Shown: in pieces, positions 1 through 64,000 of the stretch
Position numbering within the stretch: the first letter of the stretch is position 1
Layout: each line of letters begins with the position of its first letter
Assembly: GCA_039621445.1 (NCBI GenBank)
Contig: CP154954.1
Coordinates: forward strand, 33,643,455-33,707,454
DNA from: Euglena gracilis
Taxonomy: Eukaryota
Length of the DNA stretch: 64,000 bases
Direction of reading: 5' to 3'
Made by a program: the position numbers and the translations under genes
The notes under the pieces: generated by a model
Databases searched by the model: none
What the model was told of the DNA's origin: nothing
Seen by the model: the letters and a program-made list of their open reading frames with translations, nothing else

Positions 1-2
1 TC

Positions 3-1163
3 CGCGATGAAGCGCGCGGAGCTCTCCTCATACCCGTCAATCCGAATGCGGATTGGTTTCACCAACTATCCCATGTGTGTTTTCATTGGTGGGATTTACC
101 CGCTGATGTACCACTATTTGAGGATTTTTGTGGTATATTATTACCACCTGTTAAATAAATCATTTTTCGCGTTTGTTTCTTTGACGCATTCGGAATATCC
201 GATTTGCGTGTGCCAAGATACCTTGGTACCAATGGGGATGCCACACCCTCAACGCAGATTTCTGCGGTCATTGAGAGTGCGGACCAACACCCCAAGTCTG
301 CTGACTATTGTTCGCGAATTACTCGCGAATTTCATGGTGTACTGGATAATCCAGTTTACGCCTGCGACATCGACCCCGCGATTCGCGGTCCGTTCGGTGT
401 ATGCAAAATCGAGCTCAAGGATGGCGCTAAACCCATGCACCGGAAATTTTTCCGTTGTTCGGGTGAACGCGAACAGGCTCTCAACGAGATGATTGAGAAG
501 CTCATCCAGCGGAAGTGGATTATCCCTTCCAAGAGCGAGTGGACATCACAAGCTTTTGTGGTGCCCAAACCCGCTGACCAGTCTGGTCAGAAGAAGTGGA
601 GACTAGTGCTGGATTACCGGTACCTGAACTCCCAAACGAAGGATGACCCCTTCCCGTTACCGCTGATCGAGGATTTGATCACAAAACAATCGGATAACTG
701 GTTGTGGTCAATCTTTGATCTGGAAGACGGTTTCCATCAGATGCATTTGCATCCTGATTCGCAACCGTACACGGCATTCGTGACATCCAAGGGTGTGTAC
801 CAATGGACGGTACTCCCCATGGGTGTTAAGAATGGCCCAGCCATGTTTCAACGCATGATCCAGTGGGTTTTGCGCGATTTACCGTTTGCTCTGGTGTACA
901 TCGATGATGTACTGGTGGGAACCCAACCGCCATCCGCGAAATCGGGCGAGGATATCCTCGACCCGCATTATCGCGATGTGCGCGCGGTATTATCCGCGTT
1001 CCAAAAGCATGTGCTTTTTGTGAAGGGTTCCAAAATGCACCTGTTTCGCAAGATTATTAAGTTTTGCGGACACATCCTGAGCAACGGGCAGCGTAAAGCC
1101 GCACCCAGTAAGATGGAGGCCATTAAGAAATGGACTCCTGAGGATCATCCTCTCGGACTTTGA
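3..1163 (+). pseudogene. pol fragment: reverse transcriptase (Ty3/gypsy type), preceded in frame by a possible methylase-like segment; RNase H and integrase absent
   Basis: Motifs WRLVLDYRYLN, FDLEDGFHQ, LPMGVKNGPAMFQ, YIDD, KFCGH. In-frame TAA at 156-158. RT similarity stops abruptly at KKWTPE (~1140). Confidence 0.9.
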
Positions 1164-1167
1164 GCAT

Positions 1168-4100
1168 ATGCTCAGGTTCAAGGAGGAGCTGGAGGACGAA
1201 GGCTGGCGAATGCAGCATGATTACCATGTTGCAGGAAACCGCCCCGTCACTCCTCCACAAGCAGTCATCGATGTGGTATTACGCCACACCGAGAACCGAG
1301 TCAGACTATTCCATTACGGAATAGATCTGTACGCCTTCGAAGGTGAAGGTGGCAGACCCTTGCTGGATGCCCAGCCGGGTTTCTGGGAACTCTGGTTTTG
1401 GCTGGGATACCCCTGCCAGAACTGGGGTCTCTTCAGCGATTCCACTGGTCGCAGTTACCTGCACCAGTTGGGTTTTCGGGACCAGCGTTTGTTGGCCCGA
1501 AGGCTGAAGGCAGTCTTCGACTGTATTCATACAGTCGGACCCCTCGGCGTGCAGTGGGAATTCTACCCACTACACCCCGACATCGAACGCCTGATCGAGG
1601 TGTTGTGGTGCAACAACCTTCAGGTATGGCTGGTGAGCCGTTACGGCTCCACCTTCCGCGTTAGGCCTGTTTCCCTGGCTTACCCGCAGAGGTATGACCT
1701 CTGTTGTAAGTACTGCCGGCAGGAATTTCCTGTCGACTTCTGGGGATTCGGCGTGCGCGGAAGTCCTCCACCGCCTCGGGATAACCCGGGCCTGGAGATG
1801 GGACGCCGCATGCTTATGCATGTGTGCCGCGACGCCCCGGATGTCCAGGGCAAAAGTCGCCGCGTCCACAAGCAGCGTATTTTTATGCTGCAGCAGTTCT
1901 GGTGGCGAGCCTGGACCACCTATGTCATGGAGGTGTATATACATCTCCGTGACCCCCAGGACGATAGGCCTGGTATGGAAAGCCTGCCACCGGATTACGG
2001 TGACGCCATCGAGGGTCCTCGTCGTCGGATTCTCGGCCACCTGCGCCCCAACTGGCACCTGGCTGATATCAGCCTGGAGGAACATTTGCGGCGACAGTTT
2101 GGCGGTACCCTCGACCGGGAGGTATTCCTTCCGCTGATGTCTCACCCGAAGGCCATCCTCGACCAGCGTATGCCGATTCTGGCATGCGTTCAGGAGTTCG
2201 AGGAGGGCTTTTTCGAGGTCTGGGAGGACACGCGTTACCGCGGCTTCCTGGGCCCGAACAGGCCTGCCAACGCCTGGGTGCAGCCATCATGGCCGCCACC
2301 CTGGCCCAACAGCGCCAGTAGCAGTACGCTGGCCTTTTACAGGCTGGCGGATGCCCAGGGATGCCGATGGCACCCCGACGATCCTCGTTCGCCCGAGGAT
2401 CTGCGCGCCTTCATCGCCCCAGAGGATGAACCTCTGGCGCGAAGGAGACGTGAGGCGTCAGTCGCTTCCACCACTGCGATTCCGCGGCGGGAGGAACGCG
2501 ACCGCAGCCCCTCTGTCACCATACTGGAGGCAACGCCGCCGTCTCCGACAGGAACGGCTGTATCCTTCGTCTCTGCCCCGCGAGCGGCAGGGGAACGATC
2601 GGTTTCCCCGGCTCCCGCGGCGGCTTCCGTCTGTCCACCGGTAGGTGGAGACCAGGAACTACCTGAGGAGGTAGGTGAGAACGTGGAGGATATCCTCTAC
2701 GCTGCTCTGCCTACTCTGGCACAGCCTAGGCCAGACGAAGCACCTGCAGGGGATATACCTGTGGCTGCAACGCCTGTCCCGACGGCTGAGCCCCCAGCCG
2801 AGGTGACTGGTATGGTCGTCGAGGATATCCTCGAAGATCCTGCCAGCCCCACAGCACGCACCTCGTTAGGAGGCCGTGTGCTCGGCGCCGTGGTCACTGG
2901 CATTACTGCCGTGGCTGCTGCACTAACGCCACGAGGTGGAGGCGTAGCATCAAGCTCCGCCGCCGAGGTCGTGGAGACACCAGATGTTGGTGTCCCCGCA
3001 CCCCCATCTCCGGCAGCAGTGCAACCACCATCAGGGGATGAACCCCAGGCGACAGAGCCATCTGTCGCACAGGCTACAGCGGAGGATCAACCTCCCGTAG
3101 CACCTGCGCCAGCGGTTGTGGAGGATCAACCTCCTAGACCAGATGTCGAAATGGAAGTGGAGGAGATACCCCCACGACCACCGACACCGCGCAGGGTCCC
3201 TGCCGTCCCGAGGACAATGGCAGAGTTTCTGGGAGCGCCAGCGCCTGTGGAAGCACCGATTCCGGTGACGACCACAGTGCCACGCTTCGTCGGACAGGAT
3301 GAACCTGTTCGGCGACGGCCGGCTGAACAACCCCAGGAACGAGTGCCAACCCCTCGGAGCGTCATGCGGGACCCAGCGGTCAGTATGCCCGCTTCGCCCA
3401 GACGGCAAACGTCTACTCCGGCACCATCGGCTCCTGATACCAGGAGTAAGCCGCAGGCGTCGCCTCCTGATTCCGGGAGTGCGAAGCCGAAAGGAGGCAA
3501 ACCGGGTGCTGCACCCTGTAAGCCCCCTTCCAAAGGCGGTGATGGGAAACCACCACCGAAAGGTGGCGCTGGAGGTCAGACTGGCGGACAGCCGAAAGGC
3601 CAAACGACAATGCACGACTATTCGGCCGTTGCATCGTCCGGGTACGGCCAGAGCAAACCGAAAGGTAAGGCTCGTGGTCGACAGGCCCAGTCTTCCGCCG
3701 GATCGACGGATGAGGAGCAGGATGAACCTGCTTCACCTCCTGTGTCTGCGGATGCCCAGCTCTGGACCCAGGATATCCTGACCAGACTAGGTACCGTGGA
3801 AGAGAGGACGAAGAAACTGGCTGCTATTAGGCACCAGACAGGGTCACTGAATCGATGGATTCAGCCCCTCTTCGTCCGCGGAGAACCTTTCCACTATGTC
3901 CCGGAACATACCTGGACATTCTGGAACAGGCGCTCACCCAGAGTACTGGCACAGTACTTTGGCGAGGACTGCGTGTTGGATTTCCAGCACGGCACGTCCT
4001 TTGCCTGGACGTGCACCGTGTGCCACCATGTGCGGCACAACCAACCGCTTGTGCATGTGTGCAAGCGGCAGGTGCAATCTTCGTGGTTCCACCACAGGGC

Positions 4101-4992
4101 ATATGTGCCGAACTGTGTGGCGCTCGTATGTGGCGAGTGCCTGAATGCCTGGAAGCACAGCTTGAACTACTCCTACAGTGAGAATGCTCACGACAGGGAT
4201 ATCCCTGCCTTGTGCATCAACTGTATAGGAGGCAAGTTCGTGCAGACTGCTGATGGAGCAGTCGCCACCATTGTCCCCCAGCACTGGGAGACATTGGAGA
4301 AGTGGAAGAAGGAGTACAAGCAGGTGGAAGGCCGCCTGAAGCACTCCGACTTCCGAAAGGTAGAAAGCTACCGCCACACGGGAATGGCCCGTGAGTTCCA
4401 GATCGACGCTGGGGCAATGCGCCTCGCCGTCGAGGAACACGCCAAGGTAAGAATGCCTTACCTCTGGACTGATGGCGACTGGGAGACACAGGTTTACCCC
4501 CTGTTCTCCAAGCGTCAGCATGGCGGATACGCCTTGCCACTGTGGCCTCCTGAAGAACACGATTTGGTGGACTTCAGAGGTTGGTTGGCGGCTGTATTAC
4601 GGCCCCATACCGCAAGAGCTCGGACAGCGAGGTGGATGTATGACATCAACTTCAAGCAGACCCCGGGGATGCCCCCGCAGGTGCCTGCGAATCACCCCCG
4701 GATGAATTACATCATCTGGCCGGTGATGCTGCCCAGAATTTTCTGGGAGCAACTCCAACGTTATCTTCAGCATCATGCTGAACGTACCAGGGAGAAGCTG
4801 CCGGATAATTGGATCAAGGACTGGGAGACCCCTTCCTTTGATGTCAACGATCCGGAGCTCAACACCATTCGGAGTGAATCAGCTCCGCCGCGTTCCCCAC
4901 GCCAACTGGAGTTGGTTGAGGACCCATTAGGGGACCCCCAACACGACTACTGGCGTGAGGTGCGCGAACGCCCAGCCGATAAAGGCAGGTGA
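1168..4992 (+). CDS. 1274-aa retrotransposon accessory ORF of unknown function (globular N-terminus, long Pro/Ala/Glu linker, Cys/His-rich C-terminal domain)
   Basis: Uninterrupted 3.8-kb ORF with CxxC motifs (CKYC, CTVC, CGEC, CINC). The stop codon falls inside the PPT just before the LTR. The frame is also open upstream of the ATG (LRIILSDFEH), so the true N-terminus was probably deleted. Confidence 0.8.
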   Translation: MLRFKEELEDEGWRMQHDYHVAGNRPVTPPQAVIDVVLRHTENRVRLFHYGIDLYAFEGEGGRPLLDAQPGFWELWFWLGYPCQNWGLFSDSTGRSYLHQLGFRDQRLLARRLKAVFDCIHTVGPLGVQWEFYPLHPDIERLIEVLWCNNLQVWLVSRYGSTFRVRPVSLAYPQRYDLCCKYCRQEFPVDFWGFGVRGSPPPPRDNPGLEMGRRMLMHVCRDAPDVQGKSRRVHKQRIFMLQQFWWRAWTTYVMEVYIHLRDPQDDRPGMESLPPDYGDAIEGPRRRILGHLRPNWHLADISLEEHLRRQFGGTLDREVFLPLMSHPKAILDQRMPILACVQEFEEGFFEVWEDTRYRGFLGPNRPANAWVQPSWPPPWPNSASSSTLAFYRLADAQGCRWHPDDPRSPEDLRAFIAPEDEPLARRRREASVASTTAIPRREERDRSPSVTILEATPPSPTGTAVSFVSAPRAAGERSVSPAPAAASVCPPVGGDQELPEEVGENVEDILYAALPTLAQPRPDEAPAGDIPVAATPVPTAEPPAEVTGMVVEDILEDPASPTARTSLGGRVLGAVVTGITAVAAALTPRGGGVASSSAAEVVETPDVGVPAPPSPAAVQPPSGDEPQATEPSVAQATAEDQPPVAPAPAVVEDQPPRPDVEMEVEEIPPRPPTPRRVPAVPRTMAEFLGAPAPVEAPIPVTTTVPRFVGQDEPVRRRPAEQPQERVPTPRSVMRDPAVSMPASPRRQTSTPAPSAPDTRSKPQASPPDSGSAKPKGGKPGAAPCKPPSKGGDGKPPPKGGAGGQTGGQPKGQTTMHDYSAVASSGYGQSKPKGKARGRQAQSSAGSTDEEQDEPASPPVSADAQLWTQDILTRLGTVEERTKKLAAIRHQTGSLNRWIQPLFVRGEPFHYVPEHTWTFWNRRSPRVLAQYFGEDCVLDFQHGTSFAWTCTVCHHVRHNQPLVHVCKRQVQSSWFHHRAYVPNCVALVCGECLNAWKHSLNYSYSENAHDRDIPALCINCIGGKFVQTADGAVATIVPQHWETLEKWKKEYKQVEGRLKHSDFRKVESYRHTGMAREFQIDAGAMRLAVEEHAKVRMPYLWTDGDWETQVYPLFSKRQHGGYALPLWPPEEHDLVDFRGWLAAVLRPHTARARTARWMYDINFKQTPGMPPQVPANHPRMNYIIWPVMLPRIFWEQLQRYLQHHAERTREKLPDNWIKDWETPSFDVNDPELNTIRSESAPPRSPRQLELVEDPLGDPQHDYWREVRERPADKGR

Positions 4993-4994
4993 GG

Positions 4995-5283
4995 TGTCTG
5001 TCAGCGCCAATGCGGCGTCTTTCAGCACCCTCGTCGGGTATTCGCCTGACACCCTGTTTGAGTATTCGCCCGAACAGCCCCTTCGAAGACCCTTTGCGGT
5101 ATTCGCCGCTAGTAAGTTCCCACCGGGATGCTGCCATGTGCAGGATTCCGTGCGCATGCATGCACACCCCTCTCCCCTCTCCCCTCTTGCGGGCGTGCGA
5201 CACGCAGCGCACAGGGCCGACGGCCTCTTTTCCTTTCCCTTTCTTTTCTTTTCGGCCGTTTGAGGCCTTAAGGCTGCCAGACA
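4995..5283 (+). repeat. 3' LTR (289 bp)
   Basis: 6-bp terminal inverted repeat TGTCTG...CAGACA, directly after purine-rich AAAGGCAGGTGAGG; three internal GTATTCGCC repeats. The 5' LTR is not in the window, so this cannot be confirmed by pairing. Confidence 0.7.
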
Positions 5284-5879
5284 GCACAACTTTTCTGGCC
5301 TAAGCCAACCCCCCACTCCACTCTACTTTTCCCCCCGGGGCAAATGCTGTCGCCGGCAGTTGGTTTTGTAGAGTAGGATTTCCTTTTGCGTGGTCAGGTT
5401 TGACTGGCCATGCGCCCTGCCCAGGTTTGACTGGTCAGAGGCCCCCTCCTTCCACACCCTCCCCAGGGGTTTTCCTGGAATGCCCATGGACCCAACCCCA
5501 AGTGCCTTGGGCACACCCAAACTGGGTGGATGGGTTTGCTTGGCAAGGAAACCTGCCAGCCCCATTTTCCCCAGTGGGCTATAATATACTATATACCCAT
5601 AAGCCACCGCAGAATAGGTGAAACCATTTTGCGCGTTTTAGGCTTTTTGGGTCCCCTCCTTTCCGCCCCCCCCCCCTTGGAGTGGACCCCTGTGCGACGG
5701 AAAGGGCCCCTGTGGATGCGCCAGGGTGCACCTCCCACAGACCAGGTCTGTGTCCGAAATCCCTGTGGCCAGAATGCCTGGTCCAAAGGGGAAATCGGGC
5801 ATAGCCCTGGGAGGGGGATGTGTACCAGGCGTATGCTTCTGTCCCCTTCCGTTGAGGAATTTAGGATGGAAGCAGATCC

Positions 5880-5903
5880 TATTAGGATAGAATATTAGAT
5901 GGA

Positions 5904-5943
<40 letters not shown>

Positions 5944-6081
5944 GGTATTAGATAGAATATTATTAGATAGAATGATTATTAGATAGAATGGGTATTATTA
6001 GATAGAATTATTAGATAGAATTAGTGTTATTATTAGATTATTAGATAGAATTATTATTAGATAGAATCCTATTAGATAGAA
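5880..6081. repeat. (TTA)n microsatellite plus TTAGATAGAA degenerate tandem repeats
   Basis: Directly visible. Confidence 0.9.
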
Positions 6082-8147
6082 TGGGTGCCCCTTCTCTCTC
6101 CACAGGTGGTATTCTTCTGATACCTTTTCCTTCCTTTCCTTGGACCGGACTTGGATTTCCAGTCCGTCCTCCCCGCATTGCTCCGTGCTTTGCTTCTTGG
6201 GAAGTGGGAAAAGGGTTTTTACTGTTACTCTGATTTTCAGTTCCCAAGTAGGTGCGCCAAGGCGAAAGCGAAGGCTTTTGGGAATTGGGAAAGGGGAATT
6301 GGGAATTAGACGTACACTGATTTCTCCAGCAGCATCCTTAGCTTCTTGGTGGCCACTGTGGGTCCACCCTGCTGGTCTCCAAGGTTTCCATGTATAAATT
6401 TTTTTCCATAATCCATATTGTGGTCTTCCAGGCTTGATTTCTTCTTGGCCTCCAACCCCATTGGAAATCTAGGGGGGCTGCTGTGGCCCCCCTTGTCCCC
6501 TTGAGAGGGGCTGTTGTGATAGATGAATTGGGGGGGTTGGGCAGACCTTTTCTGCCCCATCCTGAGGGGATTTGCTTGTGAAACTGGTCCCCATGGCCCC
6601 TGTGGTGTTGACCTCCTTGGCCTTTATTCCATCTCCCCATCTTCTGGCCAATTTGTGCCCAGGCTGCTGGGCGCCTTTGGGGGAGATGCCCCTGATGTGT
6701 GGGCTTTGATTGTCCAATTGTGAAGCATTTTGGGCCCCCATGGCCCAGTCTTGGCCCACCAAGGGCTGGGGCTGGCTTCTGTCTTCTTGGCCTTCTGGCC
6801 ACAGTGGTCCAAGGACCGTGGCCGTCATTGGTGGGGTTTTTGTGCTGTGAAATTTTTGGGGTGGGGGGCTGGGTGGGAAGAACGGCCACGGTTTGCCACG
6901 TGTTGACCGCATCTCCAAGGTCTCCAGCTGCTGCGGCCACTCCTCCAGGACGTCCGTGGCCATATAATTCCAATTTCTTCTCCACTGCATTGCTCATCGA
7001 AGTCGAAATTGAAATTTGACAATTGACTTCTCAATTGATAGTCGTCTGGTTCGTGCTCTGGAGACTGAATTGATATTGACTTCTTTTCTCAGTTCTTCCT
7101 CGTTCGTGAACTCTGTTCTTTTCTTCTGGCTGTCGAAGGGCAAGTTAAGAGTCAGCCAACTCCGGCGACAAAAGGCACTACGCGGGGCCTCCTAGCCCAG
7201 CGCACCAAAACAATCGCGCAACCAAACGCCGGCGAGCAAGGCATGCCATTGGCCTCACAATGGCAAAGTGCGGAGCCCGAGGTGTCTCGGTCAAGGCAGG
7301 GGTGCCGTGATGGAGGAAGCTGCGATGAGGGGGGAAATTCAGGGACAGCTGAGCTGGGTAGCCCAATTGGCCGGCCCGGCCTCCGGCCGGGCTGGACCCG
7401 ACTGCATTTCACTTCACCCCCGGGGGCTTCCAGCCTGAATTTGGGCTGCTGGCTGGCTGGACCCCCCCGGGGGGTAGGGCTTAAGAAATTCCCTAGTATG
7501 GTACTAATTTCCCATCCTCGGCTTTCGGGAAGGAAGAAGGCCGAGGCCTCGGTTCCCTTGGCAGGCCATCCACCCCATGGATACCCCTGAGAAAAAGCAG
7601 GTGAGCCGGCCAAAACGGGAAAAACCTCGGAAATGCGAAACACTGATGATTTTTGATTGCGCGGCATTTGATCAACAGGCTGCGAGAAAACGTTGAGTGC
7701 AGCCAAAAGGTCGACACACAAATGTGTGTATGGGTTAGTCCTGTCCACTCCTCAGAACCTGAAGAAATGAGCAAATGCTGTTTCTTCAAGGGGCCACTCA
7801 GGCACAGAAGCCGCATTCCAGTAAGCTGTCCATTCCAGTGAGCTTAACTCGTCTGATTCCCTGGGGTTGGGATCACACAATTTCTCACCAACCACCGCGG
7901 CCATAACTGCTTTTGTTCTGTCTTGAAAAAAATTCCTGCAACAGACCTCCCCCAAGAGGGGAGGTATGCTGAAATAGAGTTCGGGCTGGACAAAAAACTT
8001 CTTTTCGAAAATCGGTCAAAGATGACCAAAAAATGGCATTATTCGATCGTTTTTTGGTTCTCACTTCAATTTTTTGGCTGAAAAATGCCAAACCAGCTCG
8101 CTGGATTTGGGGCTTTGGGGGCATTTTGGGGGGGGGGGGGTTGTGGG

Positions 8148-8552
8148 CAGGCTTTTGCTTAAGGACCCCCGGGTACTGGCTAGCCAATCGGCTAGACACT
8201 GGAAAAAGTGGACTAGCTAGACCCCCCCCCTCCCCCCCGGGGTCCCCGGACTGGAAAAAAAATTTTCCTCCGGCGCACAGCGCCGGAGGAAAAATGAGGT
8301 TTTTAACAGGTTTTTGGCTGATCTTGCTCCAAAAATTCCCAAAAATGGCCAAAAACGGGCATTTTTGGCCATTTTTGGGGGTCCCAAAAAAATTTTCGGC
8401 GCTTCGCGCCGGTCACTGGAAAAAATTTTTCCACTAGCTAGCCCTGCCAGCAGACCCGGGGGGGTCTGCTAGAAAACCCACTAGCCAAATTTGGACTAGC
8501 TGCAGTCCAGCCCCCCCAGGGGGGGTACTGCAATCCCTTAAGCAAAAGCCTG
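8148..8552. mobile_element. hAT-like MITE
   Basis: TIR CAGGCTTTTGCTTAAGG / CCTTAAGCAAAAGCCTG; perfect 8-bp TSD GTTGTGGG. Second copy at 23324-23726; a further right end at ~13370-13489. Confidence 0.9.
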
Positions 8553-9724
8553 GTTGTGGGTGAAAATTTCTTTTCAAGAATCTTGGCTTTTTTCATTCCT
8601 GGACCATTTGAAAGCAAATTTCAGATGGTTTCAACCAGAAGAGCGATCACAATTGGTCGTTTTGCAGATTTTTTTATGAAATTGCCCCCCCCCAAAAGCA
8701 AAGGAAAAAAGGCTGGGTTCGATATAAGGAGAGGGGGGGTGGTCCGGACCCCCCCTGCGGGCCAGGGGGGGGGGGGTGGGGGGCCCACCTAAACAGTGGC
8801 GCGGTCAGGGTGACCGATTTGGCCCGGCGCAAAGCGCCGGGCCGAAAATTTTTGACCCCCCCAAAACGACCAAAAGTGCCATTTTGCGCACTTTTTGGGC
8901 AAAAATTGGCCAAAATGCAAAAATTTTCGCTTCGCGCCGGAGGAAAAAATTGTCCCTTTTTTGGGGTGGTCCCGGGTACCCCCCCGGGTCGGGGTGGGGG
9001 GGGGGGTGGGCCAGGAGGGCGGTGGGGGGGGACACCCCCCACCTAAACCATGTATGCCCTCCTTATATCGAACCCTGCTGGACCCCCCGGGGTAAATGCG
9101 ATGTCGCCCCTCGATCGAAAGCTCTTTTCATCAAGACGTCCAACGATGGCTTCAGAATTCAGCCACGACGCACAGATCTCTTATTCCGAAATTCCGGAAA
9201 ATTAAACAGAGCCTGACTTCACTCAGACATTACATGGAACCTGCAGCAGGTCGGTCGATCTGACTGAAAAATAGCTTTAATAAGGTTCGCGAAAACCCAA
9301 AAGTTGCGAATCCATGAGCTAAACAATAATCTCGAATTACAATCTGGACAAAAACAACAGGAATAGAAATGAAGCCAATTTCTCCTGTCATTTTCTCCGG
9401 CGTTTTTTTTCACCCAGAAATTTTTACACCCTTTGTTGAGCTTTCAGTGTAATCAAATCTCAGACACAAAAACACAGGGTTGTGAAATGTGGTCAGTTTC
9501 CGGGGTCTTCTTTGCATGAAAAGAAACCTCAAAGAAGACCACCACAGAAATCGTTGCGAAAGATCTTTATCACAAGAACCACAAAATGGCCACAATTTCC
9601 GAAATTTTAATTTATTTATTCATTTTTCCAAATTGAAATCTACCCAACATTTTTTTTGTGTTTCTTCCCAGTCATTTTTGTTTCCCATCATTTTTTGTCT
9701 GGAGCACAGGTTCCAGGTGCAGAG

Positions 9725-9975
9725 CAGGGGTTTTTTTAAAGACCGGGGGGGAGGGGGGGTCCCTGGAGGGGGGACCCCCCGGAGGGGTCCCGGGGGACCC
9801 ACAAAAAAATGGCCGAAAAATCGCGAAAAGTGCTAAAAATAGCATTTTTTCTGCGCCTGCAGCGCCGAAAAGTATATCCCACCCCCCTCCGGGGGGACCC
9901 CCCGGGGGGGGGGGGGGCTCGGCCGGACCCACCCCCCCCTGCCCCCCCGGGGTCCACGACTAAAAAAAAACCCTG
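9725..9975. mobile_element. hAT-like MITE
   Basis: CAGGGGTTTTTTT...AAAAAAAAACCCTG; flanks GTGCAGAG / GTCCAGAG (7/8 TSD match). Related to 63545-63827. Confidence 0.7.
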
Positions 9976-12900
9976 GTCCAGAGGTAGTTTGGTGACCCTC
10001 CCAGGTCGGCGAACATTTCAAAATATCTGGCACCAGGCTTCCTTTTTTTTTTAAAAAAGGAGTACCAGGGATCATTTTTAAGGCGAGAGTTTTCGAAAAG
10101 GTTACCCCCCTGGTCAGGACACAAAACTGACTGCAGTGACCCCTGCCTGCTGTATCAAGCATCCCATAGCACAAGGCCACCCCCTGGTGGCAAGATGCCT
10201 GCTGTGTTCAAATCCCCCCCGTGGCCCAACTCAGAAGATTGTTCTCAGCTGGCTGTGTGGTGAATGTCACCGCGGCAATTACTCACGGGGTTGGTTGGTT
10301 CGTAGTCATGCCAATGTCCTGAACCATGTCAAAACAAAATTGGATATTTTCAACATTAAAATTGATCAAAAATGGCCTGCCGGCTTCCCCTCCGTCCCCC
10401 AACAGGAACCGGCCGGACCCACCCCCCTCCCCCTCCCTCCCCCCCAGGGTTTCCAAGACAAAAAAAACCCTGGCTGGGAATTTTTGATTTGGAAAAATTC
10501 CCCATTTTCGGCCCCAATTCTTCCTTCAAAATTTCAATTCAAAATGCCCCCCCCCTGCTGGGGACATTTTGGGGACAGCTTAAAAATTGGGCAAAAAAGG
10601 ACAAAAAAAAGAAGTGGCAGGGACCCGGGAGGGCACAGCCGCCCCCGGACAGCCAAATTTTCACCCATTTTTCCCATCTCCCTTAGAACCCTCATGCGCA
10701 TCAGAGGGGGGGGCACTTGCCAGTGGGGGCACCAATTTTTTCAACACCTCGGGGCGCCAACAAAATGGGACAGGTTTCCCAAATAGATCTGATTCATTTA
10801 CACAGCAGGGAAGCACACCGTGATTATGCCCCGTACTTCTGTTCCACCTTGTCCGCATCTGCAAGGTCATCCACCACCGAGCCAAGCAGACGGATCAAGG
10901 TGTCGGGGGCCGAGGGGGAAGGGCGAGGCGGGGCAGCAGGCAGCGACGTCCAATCCACTTGTGCCGCAGAGGCCTGGGGGATGCAACGGAATAAAACCAG
11001 AGGGAGAAGCGTTGACATTGGACTGGGGGCAGGGAATTTCGTCAGTTCCCAGGGGGTGCAGCCAGCTGGCCCTCACCGGGCAGGGTATCAATTGAGCGGG
11101 GAGGGGGGGCATTCTGGAACCCCCATTCTCCCCTCCGCAAAACCAAATACATTTACCCGCCCCCCCCCCTTGTCGTACGACCGGGTTCCTGCAACCTGTG
11201 ACCGGGGGGTGGTCGTAAATGCGGTTTTTGGGCTGGGCCGCCGGCAACCATGTCTCTCAAACATCTTCTGCCCCATGCCACTCAGGCAGGGTGGCCCAGC
11301 CTGGGCCACCCTGCCCAGCGAGCTCCACACCCCGGGGGGAGGTCAAGAATGGTTGAAAAGGCCATCCTGCGCGAAGGCCAAGGGCTTTCCTTGGGGGGGG
11401 GGGGGGCGGTTCAGCCAGCCAGCACCTCCCAGCTGGGCGGGGGCAGAAGAACTTCCCATCCCAACACAATGAAAATTCATTGGAAAAATGGACGAAAAAA
11501 TGACCATATTTTGCCAAAATGCGTCGGCTTCAGAGGGAAAAGTGATTTCTGGCATCCTTTTGACCATCGCCCATCCATCCAAAATGCCAAAAAATGCGTT
11601 TTGACTTTTTGAATTTTGGCCCTGTTCGATCGGCCACAGGATCGGTCATTGTCCGTCCCTTGGGCCCAAGGGCGGTCCTCAAGGGGCGCTCCTGAAGGGA
11701 AAATGAAAACTTGCCGTCCCTTATCTGGGCTTGCCTTATCTATCCCCAGGCTGCAAGGACTCTGCAGACTCCCCGGGGGGGGTGGCGGGTCCACTGAAAC
11801 AAAATTTGGCCCAGCCCGGCGAAGTGGCAGTGGCTGGACCGAAAATTGCGCCGAAATTTTTTTTGAAAACAAGCGTCAAAAATGGCCAAGAATGACATTT
11901 TTGGGGTGGTTTTTGGGTCTTCCACCTCAAATTTCTGGCTGAAAATGCCAACCCAGCTGGAGGTTATACAGGCTTCTTTTCCCAACCCGGGGAGGGGGCC
12001 AAGGGTGGGGGTGCCTTGTGCCATTGGGGATCCCTGGGGGGGGGGGGGAGGGAGGAAGAACCTCCGATGCAAATCCACATGCCGGCCGACAAAACCAACC
12101 CTTGAAAAACCCTGCGGGTGGGGGGGCCAAGCGAATTTGGCACTTGTGAAAAAGCCGTCTCAAAAATGGCCAAGAATACTTTTTTTTTTTTAAGTGCTCA
12201 CCAAATTTTGCGGCCCAGCTTTGGTTATCAGGGGCAATCGGGGGGGGGCGAGTCCACAAAGGGGGGCCTGCTTGAGAAGCACAAAAGGCAGCCAATCAAA
12301 GGGGGGAAAATTCGTGCGGGCCGTGGAAAAAAAGATTTTGCTTTTCCCTCCCCTTTCTCCCCCAACCTGCCCACCTCTCCCAATTTGCCCCTTTGTTTAT
12401 TTAAAGTCATCAAAATTTTTTCCTGTGAAATAACTGGGAAGGGGTGGGAACACAAAAAAAAAAAGCAGAACTGTGTTTTGCATCATTCTCCTGCCAGTGT
12501 GAGAAATCATTCAAAAAGAAATTCTCAGACAGCCAATGCGGAACTCACCTTCGCCAAAGCAGCTGTTTTCTGCGGCGGGCGGCAGCTGCACTCCTGTTCA
12601 CCACCTGGTTGCACACCCTCCAAGATATATCCTCCACCAATGGATGGGTCAACCTTGCAAAAGGAAAAAAGGAGAGCAGTGCCCAGTGCAAAACACAAAA
12701 ACCAAAACAAAAATTGCTGAAAACAGCTTAGGAATTTGAGAAGGGGCCAGTGAAAAACTCCCCCCTCCCTGGACACTCGGGGGGGGAGTAGAATATGGCT
12801 GCCGGGCGAACTTCCTTAAAACTGTTAAACCAATAACGGGCTTCCCCACGTGAGGAATCGGGGGTGCATTCACTGGTGAACGCCACAGCAACTGTGAATG

Positions 12901-14470
12901 GTTCACTGTGTGAACAGAAAAAAAAAAAGGACAATTAATAAAAAGGATTCCAGTCACTGGTGATGTCCTGTGCACCATGATCTGTCACGGTGTGCACAAC
13001 GGGTGCACTGGGATCAGATCGGTTCACGTTTGGTTACGGTGTGCCCTGGGATCAGATTTGGATCCGGTTTGGTTAGTCAGCCGAAGGGGGGGGGTTATAG
13101 GTGGGGGGGGGGGGGGCCCGGTCCGGTTGGGAAAATCTGGACCCCCCCCAAAATGACCCCGAACCCCCCCCACAATGCAAATTTTCCCAATTGGGAAGAA
13201 TTTGGCATTGGGTGATGCAAATGAGGGATCGGGAAGGATGGCCATTTTTTGATGCTGGTCGGTCTCAAAAAAAAAATTGAAATTGAAAAAAAAATCAGTT
13301 ATTGGTGGTCTTGCAGCCAAAAAAATCGTCCCCTGGCGGATTTTCGTTTTAATTTTTCCCCACTAACATGCCTGCTAGCAGACCCCCCCCCCGGGGGGTC
13401 TGCTAGAAATCCCACTAGTCCAGCCCCCCCGGGGGGGGGGGGGGTTGGTTACGGGGTTTGGGTACTGCAATCCCTTAAGCAAAAGCCTGACAGCCACGCT
13501 GCATGGTATTCTATTTCAGAAATTCCCCAAAATTGACCAAAAGGAAAATATTGCAAAATTTACCCCAATTTCAGGTCAAAAGGCCAGAAATTGGGGGTTT
13601 TTGTTTAATGAATTCCCTTTGGCCAATTTTGGGGATTCTTGGAAATAGAATACCATGCAGCATGGCTGAAATCCAAGCTTCATTTCTGCTGAAAGCCCTT
13701 GAGAAGAGCTTTTAATCAAGGGGCAACATGGCAAGTGAAACAGTGGAATTTCGAATTCGCAAACAGGGTCGGAAAATAGGATCGTCGATTTTCGGAGCGT
13801 TGCGCAGTGTGGCTGAGTTCTGTAAGTACCAAGGGAAAGATCTTGGGGAGAGCGATCGGTTGATATGCCTATGGCCCTGAACTTTGGGATTTGACAAATC
13901 AAGGTGTCAAATTTTGAAATACGATTGCTGAAAACAGGAGCTCCATGCACTATGGATGAATTCTGTTGCCATCTGTCGAAAGCCCTTGAGGAGAGCTTTC
14001 GATTGATGGGTAACATGGCTTCAGAAGTGCAGAATCTACCAATTTTGATCGGTGACAAATTCCGACCAAAATCGCCAAATGGGTATTTGGGGAAGCCGGT
14101 GCCTAGGACGCCGGTTCGGGCTACCACCCGAACCGGCGTCCAAGACACAGTTTTCGATATAGAACCCTGACCCTTGCTGAAGGCAAGCGGGGACCTGAAA
14201 ATACCATTTTCAAGGGAGTTTGCCTGGGTCAGCACGGAAACCAAAAACCCGACCTTCCATGGGGCGGGCAGGCAACCTTTGTCTCAAGAACCAGCTTGTA
14301 ATCTTTCAAGGGGCTTTCCTTGTGAAGCTCTTCCACTTGCTTCCTGATCTCCGCCAAGTCGTTTCCACTTGGCTCCTGCAGAAGGAGGGAAGATCCTTTT
14401 TGAAAATTCGTTTGAAAATTCGGTTTCTTAATCCAAGCTGATACCCTAACACCAACTGCTCAAACCCCAA

Positions 14471-15737
14471 CCCCGACCAGGTTTTGTGCAGTGCTGAGCT
14501 CAGGGAATCGGGGTCTTAAAGACCCCAGTCCAGCCTCCGGCTGGCAAAAAGGCTGCTGGCTGGACCCCCCCCCAGGGGATAGGGAGGGGTCGCTGAGCTC
14601 TTATCCCTTTATGGGTAAGAGCGAAGCTTACCACCGGCGAAACCGCCCCCCTCGACCCCCCCCCTCCCCGCCCCGCCCCACCCCCTCGGGGCCACCAGGA
14701 GAACCGACGGATTATCACCATGATCCCGGCCCCGTTCCCGGAATTTTTTTTTCAGTTGCAAGCGACTGGATTTCTAGTTTCCGAATCACCTGGGTTTGAC
14801 CCCCAACTCCCCGCCAGGCCCGAGTTATTCACGCGCGAAGGGGTCCAAACTGGGTAGGATCGGCCCGCCCCCCCTGGATAAGCCCCCCCCCTGGACTGCC
14901 AAAAAATGTCAAATTTCAAAATATCTCCAAAATGAAGCCAAATCAAAGGAAATGTCCGGAGACCTAATTTGAAGCCCTTGGAACGCCACATCTACCGGTA
15001 TTTTGATTTCCCCCCAACTCCCCGCCCAGCCCGAGATACGGCCGTTTTCGGCGCAGATAGCCGTTTTGTACACTTTTCCCACTGTCCGACTTAGCCGTTT
15101 TCGGGGGGTGGGGGGGTCAAAAAATCGATGTTTTCAAAATTTCTCGAAAATGATGCAAAATCAAAGGAAATGTCCGGAGACCTAAATTGAAGCCCTTGGA
15201 ACGCTCTATCTACTGGGATTTTGGTTTCCCCACAACTCCCCGCCCAGCCCGAGATACGGGCGTTTTTTGGCCAATTTGGGCCGTTTCAGGCCATTTTGTA
15301 CACTTTTCCCTCTGTTCGACTTAGCCGTTTTCAGCCAAAAAACTCGAAAAAAATCGAAAATTTTTTTTGCCCGAAACGATGTTTTTTGGCCTCCCGGACC
15401 CAGAAAAACTGTTTTTGAGCCGAAAACGAGCGTTTTTCAACCCGCCAGCGCCCCGTTTTGGGCCGCCGACCCATTGACTTTGGGTCAAAACCGGGTCAAA
15501 AAAGTCGAAAAAATCGAAAAAAATTTTTGACCAAAACAATGTTTTTGGGCCTCCCGGACCTGGAAAAACTGTTTTCGAGCCGAAAATGAGCGTTTTTCGA
15601 GCCCTGTTTCTGGCACAAAACCTATGGATTTCAGGCAAAAGAGCTCCATGGAGTGGGCCGGTATGTATGGAGGGGTCAATGAAGGGGTGGGTGCGCGCTT
15701 ATTAAGAGCTCAGCACTATTCAAAACCTGGTTCGGGG
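14471..15737. mobile_element. non-autonomous TIR element with internal ~230-bp tandem units
   Basis: ACCAGGTTTTG..GTGCTGAGCTC / GAGCTCAGCAC..CAAAACCTGGT ends. A related copy with the same subterminal and internal units lies at ~42274-43793. Confidence 0.6.
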
Positions 15738-16103
15738 CTGGAGAGGGCCAGGCTGGGCTGGGTCGATGAAAAAAAAAATCTAAAACATTTTTGCCATTTT
15801 CGACATTTTGATGGGTGGTGCTGGATCAAGGTGATGGGGGGCTGTGAAGGAGGAAGCTGTGATGAAGGGGAAAATGCAGGGATAGGTGAGCTGGGCAGCC
15901 CAGTTGGCAGCCCAGTTGGCAGCCCAGCCTGCAGCCAGCTGGCCGGGCTGGACCCAACTTTATTTCACTCGACCCCCCACGGGGGCGCAAGGCGGTAGAC
16001 TGGGGGGGGGGGGGTAGTGGGTAGTCGGCCGACTACCCAATTGGTCCGCCGACTAGGCCTAGTCGGTAGCTAGTCGGCGAGACAGGGGGGGGGGTAGTGG
16101 GTA

Positions 16104-18034
16104 CCCCCCCTCCCCTTTGTCCAACGACCACCCCTTTATAATGACCACCCCCCGGTCACAGGTTGCAGGTAATGGGGGGCGTACGACCACCCCCCCTGGT
16201 CATCTGCAAAAAAAAATTTTGACGGTTTTACCAAGCGGTAGATTTCCCACCTCCCCCGCTACAGCTGCTATGTTCCGCCCCCCGGCAACGTCAGAGCCAG
16301 ATCCCAAAAAGGTGGTGTTGTTTGCAAAAGCAACACGTGGAATTTGGGGTTTGGCACATGTTTTCAACGGGAACCTTTACCTCACAAAAGATCTGTTCGA
16401 TGGGGATTTTATCCTGAAAATTGTTGTATCGCCGGAAGAAAGGCTTCTATACCGTGCCCGCGGAATAGTGCCTGCCCCGCACCCCTTCGGTGTAGCATTT
16501 ACACAGCAGCAGTCTGGCGCTGTCGTTCATGACACCCCCTCAGGAGCAGCCGCTGTGTTCGGGCTTACCTCCTTTATGATTTTTTTCCGCTTTTCGCTGT
16601 GCGTGAGTCTTTGCCCCCTTTAAAACCTATTTTCTGGGCCCGACGCCTGTCTTGAAATTCTACTGACATTAACGGATTTCAGGCTGAAATTGTTTATGTC
16701 GGTCGATTTCCTTTCAGGCGCCCGTTTATGTCAGTCGATTTCCATTCAGGCGCCCGTTTATGTAAGTCGATTTCCATTCAGGCGCCCGTTTATGAAAGTC
16801 GATTTCCATTCAGGCGCCCGTTTATGAAAGTCGATTTCCATTCCATTGAAATCTGTTGCTAGTCAGATTGGGAATTTTTAGTGATTTTTTGGACATTTTG
16901 TATTTCCATTTTTTTCGACATTTTTGGTCCTATGGGGTTGTGGAGGAGTTATGGATCAGACAAAAACCAAATTTTGTGGCCAGGTGATCACAGCTGGCTG
17001 AACTTTGGATGGAACAGACGGAAGGACGGTACTTAAGATTATTATTTTCTGGATCTTCAGAAAAAGCATTCGGCATATTTGTCCTGAACCAGTTGTCATC
17101 ACTGGTCATCTAAAAGAAAAGCTTTCGGGTGAGGAGTTATTTGGCAATGTCAACCCTATTTTCTGGGCTCGACGCCTGTATTGCAATTATATTGACATCA
17201 TCGGATTTCGGGCCAAGGCTGTGTTCATAGCAAAAGGCTGTGTTCATGGCTTTGGTCAAAATCTGTGTTTGTAATAAAACGCAGACTCTGGCCTGAGTCT
17301 CTGTTTCGAAACGCTGAGTCTGTTATTCGGCCTGAGTCTGCGTTTCGAAACGCAGACTCAGGTCAGAGTCTGCGTTTAAGAAGCAGTTCTTGATATAGAG
17401 ATTGAAAAAAAGAAAAAAGCATTCCGAAAAAAAAGAGACAAAATGTTGGTCGACATTAACAGGTTTCAGGCTGAAACTGAAAATGTCCCAAAACGGAACA
17501 AAAAGGCATTTAAAAAAGGAAACAAAAGGTTGGTCGATTTCCAAGACATCGGAAACCGTTTATGTCAGTCGATTTCCATTCAGGCGCCCGTTTATGACAG
17601 TCGATTTCCATTCAGGCGCCCGTTTATGTCATCGATTTCCATTCAGGCGCCCGTTTATGAAAGTCGATTTCCATTCAGGCGCCGTTTATGTCAGTCGATT
17701 TCCATTCAGGCGCCCGTTAATGGGCCAAAAACCACTTTTTTGACCATATTTCCGTCCAGGCGGTTCGGTCGAATGAATATCAAGACAGGCGTCGGGCCCA
17801 GACAAAATAGGTTTTAGAAAAATCGACCGACACTAACAGATTCAGCAAGGGCGCCGGGCGGCTCGCTTCGCTCGCTCGCGCCCGGCGCCCCTGCTGAATC
17901 TGTTAGTGTCGGTCGATTTTTGTATAAAAATGACCACCCCCCGGTCACAGGTTGCAGGTGATGGGGGGCGTACGACCGCCCCCCCTGGTCATAGGTTGCA
18001 GGTAAATGGTCGTTGGACAAAGGGAGGGGGGGGG
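16104..18034. mobile_element. nested TIR element (GGTCACAGGTTGCAGG subterminal-motif family)
   Basis: CCCTCCCCTTTGTCCAACGACCA / TGGTCGTTGGACAAAGGGAGGG inverted pair. The same subterminal motif recurs near 11187, 22810, 23214, 23290 and 23751. Confidence 0.6.
16619..17921 (+). mobile_element. Helentron/HINE (DINE-1)-like non-autonomous element
   Basis: ~35-bp subterminal inverted repeats (16621-16655, 17780-17816), 32-bp tandem arrays (16703-16842, 17556-17718), a ~104-bp 3' terminal hairpin (17818-17921), T-rich ends, no TSD. Confidence 0.6.
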
Positions 18035-18053
18035 TAGTCGGCCGACTACCCAC

Positions 18054-19250
18054 TCTAATGTACTAACGGGTCAAAACCGCCGACTTTTAAGCCCCCCCCC
18101 ATGAACAAAATCCAATGCAAACTAGTCGGTGGCTAGTCGGCGGTCATAAAAATGGTCTGTGTCGGGCCCAAAACACCCGGAAATGGTCCGGATGGGTCCA
18201 AATAAGTGTCTTACGCCTAAATAAACACCCCCAGATGGAAATCTTTGGTCGGTGGGGGTCGGTGGGCCCTTGATGGGGGTCCGGAGTGGTAAAAAACCAA
18301 TGATGAAACAGGTATTACATGAAAATCCTTTAGAAATGCAAGCATTCTGCATCACGAGAGGCAGAAAACTCCCCCCTCCACCCCAATCCGAGCCTCAAAT
18401 AACAAAATCCCTTCTGTGTTGGCAACATACTCGGGGGCTAAGTCGTTTTTGTGGCTCACTTTGGCATAGGCGGGGGGGGGGGCTCCACCCCCCCACCCCC
18501 CCCCTCAAATAACAAAATCCCTTCTATGTTGGCAATAGACTTGGCTTGATAAGACCTTTTTTGGCAATGTTGGCAATAGACTTGGAGGGATAAGACCTTT
18601 TTTTTGTGCAAATTTTGACTTTTCTTGAAAATTCAATGGTCCGGATGGGTCCAAATAAATGTCTTACGCCTAAATAAACACCCCCAGATGGAAATCTTTC
18701 GTCAGTGGGGGGGTCGGTGGGCCCTTGATGGGAGTCCAAAAAGGTAAAAAACCACTGATGAAACAGGGATTACATGAAAATCCTTTAGGAATGCAAGCAT
18801 TCTGCATCACGAGAGGCAGAAAACTCCCCCCTCCACCCCAATCCAAGCCTCAAATAACAAAATCCCTTCTGTGTTGGCAACATACTCGGGGGCTAAGTCG
18901 TTTTTGTGGCTCACTTTGGCATAGGCGGGGGGGGGGGGCTCCGCCCCCCCCCCGCACCCCCCCCCTCAAATAACAAAATCCCTTCTATGTTGGCAATAGA
19001 CTTGGCCTGATAAGACCTTTTTTGTGCAAATTTTGACTTATATTGAAAATTCAATGGGGAGAGGTGTACTTTTGCCAAAAGTGGCCCAAAATGGACATTT
19101 TCCCCCAATTTTTTTTGCATATTCACCCCCGATTGGGGGGTTCTGGAGCCATTTGGGTGGGTTTTGACTGGTTTTGAGGTGATTTAGACAAAAAAAATTT
19201 CCCAGGGGGGGGCTTAAAAGTCGGCGGTTTTGACCCGTTAGTACATTAGA
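18054..19250. mobile_element. nested TIR element with an internal ~470-bp duplication
   Basis: ~45-bp inverted repeat CTAATGTACTAACGGGTCAAAACCGCCGACTTTTAAGCCCCCC; 18182-18550 is duplicated at ~18636-19020. Confidence 0.65.
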
Positions 19251-19700
19251 GTGGGTAGTCGGCCGACTTGTCGGCCGACTGCCCAATTGGTCTGCCGACT
19301 AGTCGGCCGACCAATTAGTCGGCCGACTACCCAATTGATCGGCCGACTACCCACTACCCCCCCCCCCAGTCTACCGTTTGGCACTCCCGGGGGGGGGGGG
19401 GGCTCCCAGCCCGAATTTGGGCTACTGACTGGATTTGAACTGGAAATGACCCAAAATGCATGGTTTTCGAGAACGGGGGCTGGGGGGGGGGGTCAAAAAA
19501 CACTCATTTTCGGCTGGAAAGCAGTTTTTCCAAGTCTGGGAGGCCGGCCAGAAAAGCCTTTCTCGATTTTTTAACTTTTTTTTGTCTGAAATGGTCAAAA
19601 ACAGCGGAGTCGGAAGCCTGCCGCGCTTTTAGGGCCGTTAATCGGCCATATCTCGGGCTATCAGATAGGGCGTTTCAAGGGCTTCCCAATTCAGGTTTCC

Positions 19701-20274
19701 TTTAAGGCCTATTTTCTTTGCCCGACGCCTGTCTTGAATTTCCAGACTCAAACGGAATTCAGGCTGAACTTTTTCATGTCAGTCGACTTCCATTCAGGCG
19801 CGCGTTACACCTAGCGTCTGAAATGTTTGCCACGGTTGGCAAAAACATATGCCCCAACCTGTCAAAATTTTTGCCCAGCGCCCTCAAAAAAAGTTGCCCA
19901 AAGGTCTCGAAAATTTTTGCACTGCACCTGCACTGCGCAATGGAAAAAGATGCACTCCGGTTGAGATTTCAAAGGACAATTGTGCAAAACACCCGATCCA
20001 AGTGCAAAAATTTTCGGAACGGTTTTGGGACAAGGTGCAAAAAATTTGGGATAAAGTGCACAAAAAATGACGGGAAATGCAAAATTGTGCGGTGTGAAAT
20101 GCGAAAAATTCAGGCGTTAGGTGTATTGGGCCAAAAAACACTTTTTGGGTTTCGCTTCAGTCGAATGAAATTCAAGACAGGCGTGCGGGTCCAGACAAAA
20201 TGGGTTTTAGTGAAATCGACCGACACTTACAGATTCAGCAGTCACTGGGCCACTCGCTTCGCTCGATGGCCCAG
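19701..20274 (+). mobile_element. second, divergent HINE-like copy; terminal hairpin interrupted by another element
   Basis: Same subTIRs (CCGACGCCTGTCTTGAA / TTCAAGACAGGCGT) and the same hairpin left arm AAATCGACCGACACT-ACAGATTCAGCA. Confidence 0.55.
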
Positions 20275-20831
20275 CGGGGCTCATTGCGGGAAATTGGTGA
20301 TGGATTTTTTGGTGGTCGCTAGCGACTGTTGGTGATGGCCAAACAAACATTGGTGATCGGGGCGACCAGTTGCAAGACCACCAATAATTAGTCCACCTCC
20401 CCTTCTAAAAAACTCTTAAGCCCCCCTTCCAAAAAAAATTCATACAAATGTGAAGGAAAATGACCGGCTTTTGGGACGCCTGGTTCAGGACAGAACCGCG
20501 TCCCTCCCACGGGTTTTCCGGACGCTGGTTCTGTCCTAAAACCCGGGGTTAGGGACGCCGGTTCTGTCCAAAACTGGCGTGCGTTTTGTCATTCCTAAAA
20601 ATGTCATAAAAAGTGCCCCAAAATGGCCCTGAGGTCCTGAGATGACTGTTTTAAGCACGCACCACAATGAATTTGCCATTTGGGAGGGAAAAACCAATTT
20701 TGGTGAAAATTGGCCCTGTTTGGAAATAGAGTAGCTTTCGAATGAGGGGCGCCCACGAGATGAGACTTGGCACCCTGACGTTGCACGCAGCCCGAGATAC
20801 GCCCACGATCGTCGGATCGGCCAGAATCTAA

Positions 20832-22268
20832 GGCCCCGAGCGAGAAATTTGGTGATGTTCTTTTTGGTGGTCGCTAGCGACCATTTTCTAGCGACTAGTC
20901 GCTAGCGACCATTGGTGATAGGGTCGCTAGCGACTAGTCGCTAGCGACCACCAATTTTAAGTCCACCCCCCCCCTCTAAAAAAGTTTTTAAGCCCCCCCC
21001 CTCCAAAAAAAATTCATTCAAATATGAAAGAAAATGACTCGAAACCCACCCAAATGTCTTCAGAAACCTCCATTCGGGGGTCCATCTGCAAAAACTTTTG
21101 GGTAATATCTTCTTTTTGCGCCAGTTCTGTGAAAGTTGTCTTTGTCCAGGAGATAAGGAGCACGATTCGGCCTTCCTTGCCTTGCACACACAAGGGGATT
21201 TTGTTATTGGAGGGCGGGGGGGGGTCGGGGGGGGGCGGCAGCCCCCCCCGCTAGACGACCAAGGTCCCCGAAGTCGCCTTAGTACTGTTTTGTTTACGGT
21301 GCGCGTGGCATTACCGTGCCCCCCCCCCCTTTATGTACCTCCCCCCGGGAGGCCAAAACCGGGCAGGAGGTACATAATGGGGGGGAGGTACACAATGGGG
21401 GGGGGCAAGTTTTTCTTTGGCGGGACATGGGAGCAGGTGGATGCTACCCCCCCCCATTATGTACCTCCCCCCCCCAGGGGGTACACAATGGGGGGGGTAC
21501 ACAATGGGGGGGGCATGGTACATGCGCGCCTGGCCGTTGGGCCGGTTCCCCCCCGGAGGGGATTTTGTTATGGGGGGGGGGGGGGGGGCAGCCCCCCCCC
21601 CCCGCTAGACGACCAAGGGCGCCGAAGGCGCCTTAGGACTGTTTTGTTTACGGTGCGCGTGGCATTAAATGCGCGCCTGGCCCTTGGGTCGGTTACCCCC
21701 GGAGGGGATCTTGTTATTGGAGGGCGGGGGGGGGTGCGGGGGGGGGGGGGGGGGCGGCAGCCCCCCCCCCCCCCGCTAGACGACCAAGGGCGCCGAAGGC
21801 GCCTTAGGACTGTTTTGTTTACGGGCGCGCCTGGCTTTTGTTTACGGTGCGCGTGGGCCGACTAAGTTCGCATATCGGGGTTCCTTCGGGAGCACAATTT
21901 GGCCCTCCTACTGCAGCCTCCTCCGGGGGACCCCCCCCCCCGCACCCCCACCCGTCCAACTGAACTCCTGGACAAAGACAACTTTCTCAGAACTGGCGCA
22001 AAAAGAACATATTACCCTTTTTTTTGCAAATGGACCCCCGAATGGGGGTTTCTGAAGGCATTTGGGTGGGTTTCGAGTCGTTTTCCTTCATATTTCAATG
22101 AAAAAAATTTGGAGGGGGGGGCTTAAAAAAAATTTTAGAGGGGGGGGGGTGGACTTAAAATTGGTGGTCGGGCCGACTAGTCGGCCCGACCACCAATGGT
22201 CGCTAGGCCATCACCAACAGTCGCTAGCGACCACCAAAAAATCCATCACCAATTTCCCGCAATGAGCC
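20832..22268. mobile_element. MULE/foldback-like element
   Basis: ~300-bp imperfect TIRs (20832-21150 vs 21967-22268); 9-bp TSD AGAATCTAA (20823-20831, 22269-22277); internal ~180-bp tandem units. A further left end sits at 20278. Confidence 0.75.
21314..21518. mobile_element. TA-targeting (Tc1/mariner-type) MITE
   Basis: TA|CCGTGCCCCCC...GGGGGGCATGG|TA. The empty site GGCATTAAATGCGCG is present in the neighbouring tandem unit (21661-21675). Confidence 0.8.
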
Positions 22269-23323
22269 AGAATCTAAGGCGAAACTTGTCGTGATTTTTG
22301 GTGCTGTTTGCTTTAAGATGCTTAATGAACCACACAGAAACAATTTTTCTCTTCGAATATCAGAATTGTGAAATTAGGATTTCCCAGCGACAAGAAACTA
22401 GAGCACTGTGGCCTGCTGCCGCCCCCCCCCCCCCCCATAGCAAAATCCCCTTTTGTCACGGAACAGGCGCGAGAAGAAGATATTAACTCAAGAAAATCGA
22501 CAGAAGATATCTCAAGAAAATGAATCTCTTTTGGAAGTGTCGGTCAGATGCCCCTGGAGTCTATCGCCCCCATTTTCCGTTTTAGCTGCCGACGCGCCTG
22601 GCCCGTGTTCCAGCGCTTTTGTGGTGCTTTTGTGGTCCAAAATTGCCATTTTGGGGGTGCTTTTTTGGTTATTGTTCGCCACTTGACCGCCACCCCCAAA
22701 CAGCAGAGTCAAAAATTTTGGTTAGGGTTAGGGTCAGGGTTAGGTGGCGGTCGAGTTGCGAACAAATACCTGTTCTTTTACCTGCCCCCCCCTTGTCGTA
22801 TGACCGGGTTCCTGCAACCTGTGACGGGGGCAGACAATTGCTTAAGCACTGACCAACCCCCCCCCCCCGCGGGGGGGTGACTGGTTTTTTCAAAGTGACT
22901 GACTGGTTTTTGGCCCGGACCCCTCCCCCCCCCCCCGGGGGGGGGGTCGGCCAGGAGTGGGCAAAAGTGGCTTGAGTGACCCCGGCGCCGAAGGCGCCGG
23001 AAAAATTTTTTGGGCCTAAAATGGCCTAAAGTGACTGGAAAGTGGCCGTTTTACTGAGTGGCCGACCCCCCCGGGGGGGGGGTAGTGACTGGCTGGTTTT
23101 TTGAAAATGAGTGACTGACTGGTTTTTTAAAAAGTGGAGTGACCCCCCCTCCCCGCCCCGGGGGTCGGTAAGCAATTGTATGGACGGGGGGGGGGGTCGT
23201 AACACCCCCATAACCTGCAACCTGTGACCGAGGGGGTAGTCGTAAATGAGGAGGCGGTCACAGGTAAAGTGGTGTTAAATTTTTCGCAACCTGCAACCTG
23301 TGACCCGGGGGGGGGGGGGGGGG

Positions 23324-23726
23324 CAGGCTTTTGCTTAAGGACCCCGGGGGGGGGGGTACTGGCTAGCCAATCGGCTAGACACTGGAAAAAGTGGACTAGC
23401 TAGACCCCCCCCCGGGGGGGGGGGGGGGCCGGGGGTCCCCCGGACTGGGAAAAAAATTTTCCCCCGGCGCTGTGCGCCGGAGGGAAAATGAGGTTTTTAA
23501 CAGGTTTTTGGCTGATTTTGTTCCAAAAATTCCCAAAAATGGCCAAAAACGGGCATTATTGGCCATTTTTGGGGGTCCCAAAAAAAATTCCACCAGCTAG
23601 CCCTGCTAGCAGACCCCCCCCCCCGGGGGGGGGGGGCTGCTAGAAAACCCACTAGCCAAATTTGGACTAGCTGCAGTCCAGCCCCTCCCCCCGGGGGGCT
23701 ACTGCAATCCCTTAAGCAAATGCCTG
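23324..23726. mobile_element. hAT-like MITE (copy of 8148-8552)
   Basis: Near-identical sequence, CAG...CTG ends, flanked on both sides by G runs of at least 8. Confidence 0.85.
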
Positions 23727-24584
23727 GGGGGGGTCATAACACCCCCATGACCTGCAACCTGTGACCGGGGGGTGGTCGTAAATGAGGGGTGGTCATACGA
23801 CTAGGGGGGGGGGTAGGCCGTTTTTTTTGTCAAAACTGACCTTTTCAAAATATCTCGACAATGAGGCAAAATCAAAGGAATGCCCGGAGACCAAAAATGA
23901 AGCCTTGGAATGCCCAATCCAACTGTGCTTTTCTTTTCCCCCAACTCTTCGTGTAGCTACGGCCATTTTTTCAGCCTTTTGGCCCATTTCTGGGTCATTT
24001 TTGAACTGGGCCGGGATCGAGGTGATTCCGCGGTTTTCATCTCATCACCTACCCTCGAAGAGATCAGAGCTCAGCGACCCCAACCCCAATCCAGACTCTT
24101 TCATTCTTTCACAAGCCTGCACAAATGCATTTGCAGAACAAAATCTTTTGTGAACATTTTGTGACGGTTGTGATCACGGGGGCTAACCTGTTGTTTGCTG
24201 AAACCTGAAAACCACTCAAAAACGCCACTGTGACCCTTTTTCAAAAAAATTTGCGCTAGGTCCAGCCCGGCTTTGCCGCCCAAACTTTATTTCATGGGGG
24301 GGTCCGCAGCCCGAAAGAACTGCCTGGTGGGTTTGGGTGGTCACTGGGAGGCCCCACCCAGAGAACATCGTGCAAGGAAAAATTCCTTCAGGGTCGACCC
24401 CCCCAACCACTACCATGGGGTTTCGATTTATTGTTCCGGACTGAAAAATGCATGTCCGATCAATTGATTTCATCAGAGTTTTCTTATGAAATTTGATTTT
24501 ATCAGAATTTTCAAAACTCAAAAAAAAATGCCTTCTCAACCCCAAATTGACACCTTGAAACCCCATCTCCCAAAACAAACACAC

Positions 24585-25406
24585 CTTTGCAACAATCACA
24601 GTTGCTGTTGTCTCCTTCCGGGCTTCGTTCACAAGTTCCTTATAAGCTAAACGAACGTTTTCCAGGCGGTCGATGGCACCTTCACTTTGAATCCAACCTG
24701 TGAATTTTTTTAACGACGTGCATGTCATTGCAAGTATTCAACTTCAAAAAAAAGAAAAGAATCGAAATTAGAGGGATCAATCATTGGCAGACGTCGGTCC
24801 AAAAATCCAGTCACTGCCATGTCATCTTTGACTTGGCACATGGCAGAGATGAGTGGACGCTGCTGCAGTGAGCAACCTCGGTGTTTTTCCAATCAACGAG
24901 TGAGAGCTCAGACGTGAAAGCACTTCATCTGCAAAAATTTGAGCACCCCAGTGCAGTGAACCTCAATGTGAGAGCGGATTTTGAGTGTAACATTCCCGGG
25001 TGTTCATTTTCCCACTTTCCCTGAGAAACTGTCAAAAATCATTTCAAAATGTGTCGAGTGATGGAAACACAAATGGAGGGGACACACCAAGAATGAACTT
25101 GAAGCCCTCTGACAAGCCTTGGAAAGTTGGGGACTGAAAAATTTTCTCTTCAGCCCAGAATGGGCCTTTCTCGGCAATTATGCTATCAAGCTTCTTGAAG
25201 TCCTCAACGTACACTTCAAACTTCTTATTTTCCACCTGATCTGATGGTGCACAAAATGTTCACACAACATTGTTGCAACAACACAAACCTGCAAACGAGT
25301 ACAACAACTTTGCAAAGTCCACATGTGACCCTCCTGAAAGAAAAAAGTGTGAAATTTTTCAAACAGCGTCAAATAATTTTACCCAGGAGCTCCAGTGGGT
25401 ACGCAT
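24585..25406 (-). pseudogene. short-intron multi-exon gene or gene remnant of unknown function, head-to-head with RPL39
   Basis: Protein-like blocks (VENKKFEVYVEDFKKLDSIIAEKGPFWAEEK; GWIQSEGAIDRLENVRLAYKELVNEARKE) separated by ~50-nt GT-AG segments. The first three exons join in frame; later joins do not. Confidence 0.4.
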
Positions 25407-25594
25407 TTCGGCTAAAATCGCTCTGATAGATCTCAATGTATTTTGGGCTCGGAACAGCGTAGTTCCTCAATCCATTCAGAGATCTGCACCTGATAAGGCT
25501 TTTTTTTGGCCAATGAAGAAGTTTCCGTCACACCTCCCAAAAACGGACACAGCTCGTCGCATGTGCATCGTAATCCGCGATTTACGTCAATCCT

Positions 25595-25631
25595 TATTTG
25601 ACCTTTTTTCCGTCCCTCTTTTCTTTTTCAG
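25595..25631 (+). promoter_or_regulatory. polypyrimidine tract and CAG acceptor 11 nt before the RPL39 start (trans-splice or 5'UTR intron acceptor)
   Basis: CCTTTTTTCCGTCCCTCTTTTCTTTTTCAG|ACCTCGGAAGG-ATG. Confidence 0.65.
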
Positions 25632-25642
25632 ACCTCGGAAGG

Positions 25643-25798
25643 ATGGGTGCCATCAAGACACTCAAGCAGAAGCTGAAGTACGGAAAGAAGATGAAGCAGA
25701 ACAGGCCTATTCCGTACTGGGTCCGATTCAAGACCAACAGCAAGCAAAGATACAACGAGAAGCGGCGTCACTGGAGGAGGACCAAGCTCAAGATGTAA
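25643..25798 (+). CDS. RPL39: 60S ribosomal protein L39 (eL39), 51 aa
   Basis: [51 protein letters not shown] contains the eL39 signatures KQNRPIP.W and RRHWRRTKL, and has the typical length. Confidence 0.97.
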
Positions 25799-28633
25799 AG
25801 TGAGAGGAACAATGGTCGCCTGTCTGCACATTCTGTCCTTCTGCTGCTTTGATTTCATTGTTTTTTGAGGCAAAAGTGGAACTTCATGATGGTTTCAAGC
25901 ATGCTGGACATTCCTCAGAATGCAATTGAAAGTCCACCCAGAAGGGTGGAATTTCACTGAGAACGAAGTTGTCTGCTGGCGTCGCATTCAATACCCATGT
26001 TTCCACTCATAGGCCTCACAGCGGTGGTTCTGCATGCTGCATTTTTTGCTAACCCCAGTGTCTTTTCTTTGGTAATAAGGAACAGTGAACCAGCCCTGTC
26101 AGGACGGCAGGATGGAATGGAGTGGTGGTTCTTCAATTTGCCACAGCACAATTATAATTAACCTCCCAGTCCCAAAAAATTTCACCAAAACCAAAAACCT
26201 GCTTTTGAAGCAGGTTTTTGTCATTTGTAAATTTTGTCATTTTTACTTATTCAGTGGTTGCTCCTTTTGGCTGTCTCCTCCCCATTTGCCCTTGGGTTGG
26301 CAATAGGCGGCCATGTGGTTCAAAGACTTTTTTTGGTTTGCAGACTCCACCTCTGAAAAAAACCAGTCTTTCACCCCTGGGGGGAGTTGGGTGGGGTAAG
26401 AGTATGACCTGGCTGGAGGAAGGGGGAAAAAATTGCAGAAAAACACCGGAATAGTGGTGACCAAAAAAAAATTGGTGCCCTCTCGGGAGGAATGGTCCGC
26501 CAGCGGGCCACCCGCGGTTTTCTGACCAAGAGGGGGGGGAAAAAATCGCTCAAAAAAAGGTTTTTCCGATTATCTTTTTTGCTCGCGATTTGGTCGAGAA
26601 AACGTTGAATATTTCCGGAAGTGTCGCACGGTGCGCATTGTGCCCCCCGTTCGCCGTTAATCGACACGCCTGGCCGGTGTTCAAGCGTCTGTTCCGGCTT
26701 TTGCGGCCCTAAAAGACCATTTGCGACAATAAAGTAAAATTAGGGGAAAATTCCGGAGAGCAAAAAATGAAGCCCTTTGAATGCCCTGTAAAACCATGCC
26801 TCGCGCCCCCCCCAAAAAAACTTTTTATTTTAGCCCGAGTTACGGCCATTTTCCTGCCAAATTTTGTACATTTTGCACAACTTTGGGTGGGGCAGGCCCG
26901 AAAATGAAAAAGTGGCTGGCCTGGCGCTGGAAATTTGTCGGGGGTTTCGGACTCCCACGACACAGGAAGGGGGAGGAAGGGACCAAGAGGGCGAAGCACA
27001 AGAAGATGGTGAGGAAAGCAGGACCTCACCATCTCGCAGTGCGGAGCCCGAATGGTCTTTTTTGGCTTTTTGGGAATATGTTCATTGCCTCTTCCTCCTC
27101 ATTCCAGAGTGGCCGATCCCCCCGGGGGAGTACTACCACTTTGCGCTCCGGGGGGTAAAGTGACTCACTGGTTTTTTCACAGTGGAAAATGCCTCCCCCT
27201 CCCCCCGGGGGCCGCTAAGCAGTGGCATGGTCCAGGCTCAACCTCTCGGAGGGTGGCAAGCTAGTGTATCTCGCCGGGGAAGCGCCGCCCGCACAGGCCA
27301 GGGCTGGGCAAAGGTCTGATGCAGGGGCTCTCTTGATATCCCGCGGAGGCTGTAATAAAAAATGATGCAACTTGCCGTGCGCGCTTCCCTTTGTTTTGCT
27401 TGGGGAAGTATCCTCTCGTAAAAATGTCTGGGAGTCCACAACCGGTAGGACACCACAATTTATTCCGCAAAATTTTGCTATCTGGAACGGGTTGGGGATT
27501 TAACCATGGCGCTGGACCGGGTTCCCAAATGCACCCTTATTGCCGTTTTGGCTCCCTGAAAAAAATCCTTTGGTCCAGCCGGACTTCGGCAGGCCGGAGC
27601 TTTCCCAGTCCCCGAAGCAGACCGAGAGGGGAGGAAGGGACACCGACGACGAAGCACAAACGCCAAGTGAGAAGTGCCTTCTTTTCAGCCCGCCCCGAAA
27701 AAAATTACACCGAAAACAGCACCCATTTAAGAAATGGGCCCCCATAACTTAAATTTGCGTTTTTGGGAATGTGTTGAACTGAACATTAAAAAATATCATT
27801 TTCGTATTTTAGAAACGCGAAATGCACTAAATTCCAGCAACTGCATTTTATCGCCATTCCAGGTCTCAAGGCCTCCATGCCCGGACACTTTTGCCACCCA
27901 GACTGGCTCCAACTATTTTCCGGATATTTTTGGGTATCTCTTTTTGCAGGCCCTTCCAATAAGGTATGCTCTTCCACTTTCATTCGGTGCTTTTAACAGA
28001 CCAACCCTATTATCTTGCTCCCTGTTTTCTTTTGGCGGCAGCCCACCTCGGCTCTCCTGGTTATGCTGAAGAACTGCATCGGTTTTAAAGACCCTTGGGG
28101 TGGAGGACCTTGCAAAATAGGGGAGATTGAGAAAGCATAAAGAAGCAAGGCTTTTGTCATCAGAAAGTTGTTGTCTGACACCAACCCCGATCAAAATTCG
28201 GAAATGCCTTGCTGTCCAAAGGTTGGGCTCCCCAGAGGGCTGGTGGGAGGACTGTGTGCGTCACACGGCATCCATCACAGGGCAACATTAATGTGTCCTC
28301 CATGGCTTTAAAAGGTGGCAGTTGGTGGACCCAGATTGAGTGCTGTGGAGATGAGGATGCGGAGAGCAAAACAATAAAAAAGAACATTGGGGCAGATTCA
28401 CGATGACAATGCCAGGAGAACAGAAAGGAAGGTTGAAAATGGAACCACACAATGAGGTGAATTTTGTGTGTTGCACCTTTGATAAAGGTGCGCTTGGGGG
28501 CGTTGCAACTTCAAGGAGCGAAGGTGAAATAGCGGGACAAAGGCGCCTCCAGCCCATAATTCAAATTTTGAGAATTCAAAAAAAGGTGACTGTGACCCTC
28601 AAAAATTTCTAGTTGATCTGAACAATGCTGTGA

Positions 28634-28768
28634 TGGTGGTGGTGGTGGTGGTGGTGGTGGTGGTGGTGGTGGTGGTGGTTTTGGTGGTGGTGGTGGTGGT
28701 GGTGGTGGTGGTGGTGGTGGTGGTGGTGGTGGTGGTGGTGGTGGTGGTGGTGGTGGTGGTGGTGGTGG
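28634..28768. repeat. (GGT)n microsatellite
   Basis: Directly visible. Confidence 0.95.
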
Positions 28769-29539
28769 AAAATTTTGGTGTTTTGGGGAACCCGAAAGAT
28801 TTTATTTTTGTGGCCAGAAGGCAGTGACGGAAAAAAATCTTCTGCTAAGAACAAATGGTGTTCGTGCAAAAATAATTGCAGATGGGTGGGTTGCATCAAA
28901 ATATTCACACGGGCAGATGAAAACCTGCATTGTTAAAAAATTTGAAAAAAAGTGAACACAAACAATAGCACATAAGATCCTTTAGGAGCTCCCCCGGGAT
29001 GAACACTTTTCTACTGGAGAGGATGAACACTTTTCCACCGATTTTTTTTTGGCCAGGGAAAAACTTCCATTATGCATAAAAATAAGCAATTTGTTGACCA
29101 AAAAACGCAAGAATGGCAAAAAGTTGACAAAAATTTTGGTGGCGGGGGGAAATCGGGGCCAAAACGAGGAATTTTTCAAAGTCAAAACCTTTCCAGAAAA
29201 AAATCCAAAAATGGCCAGGAAAAAAAAAGCAAGAAAGTCAAATTTTGCCACAATCAAAAAAAACACAAAAAAAAACCGAATTTGCATTTCCCCCTTGCTG
29301 CTTTTATGCATCTGTGCTTCCTGGCGAAGTTCCACTTCTTTTTTAAAAATAACACTTGAAAAAAAAAACACAGAACAAGGTGTACAACAGTCTCGTGTGG
29401 CTTTTTCCCACCAAAGCACTGCAAAAAAACTGAACAAAACCCAAAACATAAAACTACATCCCACTCCCATGACACACACAGCCACATCCCAGTTCAGCAA
29501 TCTGTGAATCCGATTGGTCGAGGGACATAACGGTAGGGG

Positions 29540-32500
29540 CCCTTTGAGCAGAAGGTGACTCAGGCAGCTGCTGCGGACCCGGCAAGGTGGGGAGGTGGAC
29601 GGCACAGCGCCAGGAGCTGGTGGCAAGCTTTGACAAATTACCAGTAGTTTCGGAAATTCTTGCAAAATAAGAGTTTTATATAAAAAATTACGTGAGAAAA
29701 AATGATTCCCACGTGGAGGTCACACAAAGCCGGCTTGATAATAGCCATTTTGGCCAAACGGGCTGGCAGGAAGGAGGGTGACAGACCACCATCCACCCCA
29801 AAACCCAAACCTCCAACCTCCAGGGATCGAAAATGCCCCCCCCCCCGGCCTGCACAGCCTCCCCACAACCTGAAAAAGCAAAACCAGGAGAAGAAACCTT
29901 CTCCGCTCCTCACGTTAACTCTGAAAAATTCTGACGCTTCGGTGCATCGAGCGTGTGGGTGTGGGAGAGATTGCATTGCACTGCCCAAATATGGCCCATT
30001 CTTTACCGGGGAGACTGAGAATGGGAAGTTTTCCTGGTTTCATATAACTTGGTCAAATACTGCAGTTAACAGGGCAAAAAAATTACGGTTAAAAAACGGT
30101 GAAATTTATAATTTTGGTGAAAACTTGATTTTTTGGAAATAATCAATGATTATTAATCAATTTAATTAAAAACTAACATAAAATGAAAAATAAAAATAAA
30201 AATACATTAAATTTCATTGGTATTCAACCACTTCTTAACATTTTTGTGCCATGTGTCGAGTTGTTTCGCCCATACTTTTCATTGAAGAAATACCAAATTC
30301 CGGCTAGGTTGCCTCAAAAAAAGCCATCGAGGGTCAATATCTGCCAATGTTCATTCATTTTGCCATTTTGGGCAATTTAAGACCATTTCCCAGCCATTTT
30401 TTGTCATTTTGGGCTGAGGATAAGGGAGGCTGACACCCGGTCAAAAACATGGCAAAAAATATGGCAAAATTTGGGTAATTCACAAAAACTTTATGGTCAA
30501 TCATAAGTTATGATGGTCTATCATAAGTTTTGTCCACCCTGATGATTTCAACACCTCAAGGTGGGAGGACTCAAACTTTTTGGGTGCTTTCAACCGTAAT
30601 CAAGTTCTATTTTTATGCCAAAGTTCCTTTATGCACCTCCCAGTTTTCCTCAAATGCACACACTTTTGCCCAATGGATCATTGATCATGGATCATGGATC
30701 ATTTCCTGCAGTAAATTGTTGTAGAACCAACTTTGCCTGACTTGGGAGGCAAATAGAAAGCCCATATAGGGGCTTTCAATTTGAGGGTGTGGTTAATCTT
30801 TCACTCTGGGCCAAAGCCACAGACGCAGAGACAGAAGAGACACCTGGAATACCCCCACACCCATGCACTGACATGCCATACTCTCTGGAGCGTCCCCCAT
30901 GCGAGCGGGCCTTCTTGGGAGGGGCATTACTGTGTGGCTGGCTGCCACTTGAAATGGTACACACCCCACCCTCGAGAGTGTGTCTGCATCGCCTTACCCC
31001 CACTCCCTTTGTCAACCACTGGCTGGTGGACGGCACGATGCACAGCCGCTGAGATAGGCTGGCGGAGGGGAGGGCGAAACAGAGGCGGACCACGTGAGCC
31101 GCCGGCAACCTGCAAAAGGAGGCCATGGGCTGGCAGACCGACATAACGTGGCCACACACCTTGACTCGGTTGGAATACCACCCCCAGGTGTTTGCAAAAG
31201 TGTTCGCTCCTGAGAATGCTATTCTGGCAGATCAGAGAGAGCAGCAAGCTGGGCATGACAGGAAGCCCATGGGCGTGCACTGCCAAGCGCTCAAAAACCT
31301 CCTCTGCCACTGCCAACCCTGGGCTGGTTGGAGAACGAAAACTTTTCAAAAAAATCAGCAGTGAAGACTCTTTCATAACGCAGGCTCATTCTGTGCAAGG
31401 GAAAAAAACCCGGAGCGGACGTCCTTCACACAAGCTTTGCCATCAACATCATCATCATCTCATCACATCACGCACGCATGCGCACCACCAGGGCATGTTC
31501 TTCGAATCATTCATTACAAGGAAATAAAAAATTAACACAGAGGAGACTGCATTCTTTGAGGTGTCGTGAAAAAGCATTGATGAAATTGGTCAGAAAAATT
31601 TCTGGAGGTTGAAGGATTTCATAAAGAAATGAATGCAAATTTCCTCCAGATCTTAAAGATGCTTCCAACTCAAATTACAAAATGCAAAAAAAAACCATAA
31701 TCAAGCAACAAAACCGTAAAAAAAATGTTTTTTTCTTGGAAATCAGCAGGCGATAAAAGCAAGAAATAATAATTTAAACCCCCAAATCCCCCTGGCCTTA
31801 GACTTTGGCTGCCCAAATGATACATCCCCCCTGCCACGCCCTTGAGAGGGAAATCAAGCAAGCAATTTCCATCCAAAACCAGCATATTTTGGCAAAAATA
31901 TGCCATTTCCAAAATGTTCAGGTAGCATCAACATAAAAGAAGTGTCAAAAATTGCAAAAATCAGAAAATATGTCAAAGTATTTCATTTCGGGGGCATTTT
32001 TTAAGTTTGAAAAATATGCCCAAATAATAAACCACCAGAATAATATATACCTCCCCAGGCTCTCGCCTTCGGATGCCCAAATAATGTGCCCCTTCGGGGC
32101 ACATTATTTGGGGGGTAATCTGAAAAACCACAACATTTTGCTGTCCGATGAAAAGAACCTTAAAACTAAAACATACAAATAGCATTTGACACCAGATTCC
32201 TTTTAGGAAAAGTGTTAAACAATTTATCAATGGTTTTGGGTCGCCAAAAAAACTTTGGGGGGGGTGGGGGCCAAAAAGATCTGTCCACCAACTTTGCAGG
32301 GGGGCAAAATTGTCTGGGGGGTGGTTAAGCCGGTGCCATTTTAAGCCTAATTCAGCCTAAACTTGGCATATTTCTGTTTAAATCCACACCCGAACGCTAT
32401 TTCTAACTTTAAGCCCAAATCTAATCCCAACTCGGCACAAAAAATACAGCACAAGACAAAAGCAGATGCACAACTTTTTGCATTATTTATAACTTGAACA

Positions 32501-35500
32501 AGGTGATTGAACAACTTGAACATACATGTCTTGCATTAATCCATTGTATTAATTAAAATATAATCTTCACTTAGCAACGTTATACTCAACATAATAAATA
32601 ATTAAAAAAAAAGGCAGCAAGAGTCTACTTGCCCCGCCTCCCCCGGGGGGGGGGGGGCTGAATTGAATCTCCAGGGGGGAGGGTGCATATGGCGGCCCCC
32701 ACGTCCCGCCTTTTGACTTTTCGGTCCTGCAGTGCCCTGAACCATGCCGGATCCGGGCGAATAAACTCAGATTCTGGGAGGACAGCCATTATTTTTATGA
32801 ATAGGGTCAGGGTTCGGACCGGCGCGCGGAAAATTAGCCCCGTTGAGGACAAAAGTTAGACCGGAAGTTAGGTCTCCATTTGGGAGATTTTTGGGGCGCA
32901 CTTTTGTCTTTTGGCCCAACTTGGTCCTTAATTCTTAAAATAAAACTCTCAAAAAGGGGTACCCTCCAGGAATCCGTAAAGAATACCCCGATTTTCCCCC
33001 GAGGTTGGACACGGGTGCCGCCATATCCCCGGCCTGCAGGTTCTACTTGCCCCCCAGGGGGGGGGGGCAAGTAGAATCTTGCTGCCAATTGAAAATACTT
33101 CACCAATCACCTAAGATATTAAGAAACATTTCCAATTACAATCATTCTGACTGCTGTTCTATTTATATAGCCAAATAATTTTGTTTGAAGTGATTTTATT
33201 ATTATACTTATCATTAATACACAAATAATGCTGGCATAAACAATATGATTCTTAAATAACATATGTATGCTTTAAAATAGATGTTATCATTTTGTTTTCA
33301 GTTTATTTTTTGGGGGAAAATTCAGCAGCACAAATTTAGAAGTAAATACTTTACTTCTAAATGTTTTACATATTCCAGGCCCCTCTTCTTCAAGCCCCTG
33401 GGGAGCCCCTGGGAATGGCCTGATGGTGTAACGAAAAACAGACTTTCCTGAATGGTGGAAAATTGGATTTTCTGAAATTGGACGGGAAAACTGAAATTGG
33501 ATGCCTCCTCGAAAAGGCAGGGAAAATCTAGACAGAAACTTGTCCAGAATTATCCCCACGGCATTTCCCCAGGGCAAGTCCTGCCCCCCGGAATGCCAAC
33601 ACTGAAGCAGGCGGCCCCCACACCGGACAGCGGAGCGCCAGTGGTTTTCGGCGTTCCCTGCAGGGACGGGGGTGGCAAACCGGGCGAGGGTGTCGCTGCA
33701 GCCGCTGCCCTCCTCGGGACTGTTGCCCGCCCCCTGCCAAGTCGACCGAGCATTTCCCCCGGAGGTTGGATTTTGGATTCTGCTTTGGGGAGCCGGATTT
33801 TGCCCAACCAATTCTTTTCAAACCCCCCTTCACCCGGCCGACCAAACCACAGCCTGCGTACCTCCAGCCACGTTTACCAGGGCTGTACGGGAAGGCCTGG
33901 CAGCCTGGTGGGCGGGTCGGACCCCCCCACCCACCACCCAATGGTTTCGGGGTTTCCCACATAGCCCTGGGGTTCACGGGGGGGGGGGGCGTGTTTGGGT
34001 CCAGGGCTTGGCGGGGCCCAGCCAGCGGCCGGCCGTGCCACAGCGGTCGGAGGCCGGGGGCGGGGCTGCCCGGCGGGGGAGCGGAGGGGACGGGGAGTGG
34101 CGGCGGCGGGGGGCCCAGGGAGGGCGGCGCGGGAGCGGCGGCGGGGCTGGCGTGGGCGACGGTGCGCAGGACCTGCGGAGCAACCCCGGGTGGATTTGCA
34201 CTGGGCACTGGCCCCACTCCCCCGGCCCAAGGCTGTGCGGGAATGCCTCGTGGGCAGCGGTGGGTTGACCCTCCCCCACCCACCATGGCACCGCCCAAGA
34301 AAAATGTTGAACAAAAATGGTGTTCCCGGAAACACGGGATGGTGGGGAGGGCCCACACCGCCCCCCACAACCCATGGGGTTTCGGGGATTCCCATACAGC
34401 TCTGACCCTGGCCGCCTGACCATCATATGATTTGAGATTGCTGAAGATTTTAACTTCGGGAATTCATCACCGAATAAGAGTAGCATTTGCAAAGCAAAAA
34501 AAGACAAAACGCTTTTGGAGTGAAATTTTTATACCATTTTTATCCAACGATGTTCTGATCTCCACAGGAATATCCTTCGGAGAGAAACTCTTCCCAAGGA
34601 GGCGGAAAAATGCATCCATTGGTCAGAGATACAAAGAAAACAGACATCTACAGAGATGTCCAAAAATATATACCTGAAGAAAATATGACCAACCTGAAGC
34701 TTTTTTTGCCTGCTTGGTCCCACTTGTCCCTATGAGAGGGGGGGCACCGGCATACCGTGCACATTGCATGCCGGCAGCCCTCATCGACGGTTGGACAAAA
34801 ACCCAGAAATTGGATGTCATGAAAAAGTTGGCCATAGCAAAAACCATCAAACTGCAGCAATCCTGAGGTCAGTAAGCTGTGGAGATGTGAAATGCTGATT
34901 GCTCTTGCAAATCAGCTCTGTCAAAGCGTGAGTTTTCAGAACCCAATCGCATGAATTTCGTGGAATTTTGGCCACCTTAACTTAATTTCAAATCAATTGG
35001 TAAATCTCAGGTGGTTGTTGATGAGAAATTGAATGAACTGCTGTTTAACATTGTCAACATTTTCTGACAATACACCCTCAGTGGTCCCCATCAGGTTTCC
35101 CTCAACACCTGGAGGATGCGTAGCAGCTGACACTCCAAGGGTTGCCCTGGCCAGGCTGCTTTGTTCCACCCAGGCTTCCAGGGGTCCGCCAGCACCCCAC
35201 GCCCACAGGGGTATGGGGGGCCCCCTCCACCAAAAAGCAAAAAGAACAGCCTGGTCTTGACGCGGGACTGCAGTCCAGCACAGCGACGGCAGTGGAGGGG
35301 CCCGCACGGCAGTGGGGCAAGGGGACCGCACTGGGGGGCGGGTGGCGGCAGGGCCCCCCCCACGATGGTTGTCAGATGGCCTTGGCGCCTCCCGTCGCAC
35401 ACCGGCCACCAGGCGCAGGAAGCAGAGACGGACCGAGGAAGGGACCCCACGCTCATGTTGGGCACTGGGGGAAGCCCGGAGGGCCCCGGGCTTGTGCACA

Positions 35501-38500
35501 GGTCGCTGCTGAGCAGCCCGAGGGCGGCCTGCGTAGCGGCGACGAAGGCGGGCGGGGCGGCGGCCTGGCGCTGCCCTTCCGCCGTCCCCGCCAGCCGCCC
35601 GCCCCGGCGGCCTGGCTTCCTGGGCTGGCCACCCCCCCCAATAAATGTGCAGTGCCCTGATTATGCGCAGTGCCCTTAGAAATGCACACCCCCCAAGCGT
35701 CCGAAACTACCTCCTTAACAGTGCCCAAAAGAGAAATCGCTGTCACTTCTCACGCCTGAAAGCACACAAAACCCTCAGAACTGTCCTTCTCGGACCAAAT
35801 ACCCCTATCATCCAAGCCCACATTTGGCACATAATCAGTTGACTCATAGCTTGCCATCGCAAGAAGGGAAAAATACTGAAAAAGAGTGTTGGAGAATTAA
35901 GTATTTTGTGTTGTTGCCGAATAAGTGCGCAGTGCCCTAATAAATGCACCCCTTGGGGTCCGAAACTACGTCCTTAAAATTTCCATTGCACCATTTGGCA
36001 CGGAAAATATAACTTTGAATAGGCCACTTCACCCAAGACCCAGTGCAACAGCGGTCCCACCTCCCCTCCACCAAGGTGCTCTGCTAAAAGTGCAAAGAAG
36101 AGGAGACGAATTAGGGTTGATGGCGACTTTGACTTGAAGAGAGGAATGGATGGAATGGATGAGAGATGCAAAGCTGACGCGATGCCGGCCGGCCCCCGGG
36201 CCAGCCCCCGGGGTCGGTCCGTCAGCGCCCAATGGCCTGCGGGCACCAAATGCACCCCCCCCACCCCCCAACTTGCCCAACAGTTGGGCAGCCCGAGCCG
36301 GTGGGGCGGACGGCTGGGCACCAGGAAGTCCAAAAACCAGTCAACGACGGCCATCACTCCTTCGTGGAGAGGTGCAAAGGCGAGGGCAGGCCGAAGGGGG
36401 CCTGCGGGGGAGAACCGGCGGTTGGGCAGTTCATTTTCGGTGGATGTGGGAAAGGTTGGCGTGCCCAGGGTCCGGGCCGTGAATTGCCAGCCTGGTTATG
36501 GCCCTCGGCACCGCAATGCGTTTCTCACATTGGAAAAATTCGCAACCTGGTGACTTACAAACACAACAAAAAAATCACACAAACAACACACAAACAAATA
36601 CAAAACATCACAGAGAAAAAAAAAACAGCATTTTCTTCAAAAAAAAGGGCGTTGGAACTGGAGTACCAAAAACAATGTGATAGAACTTTTTTTATAAAAA
36701 AAGCTACACATATAGAATCAATACGCCCAGCTGACACATGACACATGAGCTGTCAAAAAAAATGGGGATGTACCCGGAGGCAGGTGACAGACACCTTGGC
36801 CAGGCTCTGAACCGGCGAGGCCCTCCACCCGCTGCACCACCGCCTCGGCGGTGACCAGCACGTGCACCGCCAGCGGCAGCTCCAGCCCGCTCGTCCCCGC
36901 GACGCTCCGGCAGACAGCTGGGCTGCGTAGCGCCTCCAGCAGCGTCCGGAGCCGCCCGAGCCACGCGCTGGGGTCCGCCGCGCTGGGCGGTGGGGGCCCA
37001 TCTGGGGGAGGGCCACCGGCGGCAGGGGCGGCCTTTCGGACAGAAGTGTGGCCCGTGGGAAAAGAGGAAAACCAATGCCAATGGCCTGAACGGTGGGTGT
37101 GTGCAGACCCCAGGTTGTGTGACCCCCCCCAAACGATTTGTGCAAACTGCGGCATTTGACGTGGTGCACCTCCCCCGCCGATGGAGCAAGACGCGGAAAA
37201 CTGAAACGGAAGGAACGAAAATTGAAGCGGGTGGTGCAATTCAGCTTTTTCACCAGGCACTCCAGGCGTTGCGGATGGATTCAAAAAACCTGGGGGTCGG
37301 ATTTAAAATAAATGTGCGTCCTACAGCTGGAGGCGGCGGTAGTAATTGTGCATGATCAAAATACAGGCAACACACAACTCAAATATTGCCAAAATAGATC
37401 GTCGCTCAAAGGCCCTGCTGCAAGAGTGCCCAGGGAAGGCTCCTCCTGTGCGCCGGGCGGCGGGGGAACCGCAACAGGGTCCCCGGTCGAAGGGGCCAGC
37501 TTGGGCGGCAGGTCCGGGCACTGGCTGAGGGTGAGCTCCAGGGAGAGGAGGAGGGTGGGGATGACGGAGGGCTGTGGCTCTGCTTTGGACTCCCTGGGGG
37601 ATAGACCATGCAATATTTTACTCACCCCTTGGGGGGGGGGGTCGCTTCCACTCTTCCAAAACCAGTGAGTCACTTTTTTTTGAAAACCAGTCAACAACCT
37701 CCCGGGGGGAGGGGTTGGTGGAACTCAAGGGGGAAAAAATGACAATGAATGCGAAAATAATCAAAAAATTTGCCAGCACCTTTGGTGCTGGGTTACTTTG
37801 CTGAACCCCCAGACAAGCCAAATCAGTCACTCTGAAAAAACCAGTCACCCACCCCCAGTCAGTCAGTGACCAAGTCACTGAATGGGAAGGATGCAGGCAT
37901 TGTGTGTGATCGTTGCACGCCACAGTAGGACAGCCCGTCACGTTTTCCAGCCTATGCCTTCCCTCCTCCCTGCTCTTTGTGCCAGCATGGGGAGGCCAAC
38001 CCTTTGGTATGGGTCCGAGCCCAAAAAATGCTGCGACGCGCAGGAGGGCCACAGTGCGGCCTGCACCGACTTCACGGTGCAGCGGGGGCAGCGACTGTCC
38101 CGTTGCCAACCACAAACCCCCCACCAGCTCCAGAACACACACACACACACACACAGCACACACATACACAGACAGCACACATATACACACACAGCACACA
38201 CATACACACACAGCACGCATATACACACAGCACGCATATACACACACAGCACGCATATACACACACAGCACACATATACACACACAGCACACACATATAC
38301 ACACAGCACACATACACACACATACACACACAGCACACATTTACACACACAGCACACATAGACACACACAGCACACACATACACGCACAGCACACACATA
38401 CACACACAGCACACATATACACACAACACACACACATACACACACAGCACACATATACACACAGCACGCATATACACACACAGCACACATATACACACAC

Positions 38501-41500
38501 AGCATGCATATACACAGACACAGACACAGACAACCCCCCCCCACCAGCTCCCCCACGCCTCACATCTGGGCAAGGGCCCGTCGCTGCTCAGAGGGTCCCC
38601 ACCACGGAAGGAAACGCTGAGGCGTGGTCGCACAGCTTCTCGTCGGACTCTGTCAAGATGTGGACCACCGCCGCCGGGAATGGGGCAGGCCCTGCAAAGT
38701 GAGCATGCAGGCAGGGATCAGCCTTCTCTCAGCAAACCCGGAGAGAGGGGAATCTCCCCCACCCAACATGTAATGTCCCCCCTGGTGGCGTGGTGGGGGC
38801 GGAACAACAAAAAAACCCATTGAGGGAAAAACCCATTCTTCATCAGCTTTTTGACCTAGTCCTTGAAATTTCCATTGACATGGAATTTTGACAAAAACTT
38901 TCAGATTCGCCTGAAATATGAACTTCAAAACCCCATTTGCCATCAGTTTTTAAATCGCTAGAATGTGTGCAAATCTGGGCACAACATTGTATGCTAACCC
39001 GTCCGCCAAGACATTCATTCCCTAAACATGAAAAAAATTATCTGTCCAAGCACATTCAATGGAAAATCCACAAGCAAAACGGCCGGAAAATGGCCATATT
39101 TTGGCAAAAAACCAGTCCACTTCAGGGGGGGGGGATGGTTTCTGGCATCCTCCGACCATCGTCAATCCCCCACGGCACAAATTTTGCAATGAATGAAAAA
39201 TGTTTTGAATTTTTCAATTTTTAACCCCGTTCCACGCCTGGACCGGCCATTGGCCAGCCTTTGGGCCAAAAGCCGGCTATTATCCTTGCACAAAGCCACA
39301 CAACCAACCCGTGCACAAGCCGTGCGCACACCCATACACAAAGTCATGCGCAAATCCATGCACACATGTGTGCGCAAATTCGTCTGCAACCCCGTGCTCA
39401 AACCCGAGCGCAAACCTGGTAAGTCCGTGTGCAAATCCATGGGGAAAACCCTTGCGCAAAATTCTGCACCAATCCGTGCGCACTTCTGTGCCGCTAATCC
39501 ATGTGCAATCCTGAAACCCATGCGCTTGCTAACCTGCAAGCTAACCTGTGCAAACAACCATACGCACAAAAAGGTCCTTACGGTCCTCCCTGTGCGCCTT
39601 CCAGCCTTACGGGCTTGAGGGCCATTCCAGCAAATTGAATGAAAACTTCACAGGAAAAATGGGTGAAAATTCAGAGTTTCTCAGCAAACACAGGTAGGCG
39701 TTGGGAAAAAATGGTTTCTGGCATCCATGGATCATCACCAAAGCAGCCAAATATCAAAAAATGTGTTTTTCGACTTTTTAAGTTTCGACCACGTTCCAGT
39801 CCCGGTTCGGCCCTCGGACCCTTGGGCCCTTGGGCCTCAAGCTTTTCGTTAACAGGGGAAAAAAAGCAAATTTCCTGTCCCTTATGGACCGCCCTGCATA
39901 TGCAAACCCTGTGCACAAGGGTTTGTGCACAGGTTAGTGCACGGGTTTGAGAACCGGTGCGTAAACCTGCAGAAACCCATGTGCAAATCTGTGCGCAAAC
40001 CTGTGCATATCATTGGTCACAGAATTTTAGATTTTTTGTCAGAAATGCGATTTGTGTTGTTTTTTTTGAAAGTTGCTTTCCATTTCATCTTTTTCTCTGA
40101 ACTGATTTCTGGTTTACGCACAGGTTTGTGTCAAGGTTGCGCACCGATATTGGCAAGAGCCAATATCGGTCCAAGCACGTGCGGGTTTGTGCAGGGGTAG
40201 GCACACACATCAAATCAGCATTAGTGTACGGGTTTGCGCACAGGGCTTTGCACGGGATGGCAGCAAACCCCCCAAACAGCCCCCCACGGGGGGGGGTGTT
40301 TGGGGACTCCAGGGGGAGGGGGTGTTTGCTGGCACCCGGTTCCGAAATTTCTGACTTTTCGAACCTGCGGCGCATGGAACCGCGCCGAATGCGGGCGAGT
40401 GGGTGCTATTTAGGAATCGGATCAGGGTTGGATCGGCGAGGCGAAAATTGGTTAAACTTGGGGAGAAAATTGGGCTGAGAGTTAGGTCCCCGATTTGGAA
40501 GATTTTCCAGTCGCACATTTGCCCGAATTTTCCGAATTTCGTCCATAATTTGGCTCAACTGGATCGGAATCAGGCCTACCTTATTTCGATGTTTCCGATA
40601 CTTCTTTCTTTCCATTTATTTCAAAATTTCCGATGTTTGGGAAACTTGCGGAGATCCCCCTGGAGTCCCCAACGCCCCTCCGGGGAAGCGGAAAGGCTGG
40701 AATTGGACAAGCACTTGGGAGAATTATTTGCCTGCTGAATTCAAAAGTTTATTGAAATTGCCTTTGGGGTTCCTGCACGCCCGCAAATCAGAGCAATATG
40801 TCCACGACGCAACAAAGCCACATCAAACATGCAATCCCATTGAGGGGGGGGGGGCAGTTCATCTGGTGGCGAGTTTGAGCCAGCTGAGACATCCAGTCCT
40901 GTCCCTCCACAGGTTGTGGCAGGCACACCGGGACTCGTCCCCAACGTGCGCGGCGGCTCCAGCTGCCCCAACAGCCCCAGCGCGTCACAGCAATGCGATG
41001 GGCCAGGCCTTTGCCCCCTTCGCCCCCGACACCCCCGATGGGACCCGGGGCGATGGGGCTCCTCCCGGCCCGGCGGCCAAAGCCTGGGCAGGGCCAGGCC
41101 CACGAGGCTGCTGTGCCACACCGGCAGCCAGCGGACGGCCTGCAGCAGCGCCAGGGCCCCGGGAAGGTCGAACACCGGCACTGCAGGCGGTGAGGTGGCG
41201 CTGCGGACCTGGCCGGGCGGCAGGGCACCCTCCGAGCAAGGTGCAACTGCTGTCTGGACAATTTTTTTTTACCGACCTCGGAGGGGGGGTCACTTTCCCT
41301 CTGACCAAACCCAGTCAGTCACCACCCCCTGGGGGTTGGCCACTCTGTTGGCCTCTGGGATCCAAGACAAAATTGACCACAATTGTGGGGGGGGAAAGCC
41401 AAAAAGTTTTCCAGCGCCTTCAGCGCCAGGTCTCTTTAATGCCCCCCCCCCTCTGTGGGAGGAAGGGTTTGGGCCAAAACCAGTCAGTCATTCTGAAAAT

Positions 41501-44500
41501 ACCAGTAACCCGTGGGCGGCCCGGGGGCCGTATGGCGCCCCCCGGTGCCCCTCGTGCATGGGAGGCAGCCTTTTGTGCATGCCGGGGTGGTGGGAGGGCC
41601 CCGTCGATTTGCCGCAGCCCCCTCAAAGGGTCTACGTCGCTGCACAGTTTCCACCTCAGCAGCGCAATCTTACCGCGCCATCTACAAGGACACCGGCATT
41701 CAACCACTGAGTCACTGGCCCCTTCGGGGGGGGGGGCTTGCTGCCCCGGCCCCGGCCCGGCAGGGGCACCGGCACGGCGATGCCCGCGGAGCGGAACGCC
41801 GTCTGCAGGAACACGCCGAACAGCCGCTGCCAGGCGGCGTCGCCCGCGCTGCCCGCCCCCCCCCCCCTGCCGGCTGTTGACACAAAGTTGGACTCTGAAT
41901 TTTCGGTTGGACCACTGCTGGGTAACCCCCCCAAATATAAAGCCCCCCCCCCGGAGATATATTCGGGCGGGATTTCAAGACCCCGGGGGGGGGGGCTTTG
42001 TGTTTGGGGGTGAACATCAAACTTTTCTGGGTGGGCTATAAAAACGTTGGTGGCCTTTAACTGCAGTCAAATTCATGCCAAAATTTTGATGTGTGCCTCC
42101 TATTTCACCCAAAATGTGCAATTTTGTCCAAAAAATGGAGCATTTCTGGCGAAAAAAACATGCTGCACCCCCAAAGTTTTTACCCTTTCCTGAATGACAC
42201 CATTGTCTGGTATCAGGAGGGGCTTTATATTTGGGTGGCAAAACCAAACCCCCTGGGGGGCTTTATGATTGGGGGGTCGCTGAGCTCTTATCACTTTATG
42301 GGTGAGAGCGAAGCTCCCCCTCTCAGGGCAACCTCGGGAGCACCAACCTTTCCGGTATCCCACCTCAGGAAGTCATCTCATCCCCCAAGGTCCCCCGCAT
42401 CCACCGAACCCCTATAGTCCTAATTTTGCGTCTGGCCTGAATTACGCCTGTTTTAATGAGCCCACATCCAAAAAAGGGACCATAAAACAGTGTCTATCTG
42501 CCAGCAAGAAAATGTGTATTTTGGAAATAACTCCCCAGGAACGCCGAGTCGTCCAAAGGGGGCCAGTGGAAGAATTCAAGCCCGTGCGACGCTCTATCCA
42601 ACAATATCTGGCTTTCCCAGTGACTCCACGGATAGCCAAAATTATGCCCCCATTCTGCAGCCTCGTTTTTTGGCGCGTTTTCGGCGTTTTTTGGCCTGTT
42701 TTTTTTGGGGGACAAACCGGGCCAAAAAAATAAAATTTTCCAAATATCTCGAAAATGAAGCAAAATCAAGCAAAATGTCTGGAGACCTAAAGCCGATCTA
42801 ACGGTATTTTGGTTTCCCTGCCAGTCTGAGATATGGCCGATTTACGGCCCGAAACAGCGAGGCATGCTTTTGACTTTGCCGGTTTTCGGTCTTTTGGGGT
42901 TAAAAAATTGATTTCCCCAAATTCCTAAAAATGGTGGGGAATCAATGGAAATATCCGGCGACCTAAACTAAAGCCCTAGGAACGCTCCATATGTCTGTAC
43001 ATAATTTTTTTGCCACCTCCCTCCCTGGCCCAAAGGCCATTTTCCGGCCATTTTGGCCAAAAATCGCGAAATACCAATCATCTGCAGAATGAAGCAAAAT
43101 CAAGCAAAATGTCTGAGATCTAAATTGAATCCCTTAAAGTGACTAATGTACCAGTATTTCTATTTCCCTGTAACCCCCCGCCTCGCCTTAGATATGGCCG
43201 ATTTACGGTCCAACACAGCGTGGCAGGCGTCCGCCTCTTTTCGCCGTTTTCCACCATTTTTGGATCAAAACATCTCCCCCAAAATTTCTCAAAAATGGTG
43301 GGAATCAAAGGAAACGTCTAGGAATGCATATGTCCTTGTGGTCAATTTTTTTTTTGCAACTCCCTTCCTGCCCAATTTCCGGCCCATTTCGGGCCTTTTT
43401 CGGGCTGTTTTGGCCCAAAGAATCGCGGAAATGCAAAATATCTCGAAAATGGAGCAAAATCAAGCAAAATGTTTGGAGACCTAAATTGAAGCCCTGAAGA
43501 ATGCCCGATCTAACGGTATTTTGATTTCTCCACCTAGCCTGAGATATGGCCGATTTAAAAACTAATACAGTGAGGCATGCTTCCGCCTCTGCTGTCTTTG
43601 GTCATTTTTTGGGTCAAAAAAATCGATCGATGTCCCCAAAATTTCTCAAAAAATGTGCAGCGACCTAAAACAAAGCCATAGGAACGCTCCAGAGGTGCCC
43701 AGCAAACCCTAAACATTCAAACTTTATTTCCGTCCCTTTATTGCACACATCCACATGCAAACATTAAGAGTTCAGCACTATTCAAAACCTGGTTTACTTT
43801 TTGTAACCTGCCCACACCCACACCCACACCAGGCTCTTTTTTAAGACACCTCCAACCTACCCAGCCCTGCGTGGGACGCCCCAGGGGGGACCCCAAATAT
43901 CGGGTCATGTAATGGCATTTCCCAAAATTTGACCTTTTGGTTGAGGGTGTTCGGACCACCTTATTGGCAATTTTGACAGAATTTGTCAAAATTGCCAAAA
44001 AAAGGGAATTGAGAAATTGCCAAAAGAAAAGGAAAAATTGAGCTCTTTGGTGGGTTTTTGACCCGCTTGACAGGTGGGGAGGGGCGGACCCCCTCAGTCC
44101 AGGAGGGGGGGCCCTACCCTCTGGAGCGCTCCCCATAGCTGTGACACCCTCCTCACCCTGCCCCAACAGGGGTTTTCTTAATGACTTTCTTGAGGCCGGC
44201 TGGAAAAAGGTGCTGGCTGGACCCCAGTTTCCCCAGGTTGGAGGATCCAGGGGGGGGGGTCTAGCCGATTGCCTGAACTGGGTCCTCCAAAGGGGGGGGG
44301 GCAACTTGCATTTTCCAACCTCTGAGAATTTGGATTTTTGCACCGCTTGATTTTTTTCAAAGGAGAATTGGGGCCAGGGGTTTTTGATTCTGAAGCCGGA
44401 GGTGACCCAACCCCAGGTTGGGTCACTCCAGCAGCACCTTTTTTCCCCATCAGCAGCTCCCACCTGAGCATCGCCCCCCTCTGGGGGGATCCACTGAAAC

Positions 44501-47500
44501 AACACTTGGGCCTGCCAACCAGCCACCCGGCGAAGCAAAAGTTAAAAAAGGGGTCAATATTTCCAAAATGGCATTTTTTGAGCGGGTTTTGGTTTTTCAC
44601 CTCCAAATTTTGACTGAAAAAAATGAGAACCCGGCTGCATTTGGACTTTTTGCCTTTTTGGGGGTACCAACCAGGCCCAGCCGGCTCAGTTCTCGCACCA
44701 ACGGTTCACGGCACGCACGGGCTGCCGGGCAGCGGACACGCATGCAGGACGCCGGGAACACGTCGCGGGTGAGCCCGGCCGGGTGGTAGTGGTGCTGGGC
44801 CGGGGACAGGGGCGCACTGATCCTGAACTGTGAACTGACTGACGGGCGAAGCCGTGTGAGTGTGAGCGCCGTCCGACCGGGGGACCCCCCCCCCAGGGCA
44901 CATCCAGCCACCCACGCCGTGCCTCCCCTCCCCAGCCCCACCCTGGGGTCCCGGGGGAGTGAGCCCTTGGCCAGGAGCCGCTGCACGAGGGGGCCAAAAG
45001 CAGGGCTGCATGGGACGGCTTGGTGGCAGGGGGGGAACACATGCCCATGGGCAAAATGAAAAAGTGCAATGAAGGGAAAACCAGACGTCAGAAAACGCCA
45101 CGGGTATTATATACATACGCACACACACACATACATACATACATACATACACACACATACATACATACATACATACATACATACATACATACATACATAC
45201 ATACATACATACATACATACATACATACATACATACATACATACATACATACATACATACATACATACATACATACATACATACATACATACATACATAC
45301 ATACATACATACACACATACATACATGCATTCAAGCACACGCACATATGTATACTTATATATTAACCCTCCCTACTGGTGGGGGGGTCGACCCTCCCCCA
45401 CCAAGTAGGTGGGGAGGTGGTCTGACCACACATGCCCCCCATCCGGGTGCCGGGATCCCCGGTCAGCCCTGGCCCGAGGCCAGCGCCGCCTCCAGCACCT
45501 CCTCGACCACGGCCGCCGTGGGCTGCAGCGCCGGCACCGTGGAGCACTGCGCCCACAGCCGGCCAAGCAGCGCCAGCAGGTGCGGCCCGCCCCCCTCTGG
45601 GCCGGCCCCGGCCCACATGGTGCACACGGAGGCATGTGAGGCGCTGTGGCTGGGTTGTGGGGGGCAGTGGTCACACACAGGTCACACCCCGTGTGTGACC
45701 TACCAGGTGGGGGTGTGGGGGCCGTTGGCTGGCGGGGGTCTGGCAAGGTGCGGGCTGAGCTGGGGGCGGGGTGGGAGAGGGCGGCGGTGGTGGGCGGGTG
45801 GAGGGTGAGGCTGGCGGCCAGCGCCTCGGCATAGCAGGCGTAGTCCTCCTCCAGGGAGGCGGTCCAGGCGCGGTGGGTGCGGGGCAGCGGCCACGGGCAG
45901 GGCCGGGGCAGGGCCCAAGCGTGGGGGGGAGTACCACCCTCGCACATCTCACACACATCCATACCTCCTCCTGTCCACAAACACCAACCATAACCTCAGA
46001 CCACGGCGTCTCCAAACGAAACCTCCAGGGGGAGATCCAGGTCAGAGGCTGGAAATTTTGGACTGGCTGGAAAAGGCCGTGGCTGACCCCCCCACTTTCC
46101 CCTGGCAGAACCGGGCACCGAAAAATTGAAACTGCACAAAAATGCCCCAAAACTGCAAATGATGTGAAAAAAATGGACGTTGTAACCAAAATTTTGACCT
46201 GCCTTATTCTTAAAACCATTTTATGCTGATCTTTTTAGCCCATTTTTGCACCGGCAAGCCAAAAATTTGTCACCATCCAGCCGCCCTTCATGCGGATAGA
46301 CAGGAAAAAAATGCAATCATCGACGAGGGGGGAGAGACTGGAAAAAAGGCTGGCTGGCTGTCTGGCCTCCCCCCCCCCATTGTGGGGAGTGGGGTTCCCT
46401 TCAGCTCAAGCGAAGCCCTGCCTCAGACACCTACCCACACTTACCATACTGAACGGATGACTCCGAATGCACCTCCATTAGAATTAAGCATCACTTCACA
46501 ATTGCTTAGACGTGCCCCCAACACAATAAGCAGGGGGAGAAAATGCCACAAAGTATCTCAAAATATGCACTCCAAAAATGCAAAAAAAAGCAAGTTGTAA
46601 TTCCTTTAGGACCTCCCTGGGATGTAGACTTGGTTGGAGAGGACTTAGAAACGGCAGCCATTGACTTAACGACCCCCCCCCCCGAGGTCGTTAAGCCGCC
46701 AAAAAATTTGAGTTATTGACGGAATTGGGTTAGGGTCAGGAGTGAGGCCTAGCTTTAGGCCTGACTAAAAGATTGGTGTCAGGTGTACAAGTTAGGCCAA
46801 AAATTAGGCCTGTTTCCTAACCCATCAATAACACAAAAATTTTTGACCCCCCTGGACGGACTTGACGACCCACCCAAGGGGGGAGGTCGTTAAATCAATG
46901 GCTGCCTTAGAAACATTTTCAATAGAGCATATTTGAAACAATCAATAACATTTTTTCCCAAGGGACACAGAATGAGGAAAAAAGCAATAATATCCTGCAC
47001 GCTTTTTTCAAAAAACAAACCCTAAAACAAAAAAATGACACACCAAGAGCAAGAATGGTGCAAAGCTTTGCAGTGGCACGGTCGATTGCCCAATTGCACA
47101 CATTTCATTATGCAACAACTTAAAACACAAAATTGGACTAAATTCTATGCAACCCCAGCATGTCTGGGAACCAGAGGTTTCCTTCGGACCCGGGGGGGGT
47201 CCAGACCCACCCACCCACTATTGGAGGGGTCAATTTTGAGGTCCAAATTTTTTTTTCGGCACTTTGAGCCGAAAATAGAAGAAAACCACAACCAGGACCC
47301 ATCAACCCCAGGTCATGAAAAAATCTCTGCTGGGGACTCTTATAGGTGAGCAATTTCCCTGTCAGGTTCTGGTCCAGGCATAACTCTAAATGTGACCAAA
47401 TAAAACGTCCTCCGACATTCTAAATACCACCCCACTCTGATCCTGACATCTGAACATTACAATGGAATTGCATTGATTCCGTTTGGATTCCGAGAAAAAA

Positions 47501-50500
47501 CACAGGCGCCATCAGCAGACAGGTGCGAGGACACAACACAACAACCGCAACACCCCCAGTCATCCCCGTGGCCCTGGCAACACCTGCGGCAGGACCGCCG
47601 AGCTGGGCTTGACCGGGCAGTGCAACACGCAGGGGAGGAGGAGGAGGACGCCGCGGAGAACGTCGAGGGCCATGGCCGGCTGGTCGGACAGGTTGCAGTG
47701 CGCGAATTCCTCCTGCACAATGGGGGGCCGGGCGGAAAAGGGAATGCCCTCCGTCGGTCTGGCTCTGAAGCCATTGGGGGAGCCTGTGCTTGGGGGCAGT
47801 TTGCCTCTGATTGTGCTTCGTGAGAACTCCCTCCTTGCCTGGAAATCCGGGACTTCAAAGGCGGAACGCAGAAAATGCCCAGAAAACTAAAGGAGGCTTT
47901 GTGCTGGACCCTTGGTCGGACACAGGTGTGCCGGGAAAAAAGCATGTGTTTGGACGATGGCTGACGAAGACTGGCAGCATTCCATGCCGGCACCGCCCTG
48001 CTTTCTGTCGTCCAAGGGGCACGTCGGGGAATTCACGGAACTGGGAGTGAGGGACGTTGGGGGGGGGCCGGCACCGGCGGGGGGGGGGGGGGGGCACACC
48101 AGGGCGGCGCTCAGGGCACCGAGCAGGGCCTCCACCGTCAGCAGCTGCTGGGCGACGGCGGTCACGGCGAAGCAGCCCACGGCGGCGGCGGTGGCGGGCA
48201 GGGCGGCTGGCAGGGCATCCGCCGCCCGGTCCCCCTCCGTTTTGCGGACCCCGGCGTACGGGGGCAGGCGGGGGGGGGGGCGAATAAGAAATTGAGCAAA
48301 AAATACGACTTTTCTTGAGTTTGCTAATTTTTTTTAAAAAAACAAACAAAAAACAAATGATATTAATATGATGCCCCCATCTTCCCCAACTTAAATATGT
48401 TCCTGGATATGTGATTTGGGGTATAAATTTGCGGGGGGGGGGATGGATCAGTGGTGCATTTAATGGAAAAAATGGCAGTTGTGGTGACTGGCAGCCATCG
48501 CCAGAGAGGTTACTCTGTGGATGAATGTTTGCCGGGGTTGTGTGCATCTGCACATGTGCATCACCGCAAAATAAATACGCAAGTTCCCGACATCCTCAGC
48601 CTGGGCAACAGTCGCCAGTAATATGGCCCCAGCAGGACCAGGGGGTTCGGTTGCAGGGCTCCGGGCAGGCTTCAATCTAAGGGTAGGTGGGGGGGTGGGT
48701 TGGACCCCCCTCCTGTCCAGCAGGGGAGGGGGGACACCCCCCACCCCACCTGAGCAGTGGCGCGGTCTGGGTGACCGATTTTCGGCCCCCAAGACCACCA
48801 AAAATGCCATTTTGGACACTCATTGGGCAAAAACTTGTCAAAAAGGCCAAAAATCTTCAGCTCAAGAGGCAGAAAAGTTTGACCTTTTTGGGGGTTCCGG
48901 GTACCCCCCCCAAGGTGGGTCCGGACCCCCCTTGGCAGGTAAGAGGGGGTCCGGACCATACCATTGCTTAGCGACCCCCGGGGGGAGAGGGGGTCACTTT
49001 CCACTCCGAAAAAAACCAGTCAGTCACTTTTTCTGAAAAAAACCAGTCAGTCACTTTACCCCCCCCACCCCCGGGGGGATCGGCCACTCTTCAGGAGGCA
49101 ATGAAAATTGGCCAAAAAGCCTCAAAAAATCCAAAAAAATTCTGGCGCCTTCGGCGCCGGGCCAGCCACTTTCCCATTTTCGGGTCTACCCCATCCCCGG
49201 GGGGGGGGGGGCTCTTGGCCAAAAAAATCAGTCAGTCACTCTGAAAAAACCAGTCAGTCACCCCCCCCCCCGGGAGTGGGGTGGGACAGGTGTTAAGCAA
49301 TGGTATGGTCCGGACCCTCCCTATGGTCCAAGAGGGCTCCCCACCTGAACCACGTACGCCCTCCTTTTGTCGAACCCTGGCTCCGGGGCTGGGTGTTCCC
49401 TGCCCAGGGAAGGTATTGGTGCCCCCACAAGCAATCCCCTCCCACGAACATGCTGTGGTGTACCATTTTCTTCCAAGGAATGGGGGGCTGCACCACTTTT
49501 CCCTCCGCACCTCGCGAATAACAATCAACAAAGCAATTTTTGGCCTTTGAACCACATGACACTTTTGTTTTCATTTCTAACAGCAGAGATGACCCCGAAA
49601 GAGACCGATAAACAAAAAGAAAAGCAAATTTCACAGGAATTTAAACTACAAAAAAAGAAGAGGAAAATTTTACCCCCGCCAGGCTTCTGTTTCCACTGGT
49701 GAACGTTTGGCTTATCCGCAGTTATCTATAATTGTCTGCAGTTATCCGTATTTGAAGTTCTGGTTCATCCGTGGTTATCCGTAGGTGTCCAGAGTTACCC
49801 GTATTTGGGGATTTCAGACTTATCGGTAGTTATCCGTAATTATCCGCAGTTATCTGTTTCAGGATGAGCACCAATCCCTGAACTCCTCCCAGATCCCCTG
49901 CCTCAGGACCACAGATTTCACCGGGGGGGGGGCACCTTTTCCCGGGCCCAAACCCACCCACGCACTTTTTCGAAAACCCACCCCCCCAAATTCCAGCCAA
50001 AATCGGCCGAAATTGCTGGGAAAAATTTTTCTGGCCCGGCATTTGGCCATACAAAACCTGACCCATGGCGCACCCCACCCCAGGGTGGTCCTGGGGTCCC
50101 AACCCACCCACCCACTCTCAAAACCCTCCCAGGGGGGGGGGTCACACAGGTGTTAAATGAATTTATGCTCTGGACATGGACCCCCCTCGGTTGCACAAGG
50201 CCTCTTGTCTGTTTATGGCCGGCGGTAACTGGACCCCCCCCCCCGGCGGAGGTTCTTCCAAATTAAAAAGAAGCCTGACCCCCTCCTGCACACTGAGCGC
50301 GCCATATAATGTCTGTATGCCCCGGGGGCCCTGGCTGCCAGGTAGGGTAGGGCGTGGGACTGCACGATGATCGCCACCGCCGCGCCGGCGTACACCACCT
50401 GCGCCCCGACCTCCCGCAGGATGGAGGCGTAGCCCTGCATGCTGCGGAGGTCGCCCTTCCCTGCCGCCAGCGTCCCCAGGGGAAGGAGGGGATGGGAAAC

Positions 50501-52075
50501 CTGCACTCCCACACCTGTGTGCATGGGGTTGTGGTGTGTGCTTGGGTGTGGTTGGGGTGTTCGGTGCCGTCCGTGGCATGTTTGCAGAACACAACGGTTC
50601 AAGCACTCCTCTGTCAACCTTCCATGCTTGAGGGGGAGACAACTCCAAATGAAAATGTTCTGGAGCTTGGCTTTGGGTGGGTAAAGCTGGTGCGAATTTG
50701 TTTGCCAGGAAAAAACACGTAAACCCCCCCCTAATAGTGCTGCGGGGCCAATAGAGCTGCGGGTCCAAATAGTGCTGCACCCCCTGCCGGATGAAGCGAG
50801 CGTCCAATAGTGCTGCACCCCCCCCAAATCACAGCAATGTGAAATGCGTAGAAGCTGGTGCAGCCTACTGCAGGCACCTTTTTTAATCCGCAGAGAGGGG
50901 AAAGGGGGCAAATTCCCACCCAAGCAACTCACAAAAGTCGTCCGAAGATGAACCACACGACCTCACTAGCCTCAGAGAAGGACATTGAGTAGACAAAAAG
51001 GGTGCCTGTGGTGATAGGCCGGGACTAAGAGGCACCCAATCCAATAGTGCTGCGGGTCCAAATAGTGCTGCACCCCCCCCCGCCGGAGGCGGCCGTCCAA
51101 TAGAGCTGCGGGTGCAATACTATTTTGGGGGGGTTTAATCGCTCCCAGAGATGTGAACAAATGTTCAACGGGTTCAGGCTCCTTCTTTTGTTCTTGACGT
51201 GTGTGTGTGTGTGTGTGCGCGCGCGTGCACCTAATTAAGTTTGTTTAGGTGCCAGGGGATTCTGAATGTATGGATGTACGACAGGATGGCGCACAGAAAC
51301 CTGCGGTATGAAAGAAATCTAACGTGTTCGACACAAAAACAAAAAGCTTCGATGATTACTGAGTTCCAGGTGCTGGTACCGACCAATGCCCTCCTGCAAA
51401 TAAAACCCCTTTCCCTTTGTACTGTATGAACTACCTATGCTCTGGGGGTTATTCCGTTTGTCTCTTGTCCTCGCGCCATTATCGACCACTTTTGATTGAG
51501 TATGGCGAAATATTGCAGGCAACCAGGCGGCCATTTCAAGAGGCTTGGGGGACTAACAGGCCACCATTCTGGGATTCCCATGATGAACTCCATGCGGCTG
51601 CAAATTCAGCGCCCAGAGATGAACCAGCCATGCGGCCACCGTCAAACGGGGGGCTGATAAAGAGTTTTGGAGGGGTTCGTGATGGCCCGAAATGACTGCG
51701 CCACGGTGCCCCTCGGGGAGAGAGGCGCGCCACACCGCTGGGCGAGGTGGAAGATGATGCGGGGCGCCGTCAGCTCCGCGGGGCCCGACTGCAGCCGCCG
51801 CGCCGTCTCCGCGATGCGGCCCACGGCGGTGGCGCCGTCCCGTGCCGCGTCCTCGAAATGGACCTTCACCGTCTGGATGATGGCCTGCTCCCCGCCAGGC
51901 CGGGCCTTTCCCTCTGGGGGTAGAGGGTAAAGGGGGAGGAGCAGCGCTGTCTCCAAAAAGGGCGGGCCTGCCCCCAGTCGGAGACCTTCCGGGTTGGGGG
52001 CGGCCCCGGGCCAGGCTTGGGCTCGCACGTCTCCGACAGGGACGCCGCAGGCGCACGGAATGCCACTCACGCAGG

Positions 52076-52113
<38 letters not shown>

Positions 52114-53149
52114 GGCATACACCCACCCACCCATGCCCGGGCCTGATCCTGACGGCTGGCAGTGGATAGAAATAGCCCAGTTGCAGCTGCTCCACTCCTT
52201 CGGCGGCTCTAATGCCATCAGCCTCTCCAACCCTCCCCCCTCGCCGCACCGCCCACCCCGACCTCTCCGGAGTCCCTGGGGGCGATCCGGCTGAGGAGGG
52301 ATGGGCCAGTGGCTGGGCTCGGGGACAAGGCCACGGCGGGCGTGGCGCCGGGGTGGCCTCAGGCTTTGGAATTTGGGGACCGAGGCGGCGCGGGGCCGGG
52401 GGAATGCCCCTGCAGCCCGCCGCGGCGGACAGCAGACCGCGAGGGTGGAAGCACAACACAAAAACCGGGCATATATGAAGCCGACCCATCGGCCCAACGA
52501 AGCCTGGCCGGGAAGGGGAGGGGAAGATGAAGTGGGGCGGGAAGCCACGCGGCAGGGATGGTTCTCTTGCTGTGACAGTGGCTTTTGTTTGCCGTTGGGT
52601 CACACAATCCGGACAAAAATGACGGGAAACAAAAATGACGCGAAACCACCCATTTCTCCCACCGTTTTTTCCCATACCCTCCCAACGTTGTTTGGGAGGA
52701 GCTGACTAATCAAATTTCACACACAAAAAGATGGGGTGTGACAGATGCTCAATTTTGGAGTCTGTTTAGGCATGCAAAATTACAAGCAAGACACCCAGAG
52801 GACTATTATGACCATTTCTTTTGGAATCTCGAGTTGCCTTTTGCTGAAAAAAATCATCACAAATGATAAAAAAACCAGCACTTTTGGTGAAAATTCGAAT
52901 TTTTCTAACAATGAATTTTCCGGATCCAAACTGTTTCAAATCTGATCAGCTCACCCAATTTCCTGGTTGTCCAGGACATCCCCGTACAGCTGAGATCAAC
53001 CCCTGATCCACCCCAAAGGAAACAACGGGGGTTTCACCCACCCGCAGGGCGGACGCCGTCAACCATCGCTGGGTGTCAGACACATTCGCCCGGGGCGGGT
53101 CAGCCCCGGGGGTCGCTGGGGACGCTTCGGGGAACAGTTTGCCGAGGTC
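29540..53149 (-). CDS. large multi-exon host gene, Ala/Leu/Pro-rich and probably alpha-helical, function unrecognised; 5' end not located, 3' exons uncertain
   Basis: GC-rich exons that join in frame within runs: 53149-53042, 52409-52263, 52208-52155, 52066-51974, 51890-~51737; ~50471-50337, 48205-48100, 47712-47584; ~40998-40929, 38691-38590, 38083-38001, 37571-37452, 37017-36795, 36401-36320, 35586-. Additional likely exons with unresolved joins at ~45880-45800, ~45620-45475, ~44800-44670, ~41850-41760, ~41215-41090, 34.1, 33.7, 31.1 and 29.6 kb. Confidence 0.7.
32613..33086. mobile_element. TIR element (GGCAGC ends)
   Basis: GGCAGCAAGAGTCTACTTGCCCC / GGGGCAAGTAGAATCTTGCTGCC. Confidence 0.7.
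38135..38531. repeat. CA-rich minisatellite (ACACACAGCACACATAT-like) inside a non-conventional intron
   Basis: Directly visible. Confidence 0.9.
45110..45325. repeat. (TACA)n microsatellite
   Basis: Directly visible. Confidence 0.95.
46653..46906. mobile_element. MITE with 22-bp TIR and 8-bp TSD
   Basis: GGCAGCCATTGACTTAACGACC / GGTCGTTAAATCAATGGCTGCC; TSD TTAGAAAC. Confidence 0.85.
48949..49317. mobile_element. TIR element of the CCAGTCAGTCAC subterminal family
   Basis: GGTCCGGACCATACCATTGCTTA / TTAAGCAATGGTATGGTCCGGACC; relatives at ~22840-23178, ~37620 and ~41270. Confidence 0.6.
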
Positions 53150-54552
53150 CTGCGGGGACAGGGGGCAGGGGGCAGGAGAGGGACAACCCCCCCCCACGCC
53201 ACTCATCACTACAATTGTGAAAAACTCTTGAGCTCTGATGCGATTCCCGTCGATCTGTTGGTGCACCGTGACAGCCGAAAACACAAAAAACGGGCTGAAT
53301 CTCACTTTTTGCGACGAGAAATGAAGCAAACAATTTTCCTTCGCTTGCGCAAAGAAACTCTAAAACTTAAATGCGAATTATGCTGCCTGAGTGTACCTTT
53401 CTTCTTAGACGGCCGGGAATGCACTTTTCTTGTTGAGTCACAAAATTTAGGCAGTTTTAGTGAAAATGCGCATCCGCGCATTTTGGACGCGGAGTGCGCA
53501 GGTGCGCATTCTGAACGTGTCGCGTGCGCTTTGAAACCAGCATCCAAATCGCGTAACGGGAGCGCTCTAATATTTTGACGCGTGCCGAATGCTTGTTTTC
53601 TTTTTTTTCACAGTGTGCTCTGTATCGCATTTGGCTACGAAGAAGATTGTGAGGTGACTGCCCCCTGACGTCAGCTACACCCCCACACCCCGCCGAGGCA
53701 GCAATATTGCGGGATGTTGGAGATCCGAATTGGGGTGATCTGGATGGAAAGGGGTGGTGATGTGTGGGGTCGGGGCCACCATGCTGCGGTGGGTCACCTG
53801 TTTCCAGTTGGAAGGTTCTAATTGGTCCGGTGCGTGTGAGAGCAGGAGGGGATGCGACCTGGGTGGACGTGTGGGTGTTTGACCGTGTGGCAGACCCGGG
53901 TGGTCTGAATGCGCAGACGCGCATTCAGACCAATGGTGTGAAGAATGCGCACCTGCGCATTGAGGATGTCCGGATGAATTTTGTCCCCCCCTCCTTTCAG
54001 GGCTGGTGCACGGGTGCCGGTGTGTTGGTGATGGTGGTGGTTACCACCCCCCTCCCCCCGAGGCGCGAAGGACTGCTTTCCAGTCGGGCTCGTGGTTTGC
54101 AGGCCCAGTGTTGGTACGGGGTGTGCTACATGCTTACCTGGCGGTTGTGTTCCGACTGTCTTTTCCTGTTGAGTGTGGTTTTGAACTGTGAGTCAGCCAC
54201 CCCCGCAGCTGACGAATGGAGCGGCCACGCACGACACTGGATCCACTGTTGTCACACGCCAACACCTGGCTTGGCGTGCCGTAGCTGAGTGTGAACGTTG
54301 TTTTCTGCAGCTGGCCATCACACCCACAGGCTGCAGTCATTCGATCACAACCGAGACGACCTCAGACCGGCTGTCAGACCGTTACACCTTGTACTGCAGA
54401 ATGCGCATGTGCGCATTGTGTCGTACAATGTACATTACGTCTCCCTCAGTCGTATGTTACCACCAGATCGTACGATGAATGCGCACATGCGCATTGTTGA
54501 GACGTTACGTGGTAGTGTCCTTTGACCGGTTTGTACCCCTTCTTACGGATGT

Positions 54553-57060
54553 TTGTTTGTCCTTGGCTGCTGTCTCGGCGGCTCCCGCCAGTCGGCAGTC
54601 CCTACACCCACCTCAACCTCCCCATGCCCCGCCAACCCCAGACACTGTAACGGGCCAGGCACGCGCACACCCCCGCCGCCCGCGCCTGCGCCACCGCGCA
54701 AGATCATTGGCCGGCTGGTGCGGGACACCTTCGTCGCCACGTACGCCGACTTCGTCACGGCCGTGGTGGACCCGCCCCACCCCCTGTACGAGCTGGTGGT
54801 CCTGGTGGCCCACACCCGGGTCCCGTTCCGCCGCTCCCCGGACAGCGACCACCTCCTGGCCGAGCTGACCCGCCGCCCCCGCCGACAGCGCACGGAGATG
54901 CTGCTGCGGGACGCCTGGGCCTCGTACCGGGCCCACCGCCAGCACGCCTGCCCGCGTGCCCCGCAGCCCCGCGTCGCCGCCGAGGACGTCCCCCTGCCCG
55001 CCACCCGCGCCCTGGGCCGCTTCCTCCGCCCCAGCGGGGTCCACCCAGCCGCCCTGCTGCACTCCGCCGCCGACCGCGCCCGGCTGGCCCTGGCGCGGCA
55101 GGCCGAGCTGTGGCGCGACCTGGCCGGGAACCCCGCGGTGCTGTGGTTCGACAACTACTACAAGCGGCGGTACCGCAACACCCCGCGCCAGATGGAGGCC
55201 CACCTGAACGTGGTGGTGGTGGCGGTGCTGCCGCTCGTGGACCCCGTGCCCCCGTTCCCCGGCCACTACTCCCTGGAGCAGCTGTGGCAGCGGCACCTGC
55301 TGGTCGGTACCGAGCTGGCGGAGTACGGCGGCGGACGGCTGCGGGAACGCATCCGGGCGGTGGCCGACTGGGACCTGCCGGCGACGGACTTCCGGGTGCC
55401 CCTGGACGTGAGCCGGCCCCGGGTGGAGGCCCTGCCGTGGCGTCCGTTCCTCATGGGCGACCACGCCGTGTCGGCCCAGGTCGGCCTGCTGGAGGTGCTG
55501 CGCTACCTGCAAGGCTCGGTCGCCGACCACCTCGCCACCCCGGTGCCGGTCCTCGTGGACGAGAACATCTGGTACCGGGTGGCGAGGCTGCTGTACGGCC
55601 GGGAGCTGCAGCGGTGGGACGTGTCGGCTGCCCTGACGCCCCTCCCCATGCTGTACGCGGTGTGGCACCCCTACAAACAGCTGGTGCACACCATATACCG
55701 GCGGTTCCTGCCCCTCTTCCTCTACGTGCAGAGCGGCACCCTGGCCCGAAGCGGTACGGGCAGCTTCCACCGGCCCAACCTACAGACCCTGGAGCGGTGG
55801 CTGGGGGCCCTCCTGCTGGTGCCACGGGACACCCGATTGCGCATCTGCGCATTCCGGGACCGTCTGGTGCGTCGCATGACCGTGGTGGAGCGCGAGGCGG
55901 CGCAGCGGGCGACGACCGTGGCGGAGCGACGGGCCCAGCTGGAGGCGGCCGAGGCCCACGTCCGGCAGCAGCTGGTGCGGGTGTGCGCCGGGCAGGCCCC
56001 CTGGTCCCGGGCCGAGCGCGCGATCGCCGGTGTGGAGGAAGCGGAGGCGGCGCTGCAGCGGGCCGAGTCTGCACTGCGGGATGCCAACCAGGTCGTGCGG
56101 ATCCTGCGGGCGGACAGCACCATCCTGGCGGCGCTGGCGGATCTCCTGGGGGAGTGGGCTCCGGCGTGTCTGGTCCTGGGGGAGATGGTGCGCACCTGCC
56201 ACTGGGAGCTGCGACAGTCTGGCACCGGTGGACACGCCCTCGAGGTGCTGCATGGCAGCCTCGCCCTGCTGCTGCGTCTGGAGGCCCCCGGCGAGCGCCG
56301 GACGGAGTACATCCGGACCGTGGGTGTGGCCATGCTGTGCTGGATGCCGTGGCACGCGGCCCTGCCCGCGGCCTGCTTCAGCGAGGCGGCGCTGTCCCGG
56401 CTCGGGCAGGAGAACGAGCGGCACCCCCTGGCGGTGAGCACGGATCAGGTGGGGGACCTGTACGCGCTGCTGGAGACCGGTCGGCCCGGTGTCAGGGCGC
56501 TGCGGGGTGGCAACGTGGGGCAGCGGTGGGTGGACACGGTGCGCGGACACGTGGAGGACCTTCTGGAACGGTGCGGTGCGGAGCAGCGGCTGCCCGTGGT
56601 GCCCGGACCGGGGGTGGCGATTGAGTCCGTGTCCGACGTGGTCCGCTATGTGGCCCGGCTGACGGAGCGGGAGTACTCCGTGGGCGAGCCCTGGCCCGCG
56701 GACTGGAGCCACCCCGCCAGCCTGCTGTCCGTGGACCTCACCCCGGAGGACGCGACGGCCACGATGCGGTACGCCTTCCTCGCCCTGGTCGGGGACAACC
56801 TGCCCAACGAGGACGTGCAGCGGGAGCTAGATGGCCTGTGCGCTCGGCGGAGCGAGGAGGAGGTCGTCCAGTACCTCCGGGCGTGGGACGGCGTGGCCGG
56901 GCGCGTCCGACCGGAGGCGAAGCCCAAGGCCCAACCAAAGGGCAAGCCGAAGGCGAAGACCCAGCCAGTCGCCGTCCCCCCGGTGCAACCAGCTGTTCCG
57001 AACTGGCGGGGCATATGGAAGAGGATCGTTTGTCAGTCAATACCAAAGGAATGTGAATGA
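54553..57060 (+). CDS. putative DDE (RNase H-fold) transposase, Academ-like; main exon
   Basis: Ordered motifs VLWFDN (D 55150), PVLVDENIWY (D 55558), LYAVWH (H 55666), a helical/coiled-coil insert, TEYIR, and FSEAALSRL (E 56383). Probable small upstream exons at ~54001-54113 and ~54208-54390, and a decayed downstream exon at ~57393-57850. Confidence 0.65.
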   Translation: MFVLGCCLGGSRQSAVPTPTSTSPCPANPRHCNGPGTRTPPPPAPAPPRKIIGRLVRDTFVATYADFVTAVVDPPHPLYELVVLVAHTRVPFRRSPDSDHLLAELTRRPRRQRTEMLLRDAWASYRAHRQHACPRAPQPRVAAEDVPLPATRALGRFLRPSGVHPAALLHSAADRARLALARQAELWRDLAGNPAVLWFDNYYKRRYRNTPRQMEAHLNVVVVAVLPLVDPVPPFPGHYSLEQLWQRHLLVGTELAEYGGGRLRERIRAVADWDLPATDFRVPLDVSRPRVEALPWRPFLMGDHAVSAQVGLLEVLRYLQGSVADHLATPVPVLVDENIWYRVARLLYGRELQRWDVSAALTPLPMLYAVWHPYKQLVHTIYRRFLPLFLYVQSGTLARSGTGSFHRPNLQTLERWLGALLLVPRDTRLRICAFRDRLVRRMTVVEREAAQRATTVAERRAQLEAAEAHVRQQLVRVCAGQAPWSRAERAIAGVEEAEAALQRAESALRDANQVVRILRADSTILAALADLLGEWAPACLVLGEMVRTCHWELRQSGTGGHALEVLHGSLALLLRLEAPGERRTEYIRTVGVAMLCWMPWHAALPAACFSEAALSRLGQENERHPLAVSTDQVGDLYALLETGRPGVRALRGGNVGQRWVDTVRGHVEDLLERCGAEQRLPVVPGPGVAIESVSDVVRYVARLTEREYSVGEPWPADWSHPASLLSVDLTPEDATATMRYAFLALVGDNLPNEDVQRELDGLCARRSEEEVVQYLRAWDGVAGRVRPEAKPKAQPKGKPKAKTQPVAVPPVQPAVPNWRGIWKRIVCQSIPKECE

Positions 57061-58322
57061 ACGGTGTGAATGCGCATGTGCGCAATCAGTGCTGAATGCG
57101 CATGTGCGCAATCACTGCTGAATGCGCACATGCGCATTCAGCAGTGATTGTACTAGATGTTCTGAATTGTGTTGGTTTTGTCGACTCACTCGTGGTACTA
57201 AGTGGACAGTGCAGCCGCTGTGTCATGGGTTATTCCACTGGCTACTCGGTGTATGTCATGACGGCTTCTGCCAACCAGTCGCCTTCTTGCCTTGACCGAG
57301 AGGTCATTACAACAGAATGCGCATGTGCGCAAACTAATTATATACGACAGACTTATCCGAAATCACTTGTAATGCGCGGATGCGCATTACAAGTGATTTC
57401 GATCGTTGGGAGTACACAGACCCACTGAACGACCCGGTGCGGTGTGTGACCACGTTTTCTTTTTCGCGAATTGACTTGGCAAATGCCCCGCCAGCACCCA
57501 CCCGCCATCGTCCTTCCGCACGGCGCAGCCCCTGTTCGGCGGTCCGTGTTCGAGCAACCCGCTCCCCCCGCGCTGCAGGCGGCGGGCCAGCCCGTCCCGG
57601 CGGCTCCGCGGTGGTGCGTCCCGGGCGTCCCCCACCTCCGTGGCGTCGGCCCAGAGGCCCGGGCCGGTCTCAGCGCCCCCCACCTGGCGGGCCGCATCCC
57701 CGATCCCGTGCCGCCCGCCACGGGCCCCGACGTGTACCTCCCAGCCAACCCCGACGAGGACGTCGCCTGAGCTGGGGCCCCGTACCGAGCGGGGCACCCC
57801 ACCACCCGGGACACGGAGGCGCTGCACTCATCCGACGTTCTGGAACGATTGGGAGGCCTGGGGGGGTGCCCCCAAGTGTGCCGAACACCGGGGCGGAAGC
57901 CCCGGGTCTTGCGGAGCCTCGTTTCGGGCAGCTGGGCACAAATTTTTCAGCCAAAAAAACTCCGCGTACAGTACGCGATTCTGCGCGACTGGCATTGCAC
58001 ACGTCAGAGGGTGTAATTTTGTTCAGTGATTTTCGACAAAAACAAAACCTCAGGACTTTTCAAAATTGTGCATCCGAAATATTTCTACTTCCCCTGACCT
58101 GTTCCGAAAATCGGCACCGCAGCAGGCGCCGCCGCTGTCGAAATCGCCTTTTCTGGCCCTTTCAGAGGCATGCTTAAAAAAAAAATCATTTTGGATGGTT
58201 TTTTCCTCGGGAGGGCTGGGGGATGCATCAATTCAAATAAATGAACTGAGGGCTATAGGGGTTGCCGCCCCGTACACAGAGAGTGATGTACCATTTCTCG
58301 ACCGCAGGGCACCGGCACCCCC

Positions 58323-61300
58323 ATGTCCCGCCCCCCATCGCCAGCCCCCTCAGCCCCCGACGTGCCGGAGCCCCTCGAGGCACCCCCCACCCAAGGCCCG
58401 GCAGAGGGGGAGGGGGAGGAAGCGGAGGAGGAGAGGCGGAGGAAGAAGAAGAAGCGCGTGGTGGAGGCCATCGCGAGCTGGGCGGGCGGGAGGCCGGAAG
58501 ACTGGCTGCTGCCGGGAGAGCAGCGCATCGAGCTCACCAAGGTGCGCTTCGACCTGGCCTGCAGAGAGGGGCAGGTGCGGTCCTTGGTGGCGGAGGACGT
58601 GGACCGCGTCTACGAGGCGATGCGCACCAACCCCCCCCCCCACCGTGCAGAGAGTCGTGGTGTGGGCGGCGGACACCATCGGTGTGTTTGCGCACGTGCG
58701 CATTGTTTTGGTTGTGAGTTGCTTTGCATAGTAAATTTATGGATGGATATGCATTGAGTGAAATGAGGAATGCGCACCCGCGCAAACATGCACTGGTTTT
58801 GGTATCCATACCTGGCTTGCAGTTTCTTTCCACCCCCCTGCCTGCCTCGTGCGTCTCGTCACAGACCGGGAGTACGTGGTGGTCGGCGGGCAGCACATGA
58901 CGGCGGCACTGAAGAAGATGGCGGAGGACTTCCTGAAGGAGCGGCGGGAGGTGCCGGAGCAGTACCGGTGGGTGCTGGCGAGGGTGCTGAAGCACGGCAC
59001 CCCGGTGGCGATGCGGCAGCTGGCCGGCGGCGACAACCAGGCGCAGCAGATGCAGGTCCACGGCCTCCCCCTCAGCAGCTTCGCGGCGCTGCTGCTGGGC
59101 GACGACGTGCGGGCGGAGGCCAACCCGAAGGTGAGGCTGGCGGTGGCGCTGCAGAAGGCGGGGTACGACCGGACGCAGAAGACGGTGTGCTTTGTGCTCT
59201 ATGGGGGTAATGGATGATGATGCAATGTGGGTGGTCAGAGTACGGGAGATGGAATGCAACAGCCTGTGTGTGGCATCACATGATTGCGCACATGCGCATT
59301 CTTCTCACATAAGAGAAGAATGCGCATGTGCGCATTTGGCCCTTTCTTTGGAATGACCATAAACCTGCCTCCCGCCTCTCACACTCAGGACATGGCCACC
59401 AAGGCGTACCGCCCCCTCCAGCGCTGGGTGGAGCAGCTGGGGCAGCAGGCCATCGAGGCGCTGCGGAAGCTGGAGGCGACGAAGAAGGGCCTGACGGTGT
59501 CGGCGCTGCGGTCGCTGCGGATGCTGATGACGCCGGAGGCGCGGGCGGCGGTGGTGCCGGCGCTGCTGGGGGAGAGGCCCAAGCTGCAGGACTTCGAGAA
59601 GGCGGTGAGCGACGCCTGCCTGGAGATGTGGGTCAACTTCCACTGGACGGAGGCCAACCGCTTCATCCACCCGGACGTTGGTGTGCTTCTGTCACCCACC
59701 CACGTTTGCATTTTGTCCCATCTAATGTTATGGATGCATCTTGCTCTGGACATTGATTGCTCTGTGTGGGGTGTACTGCATGTTATGGTTCGATTGCGCA
59801 CCTGCGCATTCTCCCCACCACTCCCGTTCCCTGCCCCTCGCAGTGGAGGACAGGGCTGCCAGATGGAGATTCAAGGAGGCCGTCGCACTCCGCTATCTGG
59901 TCGTGCGGCTCGGGCGCTGGGAGTGGCGGGAGGACGCGACGTGCCCGCCCTTCACGGCGCTGGCCACCGCCGAGGTCTGGACGTCGGTGAAGTTCGAGGC
60001 GCTGCGGGAGAGCCTGGCCGCCCCGCGCCCGAGACCGAAGGTGGTGGTGACGGAGGACCCGGCGCACCTGGCCTGCGTGGACTACGCGCGGGAGGTCCAG
60101 GGGCAGCAGAAGACCCTGGCGAGAGTGTTTTGTTACTCGGCGGCGTCGGAGGCGGGGGTGCCGATGCAGGCGGAGCAGGCTAGGGTGCGGATGGTGGTGG
60201 TGCAGGCGGAGAGGGGGGTGGCGATCGCGCCGCAAATGTACGTCGTGGCGGACGACGTCCCCGTGGTGGTGTTCGGGCCGCCGGCGCTGGCGCTGGCCAC
60301 GGTGGAGCACATCCACCGGCGGGTGGCCACCAAGCACCGGCTGGATGTGGACTGCTGGGTGAGGACCGAGGTGGTGGAGTTCGGGGCGCAGCGCCACCGG
60401 CCGGTGAAGTTCTCCCTCCACATTCTCCTGCACGACACGGAGCTGGACAGGCTCAAGGTATGTGTCTGCGACCCCGTCCCTGAACCTCTGAGTCAATGCC
60501 ATTACATAAACGCCGTGAGTCGGGATGCATAATCCGCCTGGAGAGTGCTTGGATGGATCCCTGGCCGTGAATGCGCACCTGCGCAATCCTCCCTTCATTG
60601 GGATGATTGCGCATGTGCGCATTCTTATTTGCGTTTGAAAATTGTTGCATCCCATATCCTTGTTGGCATTCCATATGATGTTCGAATGCGCACCTGCACA
60701 ATACCTACCCCCTTTGCTACCCCTGCTCAGGTCCCTCCCGTCATCTTCTGGGACCGCGAGTCCAACGGCTCGCCCGACGCACTGCACTGGGCCGTGGTGG
60801 ACTACCTGTGGCGCCGCGCTGTCCGGCGCCCGGTGGAGGTGGACAGCTTCCTCCTCCTCCAGCTCCCCTCGGCGGTGCGGGTGGGCCACCTCCTCAACTG
60901 GACGCCCGACCCCCCGCACATGGTAGCGGTCCTGACGGGGAAGGAGAAAGTGCAGCCGGTGGAGTACACCGAGCACATCCGGCACGCGGTGCAGGAGGCC
61001 TGCCCGGTGGACAACACCGGGCTGTGGAAGCAGCTGCAGGACGCCGTGGAGAAGTCCGAGCCGCTGTGGACGGTGGTGGAGTCCGAGGTGCTGAAGCAGC
61101 TGCTGGAGGTGAAGGCGACGGAGGCCCAGGCCCGGAAGGAGGCCGTCCAGTGGCGGTCGGAAAAGAAGAAGGAGCGGGCGGCCAAGCGGGCCCCACAGTG
61201 AGGGAAGGCCAAGGCCAAGCCCAAGGCCTGACCCAAGCCCAGCACCTCCCAGGGGGTGCCTGAGTCCCTGCTGCGCACGGCCCGGATCTACGAGCGGCGG

Positions 61301-62150
61301 ATCCGGAGGAACATCGCCAGGGAGGAGGGGCGGCCCCCACCGGTGTTCACGTCGGATGAGGAGGAGGAGGATGAAGAGGAGGAGGAGGGCCAGGTGGCCA
61401 GTGGATGGTCGTCGCCGCTGTCGTCGCACCCCAGCTACGCAGAGGGGGAGGAGGCCGAGGCGGAGGCGGAGCCCGAGGCCCCGGAAGGCCCAGAGGAAGC
61501 CTCTGCACAGGTGGTGGAGGGTGAGGGTGGCGAGGAGGGGGAGGGGGAGCAGGGGGCCGCCCAGGCTGCGGTGGAGCCAGAGACCGTGGTGGAGTTCGAG
61601 GAGGAGGAAGGGGGCAGGGGGAGGGAAGAGCGGCGAAGGCAGCCCGTGGTCCCGGTGCCCCCAGTGGAGGAGGTGGAGGCCCCAGAGCCCACTCCCCCCC
61701 CCGCCCCGCCCCGTCCCCAAGAAGCCCAGCGGCCCCCCACCCCTCGGCATGATCCGGCGCCCCGGTAGGCAAGACTGTCCCCCCGCCCCGGAGGCCCTCA
61801 CCCCCAAGAAAGAAGAAGCGTGGTACGCAGGAGGAGGAGCCGGAGGCGACGCCACCCCGCAAGCGGAGGACCTCCCTGCTCTCCAGCCCCAGCCCAAGCC
61901 CCAGCCGCCCCGAGGACCCGCCGGGCGGCAACGTCCCCAGCAGCAGCGCCCGCGCCTCCTACTCCTCCAGCCAGCCCCCCTCCCCCAGCCCGCAGCCCCC
62001 GGCCGGTGCCCGATCCCAAGCCCAGTCCCCAGCCCGCGGCCCCCAGCAGCAGCAGTCCCCCACAGCGCGGTCCACCCTGCAGGAGCGGACGACCAAGTTC
62101 ACCCTGCTGCCCTTCCCGCCGCCGCGGAAGGAGAAGTGAGACCACAGGGG
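58323..62150 (+). pseudogene. spliced gene with an N-terminal NLS-like tract and ParB/Srx-like domain and an acidic/Pro-rich tail; this copy is lesioned
   Basis: GT-AG introns 58682-58864, 59185-59388, 59681-59843 and 60458-60730 join in frame. Motifs GQVRSL...TNPP...VVVW...EYVVVGGQHMTAAL. One extra C in the C-run 58631-58641; in-frame TGA at 61199 and 61229; TAG at 61766. Confidence 0.7.
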
Positions 62151-63544
62151 GGTGCACTCCTCTTCAGACTCCCAGCCCAATGCAACATTGCGCATGCGCG
62201 CATTCTTCTACTCACAGTGTATTGATTGCGCACATGCGCATTGTTTTCCCATGCACACCCCTCTCTTCCCCAGAGGCAATTCCCTCCCATTCTGTCAACC
62301 CCTCTCGCATGCACAGTCGACATAGCCGCCGGTGGGTACACACGGTGCACACAGCGTCCGGGCCAAAAGAATGCGCACATGCGAATTCATCCCCTCTCCT
62401 GAATCATGCATGCCTTTTGGATTTGGTTTACCGCTCAGTGCACGCACACCGGCCAGCAGCACACACCCCAAGCGTACACTTAGGCGGCCCACTGGACCAG
62501 GGTGGCACACCCGAGGCCACTCGGGGGTTCACCCCTGGGAGGTGGACCAGGTGCGGGCACACCCCTCCCTCTCCCCATGGAAGAGACACAAAGGCCAAGG
62601 GGAGTGCACCTACCAGCGCGTCCAGCGCTGCGCCGGGGCCGGCAGCGGCGGGGCGTCGGGCGGCGCAGGCGTGCGGCCAGAGGGCCGCAGTGTGTGCAGG
62701 GCACGGCGTGCCTCGGAGATCCCCTGTGGGGCCATGGGACCCTGTCACACCCCTCCGTCAACCCTATACCCCCGGCGAACCATATCCACGCCGCTCCAAC
62801 CGTGTGTCGGACCGCCCATCCCTCTCTATACCCCTGGCACTCTCCCTCTCCCTCCCCCCTATATCGGACCAAGGACCAAAGGACAGCGAGGGAAGGTGAG
62901 GGATGGGACCGGCAAGGGAGGGAAGGGCGTCTCCAGCCAAAGGCCCCTGCTTTGCCTCCAAATCAAAATAAAGGCTGGGGAGGGGGGAGGGGGGTGAATG
63001 CGCACCTGCGCAATACCGAGGCCACCGGGGAATGGGGAAAGCCGGCGGGTACCGTACCTCCACCGGACGAGGGTGCCGCCTCGAAACACAGCGTTTCGTG
63101 TCGCACCGCCTTCGCTTGACGAGGTGTTTCCCCCGGCCGGCGGAGGTCAAAAACAGGTCTCCTCAAGGTCAAAAAAGTCGGATTCCTCAAAAAAATCCTC
63201 GGACACCGGAAGTCGTGGTACACCTTTGTTCTCGATCACCTCGGCTTGTCGGGTCGGCCGCCCCGTCGGGTGGTAGTGACTCACTCGGTCAAAAAAGAAT
63301 GCGCAGGTGCGCAAACTTAGGCAAAAAGTGAAAAGTGCATTCCCGGCCGTCTAAATTCTTACGCCTGTTGGGGGAGCCACTCCCTGAAATGTTGAATTTT
63401 CACATATTTTCTTTAAATAAAAGGTTGGCCATAATTTATTTCCCGTGATTCCACCCCCGTAATTTCTGTCTCCCATACCCCCCTGGGCCGATCAATCAAA
63501 AATCCAAAAATAAGACCCCCCTTGACGGCGCGAAGCGCCGGGGA

Positions 63545-63827
63545 CAGGCTTCTTTTTAAGTCACCTGACCCCCCCCCCGGGGGGAGGGGGGGTGGGTGGG
63601 TGGGTCCGGGCCGGACCCCCCCCCCGGGGGGGGGGGTCCCGCGCCGGAGGCGCTGGGTATACCTTTTCGGTGCGAAGCGCCGAAAACTTTTGAAAATTGC
63701 CTTTAACGGGCCCGATTGTGAGGGGGGGGGCCCTGGCCCCCCCCCCCGGGGGGGGGACCCGCGTCAACCTGGCCTGGGGGGGGGGGGGAACCCCCCTCCC
63801 CCCCCGGGGGTCTTAAAAAGAAGCCTG
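63545..63827. mobile_element. hAT-like MITE
   Basis: TIR CAGGCTTCTTTTTAAG / CTTAAAAAGAAGCCTG; perfect 8-bp TSD GCCGGGGA. Confidence 0.9.
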
Positions 63828-64000
63828 GCCGGGGACAGTGAATATTTTCCCTCAAAAATTACCAAAAACCCCAATTTCATACACAAAAATGATGAAATTT
63901 CAGAAATTTTCAGATTTTTGAAGTGCAAAAAACATGATAAATATCAATTTACACCAATTTACACATGGCGCGAAGCGCCGAAGGAAAAATTGCAGTGCTC

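Follow-up and report, generated by a model that had tools for sequence, protein, structure and literature searches.

In the nonconventional introns of euglenids, CAG(G) is reported at positions +4 to +7 and (C)CTG at −9 to −6, with a purine at the intron start in 51 of 55 cases and at the start of the downstream exon in all 55 (PMC4770533). For 4,498 introns of Euglena gracilis, the consensus is given as CCAGG at +3 to +7 and CCTG at −9 to −6; these are the ss-invariant introns, as against 11,653 ss-variant ones (PMC11170887). The 3-bp and 5-bp spacers are required together with CAG/CTG, as was shown experimentally, and synthetic 50-bp sequences carrying these motifs and spacers are spliced (PMC12501133). 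The CAG/CTG cutting rule invoked in the initial annotation of the present DNA is therefore a published and experimentally demonstrated one (PMC12501133, PMC4770533, and PMC11170887). Most nonconventional introns are described as having direct repeats at their junctions, as seen in the excess of ss-variant over ss-invariant introns and in 69.1% being "slidable" (PMC12501133), and the excised introns are reported to be circular RNAs (a review; PMC12501133). One recent gain is documented, a strain-specific nonconventional intron (intron 4 of gapC in E. agilis ACOI 323), and its direct repeats are eight nucleotides long (PMC4770533, section 7 and Table S3). Young or polymorphic introns with 8-nt repeats, which the initial annotation had proposed to look for, are thus in print in part, in the form of this single case.

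Papers as late as 2025 describe both the origin of these introns and the reason for the 3+5 geometry as open. In general terms, descent from MITE-like elements has been proposed in print, as the initial annotation had stated. Full-text searches of main articles found neither a link between 3+5 and the length of a target site duplication (TSD) nor a named euglenid MITE family.

The window, a stretch of 64,000 nucleotides from E. gracilis, contains five well-supported elements, all of which start with CAGG and end with CCTG; no strand is assigned to them. The element at 8148–8552 (405 bp; 8140–8560 with flanks) has a 17/17 TIR, CAGGCTTTTGCTTAAGG, and the TSD GTTGTGGG is identical on both sides (8/8). 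A second copy of the same family lies at 23324–23726 (403 bp; 23316–23734 with flanks). The element at 63545–63827 (283 bp; 63537–63835 with flanks) has a 16/16 TIR, CAGGCTTCTTTTTAAG, and an 8/8 TSD, GCCGGGGA. The ends of the element at 9725–9975 (251 bp; 9717–9983 with flanks) read CAGGGG and CCCTG, and its TSD is GTGCAGAG/GTCCAGAG (7/8). These are the four MITEs with CAG and CTG ends of the initial annotation, and all are present where it placed them. Its 8-bp duplications are borne out exactly at 8148 and 63545 and with one mismatch at 9725, but not at 23324, where the flanks GGGGGGGG/GGGGGGGT agree at 7/8 within a G-run, so that the TSD is unreadable and the match uninformative. The additional element at 49680–50277 (598 bp; 49672–50285 with flanks) has the ends CAGGCTTCTG and AAAGAAGCCTG and the TSD ACCCCCGC/ACCCCCTC (7/8). 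For 8148 and 63545, 8 bp is the sole exact flank-repeat length among lengths 2 to 12. Judged by their sequence, the four elements and one or two more can be identified as non-autonomous DNA transposons (MITEs) with CAGG...CCTG ends and an 8-bp target duplication.

The uncertain one is a possible element at 48666–49379 (714 bp, strand unassigned; 48658–49387 with flanks), with CAGGC and CCCTG ends and an 8/8 TSD, GCTCCGGG. Its TIR is weak (11/16), and an inverted-repeat element at 48947–49317 is nested inside it. The 8148 family is also represented by a truncated copy of its 3′ end on the plus strand at 13371–13489, the final bases of which are CCTTAAGCAAAAGCCTG at 13489. A contrasting MITE without assigned strand was found at 46653–46906 (46645–46914 with flanks); it has a 29-nt TIR beginning with GGCAGCC and an exact 8-bp TSD, TTAGAAAC. 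Here CAG lies 2 nt inward of the end, and 4 bases too many would remain after cutting by the 3+5 rule. The fit to the rule is hence a trait of one element group and not of all elements with an 8-bp TSD.

The combination of ends and flanks was compared with chance. The window holds 54 CAG..CTG pairs with a TIR of at least 12/14, six of which have a flank match of at least 7/8; such a flank match occurred in none of 972 shifted-register controls. Sequences simulated under a first-order Markov model held on average 9.7 pairs with a TIR of at least 12/14, and any flank match of at least 7/8 appeared in only 2 of 60 simulations. The TIR is needed as a criterion because an 8/8 flank match by itself is not significant: without the TIR filter, 7 of 72,600 CAG..CTG pairs have exact 8/8 flanks, as against a mean of 2.8 (range 0–7) in 30 shifted controls. 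An unbiased scan for inverted repeats yielded 209 pairs, of which only those at 8148, 63545, and 46653 have exact 8-bp TSDs. A CAG..CTG inverted repeat at 58521–60004 (12/14, flank CGGGAGAG 8/8) was judged a chance match; it lies inside codon-biased coding sequence.

Several observations bear on copy number and mobility. The copies at 8148–8552 and 23324–23726 are 87–93% identical and have unlike flanks, and terminal motif matches number 18, as against 4.0 expected. In X12, a DNA-like run, word depth reaches 252,010 at 63409–64000, as against about 37–43 in unique pieces. Moreover, 23 X12 contigs with diverse flanks split off exactly before 63545, the first base of the element. X12 also contains internally deleted variants of this element, with joints 63563→63800 and 63578→63643; internally deleted derivatives are usual in DNA-transposon families. 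Two loose-end consensus strings from the read alignment over 45400–64000 are absent from the window. A metagenome scan for the 16-nt TIR yielded 117 loci. Those listed had a single match each, none resembled the MITEs by blastn, and they were taken as chance hits. A repeated TIR transposon of ~9.95 kb in the window was considered as an autonomous partner and rejected, as its TIR begins with TTAGACGG, not with CAG.

When the TSD is taken as the flank, all five CAG-terminal elements have the nonconventional geometry on both strands, with CAG at +4 to +6 and CTG at −8 to −6; the fourth base is G and the fourth-last base is C, as in the published CAGG/CCTG. Cuts 3 nt upstream of CAG and 5 nt downstream of CTG remove the element plus 8 nt in all five cases on both strands. 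At the two perfect TSDs (8148 and 63545), the predicted product is identical, base for base, to the empty site on both strands. The arithmetic of the initial annotation, by which the 3+5 cuts take out the element and one TSD copy, therefore holds, and the removal is seamless where the TSD is perfect. The RNA excision intervals predicted from the 3+5 rule are 8145–8557, 9722–9980, and 63542–63832. The ends of the elements can form 5–18 contiguous base pairs. In the predicted RNA fold of 63545–63827, the terminal stem extends from CAG onward (z −5.1), and both ends of 9725–9975 are paired as well (z −3.9); these terminal stems are present in both the MFE and the centroid folds. The would-be downstream exon starts with a purine in four of the five elements on the plus strand and in three of the five on the minus strand, and only two of the five (plus strand) have a pyrimidine as the last exon base.

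The copies in the window are intergenic. None of the five reconstructed empty sites is spanned by a long ORF, and no copy lies within a recognizable coding exon. The gene content detected comprises an RT retroelement, a putative single-exon RPL39, and genes within the ~9.95-kb transposon; no host gene beyond the putative RPL39 was found by GC3/composition scans and Pfam on 30 ORFs, and Rfam and tRNA scans of the window gave no hits. The sole multi-intron gene sits inside the transposon. Its four examined introns can be read with GT..AG borders and contain C-rich tracts; CAG at +4 to +6 occurs in none of them. The C-rich tracts of the GT..AG introns here are consistent with E. gracilis. Six host introns, claimed earlier without coordinates, could not be located by composition scans and Pfam on the 30 ORFs. 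Frame-restoring cuts at CAG (−3) and CTG (+5) arose by chance in every exon pairing tried, 3–30 in each, mostly with 0–2 further base pairs and at most 6. A brute-force search for nonconventional introns by CAG/CTG pairing and open frames likewise yielded 1,717 and 1,906 candidates, not separable from noise. The RNA evidence consisted of two raw RNA runs and two contig sets over 45400–64000, an interval with the MITE at 63545. Within it, splice joints were seen neither at the predicted sites nor for the transposon genes. With an RNA depth of 0.2–4 reads, this absence speaks neither for nor against splicing.

Here, we propose an origin of the 3+5 spacing based on the elements of the window and the published introns, and this link leans on the published work more than on the window. 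Once transcribed, an element inserted in an exon would be cut between the fifth and sixth positions of each of its TSD copies. The RNA would thereby lose the element together with exactly one copy of the TSD, and the uninterrupted message would be restored. Nonconventional introns would be descendants of such insertions, and the odd 3+5 spacing would exist because its sum is the TSD length. A purine at both junctions is expected if both sit in copies of one 8-mer. We consider it fairly probable that CAGG...CCTG MITEs with an 8-bp TSD are the ancestors of the nonconventional introns and that the 3+5 spacing reflects the TSD length. The idea accounts jointly for three published observations: the two junctions show the same pyrimidine|purine pattern, a large proportion of the introns is slidable, and the one known recent gain has an 8-nt repeat. 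Concrete MITE families with fitting ends and an 8-bp TSD make the general proposal specific and checkable. If it is true, genome-wide studies that drop slidable introns lose the youngest and most informative ones. More tentatively, and at slightly less than even confidence, the non-spliceosomal splicing code of euglenids may be matched to the traces that a single transposon group (CAGG...CCTG ends, 8-bp TSD) leaves on insertion, every exonic insertion being erased exactly in RNA; this would be an introner system with dedicated non-spliceosomal excision machinery. Such a code, if true, would account for most Euglena introns being nonconventional and slidable.

Other explanations have to be weighed against a MITE ancestry. 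The elements could be ordinary MITEs with an 8-bp TSD and common CA..TG-type ends, the splicing code having arisen separately and sharing CAG/CTG and the number 8 with them by chance. TSDs of 8 bp and CAG-type termini are both common; the MITE at 46653–46906 has the same TSD length with other ends and misfits the rule, and no MITE of the window is an intron. Such a coincidence would nevertheless have to produce the CAGG/CCTG tetranucleotides, spacers that add up to 8, and ends that pair, all simultaneously, and the youngest known intron carries 8-nt repeats (PMC4770533); we regard it as unlikely. Double-strand-break repair with short direct repeats has been proposed to make new nonconventional introns (Milanowski et al. 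2016), and the MITEs would then be unrelated residents. The authors themselves interpreted the 8-nt repeat of gapC as a trace of such repair (PMC4770533, section 7), and the question is raised again in a 2018 paper. As repair predicts neither a fixed repeat length nor inverted CAGG..CCTG ends, whereas the window holds a high-copy system that yields exactly these features, this explanation appears improbable.

The direction could also be the reverse, with the elements being mobile introns that spread via their circular RNA after excision; the copies between genes would then be reinserted introns. Circular RNAs are indeed reported for excised nonconventional introns (a review; PMC12501133), but a circle would carry 8 TSD-derived nucleotides that would be common to its copies. 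Instead, the flanks vary between copies and are duplicated per site, as in cut-and-paste insertion, and the internally deleted variants in X12 (63563→63800 and 63578→63643) also stand against an RNA route, which we consider very improbable.

MITEs of the hAT superfamily, like the elements here, have an 8-bp TSD and short TIRs starting from CAG, and the target site duplication of the elements has this length exactly at 8148 and 63545. The hAT terminal consensus is YARNG; CAGGG at 9725 fits it, whereas CAGGC at 8148, 23324, 49680, and 63545 fails at the fifth position. A Pfam search of the 30 ORFs in the window detected no hAT transposase, RVT_1 being the only hit. With no transposase in these ORFs and CAGGC ends in most copies, the hAT assignment of the initial annotation is unsupported. 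A hAT-superfamily element, Ds, reportedly acted as an intron in maize (work attributed to Giroux, 1994). The removal of Ds from RNA is spliceosomal and imprecise.

The nonconventional introns of euglenids share with the elements the positions of CAG(G) and (C)CTG, the paired ends, and the direct repeats at the junctions (Milanowski 2014, 2016; PMC11170887 and PMC12501133), and their reported lengths likewise range from tens to thousands of nucleotides. Unlike these introns, the elements lie between genes as DNA copies whose TIRs and TSDs are intact, and they are not introns of genes. Introners of Micromonas and other lineages are likewise described as short DNA transposons, non-autonomous and bounded by TIRs and TSDs, which turn into introns, and their TSD contributes to the splice junction (PMC11282704), as the TSD of the elements here would. 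Introners are spliceosomal, with GT/GC..AG sites taken partly from a 3-nt TSD (PMC11282704), whereas removal of the Euglena elements would use the non-spliceosomal CAG/CTG code and cut inside both copies of the 8-bp TSD.

The four CAG...CTG miniature elements (MITEs, non-autonomous DNA transposons) listed in the initial annotation are real, and all were found where and as described. The element at 8148–8552 (405 bp) has a perfect 17-nt terminal inverted repeat (TIR), CAGGCTTTTGCTTAAGG, with the target site duplication (TSD) GTTGTGGG on both sides, and that at 63545–63827 (283 bp) has a perfect 16-nt TIR, CAGGCTTCTTTTTAAG, with the TSD GCCGGGGA on both sides. The element at 23324–23726 (403 bp) is a second copy of the 8148–8552 family (87–93% identity over the aligned parts; flanks differ), and its flanks (GGGGGGGG and GGGGGGGT) are uninformative because it sits within a G-run. 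The fourth (9725–9975, 251 bp; ends CAGGGG and CCCTG) is flanked by GTGCAGAG and GTCCAGAG, and an additional fifth element was found at 49680–50277 between ACCCCCGC and ACCCCCTC. All five begin with CAGG and end with CCTG; 5–18 contiguous bases pair at their ends, which are brought together in the predicted folds. A possible sixth element (48666–49379) has flanks matching at 8/8 (GCTCCGGG) and a weak TIR (11/16). Nested inside it is an inverted-repeat element with 26-nt arms (GGGTCCGGACCATACCATTGCTTAGC..) at 48947–49317, and word depth is very high (16,000–76,000) over 48.5–51.6 kb in the DNA-like sequencing run X12. A truncated copy of the 8148 family ends at 13489 and adjoins a 178-bp near-perfect hairpin element (13491–13668; 85-nt arms, 79% complementary), which starts with CAG and ends with CTG and whose flanks match at only 4/8.

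CAG...CTG pairs with a TIR of at least 12/14 numbered 54 in the window, against a mean of 9.7 (maximum 16) in first-order Markov simulations. Their flanks matched at 7/8 or better in 6 of the 54 pairs and in none of 972 controls with the right flank shifted by 3–20 nt, and any such match arose in only 2 of 60 Markov simulations. When the TIR was ignored, exact 8/8 flank matches (7 of 72,600 pairs versus a mean of 2.8, range 0–7, in 30 shifted registers) were not significant; therefore, the evidence is the TIR and TSD in combination. Among 209 inverted-repeat pairs from an unbiased scan, exact 8-bp duplications occurred only at 8148, 63545, and 46653. The terminal motif was observed 18 times versus 4.0 expected. 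The X12 word depth of the bin 63409–64000 was 252,010, compared with ~37–43 in unique pieces, and in 23 X12 contigs similarity stopped at the base preceding 63545, where the element starts. Variants with internal deletions (63563→63800 and 63578→63643) were also present in X12. The CAG-ended elements are high-copy mobile elements with CAG as the boundary.

The geometry of nonconventional introns given in the initial annotation is published, and more firmly than was put there. In 55 introns, positions +4 to +6 and −8 to −6 form conserved pairs, mostly CAG/CTG, with G/C at +7/−9 in 31; a purine starts 51 of the introns and all 55 downstream exons, and a pyrimidine tends to end the upstream exon (PMC4770533). 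The E. gracilis consensus is CCAGG at +3 to +7 and CCTG at −9 to −6 in 4,498 ss-invariant introns, and the borders of a further 11,653 nonconventional introns cannot be fixed (PMC11170887). In E. agilis, splicing is lost when CAG or CTG is mutated, only a 3-nt spacer works on the 5′ side, one extra nucleotide is tolerated in the 5-nt spacer on the 3′ side, and fully synthetic 50-bp sequences with CAG/CTG and the spacers undergo splicing; direct repeats at the junctions make 69.1% of nonconventional introns "slidable", and these were left out of the motif analysis (PMC12501133). Cutting 3 nt before CAG and 5 nt after the paired CTG (the 3+5 rule) takes out the element plus 8 nt in all five elements on both strands, and with perfect duplications the product is identical to the empty site. 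The would-be downstream exon starts with a purine in only four of the five on the plus strand and three on the minus strand, an incomplete fit. The GGCAG-ended MITE at 46653–46906 (254 bp; 29-nt TIR starting GGCAGCCATTGACTTAACGA) has an exact 8-bp TSD, TTAGAAAC, equal in length to those of the CAG-ended elements, yet its CAG is set back 2 nt from the end, and 4 surplus bases would remain after cutting by the rule.

The six host introns that had been said to restore the reading frame with such cuts, reported without coordinates, were not found in the window and stay unconfirmed. Scans of composition and GC3, with Pfam searches of 30 ORFs, detected only three coding loci. One is a reverse-transcriptase element at 1–5 kb (1–4992), with RVT_1 in ORF 159–1163 (E = 4.6e-28) followed by a 1,303-aa ORF (1081–4992) without a Pfam match. 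The second is a single-exon, 51-aa ORF on the plus strand (25643–25795), which we take to be ribosomal protein L39 (RPL39) and which is the sole ordinary host gene recognised. The third comprises GC3-rich genes at 54.5–61.2 kb, which lie inside a DNA transposon and do not count as ordinary host genes. Their inter-exon gaps, about six by our count, may be what was seen as host introns. The four gaps checked (~58682–58864, 59187–59388, 59681–59843, and 60458–60730) admit GT...AG borders that keep one open frame, with donors that are predicted and ambiguous within GTGTGT runs; CAG at +4 to +6 is absent from all four. Their 3′ tracts are 74–81% pyrimidine and 48–63% C, fitting the C-rich tracts described for E. 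gracilis GT...AG introns. Frame-restoring CAG(−3)/CTG(+5) cuts occurred in every exon pairing tried (3–30 each; mostly 0–2 and at most 6 further base pairs), and restoration of the frame is therefore easily satisfied by chance.

The transposon itself (53405–63354, ~9.95 kb) has perfect 25-bp TIRs, TTAGACGGCCGGGAATGCACTTTTC, at 53405–53429 and 63330–63354, and no clear TSD at its ends. It holds multi-exon genes, with an 844-aa ORF at 54526–57057 and a second gene at ~58323–61198. The X12 depth over the genes (500–2,300 versus ~40 in unique pieces) suggests tens of copies; 13 X12 contigs depart from the window sequence immediately before 53402, and the joint 53961→63293, seen in X12 and a further run, X1, looks like a deletion derivative. 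A 786-aa query gave 11 homologues (32–50% identity), all unnamed and lacking Pfam domains; four lie on contigs of 10.0–11.0 kb. All 19 palindromic TGCGCRnnTGCGCA motifs of the window (often GAATGCGCAYRTGCGCATT; 53495–63300) lie within the transposon; those inspected were intronic or close to the transposon ends, and 57067–57141 holds three copies in tandem. A 12/14 CAG...CTG inverted repeat at 58521–60004, directly flanked by the 8-mer CGGGAGAG (58513–60012), spans three transposon-gene exons and, though unusual, was judged a chance occurrence in codon-biased sequence. Elsewhere, nested inverted repeats are dense at 16–22 kb, where a 1,233-bp element (18036–19268) has 64-nt, 100% complementary TIRs (AGTCGGCCGACTACCCACTC...) and no 8-bp TSD. 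Long microsatellites occur at 45111–45330 ((ATAC)n, 55 copies) and 28576–28824 (a triplet readable as poly-Val or poly-His).

The proposal that CAGG...CCTG MITEs may act as introners is well motivated and sharply testable; its support comes from published work rather than from the window. Both cuts would split a copy of the same 8-mer after its fifth position, and this shared position would give the same pyrimidine/purine pattern at both junctions; MITE insertion would also explain why so many introns carry junction repeats. No element copy was found within a recognisable exon of the window, and RNA reads (depth 0.2–4, 45400–64000 only) contained no splice joints at the predicted sites. No transposase was found among the 30 window ORFs scanned, one of the five elements shows the hAT end consensus, and membership of the hAT superfamily is only putative. 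Independent support comes from one published case of the expected kind, a young intron that keeps its eight-nucleotide direct repeats and varies between strains: the gapC intron of E. agilis ACOI 323, which other strains lack. Its authors read the repeat as a trace of double-strand-break repair (PMC4770533). In searches of openly available full texts, we found neither a named euglenid MITE family with CAGG...CCTG ends nor any passage equating 3+5 with the length of the TSD. A MITE-like origin of nonconventional introns has been proposed since 2014, when, according to the authors, euglenids had no known transposable elements, and again in 2016, 2018, a 2024 review, and 2025, when the origin was still called unclear (PMC12501133). 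In the 2024 review, CAG/CTG is termed "TIR" and the repeats at the junctions are described as "TSD-like".

Follow-up and report, generated by a model that had tools for sequence, protein, structure and literature searches.

The window, by which we mean the whole 64-kb stretch of DNA that was analysed, contains a TIR-bounded DNA transposon of 9,950 bp on the forward strand (53405..63354), with a large transposase-like open reading frame, a second, multi-exon gene and many copies of a short palindrome. The element is delimited by a perfect 25-bp inverted repeat, in which the left TIR (53405..53429, +) is 100% complementary over its 25 nt to the right TIR (63330..63354, -), and its termini, which read TTAGACGG, are not of the CACTA type. 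The left TIR contains GAATGCAC, which by its letters may resemble a half-site of the palindrome described below minus GC. The element is repeated in the DNA runs X1 and X2: word depth jumps at 53351-53701, and ahead of 53402-53404 the flanks are unrelated and differ among contigs, so that the element has the TIRs and, judged by its left end in both runs, the many differently flanked copies of a DNA transposon. Loose ends were found at 53510/53511 in all four runs (agreement 0.84-1.0), and short relatives, which are abundant in the genomes concerned, have the TIR and the first two palindrome sites in common with the element and diverge at 53510/53511. The bases directly flanking the TIRs of the single copy in the window are not repeated, with TTCTT on both sides, one base off each TIR; an 8-bp target-site duplication of the P-element type is absent from this one copy (flanking CTTTCTTC versus ATTCTTAC).

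The large ORF (54700..57060, +) was delimited at 54700, where similarity to relatives begins; the reading frame 54526-57060 is open over 844 codons and has no in-frame ATG nearby, and tblastn with the N-termini of homologues found no upstream first exon. Its 788-aa product belongs to a family of 697 representative clusters (~700 at 50% identity) that is without a Pfam model. Across 39 aligned relatives, D153, N154, D238, D289, W324, H325 and E367 do not vary, and the acidic residues among them (D153, D238, D289, E367) are candidate catalytic residues of the D/D/E type. The ORF is predicted to encode a transposase-like enzyme, a candidate DDE cut-and-paste transposase with a putative RNase H-like core, whose modelled fold (AF2, pLDDT 87) appears nearest to that of P-element transposase: VIA-align placed 6p5a_A on model range 130-597 with Z 9.6, rmsd 6.7 and 285 aligned residues, and among the 50 matches listed this is the only one to cover the catalytic part, the other 49 falling on a helical hairpin (371-497). 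A Foldseek search with the same model returned nothing at E<=0.001, with Hermes at E 0.54. Pfam searches with the 39 relatives at E<=0.01 gave no family match, and hence no THAP domain and no CACTA/Plavaka/KDZ or Mutator-like assignment; transposase families were also absent from a search with 10 proteins at E<=10, and the ESM Atlas feature search yielded no usable match. No relatives were found in viral contigs or prokaryote genomes with search patterns that fit only the window's close subfamily. Neither in the transposase nor in the product of the second gene was a DNA-binding domain identified.

The second gene (gene 2) was modelled with five exons on the forward strand, at 58323..58681, 58865..59184, 59389..59680, 59844..60457 and 60731..61201, the last of which runs to a TGA. 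Its introns follow from the reading frame and GT-AG alone, and in this model exons 2-5 give a continuous reading frame of 564 codons. As it stands, the frame of exon 1 shifts by +1 at a run of Cs near 58631; the base at 58631 is omitted in most of the depth (80.1/86.5 in X1 and 2392.6/2499.3 in X2), and the shift is either a real frameshift or an assembly homopolymer error. Downstream of exon 5, low-complexity ORFs in other frames extend up to 62139, and X2 contigs differ by single bases at 61694 and 61765. In the RNA runs X21 and X24, of each of which about 5-6% was read, 76 and 51 reads were placed, 70 and 40 of them only partly on the stretch, and no splice joints were seen among these reads. 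We also considered the gene-2 introns as inserted miniature copies of the element itself and rejected this, TIR-like sequence being absent inside them.

The palindrome, GAWTGCGCA-NN-TGCGCAWTC, occurs at 25 sites that span 53465-63315. Three of the 25 are subterminal, namely 53465..53482 (1 mismatch) and, 28 bp from it, 53493..53510, directly after which the abundant related elements diverge, on the left, and 63298..63315, which lies 15 bp inward of the TIR, on the right; the others are spread through the 10-kb body. Upstream of the transposase ORF we found 53908..53925, the centre of a hairpin with a 14-bp stem, and 36 bp from it the exact match 53944..53961, followed by two further exact matches (54400..54417 and 54478..54495). 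In or next to gene 2 lie 18 of the 25 sites, five of them in the upstream spacer, eight in introns and five downstream. The spacer contains 57069..57086, which begins 9 bp past the transposase stop codon, its tandem copy 57095..57112 (26 bp), 57121..57138, which is the inverted partner of the latter in a long hairpin (-40.5 kcal/mol, z -8.5), the 18-mer match 57316..57333, and 57371..57388 at the centre of a hairpin with a 20-bp stem (~57358-57401; -24.7 kcal/mol, z -9.8). An earlier description of 1-3 copies per gene-2 intron was borne out, with 2, 2, 1 and 3 sites in the four modelled introns: 58687..58704, 5 nt past the donor GT at 58682, and 58769..58786 (3 mismatches) in intron 1; 59283..59300 and 59319..59336, which together form a perfect hairpin with 22-bp arms, in intron 2; 59793..59810 in intron 3; and 60570..60587, its hairpin partner 60606..60623, and 60685..60702, one half of which reads TGCACA, in intron 4. 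Downstream of the gene, and ahead of the right subterminal site, are 62187..62204, 62225..62242 (38 bp from the former), 62370..62387 and 62997..63014.

The first-pass annotation had seen no full copy outside the TIRs, and this stands: a tolerance of up to 3 mismatches gives 25 sites between the TIRs and 0 in the remaining 54 kb of the window, and at exactly 4 mismatches three extra weak matches appear, one inside the element and two outside. TGCGCANNTGCGCA has 18 exact matches, all in 53495-63313, with any match at all in 0/100 shuffles; allowing up to 2 mismatches in the 18-mer gives 24, all in 53465-63315 (shuffle mean 0.04). Counts of the bare hexamer TGCGCA are 46 within the element and 19 elsewhere in the window. 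Non-coding sequence holds 24 of the 25 sites (binomial p=1.3e-7). The annotation's statement that the long exons are free of copies was wrong by one site, 55836..55853, which is read in frame in the transposase ORF and encodes LRICAF, 15-20 residues past the invariant E367; no gap separates this segment from the homologues, two of which read RVRICAL (P0004) and RLRVCAL (P0006) there.

Half-sites had been described as conserved and the central 2 nt as varying. The former holds: 49-50 of the 50 half-sites keep the core TGCGC, conservation reaches 7 bases either side of the centre, and position 2 of the half-site has A 34 times and T 15 times. The latter needs qualifying, since the centre varies within four dinucleotide classes (CA/TG at 12 sites, CC/GG at 8, GA/TC at 4 and CG at 1); with so few dinucleotides among 25 sites, the centres vary, though not freely. 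None of the 40 listed differences between copies (of 478) falls in a palindrome site, where ~1.7 would be expected. Among 21 distinct joints listed, 23 of 42 junction ends are at most 7 nt away from a site (expected 7.5%). We rejected these joints as mapped deletion derivatives, as most have a short side of ~20 letters that is the palindrome itself, which implies that the joints show only the palindrome recurring in other contexts of those genomes. A scan of public collections for paired sites matched 3 viral and more than 120 prokaryote contigs; the two that were inspected are unrelated bacterial repeats. A literature search returned no description of the palindrome motif or of the transposase family.

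All four relatives of the transposase whose DNA was examined (L001-L004) carry a repeated palindrome, both within the transposase gene and in the sequence around it, and these palindromes differ from that of the window. In L001 (28% identity), ACGGCGAGGCCTCGCCGT has 7 matches with up to 3 mismatches (any match in 0/200 shuffles), of which two lie upstream, 28 bp apart as in the window, two in the ORF and three downstream. The motifs of the other three were found after looking at the data: GTCCGCG-N6-CGCGGAC with 4 matches in L002, and GTGTT-N4-AACAC with 6 matches in L003 and 3 in L004. A stricter blind screen for perfect 7-nt arms flagged L001 (5 recurrences) and, weakly, L002 (2), and no others; in its control, 1 of 17 window chunks reached 3 recurrences. 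The motif common to L003 and L004 includes the spacer variants TTTC and TCTC, and their transposases are 47% identical, with no nucleotide match by blastn. What is new here is that all four examined lineages of the transposase family carry their own repeated palindromes, with L003 and L004 sharing one motif. The coding-region sites of L003 (1) and L004 (2) occupy non-homologous, ungapped positions in the protein alignment; together with the ungapped coding site of the window, this indicates that such sites were gained by substitution. A conserved protein position for coding sites was considered and dropped, because the site lies 15-20 residues past E367 in the window versus 25-30 in L001 and those of L003 and L004 are non-homologous. 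Across lineages the half-sites are spaced by 0, 2, 4 or 6 bases, which is awkward for a single conserved dimer geometry. We detected no gene-2 relative in the contigs of L001-L004, which are 1.5-4 kb long (all E above 0.1).

Based on these findings, we consider that the palindromes probably form a lineage-specific cis code for a dimeric DNA-binding protein encoded by the element itself, with the transposase as the most likely binder. The relatives' distinct palindromes and the mostly non-coding placement of the sites make docking sites of an element-encoded protein the most likely explanation, and the presence of palindromes in relatives' contigs, short as these are, that show no gene-2 relative favours the transposase. 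The first-pass annotation had likewise proposed a dimer-type site that marks the element, which agrees with the invariant half-sites, the variants that leave bases unpaired (see below) and the relatives' own palindromes; none of the tests bore out its ParB-like label for gene 2. In the mechanism that we propose, one protein subunit would contact each GAWTGCGCA half-site and the protein would bind as a dimer. The poorly conserved helical N-terminal region of the transposase is a candidate DNA-binding part, and its long helical hairpin could pair the subunits. Binding at the subterminal copies (53465, 53493 and 63298) may serve recognition and pairing of the ends, while the internal copies might keep more of the protein bound locally along the 10 kb, which would aid self-recognition, self-regulation or accessibility. 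The sites would occupy sequence that is free to change, that is introns, spacers and untranslated regions and, once, coding sequence in frame, and point substitution, along with local duplication in tandem or inverted form, would generate new ones.

Binding by the product of gene 2 would account equally well for the clusters of sites in the introns and flanks of that gene, and the concentration of 18 sites in or beside it was one ground for regarding them as parS-like loading sites, on which a ParB-like gene-2 product binds, spreads and coats, compacts or epigenetically protects the element. We regard this as unlikely, if well worth weighing. The label goes back to VVVGGQHMTAAL in exon 2, the cue on which the gene had been called ParB, and the sole hint in its favour is a language-model search with exon 2, which gave ParB_N and DUF6551 clusters at 0.88-0.89 as a lead. 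Scanned exon by exon, gene 2 matched nothing in Pfam, PHROGs or NCBIfam; a putative ParB domain would straddle exons 1 and 2. Exon 2 had no homologues in near or longer length classes. For gene 2 there was also no match among PDB sequences, and a tblastn search of phages gave matches at chance level only, to tail proteins (E ~0.9); the single-sequence fold of gene 2 was of low confidence (pLDDT 62) and gave no ParB match in Foldseek. In the ParB/Srx N-terminal domain, an arginine-rich nucleotide-binding motif is followed by a helix-turn-helix that reads parS; at the expected nucleotide-binding place, where ParB clamps have arginines, exon 2 reads GGQH. Neither a helix-turn-helix nor a CTP motif nor a partner ATPase was found in the element, and the palindromes of L001-L004 surround the transposase gene in short contigs in which no gene-2 relative was detected. 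ParB-like accessory genes have, however, been reported in algal transposons (bioRxiv 10.1101/2025.02.11.637652; PMC12477816). It would be a bolder and, in our view, improbable claim that an unclassified, widespread DDE family carries a private 18-20-bp palindromic address in each lineage, spread over the entire element and even placed in frame in its own coding sequence, and that a ParB-type clamp here coats, marks, compacts or shields the element, which would give a eukaryotic transposon something akin to a partition system.

A structural role, as DNA cruciforms or as RNA hairpins in UTRs and introns that act as 3'-end or processing signals or as small-RNA sources, strikes us as quite improbable, even though all sites are capable of forming stems and several lie within stems of 14-22 bp that fold far better than shuffles. 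Several sites had been reported to be embedded in larger inverted repeats, and repeat search and folding recovered all four hairpins named: arms at 57083-57114/57119-57150 (32 nt, 94% complementary), 59285-59306/59313-59334 (22 nt, 100%) and 60569-60593/60600-60624 (25 nt, 92%) and, by folding, the 20-bp stem at ~57358-57401. DNA folding of the four gave z -8.5 to -9.8, with equally good shuffles in 0/200. A signal at the end of a transcript would also suit the first downstream site, which lies 7 bp past the transposase stop in L003 and 9 bp past it in the window. Against such a role, no measure of pairing covariation in the alignment of the 25 sites exceeded shuffles (paired cells 85.2% versus 86.7% shuffled), and of 24 distinct rows, 14 lack pairing at pair 3-18, where there are 0 compensatory changes. 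Site variants disrupt pairing rather than compensate for it; the sequence is conserved and the stem is not. Moreover, the centre leaves a loop of 2 bases only, the sites flank genes on both sides and occupy subterminal DNA, and no RNA support was seen in X21 and X24, with their next to no coverage.

We give marginally less credit still to the idea that the palindrome is a neutral by-product, prone to slippage or fold-back and multiplying without function where selection is weak. Local duplication has clearly occurred, both in tandem with a 26-bp period (57069-57121) and inverted (59285-59334), and the sites avoid coding DNA, as this idea would predict. It does not account well for a core that is nearly invariant in 50 half-sites, for sites hundreds of bases apart in unrelated contexts, for the motif that L003 and L004 have in common despite the lack of a blastn nucleotide match, or for coding-region sites gained by substitution without indels. 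Binding of a host dimeric transcription factor through an E-box (CANNTG) is very unlikely: CANNTG stands at the centre of every site, as follows from the form TGCGCA-NN-TGCGCA, and the centre is limited to few dinucleotides, but conservation runs 7 bases past the centre on each side, full sites are absent from the other 54 kb of the window, and the relatives' unrelated palindromes have no CANNTG.

A code read by a protein of the element would have partial counterparts in known systems. Subterminal repeated binding motifs of cut-and-paste transposons include the 12-bp TnpA motifs of En/Spm and the hexamers of Ac, and Lemi1/Emigrant is reportedly a further case of a repeated subterminal motif. 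As in En/Spm and Ac, where the motifs are needed in cis and kept in non-autonomous derivatives, the element described here has several copies of a short motif inside its ends, in both orientations; whereas the motifs of those transposons stay within a few hundred bases of either end, only 3 of the 25 sites here are subterminal. Bacterial parS sites number a few per replicon and serve segregation. They share with our sites a palindrome of similar length, several copies and recognition by a dimer, which is predicted here, but the present element showed no partner ATPase, confirmed ParB fold or CTP motif.

In red-algal Plavaka elements, inverted-repeat tandem arrays lie beside the ParB-like gene PAG3 and self-binding has been proposed (bioRxiv 10.1101/2025.02.11.637652), and Ectocarpus Sola1 carries a ParB-methyltransferase gene (PMC12477816). 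Plavaka and Sola1 resemble our case in that a DNA transposon has inverted repeats near an additional, putatively ParB-like gene, with self-binding proposed from sequence alone. They differ in that homology of their ParB domain can be recognised, the domain being fused to an oxygenase or a methyltransferase, whereas gene 2 has no library match; the Plavaka repeats are tandem arrays by PAG3, whereas our palindromes are dispersed through every non-coding part and around the transposase ORF.

A further parallel is Arabidopsis VANDAL21, whose protein VANC21 binds a 9-base motif (YAGTATTAY) that is dense in the introns, the intergenic stretches and the terminal non-coding DNA of VANDAL21 itself; elsewhere the motif is rare and related families have a different one, and local repeat formation multiplies its copies (PMC5735166). 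The two cases share a short motif that is dense in the non-coding parts of an element and different in related families. The VANDAL21 motif has 9 bases, is non-palindromic and stands in one orientation, in contrast to the 18-20-bp palindromes here; VANDAL is Mutator-like, with a known accessory binder and a demonstrated methylation effect (PMC5735166), whereas here an unnamed transposase family has a putative binder. No Pfam match identified gene 2 as a VANC homologue.

If a protein encoded by the element binds the palindromes, VANDAL/VANC would be joined by another, independent case of a private address that covers the whole body of a transposon; the transposase family would be a different and as yet unnamed one, and the code palindromic and of the dimer type. 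From lineage to lineage the motif changes along with the protein, which would make them natural pairs of specificity and target. Such pairs could be used to study the evolution of self-recognition, the mobilisability of non-autonomous derivatives and the introns of transposon genes as room for regulatory sites, and the palindrome itself may provide a simple sequence tag for members of the family in unannotated genomes.

The transposon, bounded by perfect 25-bp terminal inverted repeats (TIRs; 53405-53429 and 63330-63354) spaced to enclose 9,950 bp, carries 25 copies of a palindrome whose full consensus is the 20-base GAWTGCGCA-NN-TGCGCAWTC. In the whole window, TGCGCANNTGCGCA matched exactly 18 times (mean 0.00 in dinucleotide-preserving shuffles) and the 18-mer AATGCGCANNTGCGCATT matched 24 times with up to two mismatches (shuffle mean 0.04), all within 53465-63315. 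Allowing three mismatches gave 25 sites in the element and none in the other 54 kb. The recurring palindrome of the first-pass annotation is therefore genuine and far above chance, its statement that no full copy lies beyond the TIRs holds in the window, and the larger hairpins it described are present and fold far better than shuffled sequence. Of 50 half-sites, 49-50 keep the TGCGC core; at the centre stand CA/TG in 12 sites, CC/GG in 8, GA/TC in 4 and CG in 1, and site-to-site spacings recur at 26, 26, 28, 36, 36, 36 and 38 bp. Non-coding sequence, scored as 46% of the element, holds 24 of the 25 sites (p=1.3e-7). The claim that none lies in the long exons was wrong, as the site at 55836-55853 is in frame inside the large ORF (54526-57060), where it codes for LRICAF.

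The element is repeated, and its ends even more than its body, which is all that we conclude from word depth, since it does not equal copy number: summed depth rose from the left flank to the first 350 bases from 24 to 8,404 and from 852 to 212,986 in two DNA runs. In contigs of these runs, depth stayed far above that of the flank along the whole element, and many unrelated sequences preceded 53402-53404. A very abundant shorter relative carries the left TIR with palindromes 1 and 2, then diverges at 53510/53511 into unrelated sequence; it also appears in the two RNA runs, with 4 reads in each. The two RNA runs gave next to zero coverage of the window and no splice joints. The TIR contains GAATGCAC, the half-site minus two bases, which we regard only as a hint.

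For the large ORF, a word-based search returned 3 homologues and a full HMMER search 697 representative clusters, 92 of them below 1e-30. Pfam models did not match 39 aligned family members at E up to 0.01, transposase families in Pfam did not match ten diverse members at E up to 10, and PDB sequences did not match the family profile. Residues invariant among the aligned relatives include D153-N154, D238, D289, W324-H325 and E367. In the confident AF2 model (pLDDT 87), a core rich in beta strands precedes a very long hairpin of two helices (378-431 and 437-504), and most structure-search matches fall on this hairpin. Because the only match spanning the core is the P-element transposase (6p5a_A, Z 9.6, rmsd 6.7, 285 residues, model range 130-597), we call the ORF a putative DDE-type transposase of an unnamed family. 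Membership of the P elements was rejected, the THAP domain being absent and the 8-bp duplication absent in this copy, as was membership of CACTA/Plavaka, with zero profile matches and differing termini.

Five metagenome contigs code for relatives of this transposase (26-36% identity). One, L001, has seven matches of ACGGCGAGGCCTCGCCGT, an 18-bp palindrome unlike that of the window (none in 200 shuffles): two upstream of the start codon, 28 bp apart, two within the 734-codon ORF and three downstream. L003 carries GTGTT-N4-AACAC six times: three copies precede the ORF, a fourth is inside it, a fifth begins 7 bp past its stop codon, and the sixth lies farther downstream. L004 has the same motif three times, the likeness extending to spacer variants and a flanking AACG; the two proteins are 47% identical, and blastn found no nucleotide match between the contigs. 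In L002, GTCCGCG-N6-CGCGGAC occurs four times (one in the ORF, three downstream), and its rearranged relative L005 has one copy. Thus 4/4 lineages for which DNA was available follow one plan, using four different motifs; those of L002-L004 were picked after inspection of the sequence. A stricter blind screen flagged L001 strongly and L002 weakly, with 1 of 17 window chunks reaching three recurrences as a control; only in L004 was a motif replicated independently. Palindromes of the GCGATCGC type stand beside the main motif in L003 (326-340, 941-956), L004 (30-48, 446-460, 516-530, 583-601) and L002 (2251-2270), and this octamer is also the centre of one L002 site.

The second gene has predicted GT-AG introns at 58682-58864, 59185-59388, 59681-59843 and 60458-60730, with about 70% G+C in exons and about 50% in introns. 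Exons 2-5 join into an open frame of 564 codons; exon 1 as assembled has one surplus C near 58631, absent from most contigs of the two DNA runs, and this reflects either a true frameshift or an error in a homopolymer. Single-base homopolymer length differences between the window and most of these contigs occur at 58631, 61694 and 61765, and misassembly may account for the frameshifts apparent in the gene and its tail. The gene had been labelled ParB-like on the motif VVVGGQHMTAAL in exon 2. A language-model lead (0.89) to ParB_N clusters is the sole pointer in this direction, whereas profile libraries, the homologue search, PDB sequences and the fold give no support, and the presumed domain is split over two exons.

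We think it fairly probable, judging from sequence, that the sites form a private recognition code read by a dimeric protein encoded by the element. The transposase seems the likelier candidate reader than gene 2, because the plan is common to relatives in which the transposase is the only visible gene, the sites hug the ends of the transposase gene, and short derivatives retain the subterminal pair. Internal copies could concentrate the binding protein on the element, help to bring together ends 10 kb apart, or regulate transcription or chromatin in a VANC-like manner. Site variants do not keep their pairing: paired cells make up 85.2% of the 25-site alignment against 86.7% when shuffled, and positions 3 and 18 fail to pair in 14 of 24 distinct rows, with no compensatory changes. 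Since the A/T choice at the second half-site position is independent between the two halves, the pattern agrees with a pair of half-sites, each read by its own subunit, and does not fit selection on a stem; this dimer-type pattern is the part of the earlier interpretation that is supported, and the ParB label the part that is not confirmed. Insertion of a mobile unit is a poor account of site origin: coding-region sites were gained without indels and at different positions in L003 and L004, which argues for repeated gain by substitution. Local duplications, tandem (57069/57095) and inverted (57095/57121, 59283/59319, 60570/60606), show the way in which clusters expand.

Mobile elements seem abundant across the window. 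At 159-4989, a 1,303-codon ORF that matches nothing in Pfam follows an ORF for reverse transcriptase (RVT_1, E 4.6e-28), and the palindrome arm ATCCTCG recurs three times in the first 3 kb. Another palindrome, GCGCGAAGCGCC, occurs five times with up to one mismatch (8398-8409, 8827-8838, 63528-63539, 63670-63681, 63968-63979; shuffle mean 0.22, 0/100 shuffles reaching 5); three copies lie within 500 bp right of the element amid long C/G runs, and it may belong to a further repeat family that has a palindrome of its own. Single TGCGCA hexamers cluster at 39323-39477 and 39992-40235 within ~24-bp degenerate repeat units such as CGTGCGCAAATCC; the cluster has no full site and supplies 8 of the 19 hexamers that lie beyond the element. 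Many bacterial genomes, those of Bradyrhizobium among them, contain pairs and arrays of GTGCGCAATTGCGCAC (at least 120 contigs; for instance 556-607 of L009 and 844-1197 of L020, both prokaryotic), so the TGCGCA-NN-TGCGCA core is also used by unrelated bacterial repeats.

The literature searched, supplements excepted, held no description of the site motif or the transposase family. The nearest worked example is VANC21: according to PMC5735166, its ChIP signal and a 9-base motif concentrate in VANDAL21 introns, intergenic and terminal non-coding regions, related families use other motifs, and targets expand by tandem repeats. The likeness lies in a motif in the element's own non-coding parts and in the other motifs of related families, whereas the VANDAL21 motif has 9 bases and ours is palindromic. 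Other papers describe ParB-like accessory genes adjoining tandem inverted-repeat arrays in red-algal Plavaka, with self-binding proposed (2025 preprint 10.1101/2025.02.11.637652), a similar ParB-methyltransferase gene in an Ectocarpus Sola1 element (PMC12477816), ParB-type fusions in chlorophytes (PMC4738411), and the argument that transposases are sequence-specific regulators of their own copies (2026 preprint 10.64898/2026.08.24.746577). The kind of system is already known, and the Euglena element is a distinct variant of it, set apart by palindromic sites, their dispersal over its whole body, occasionally in frame, and a sizeable unnamed transposase family, of which repeated palindromes appear to be a trait.
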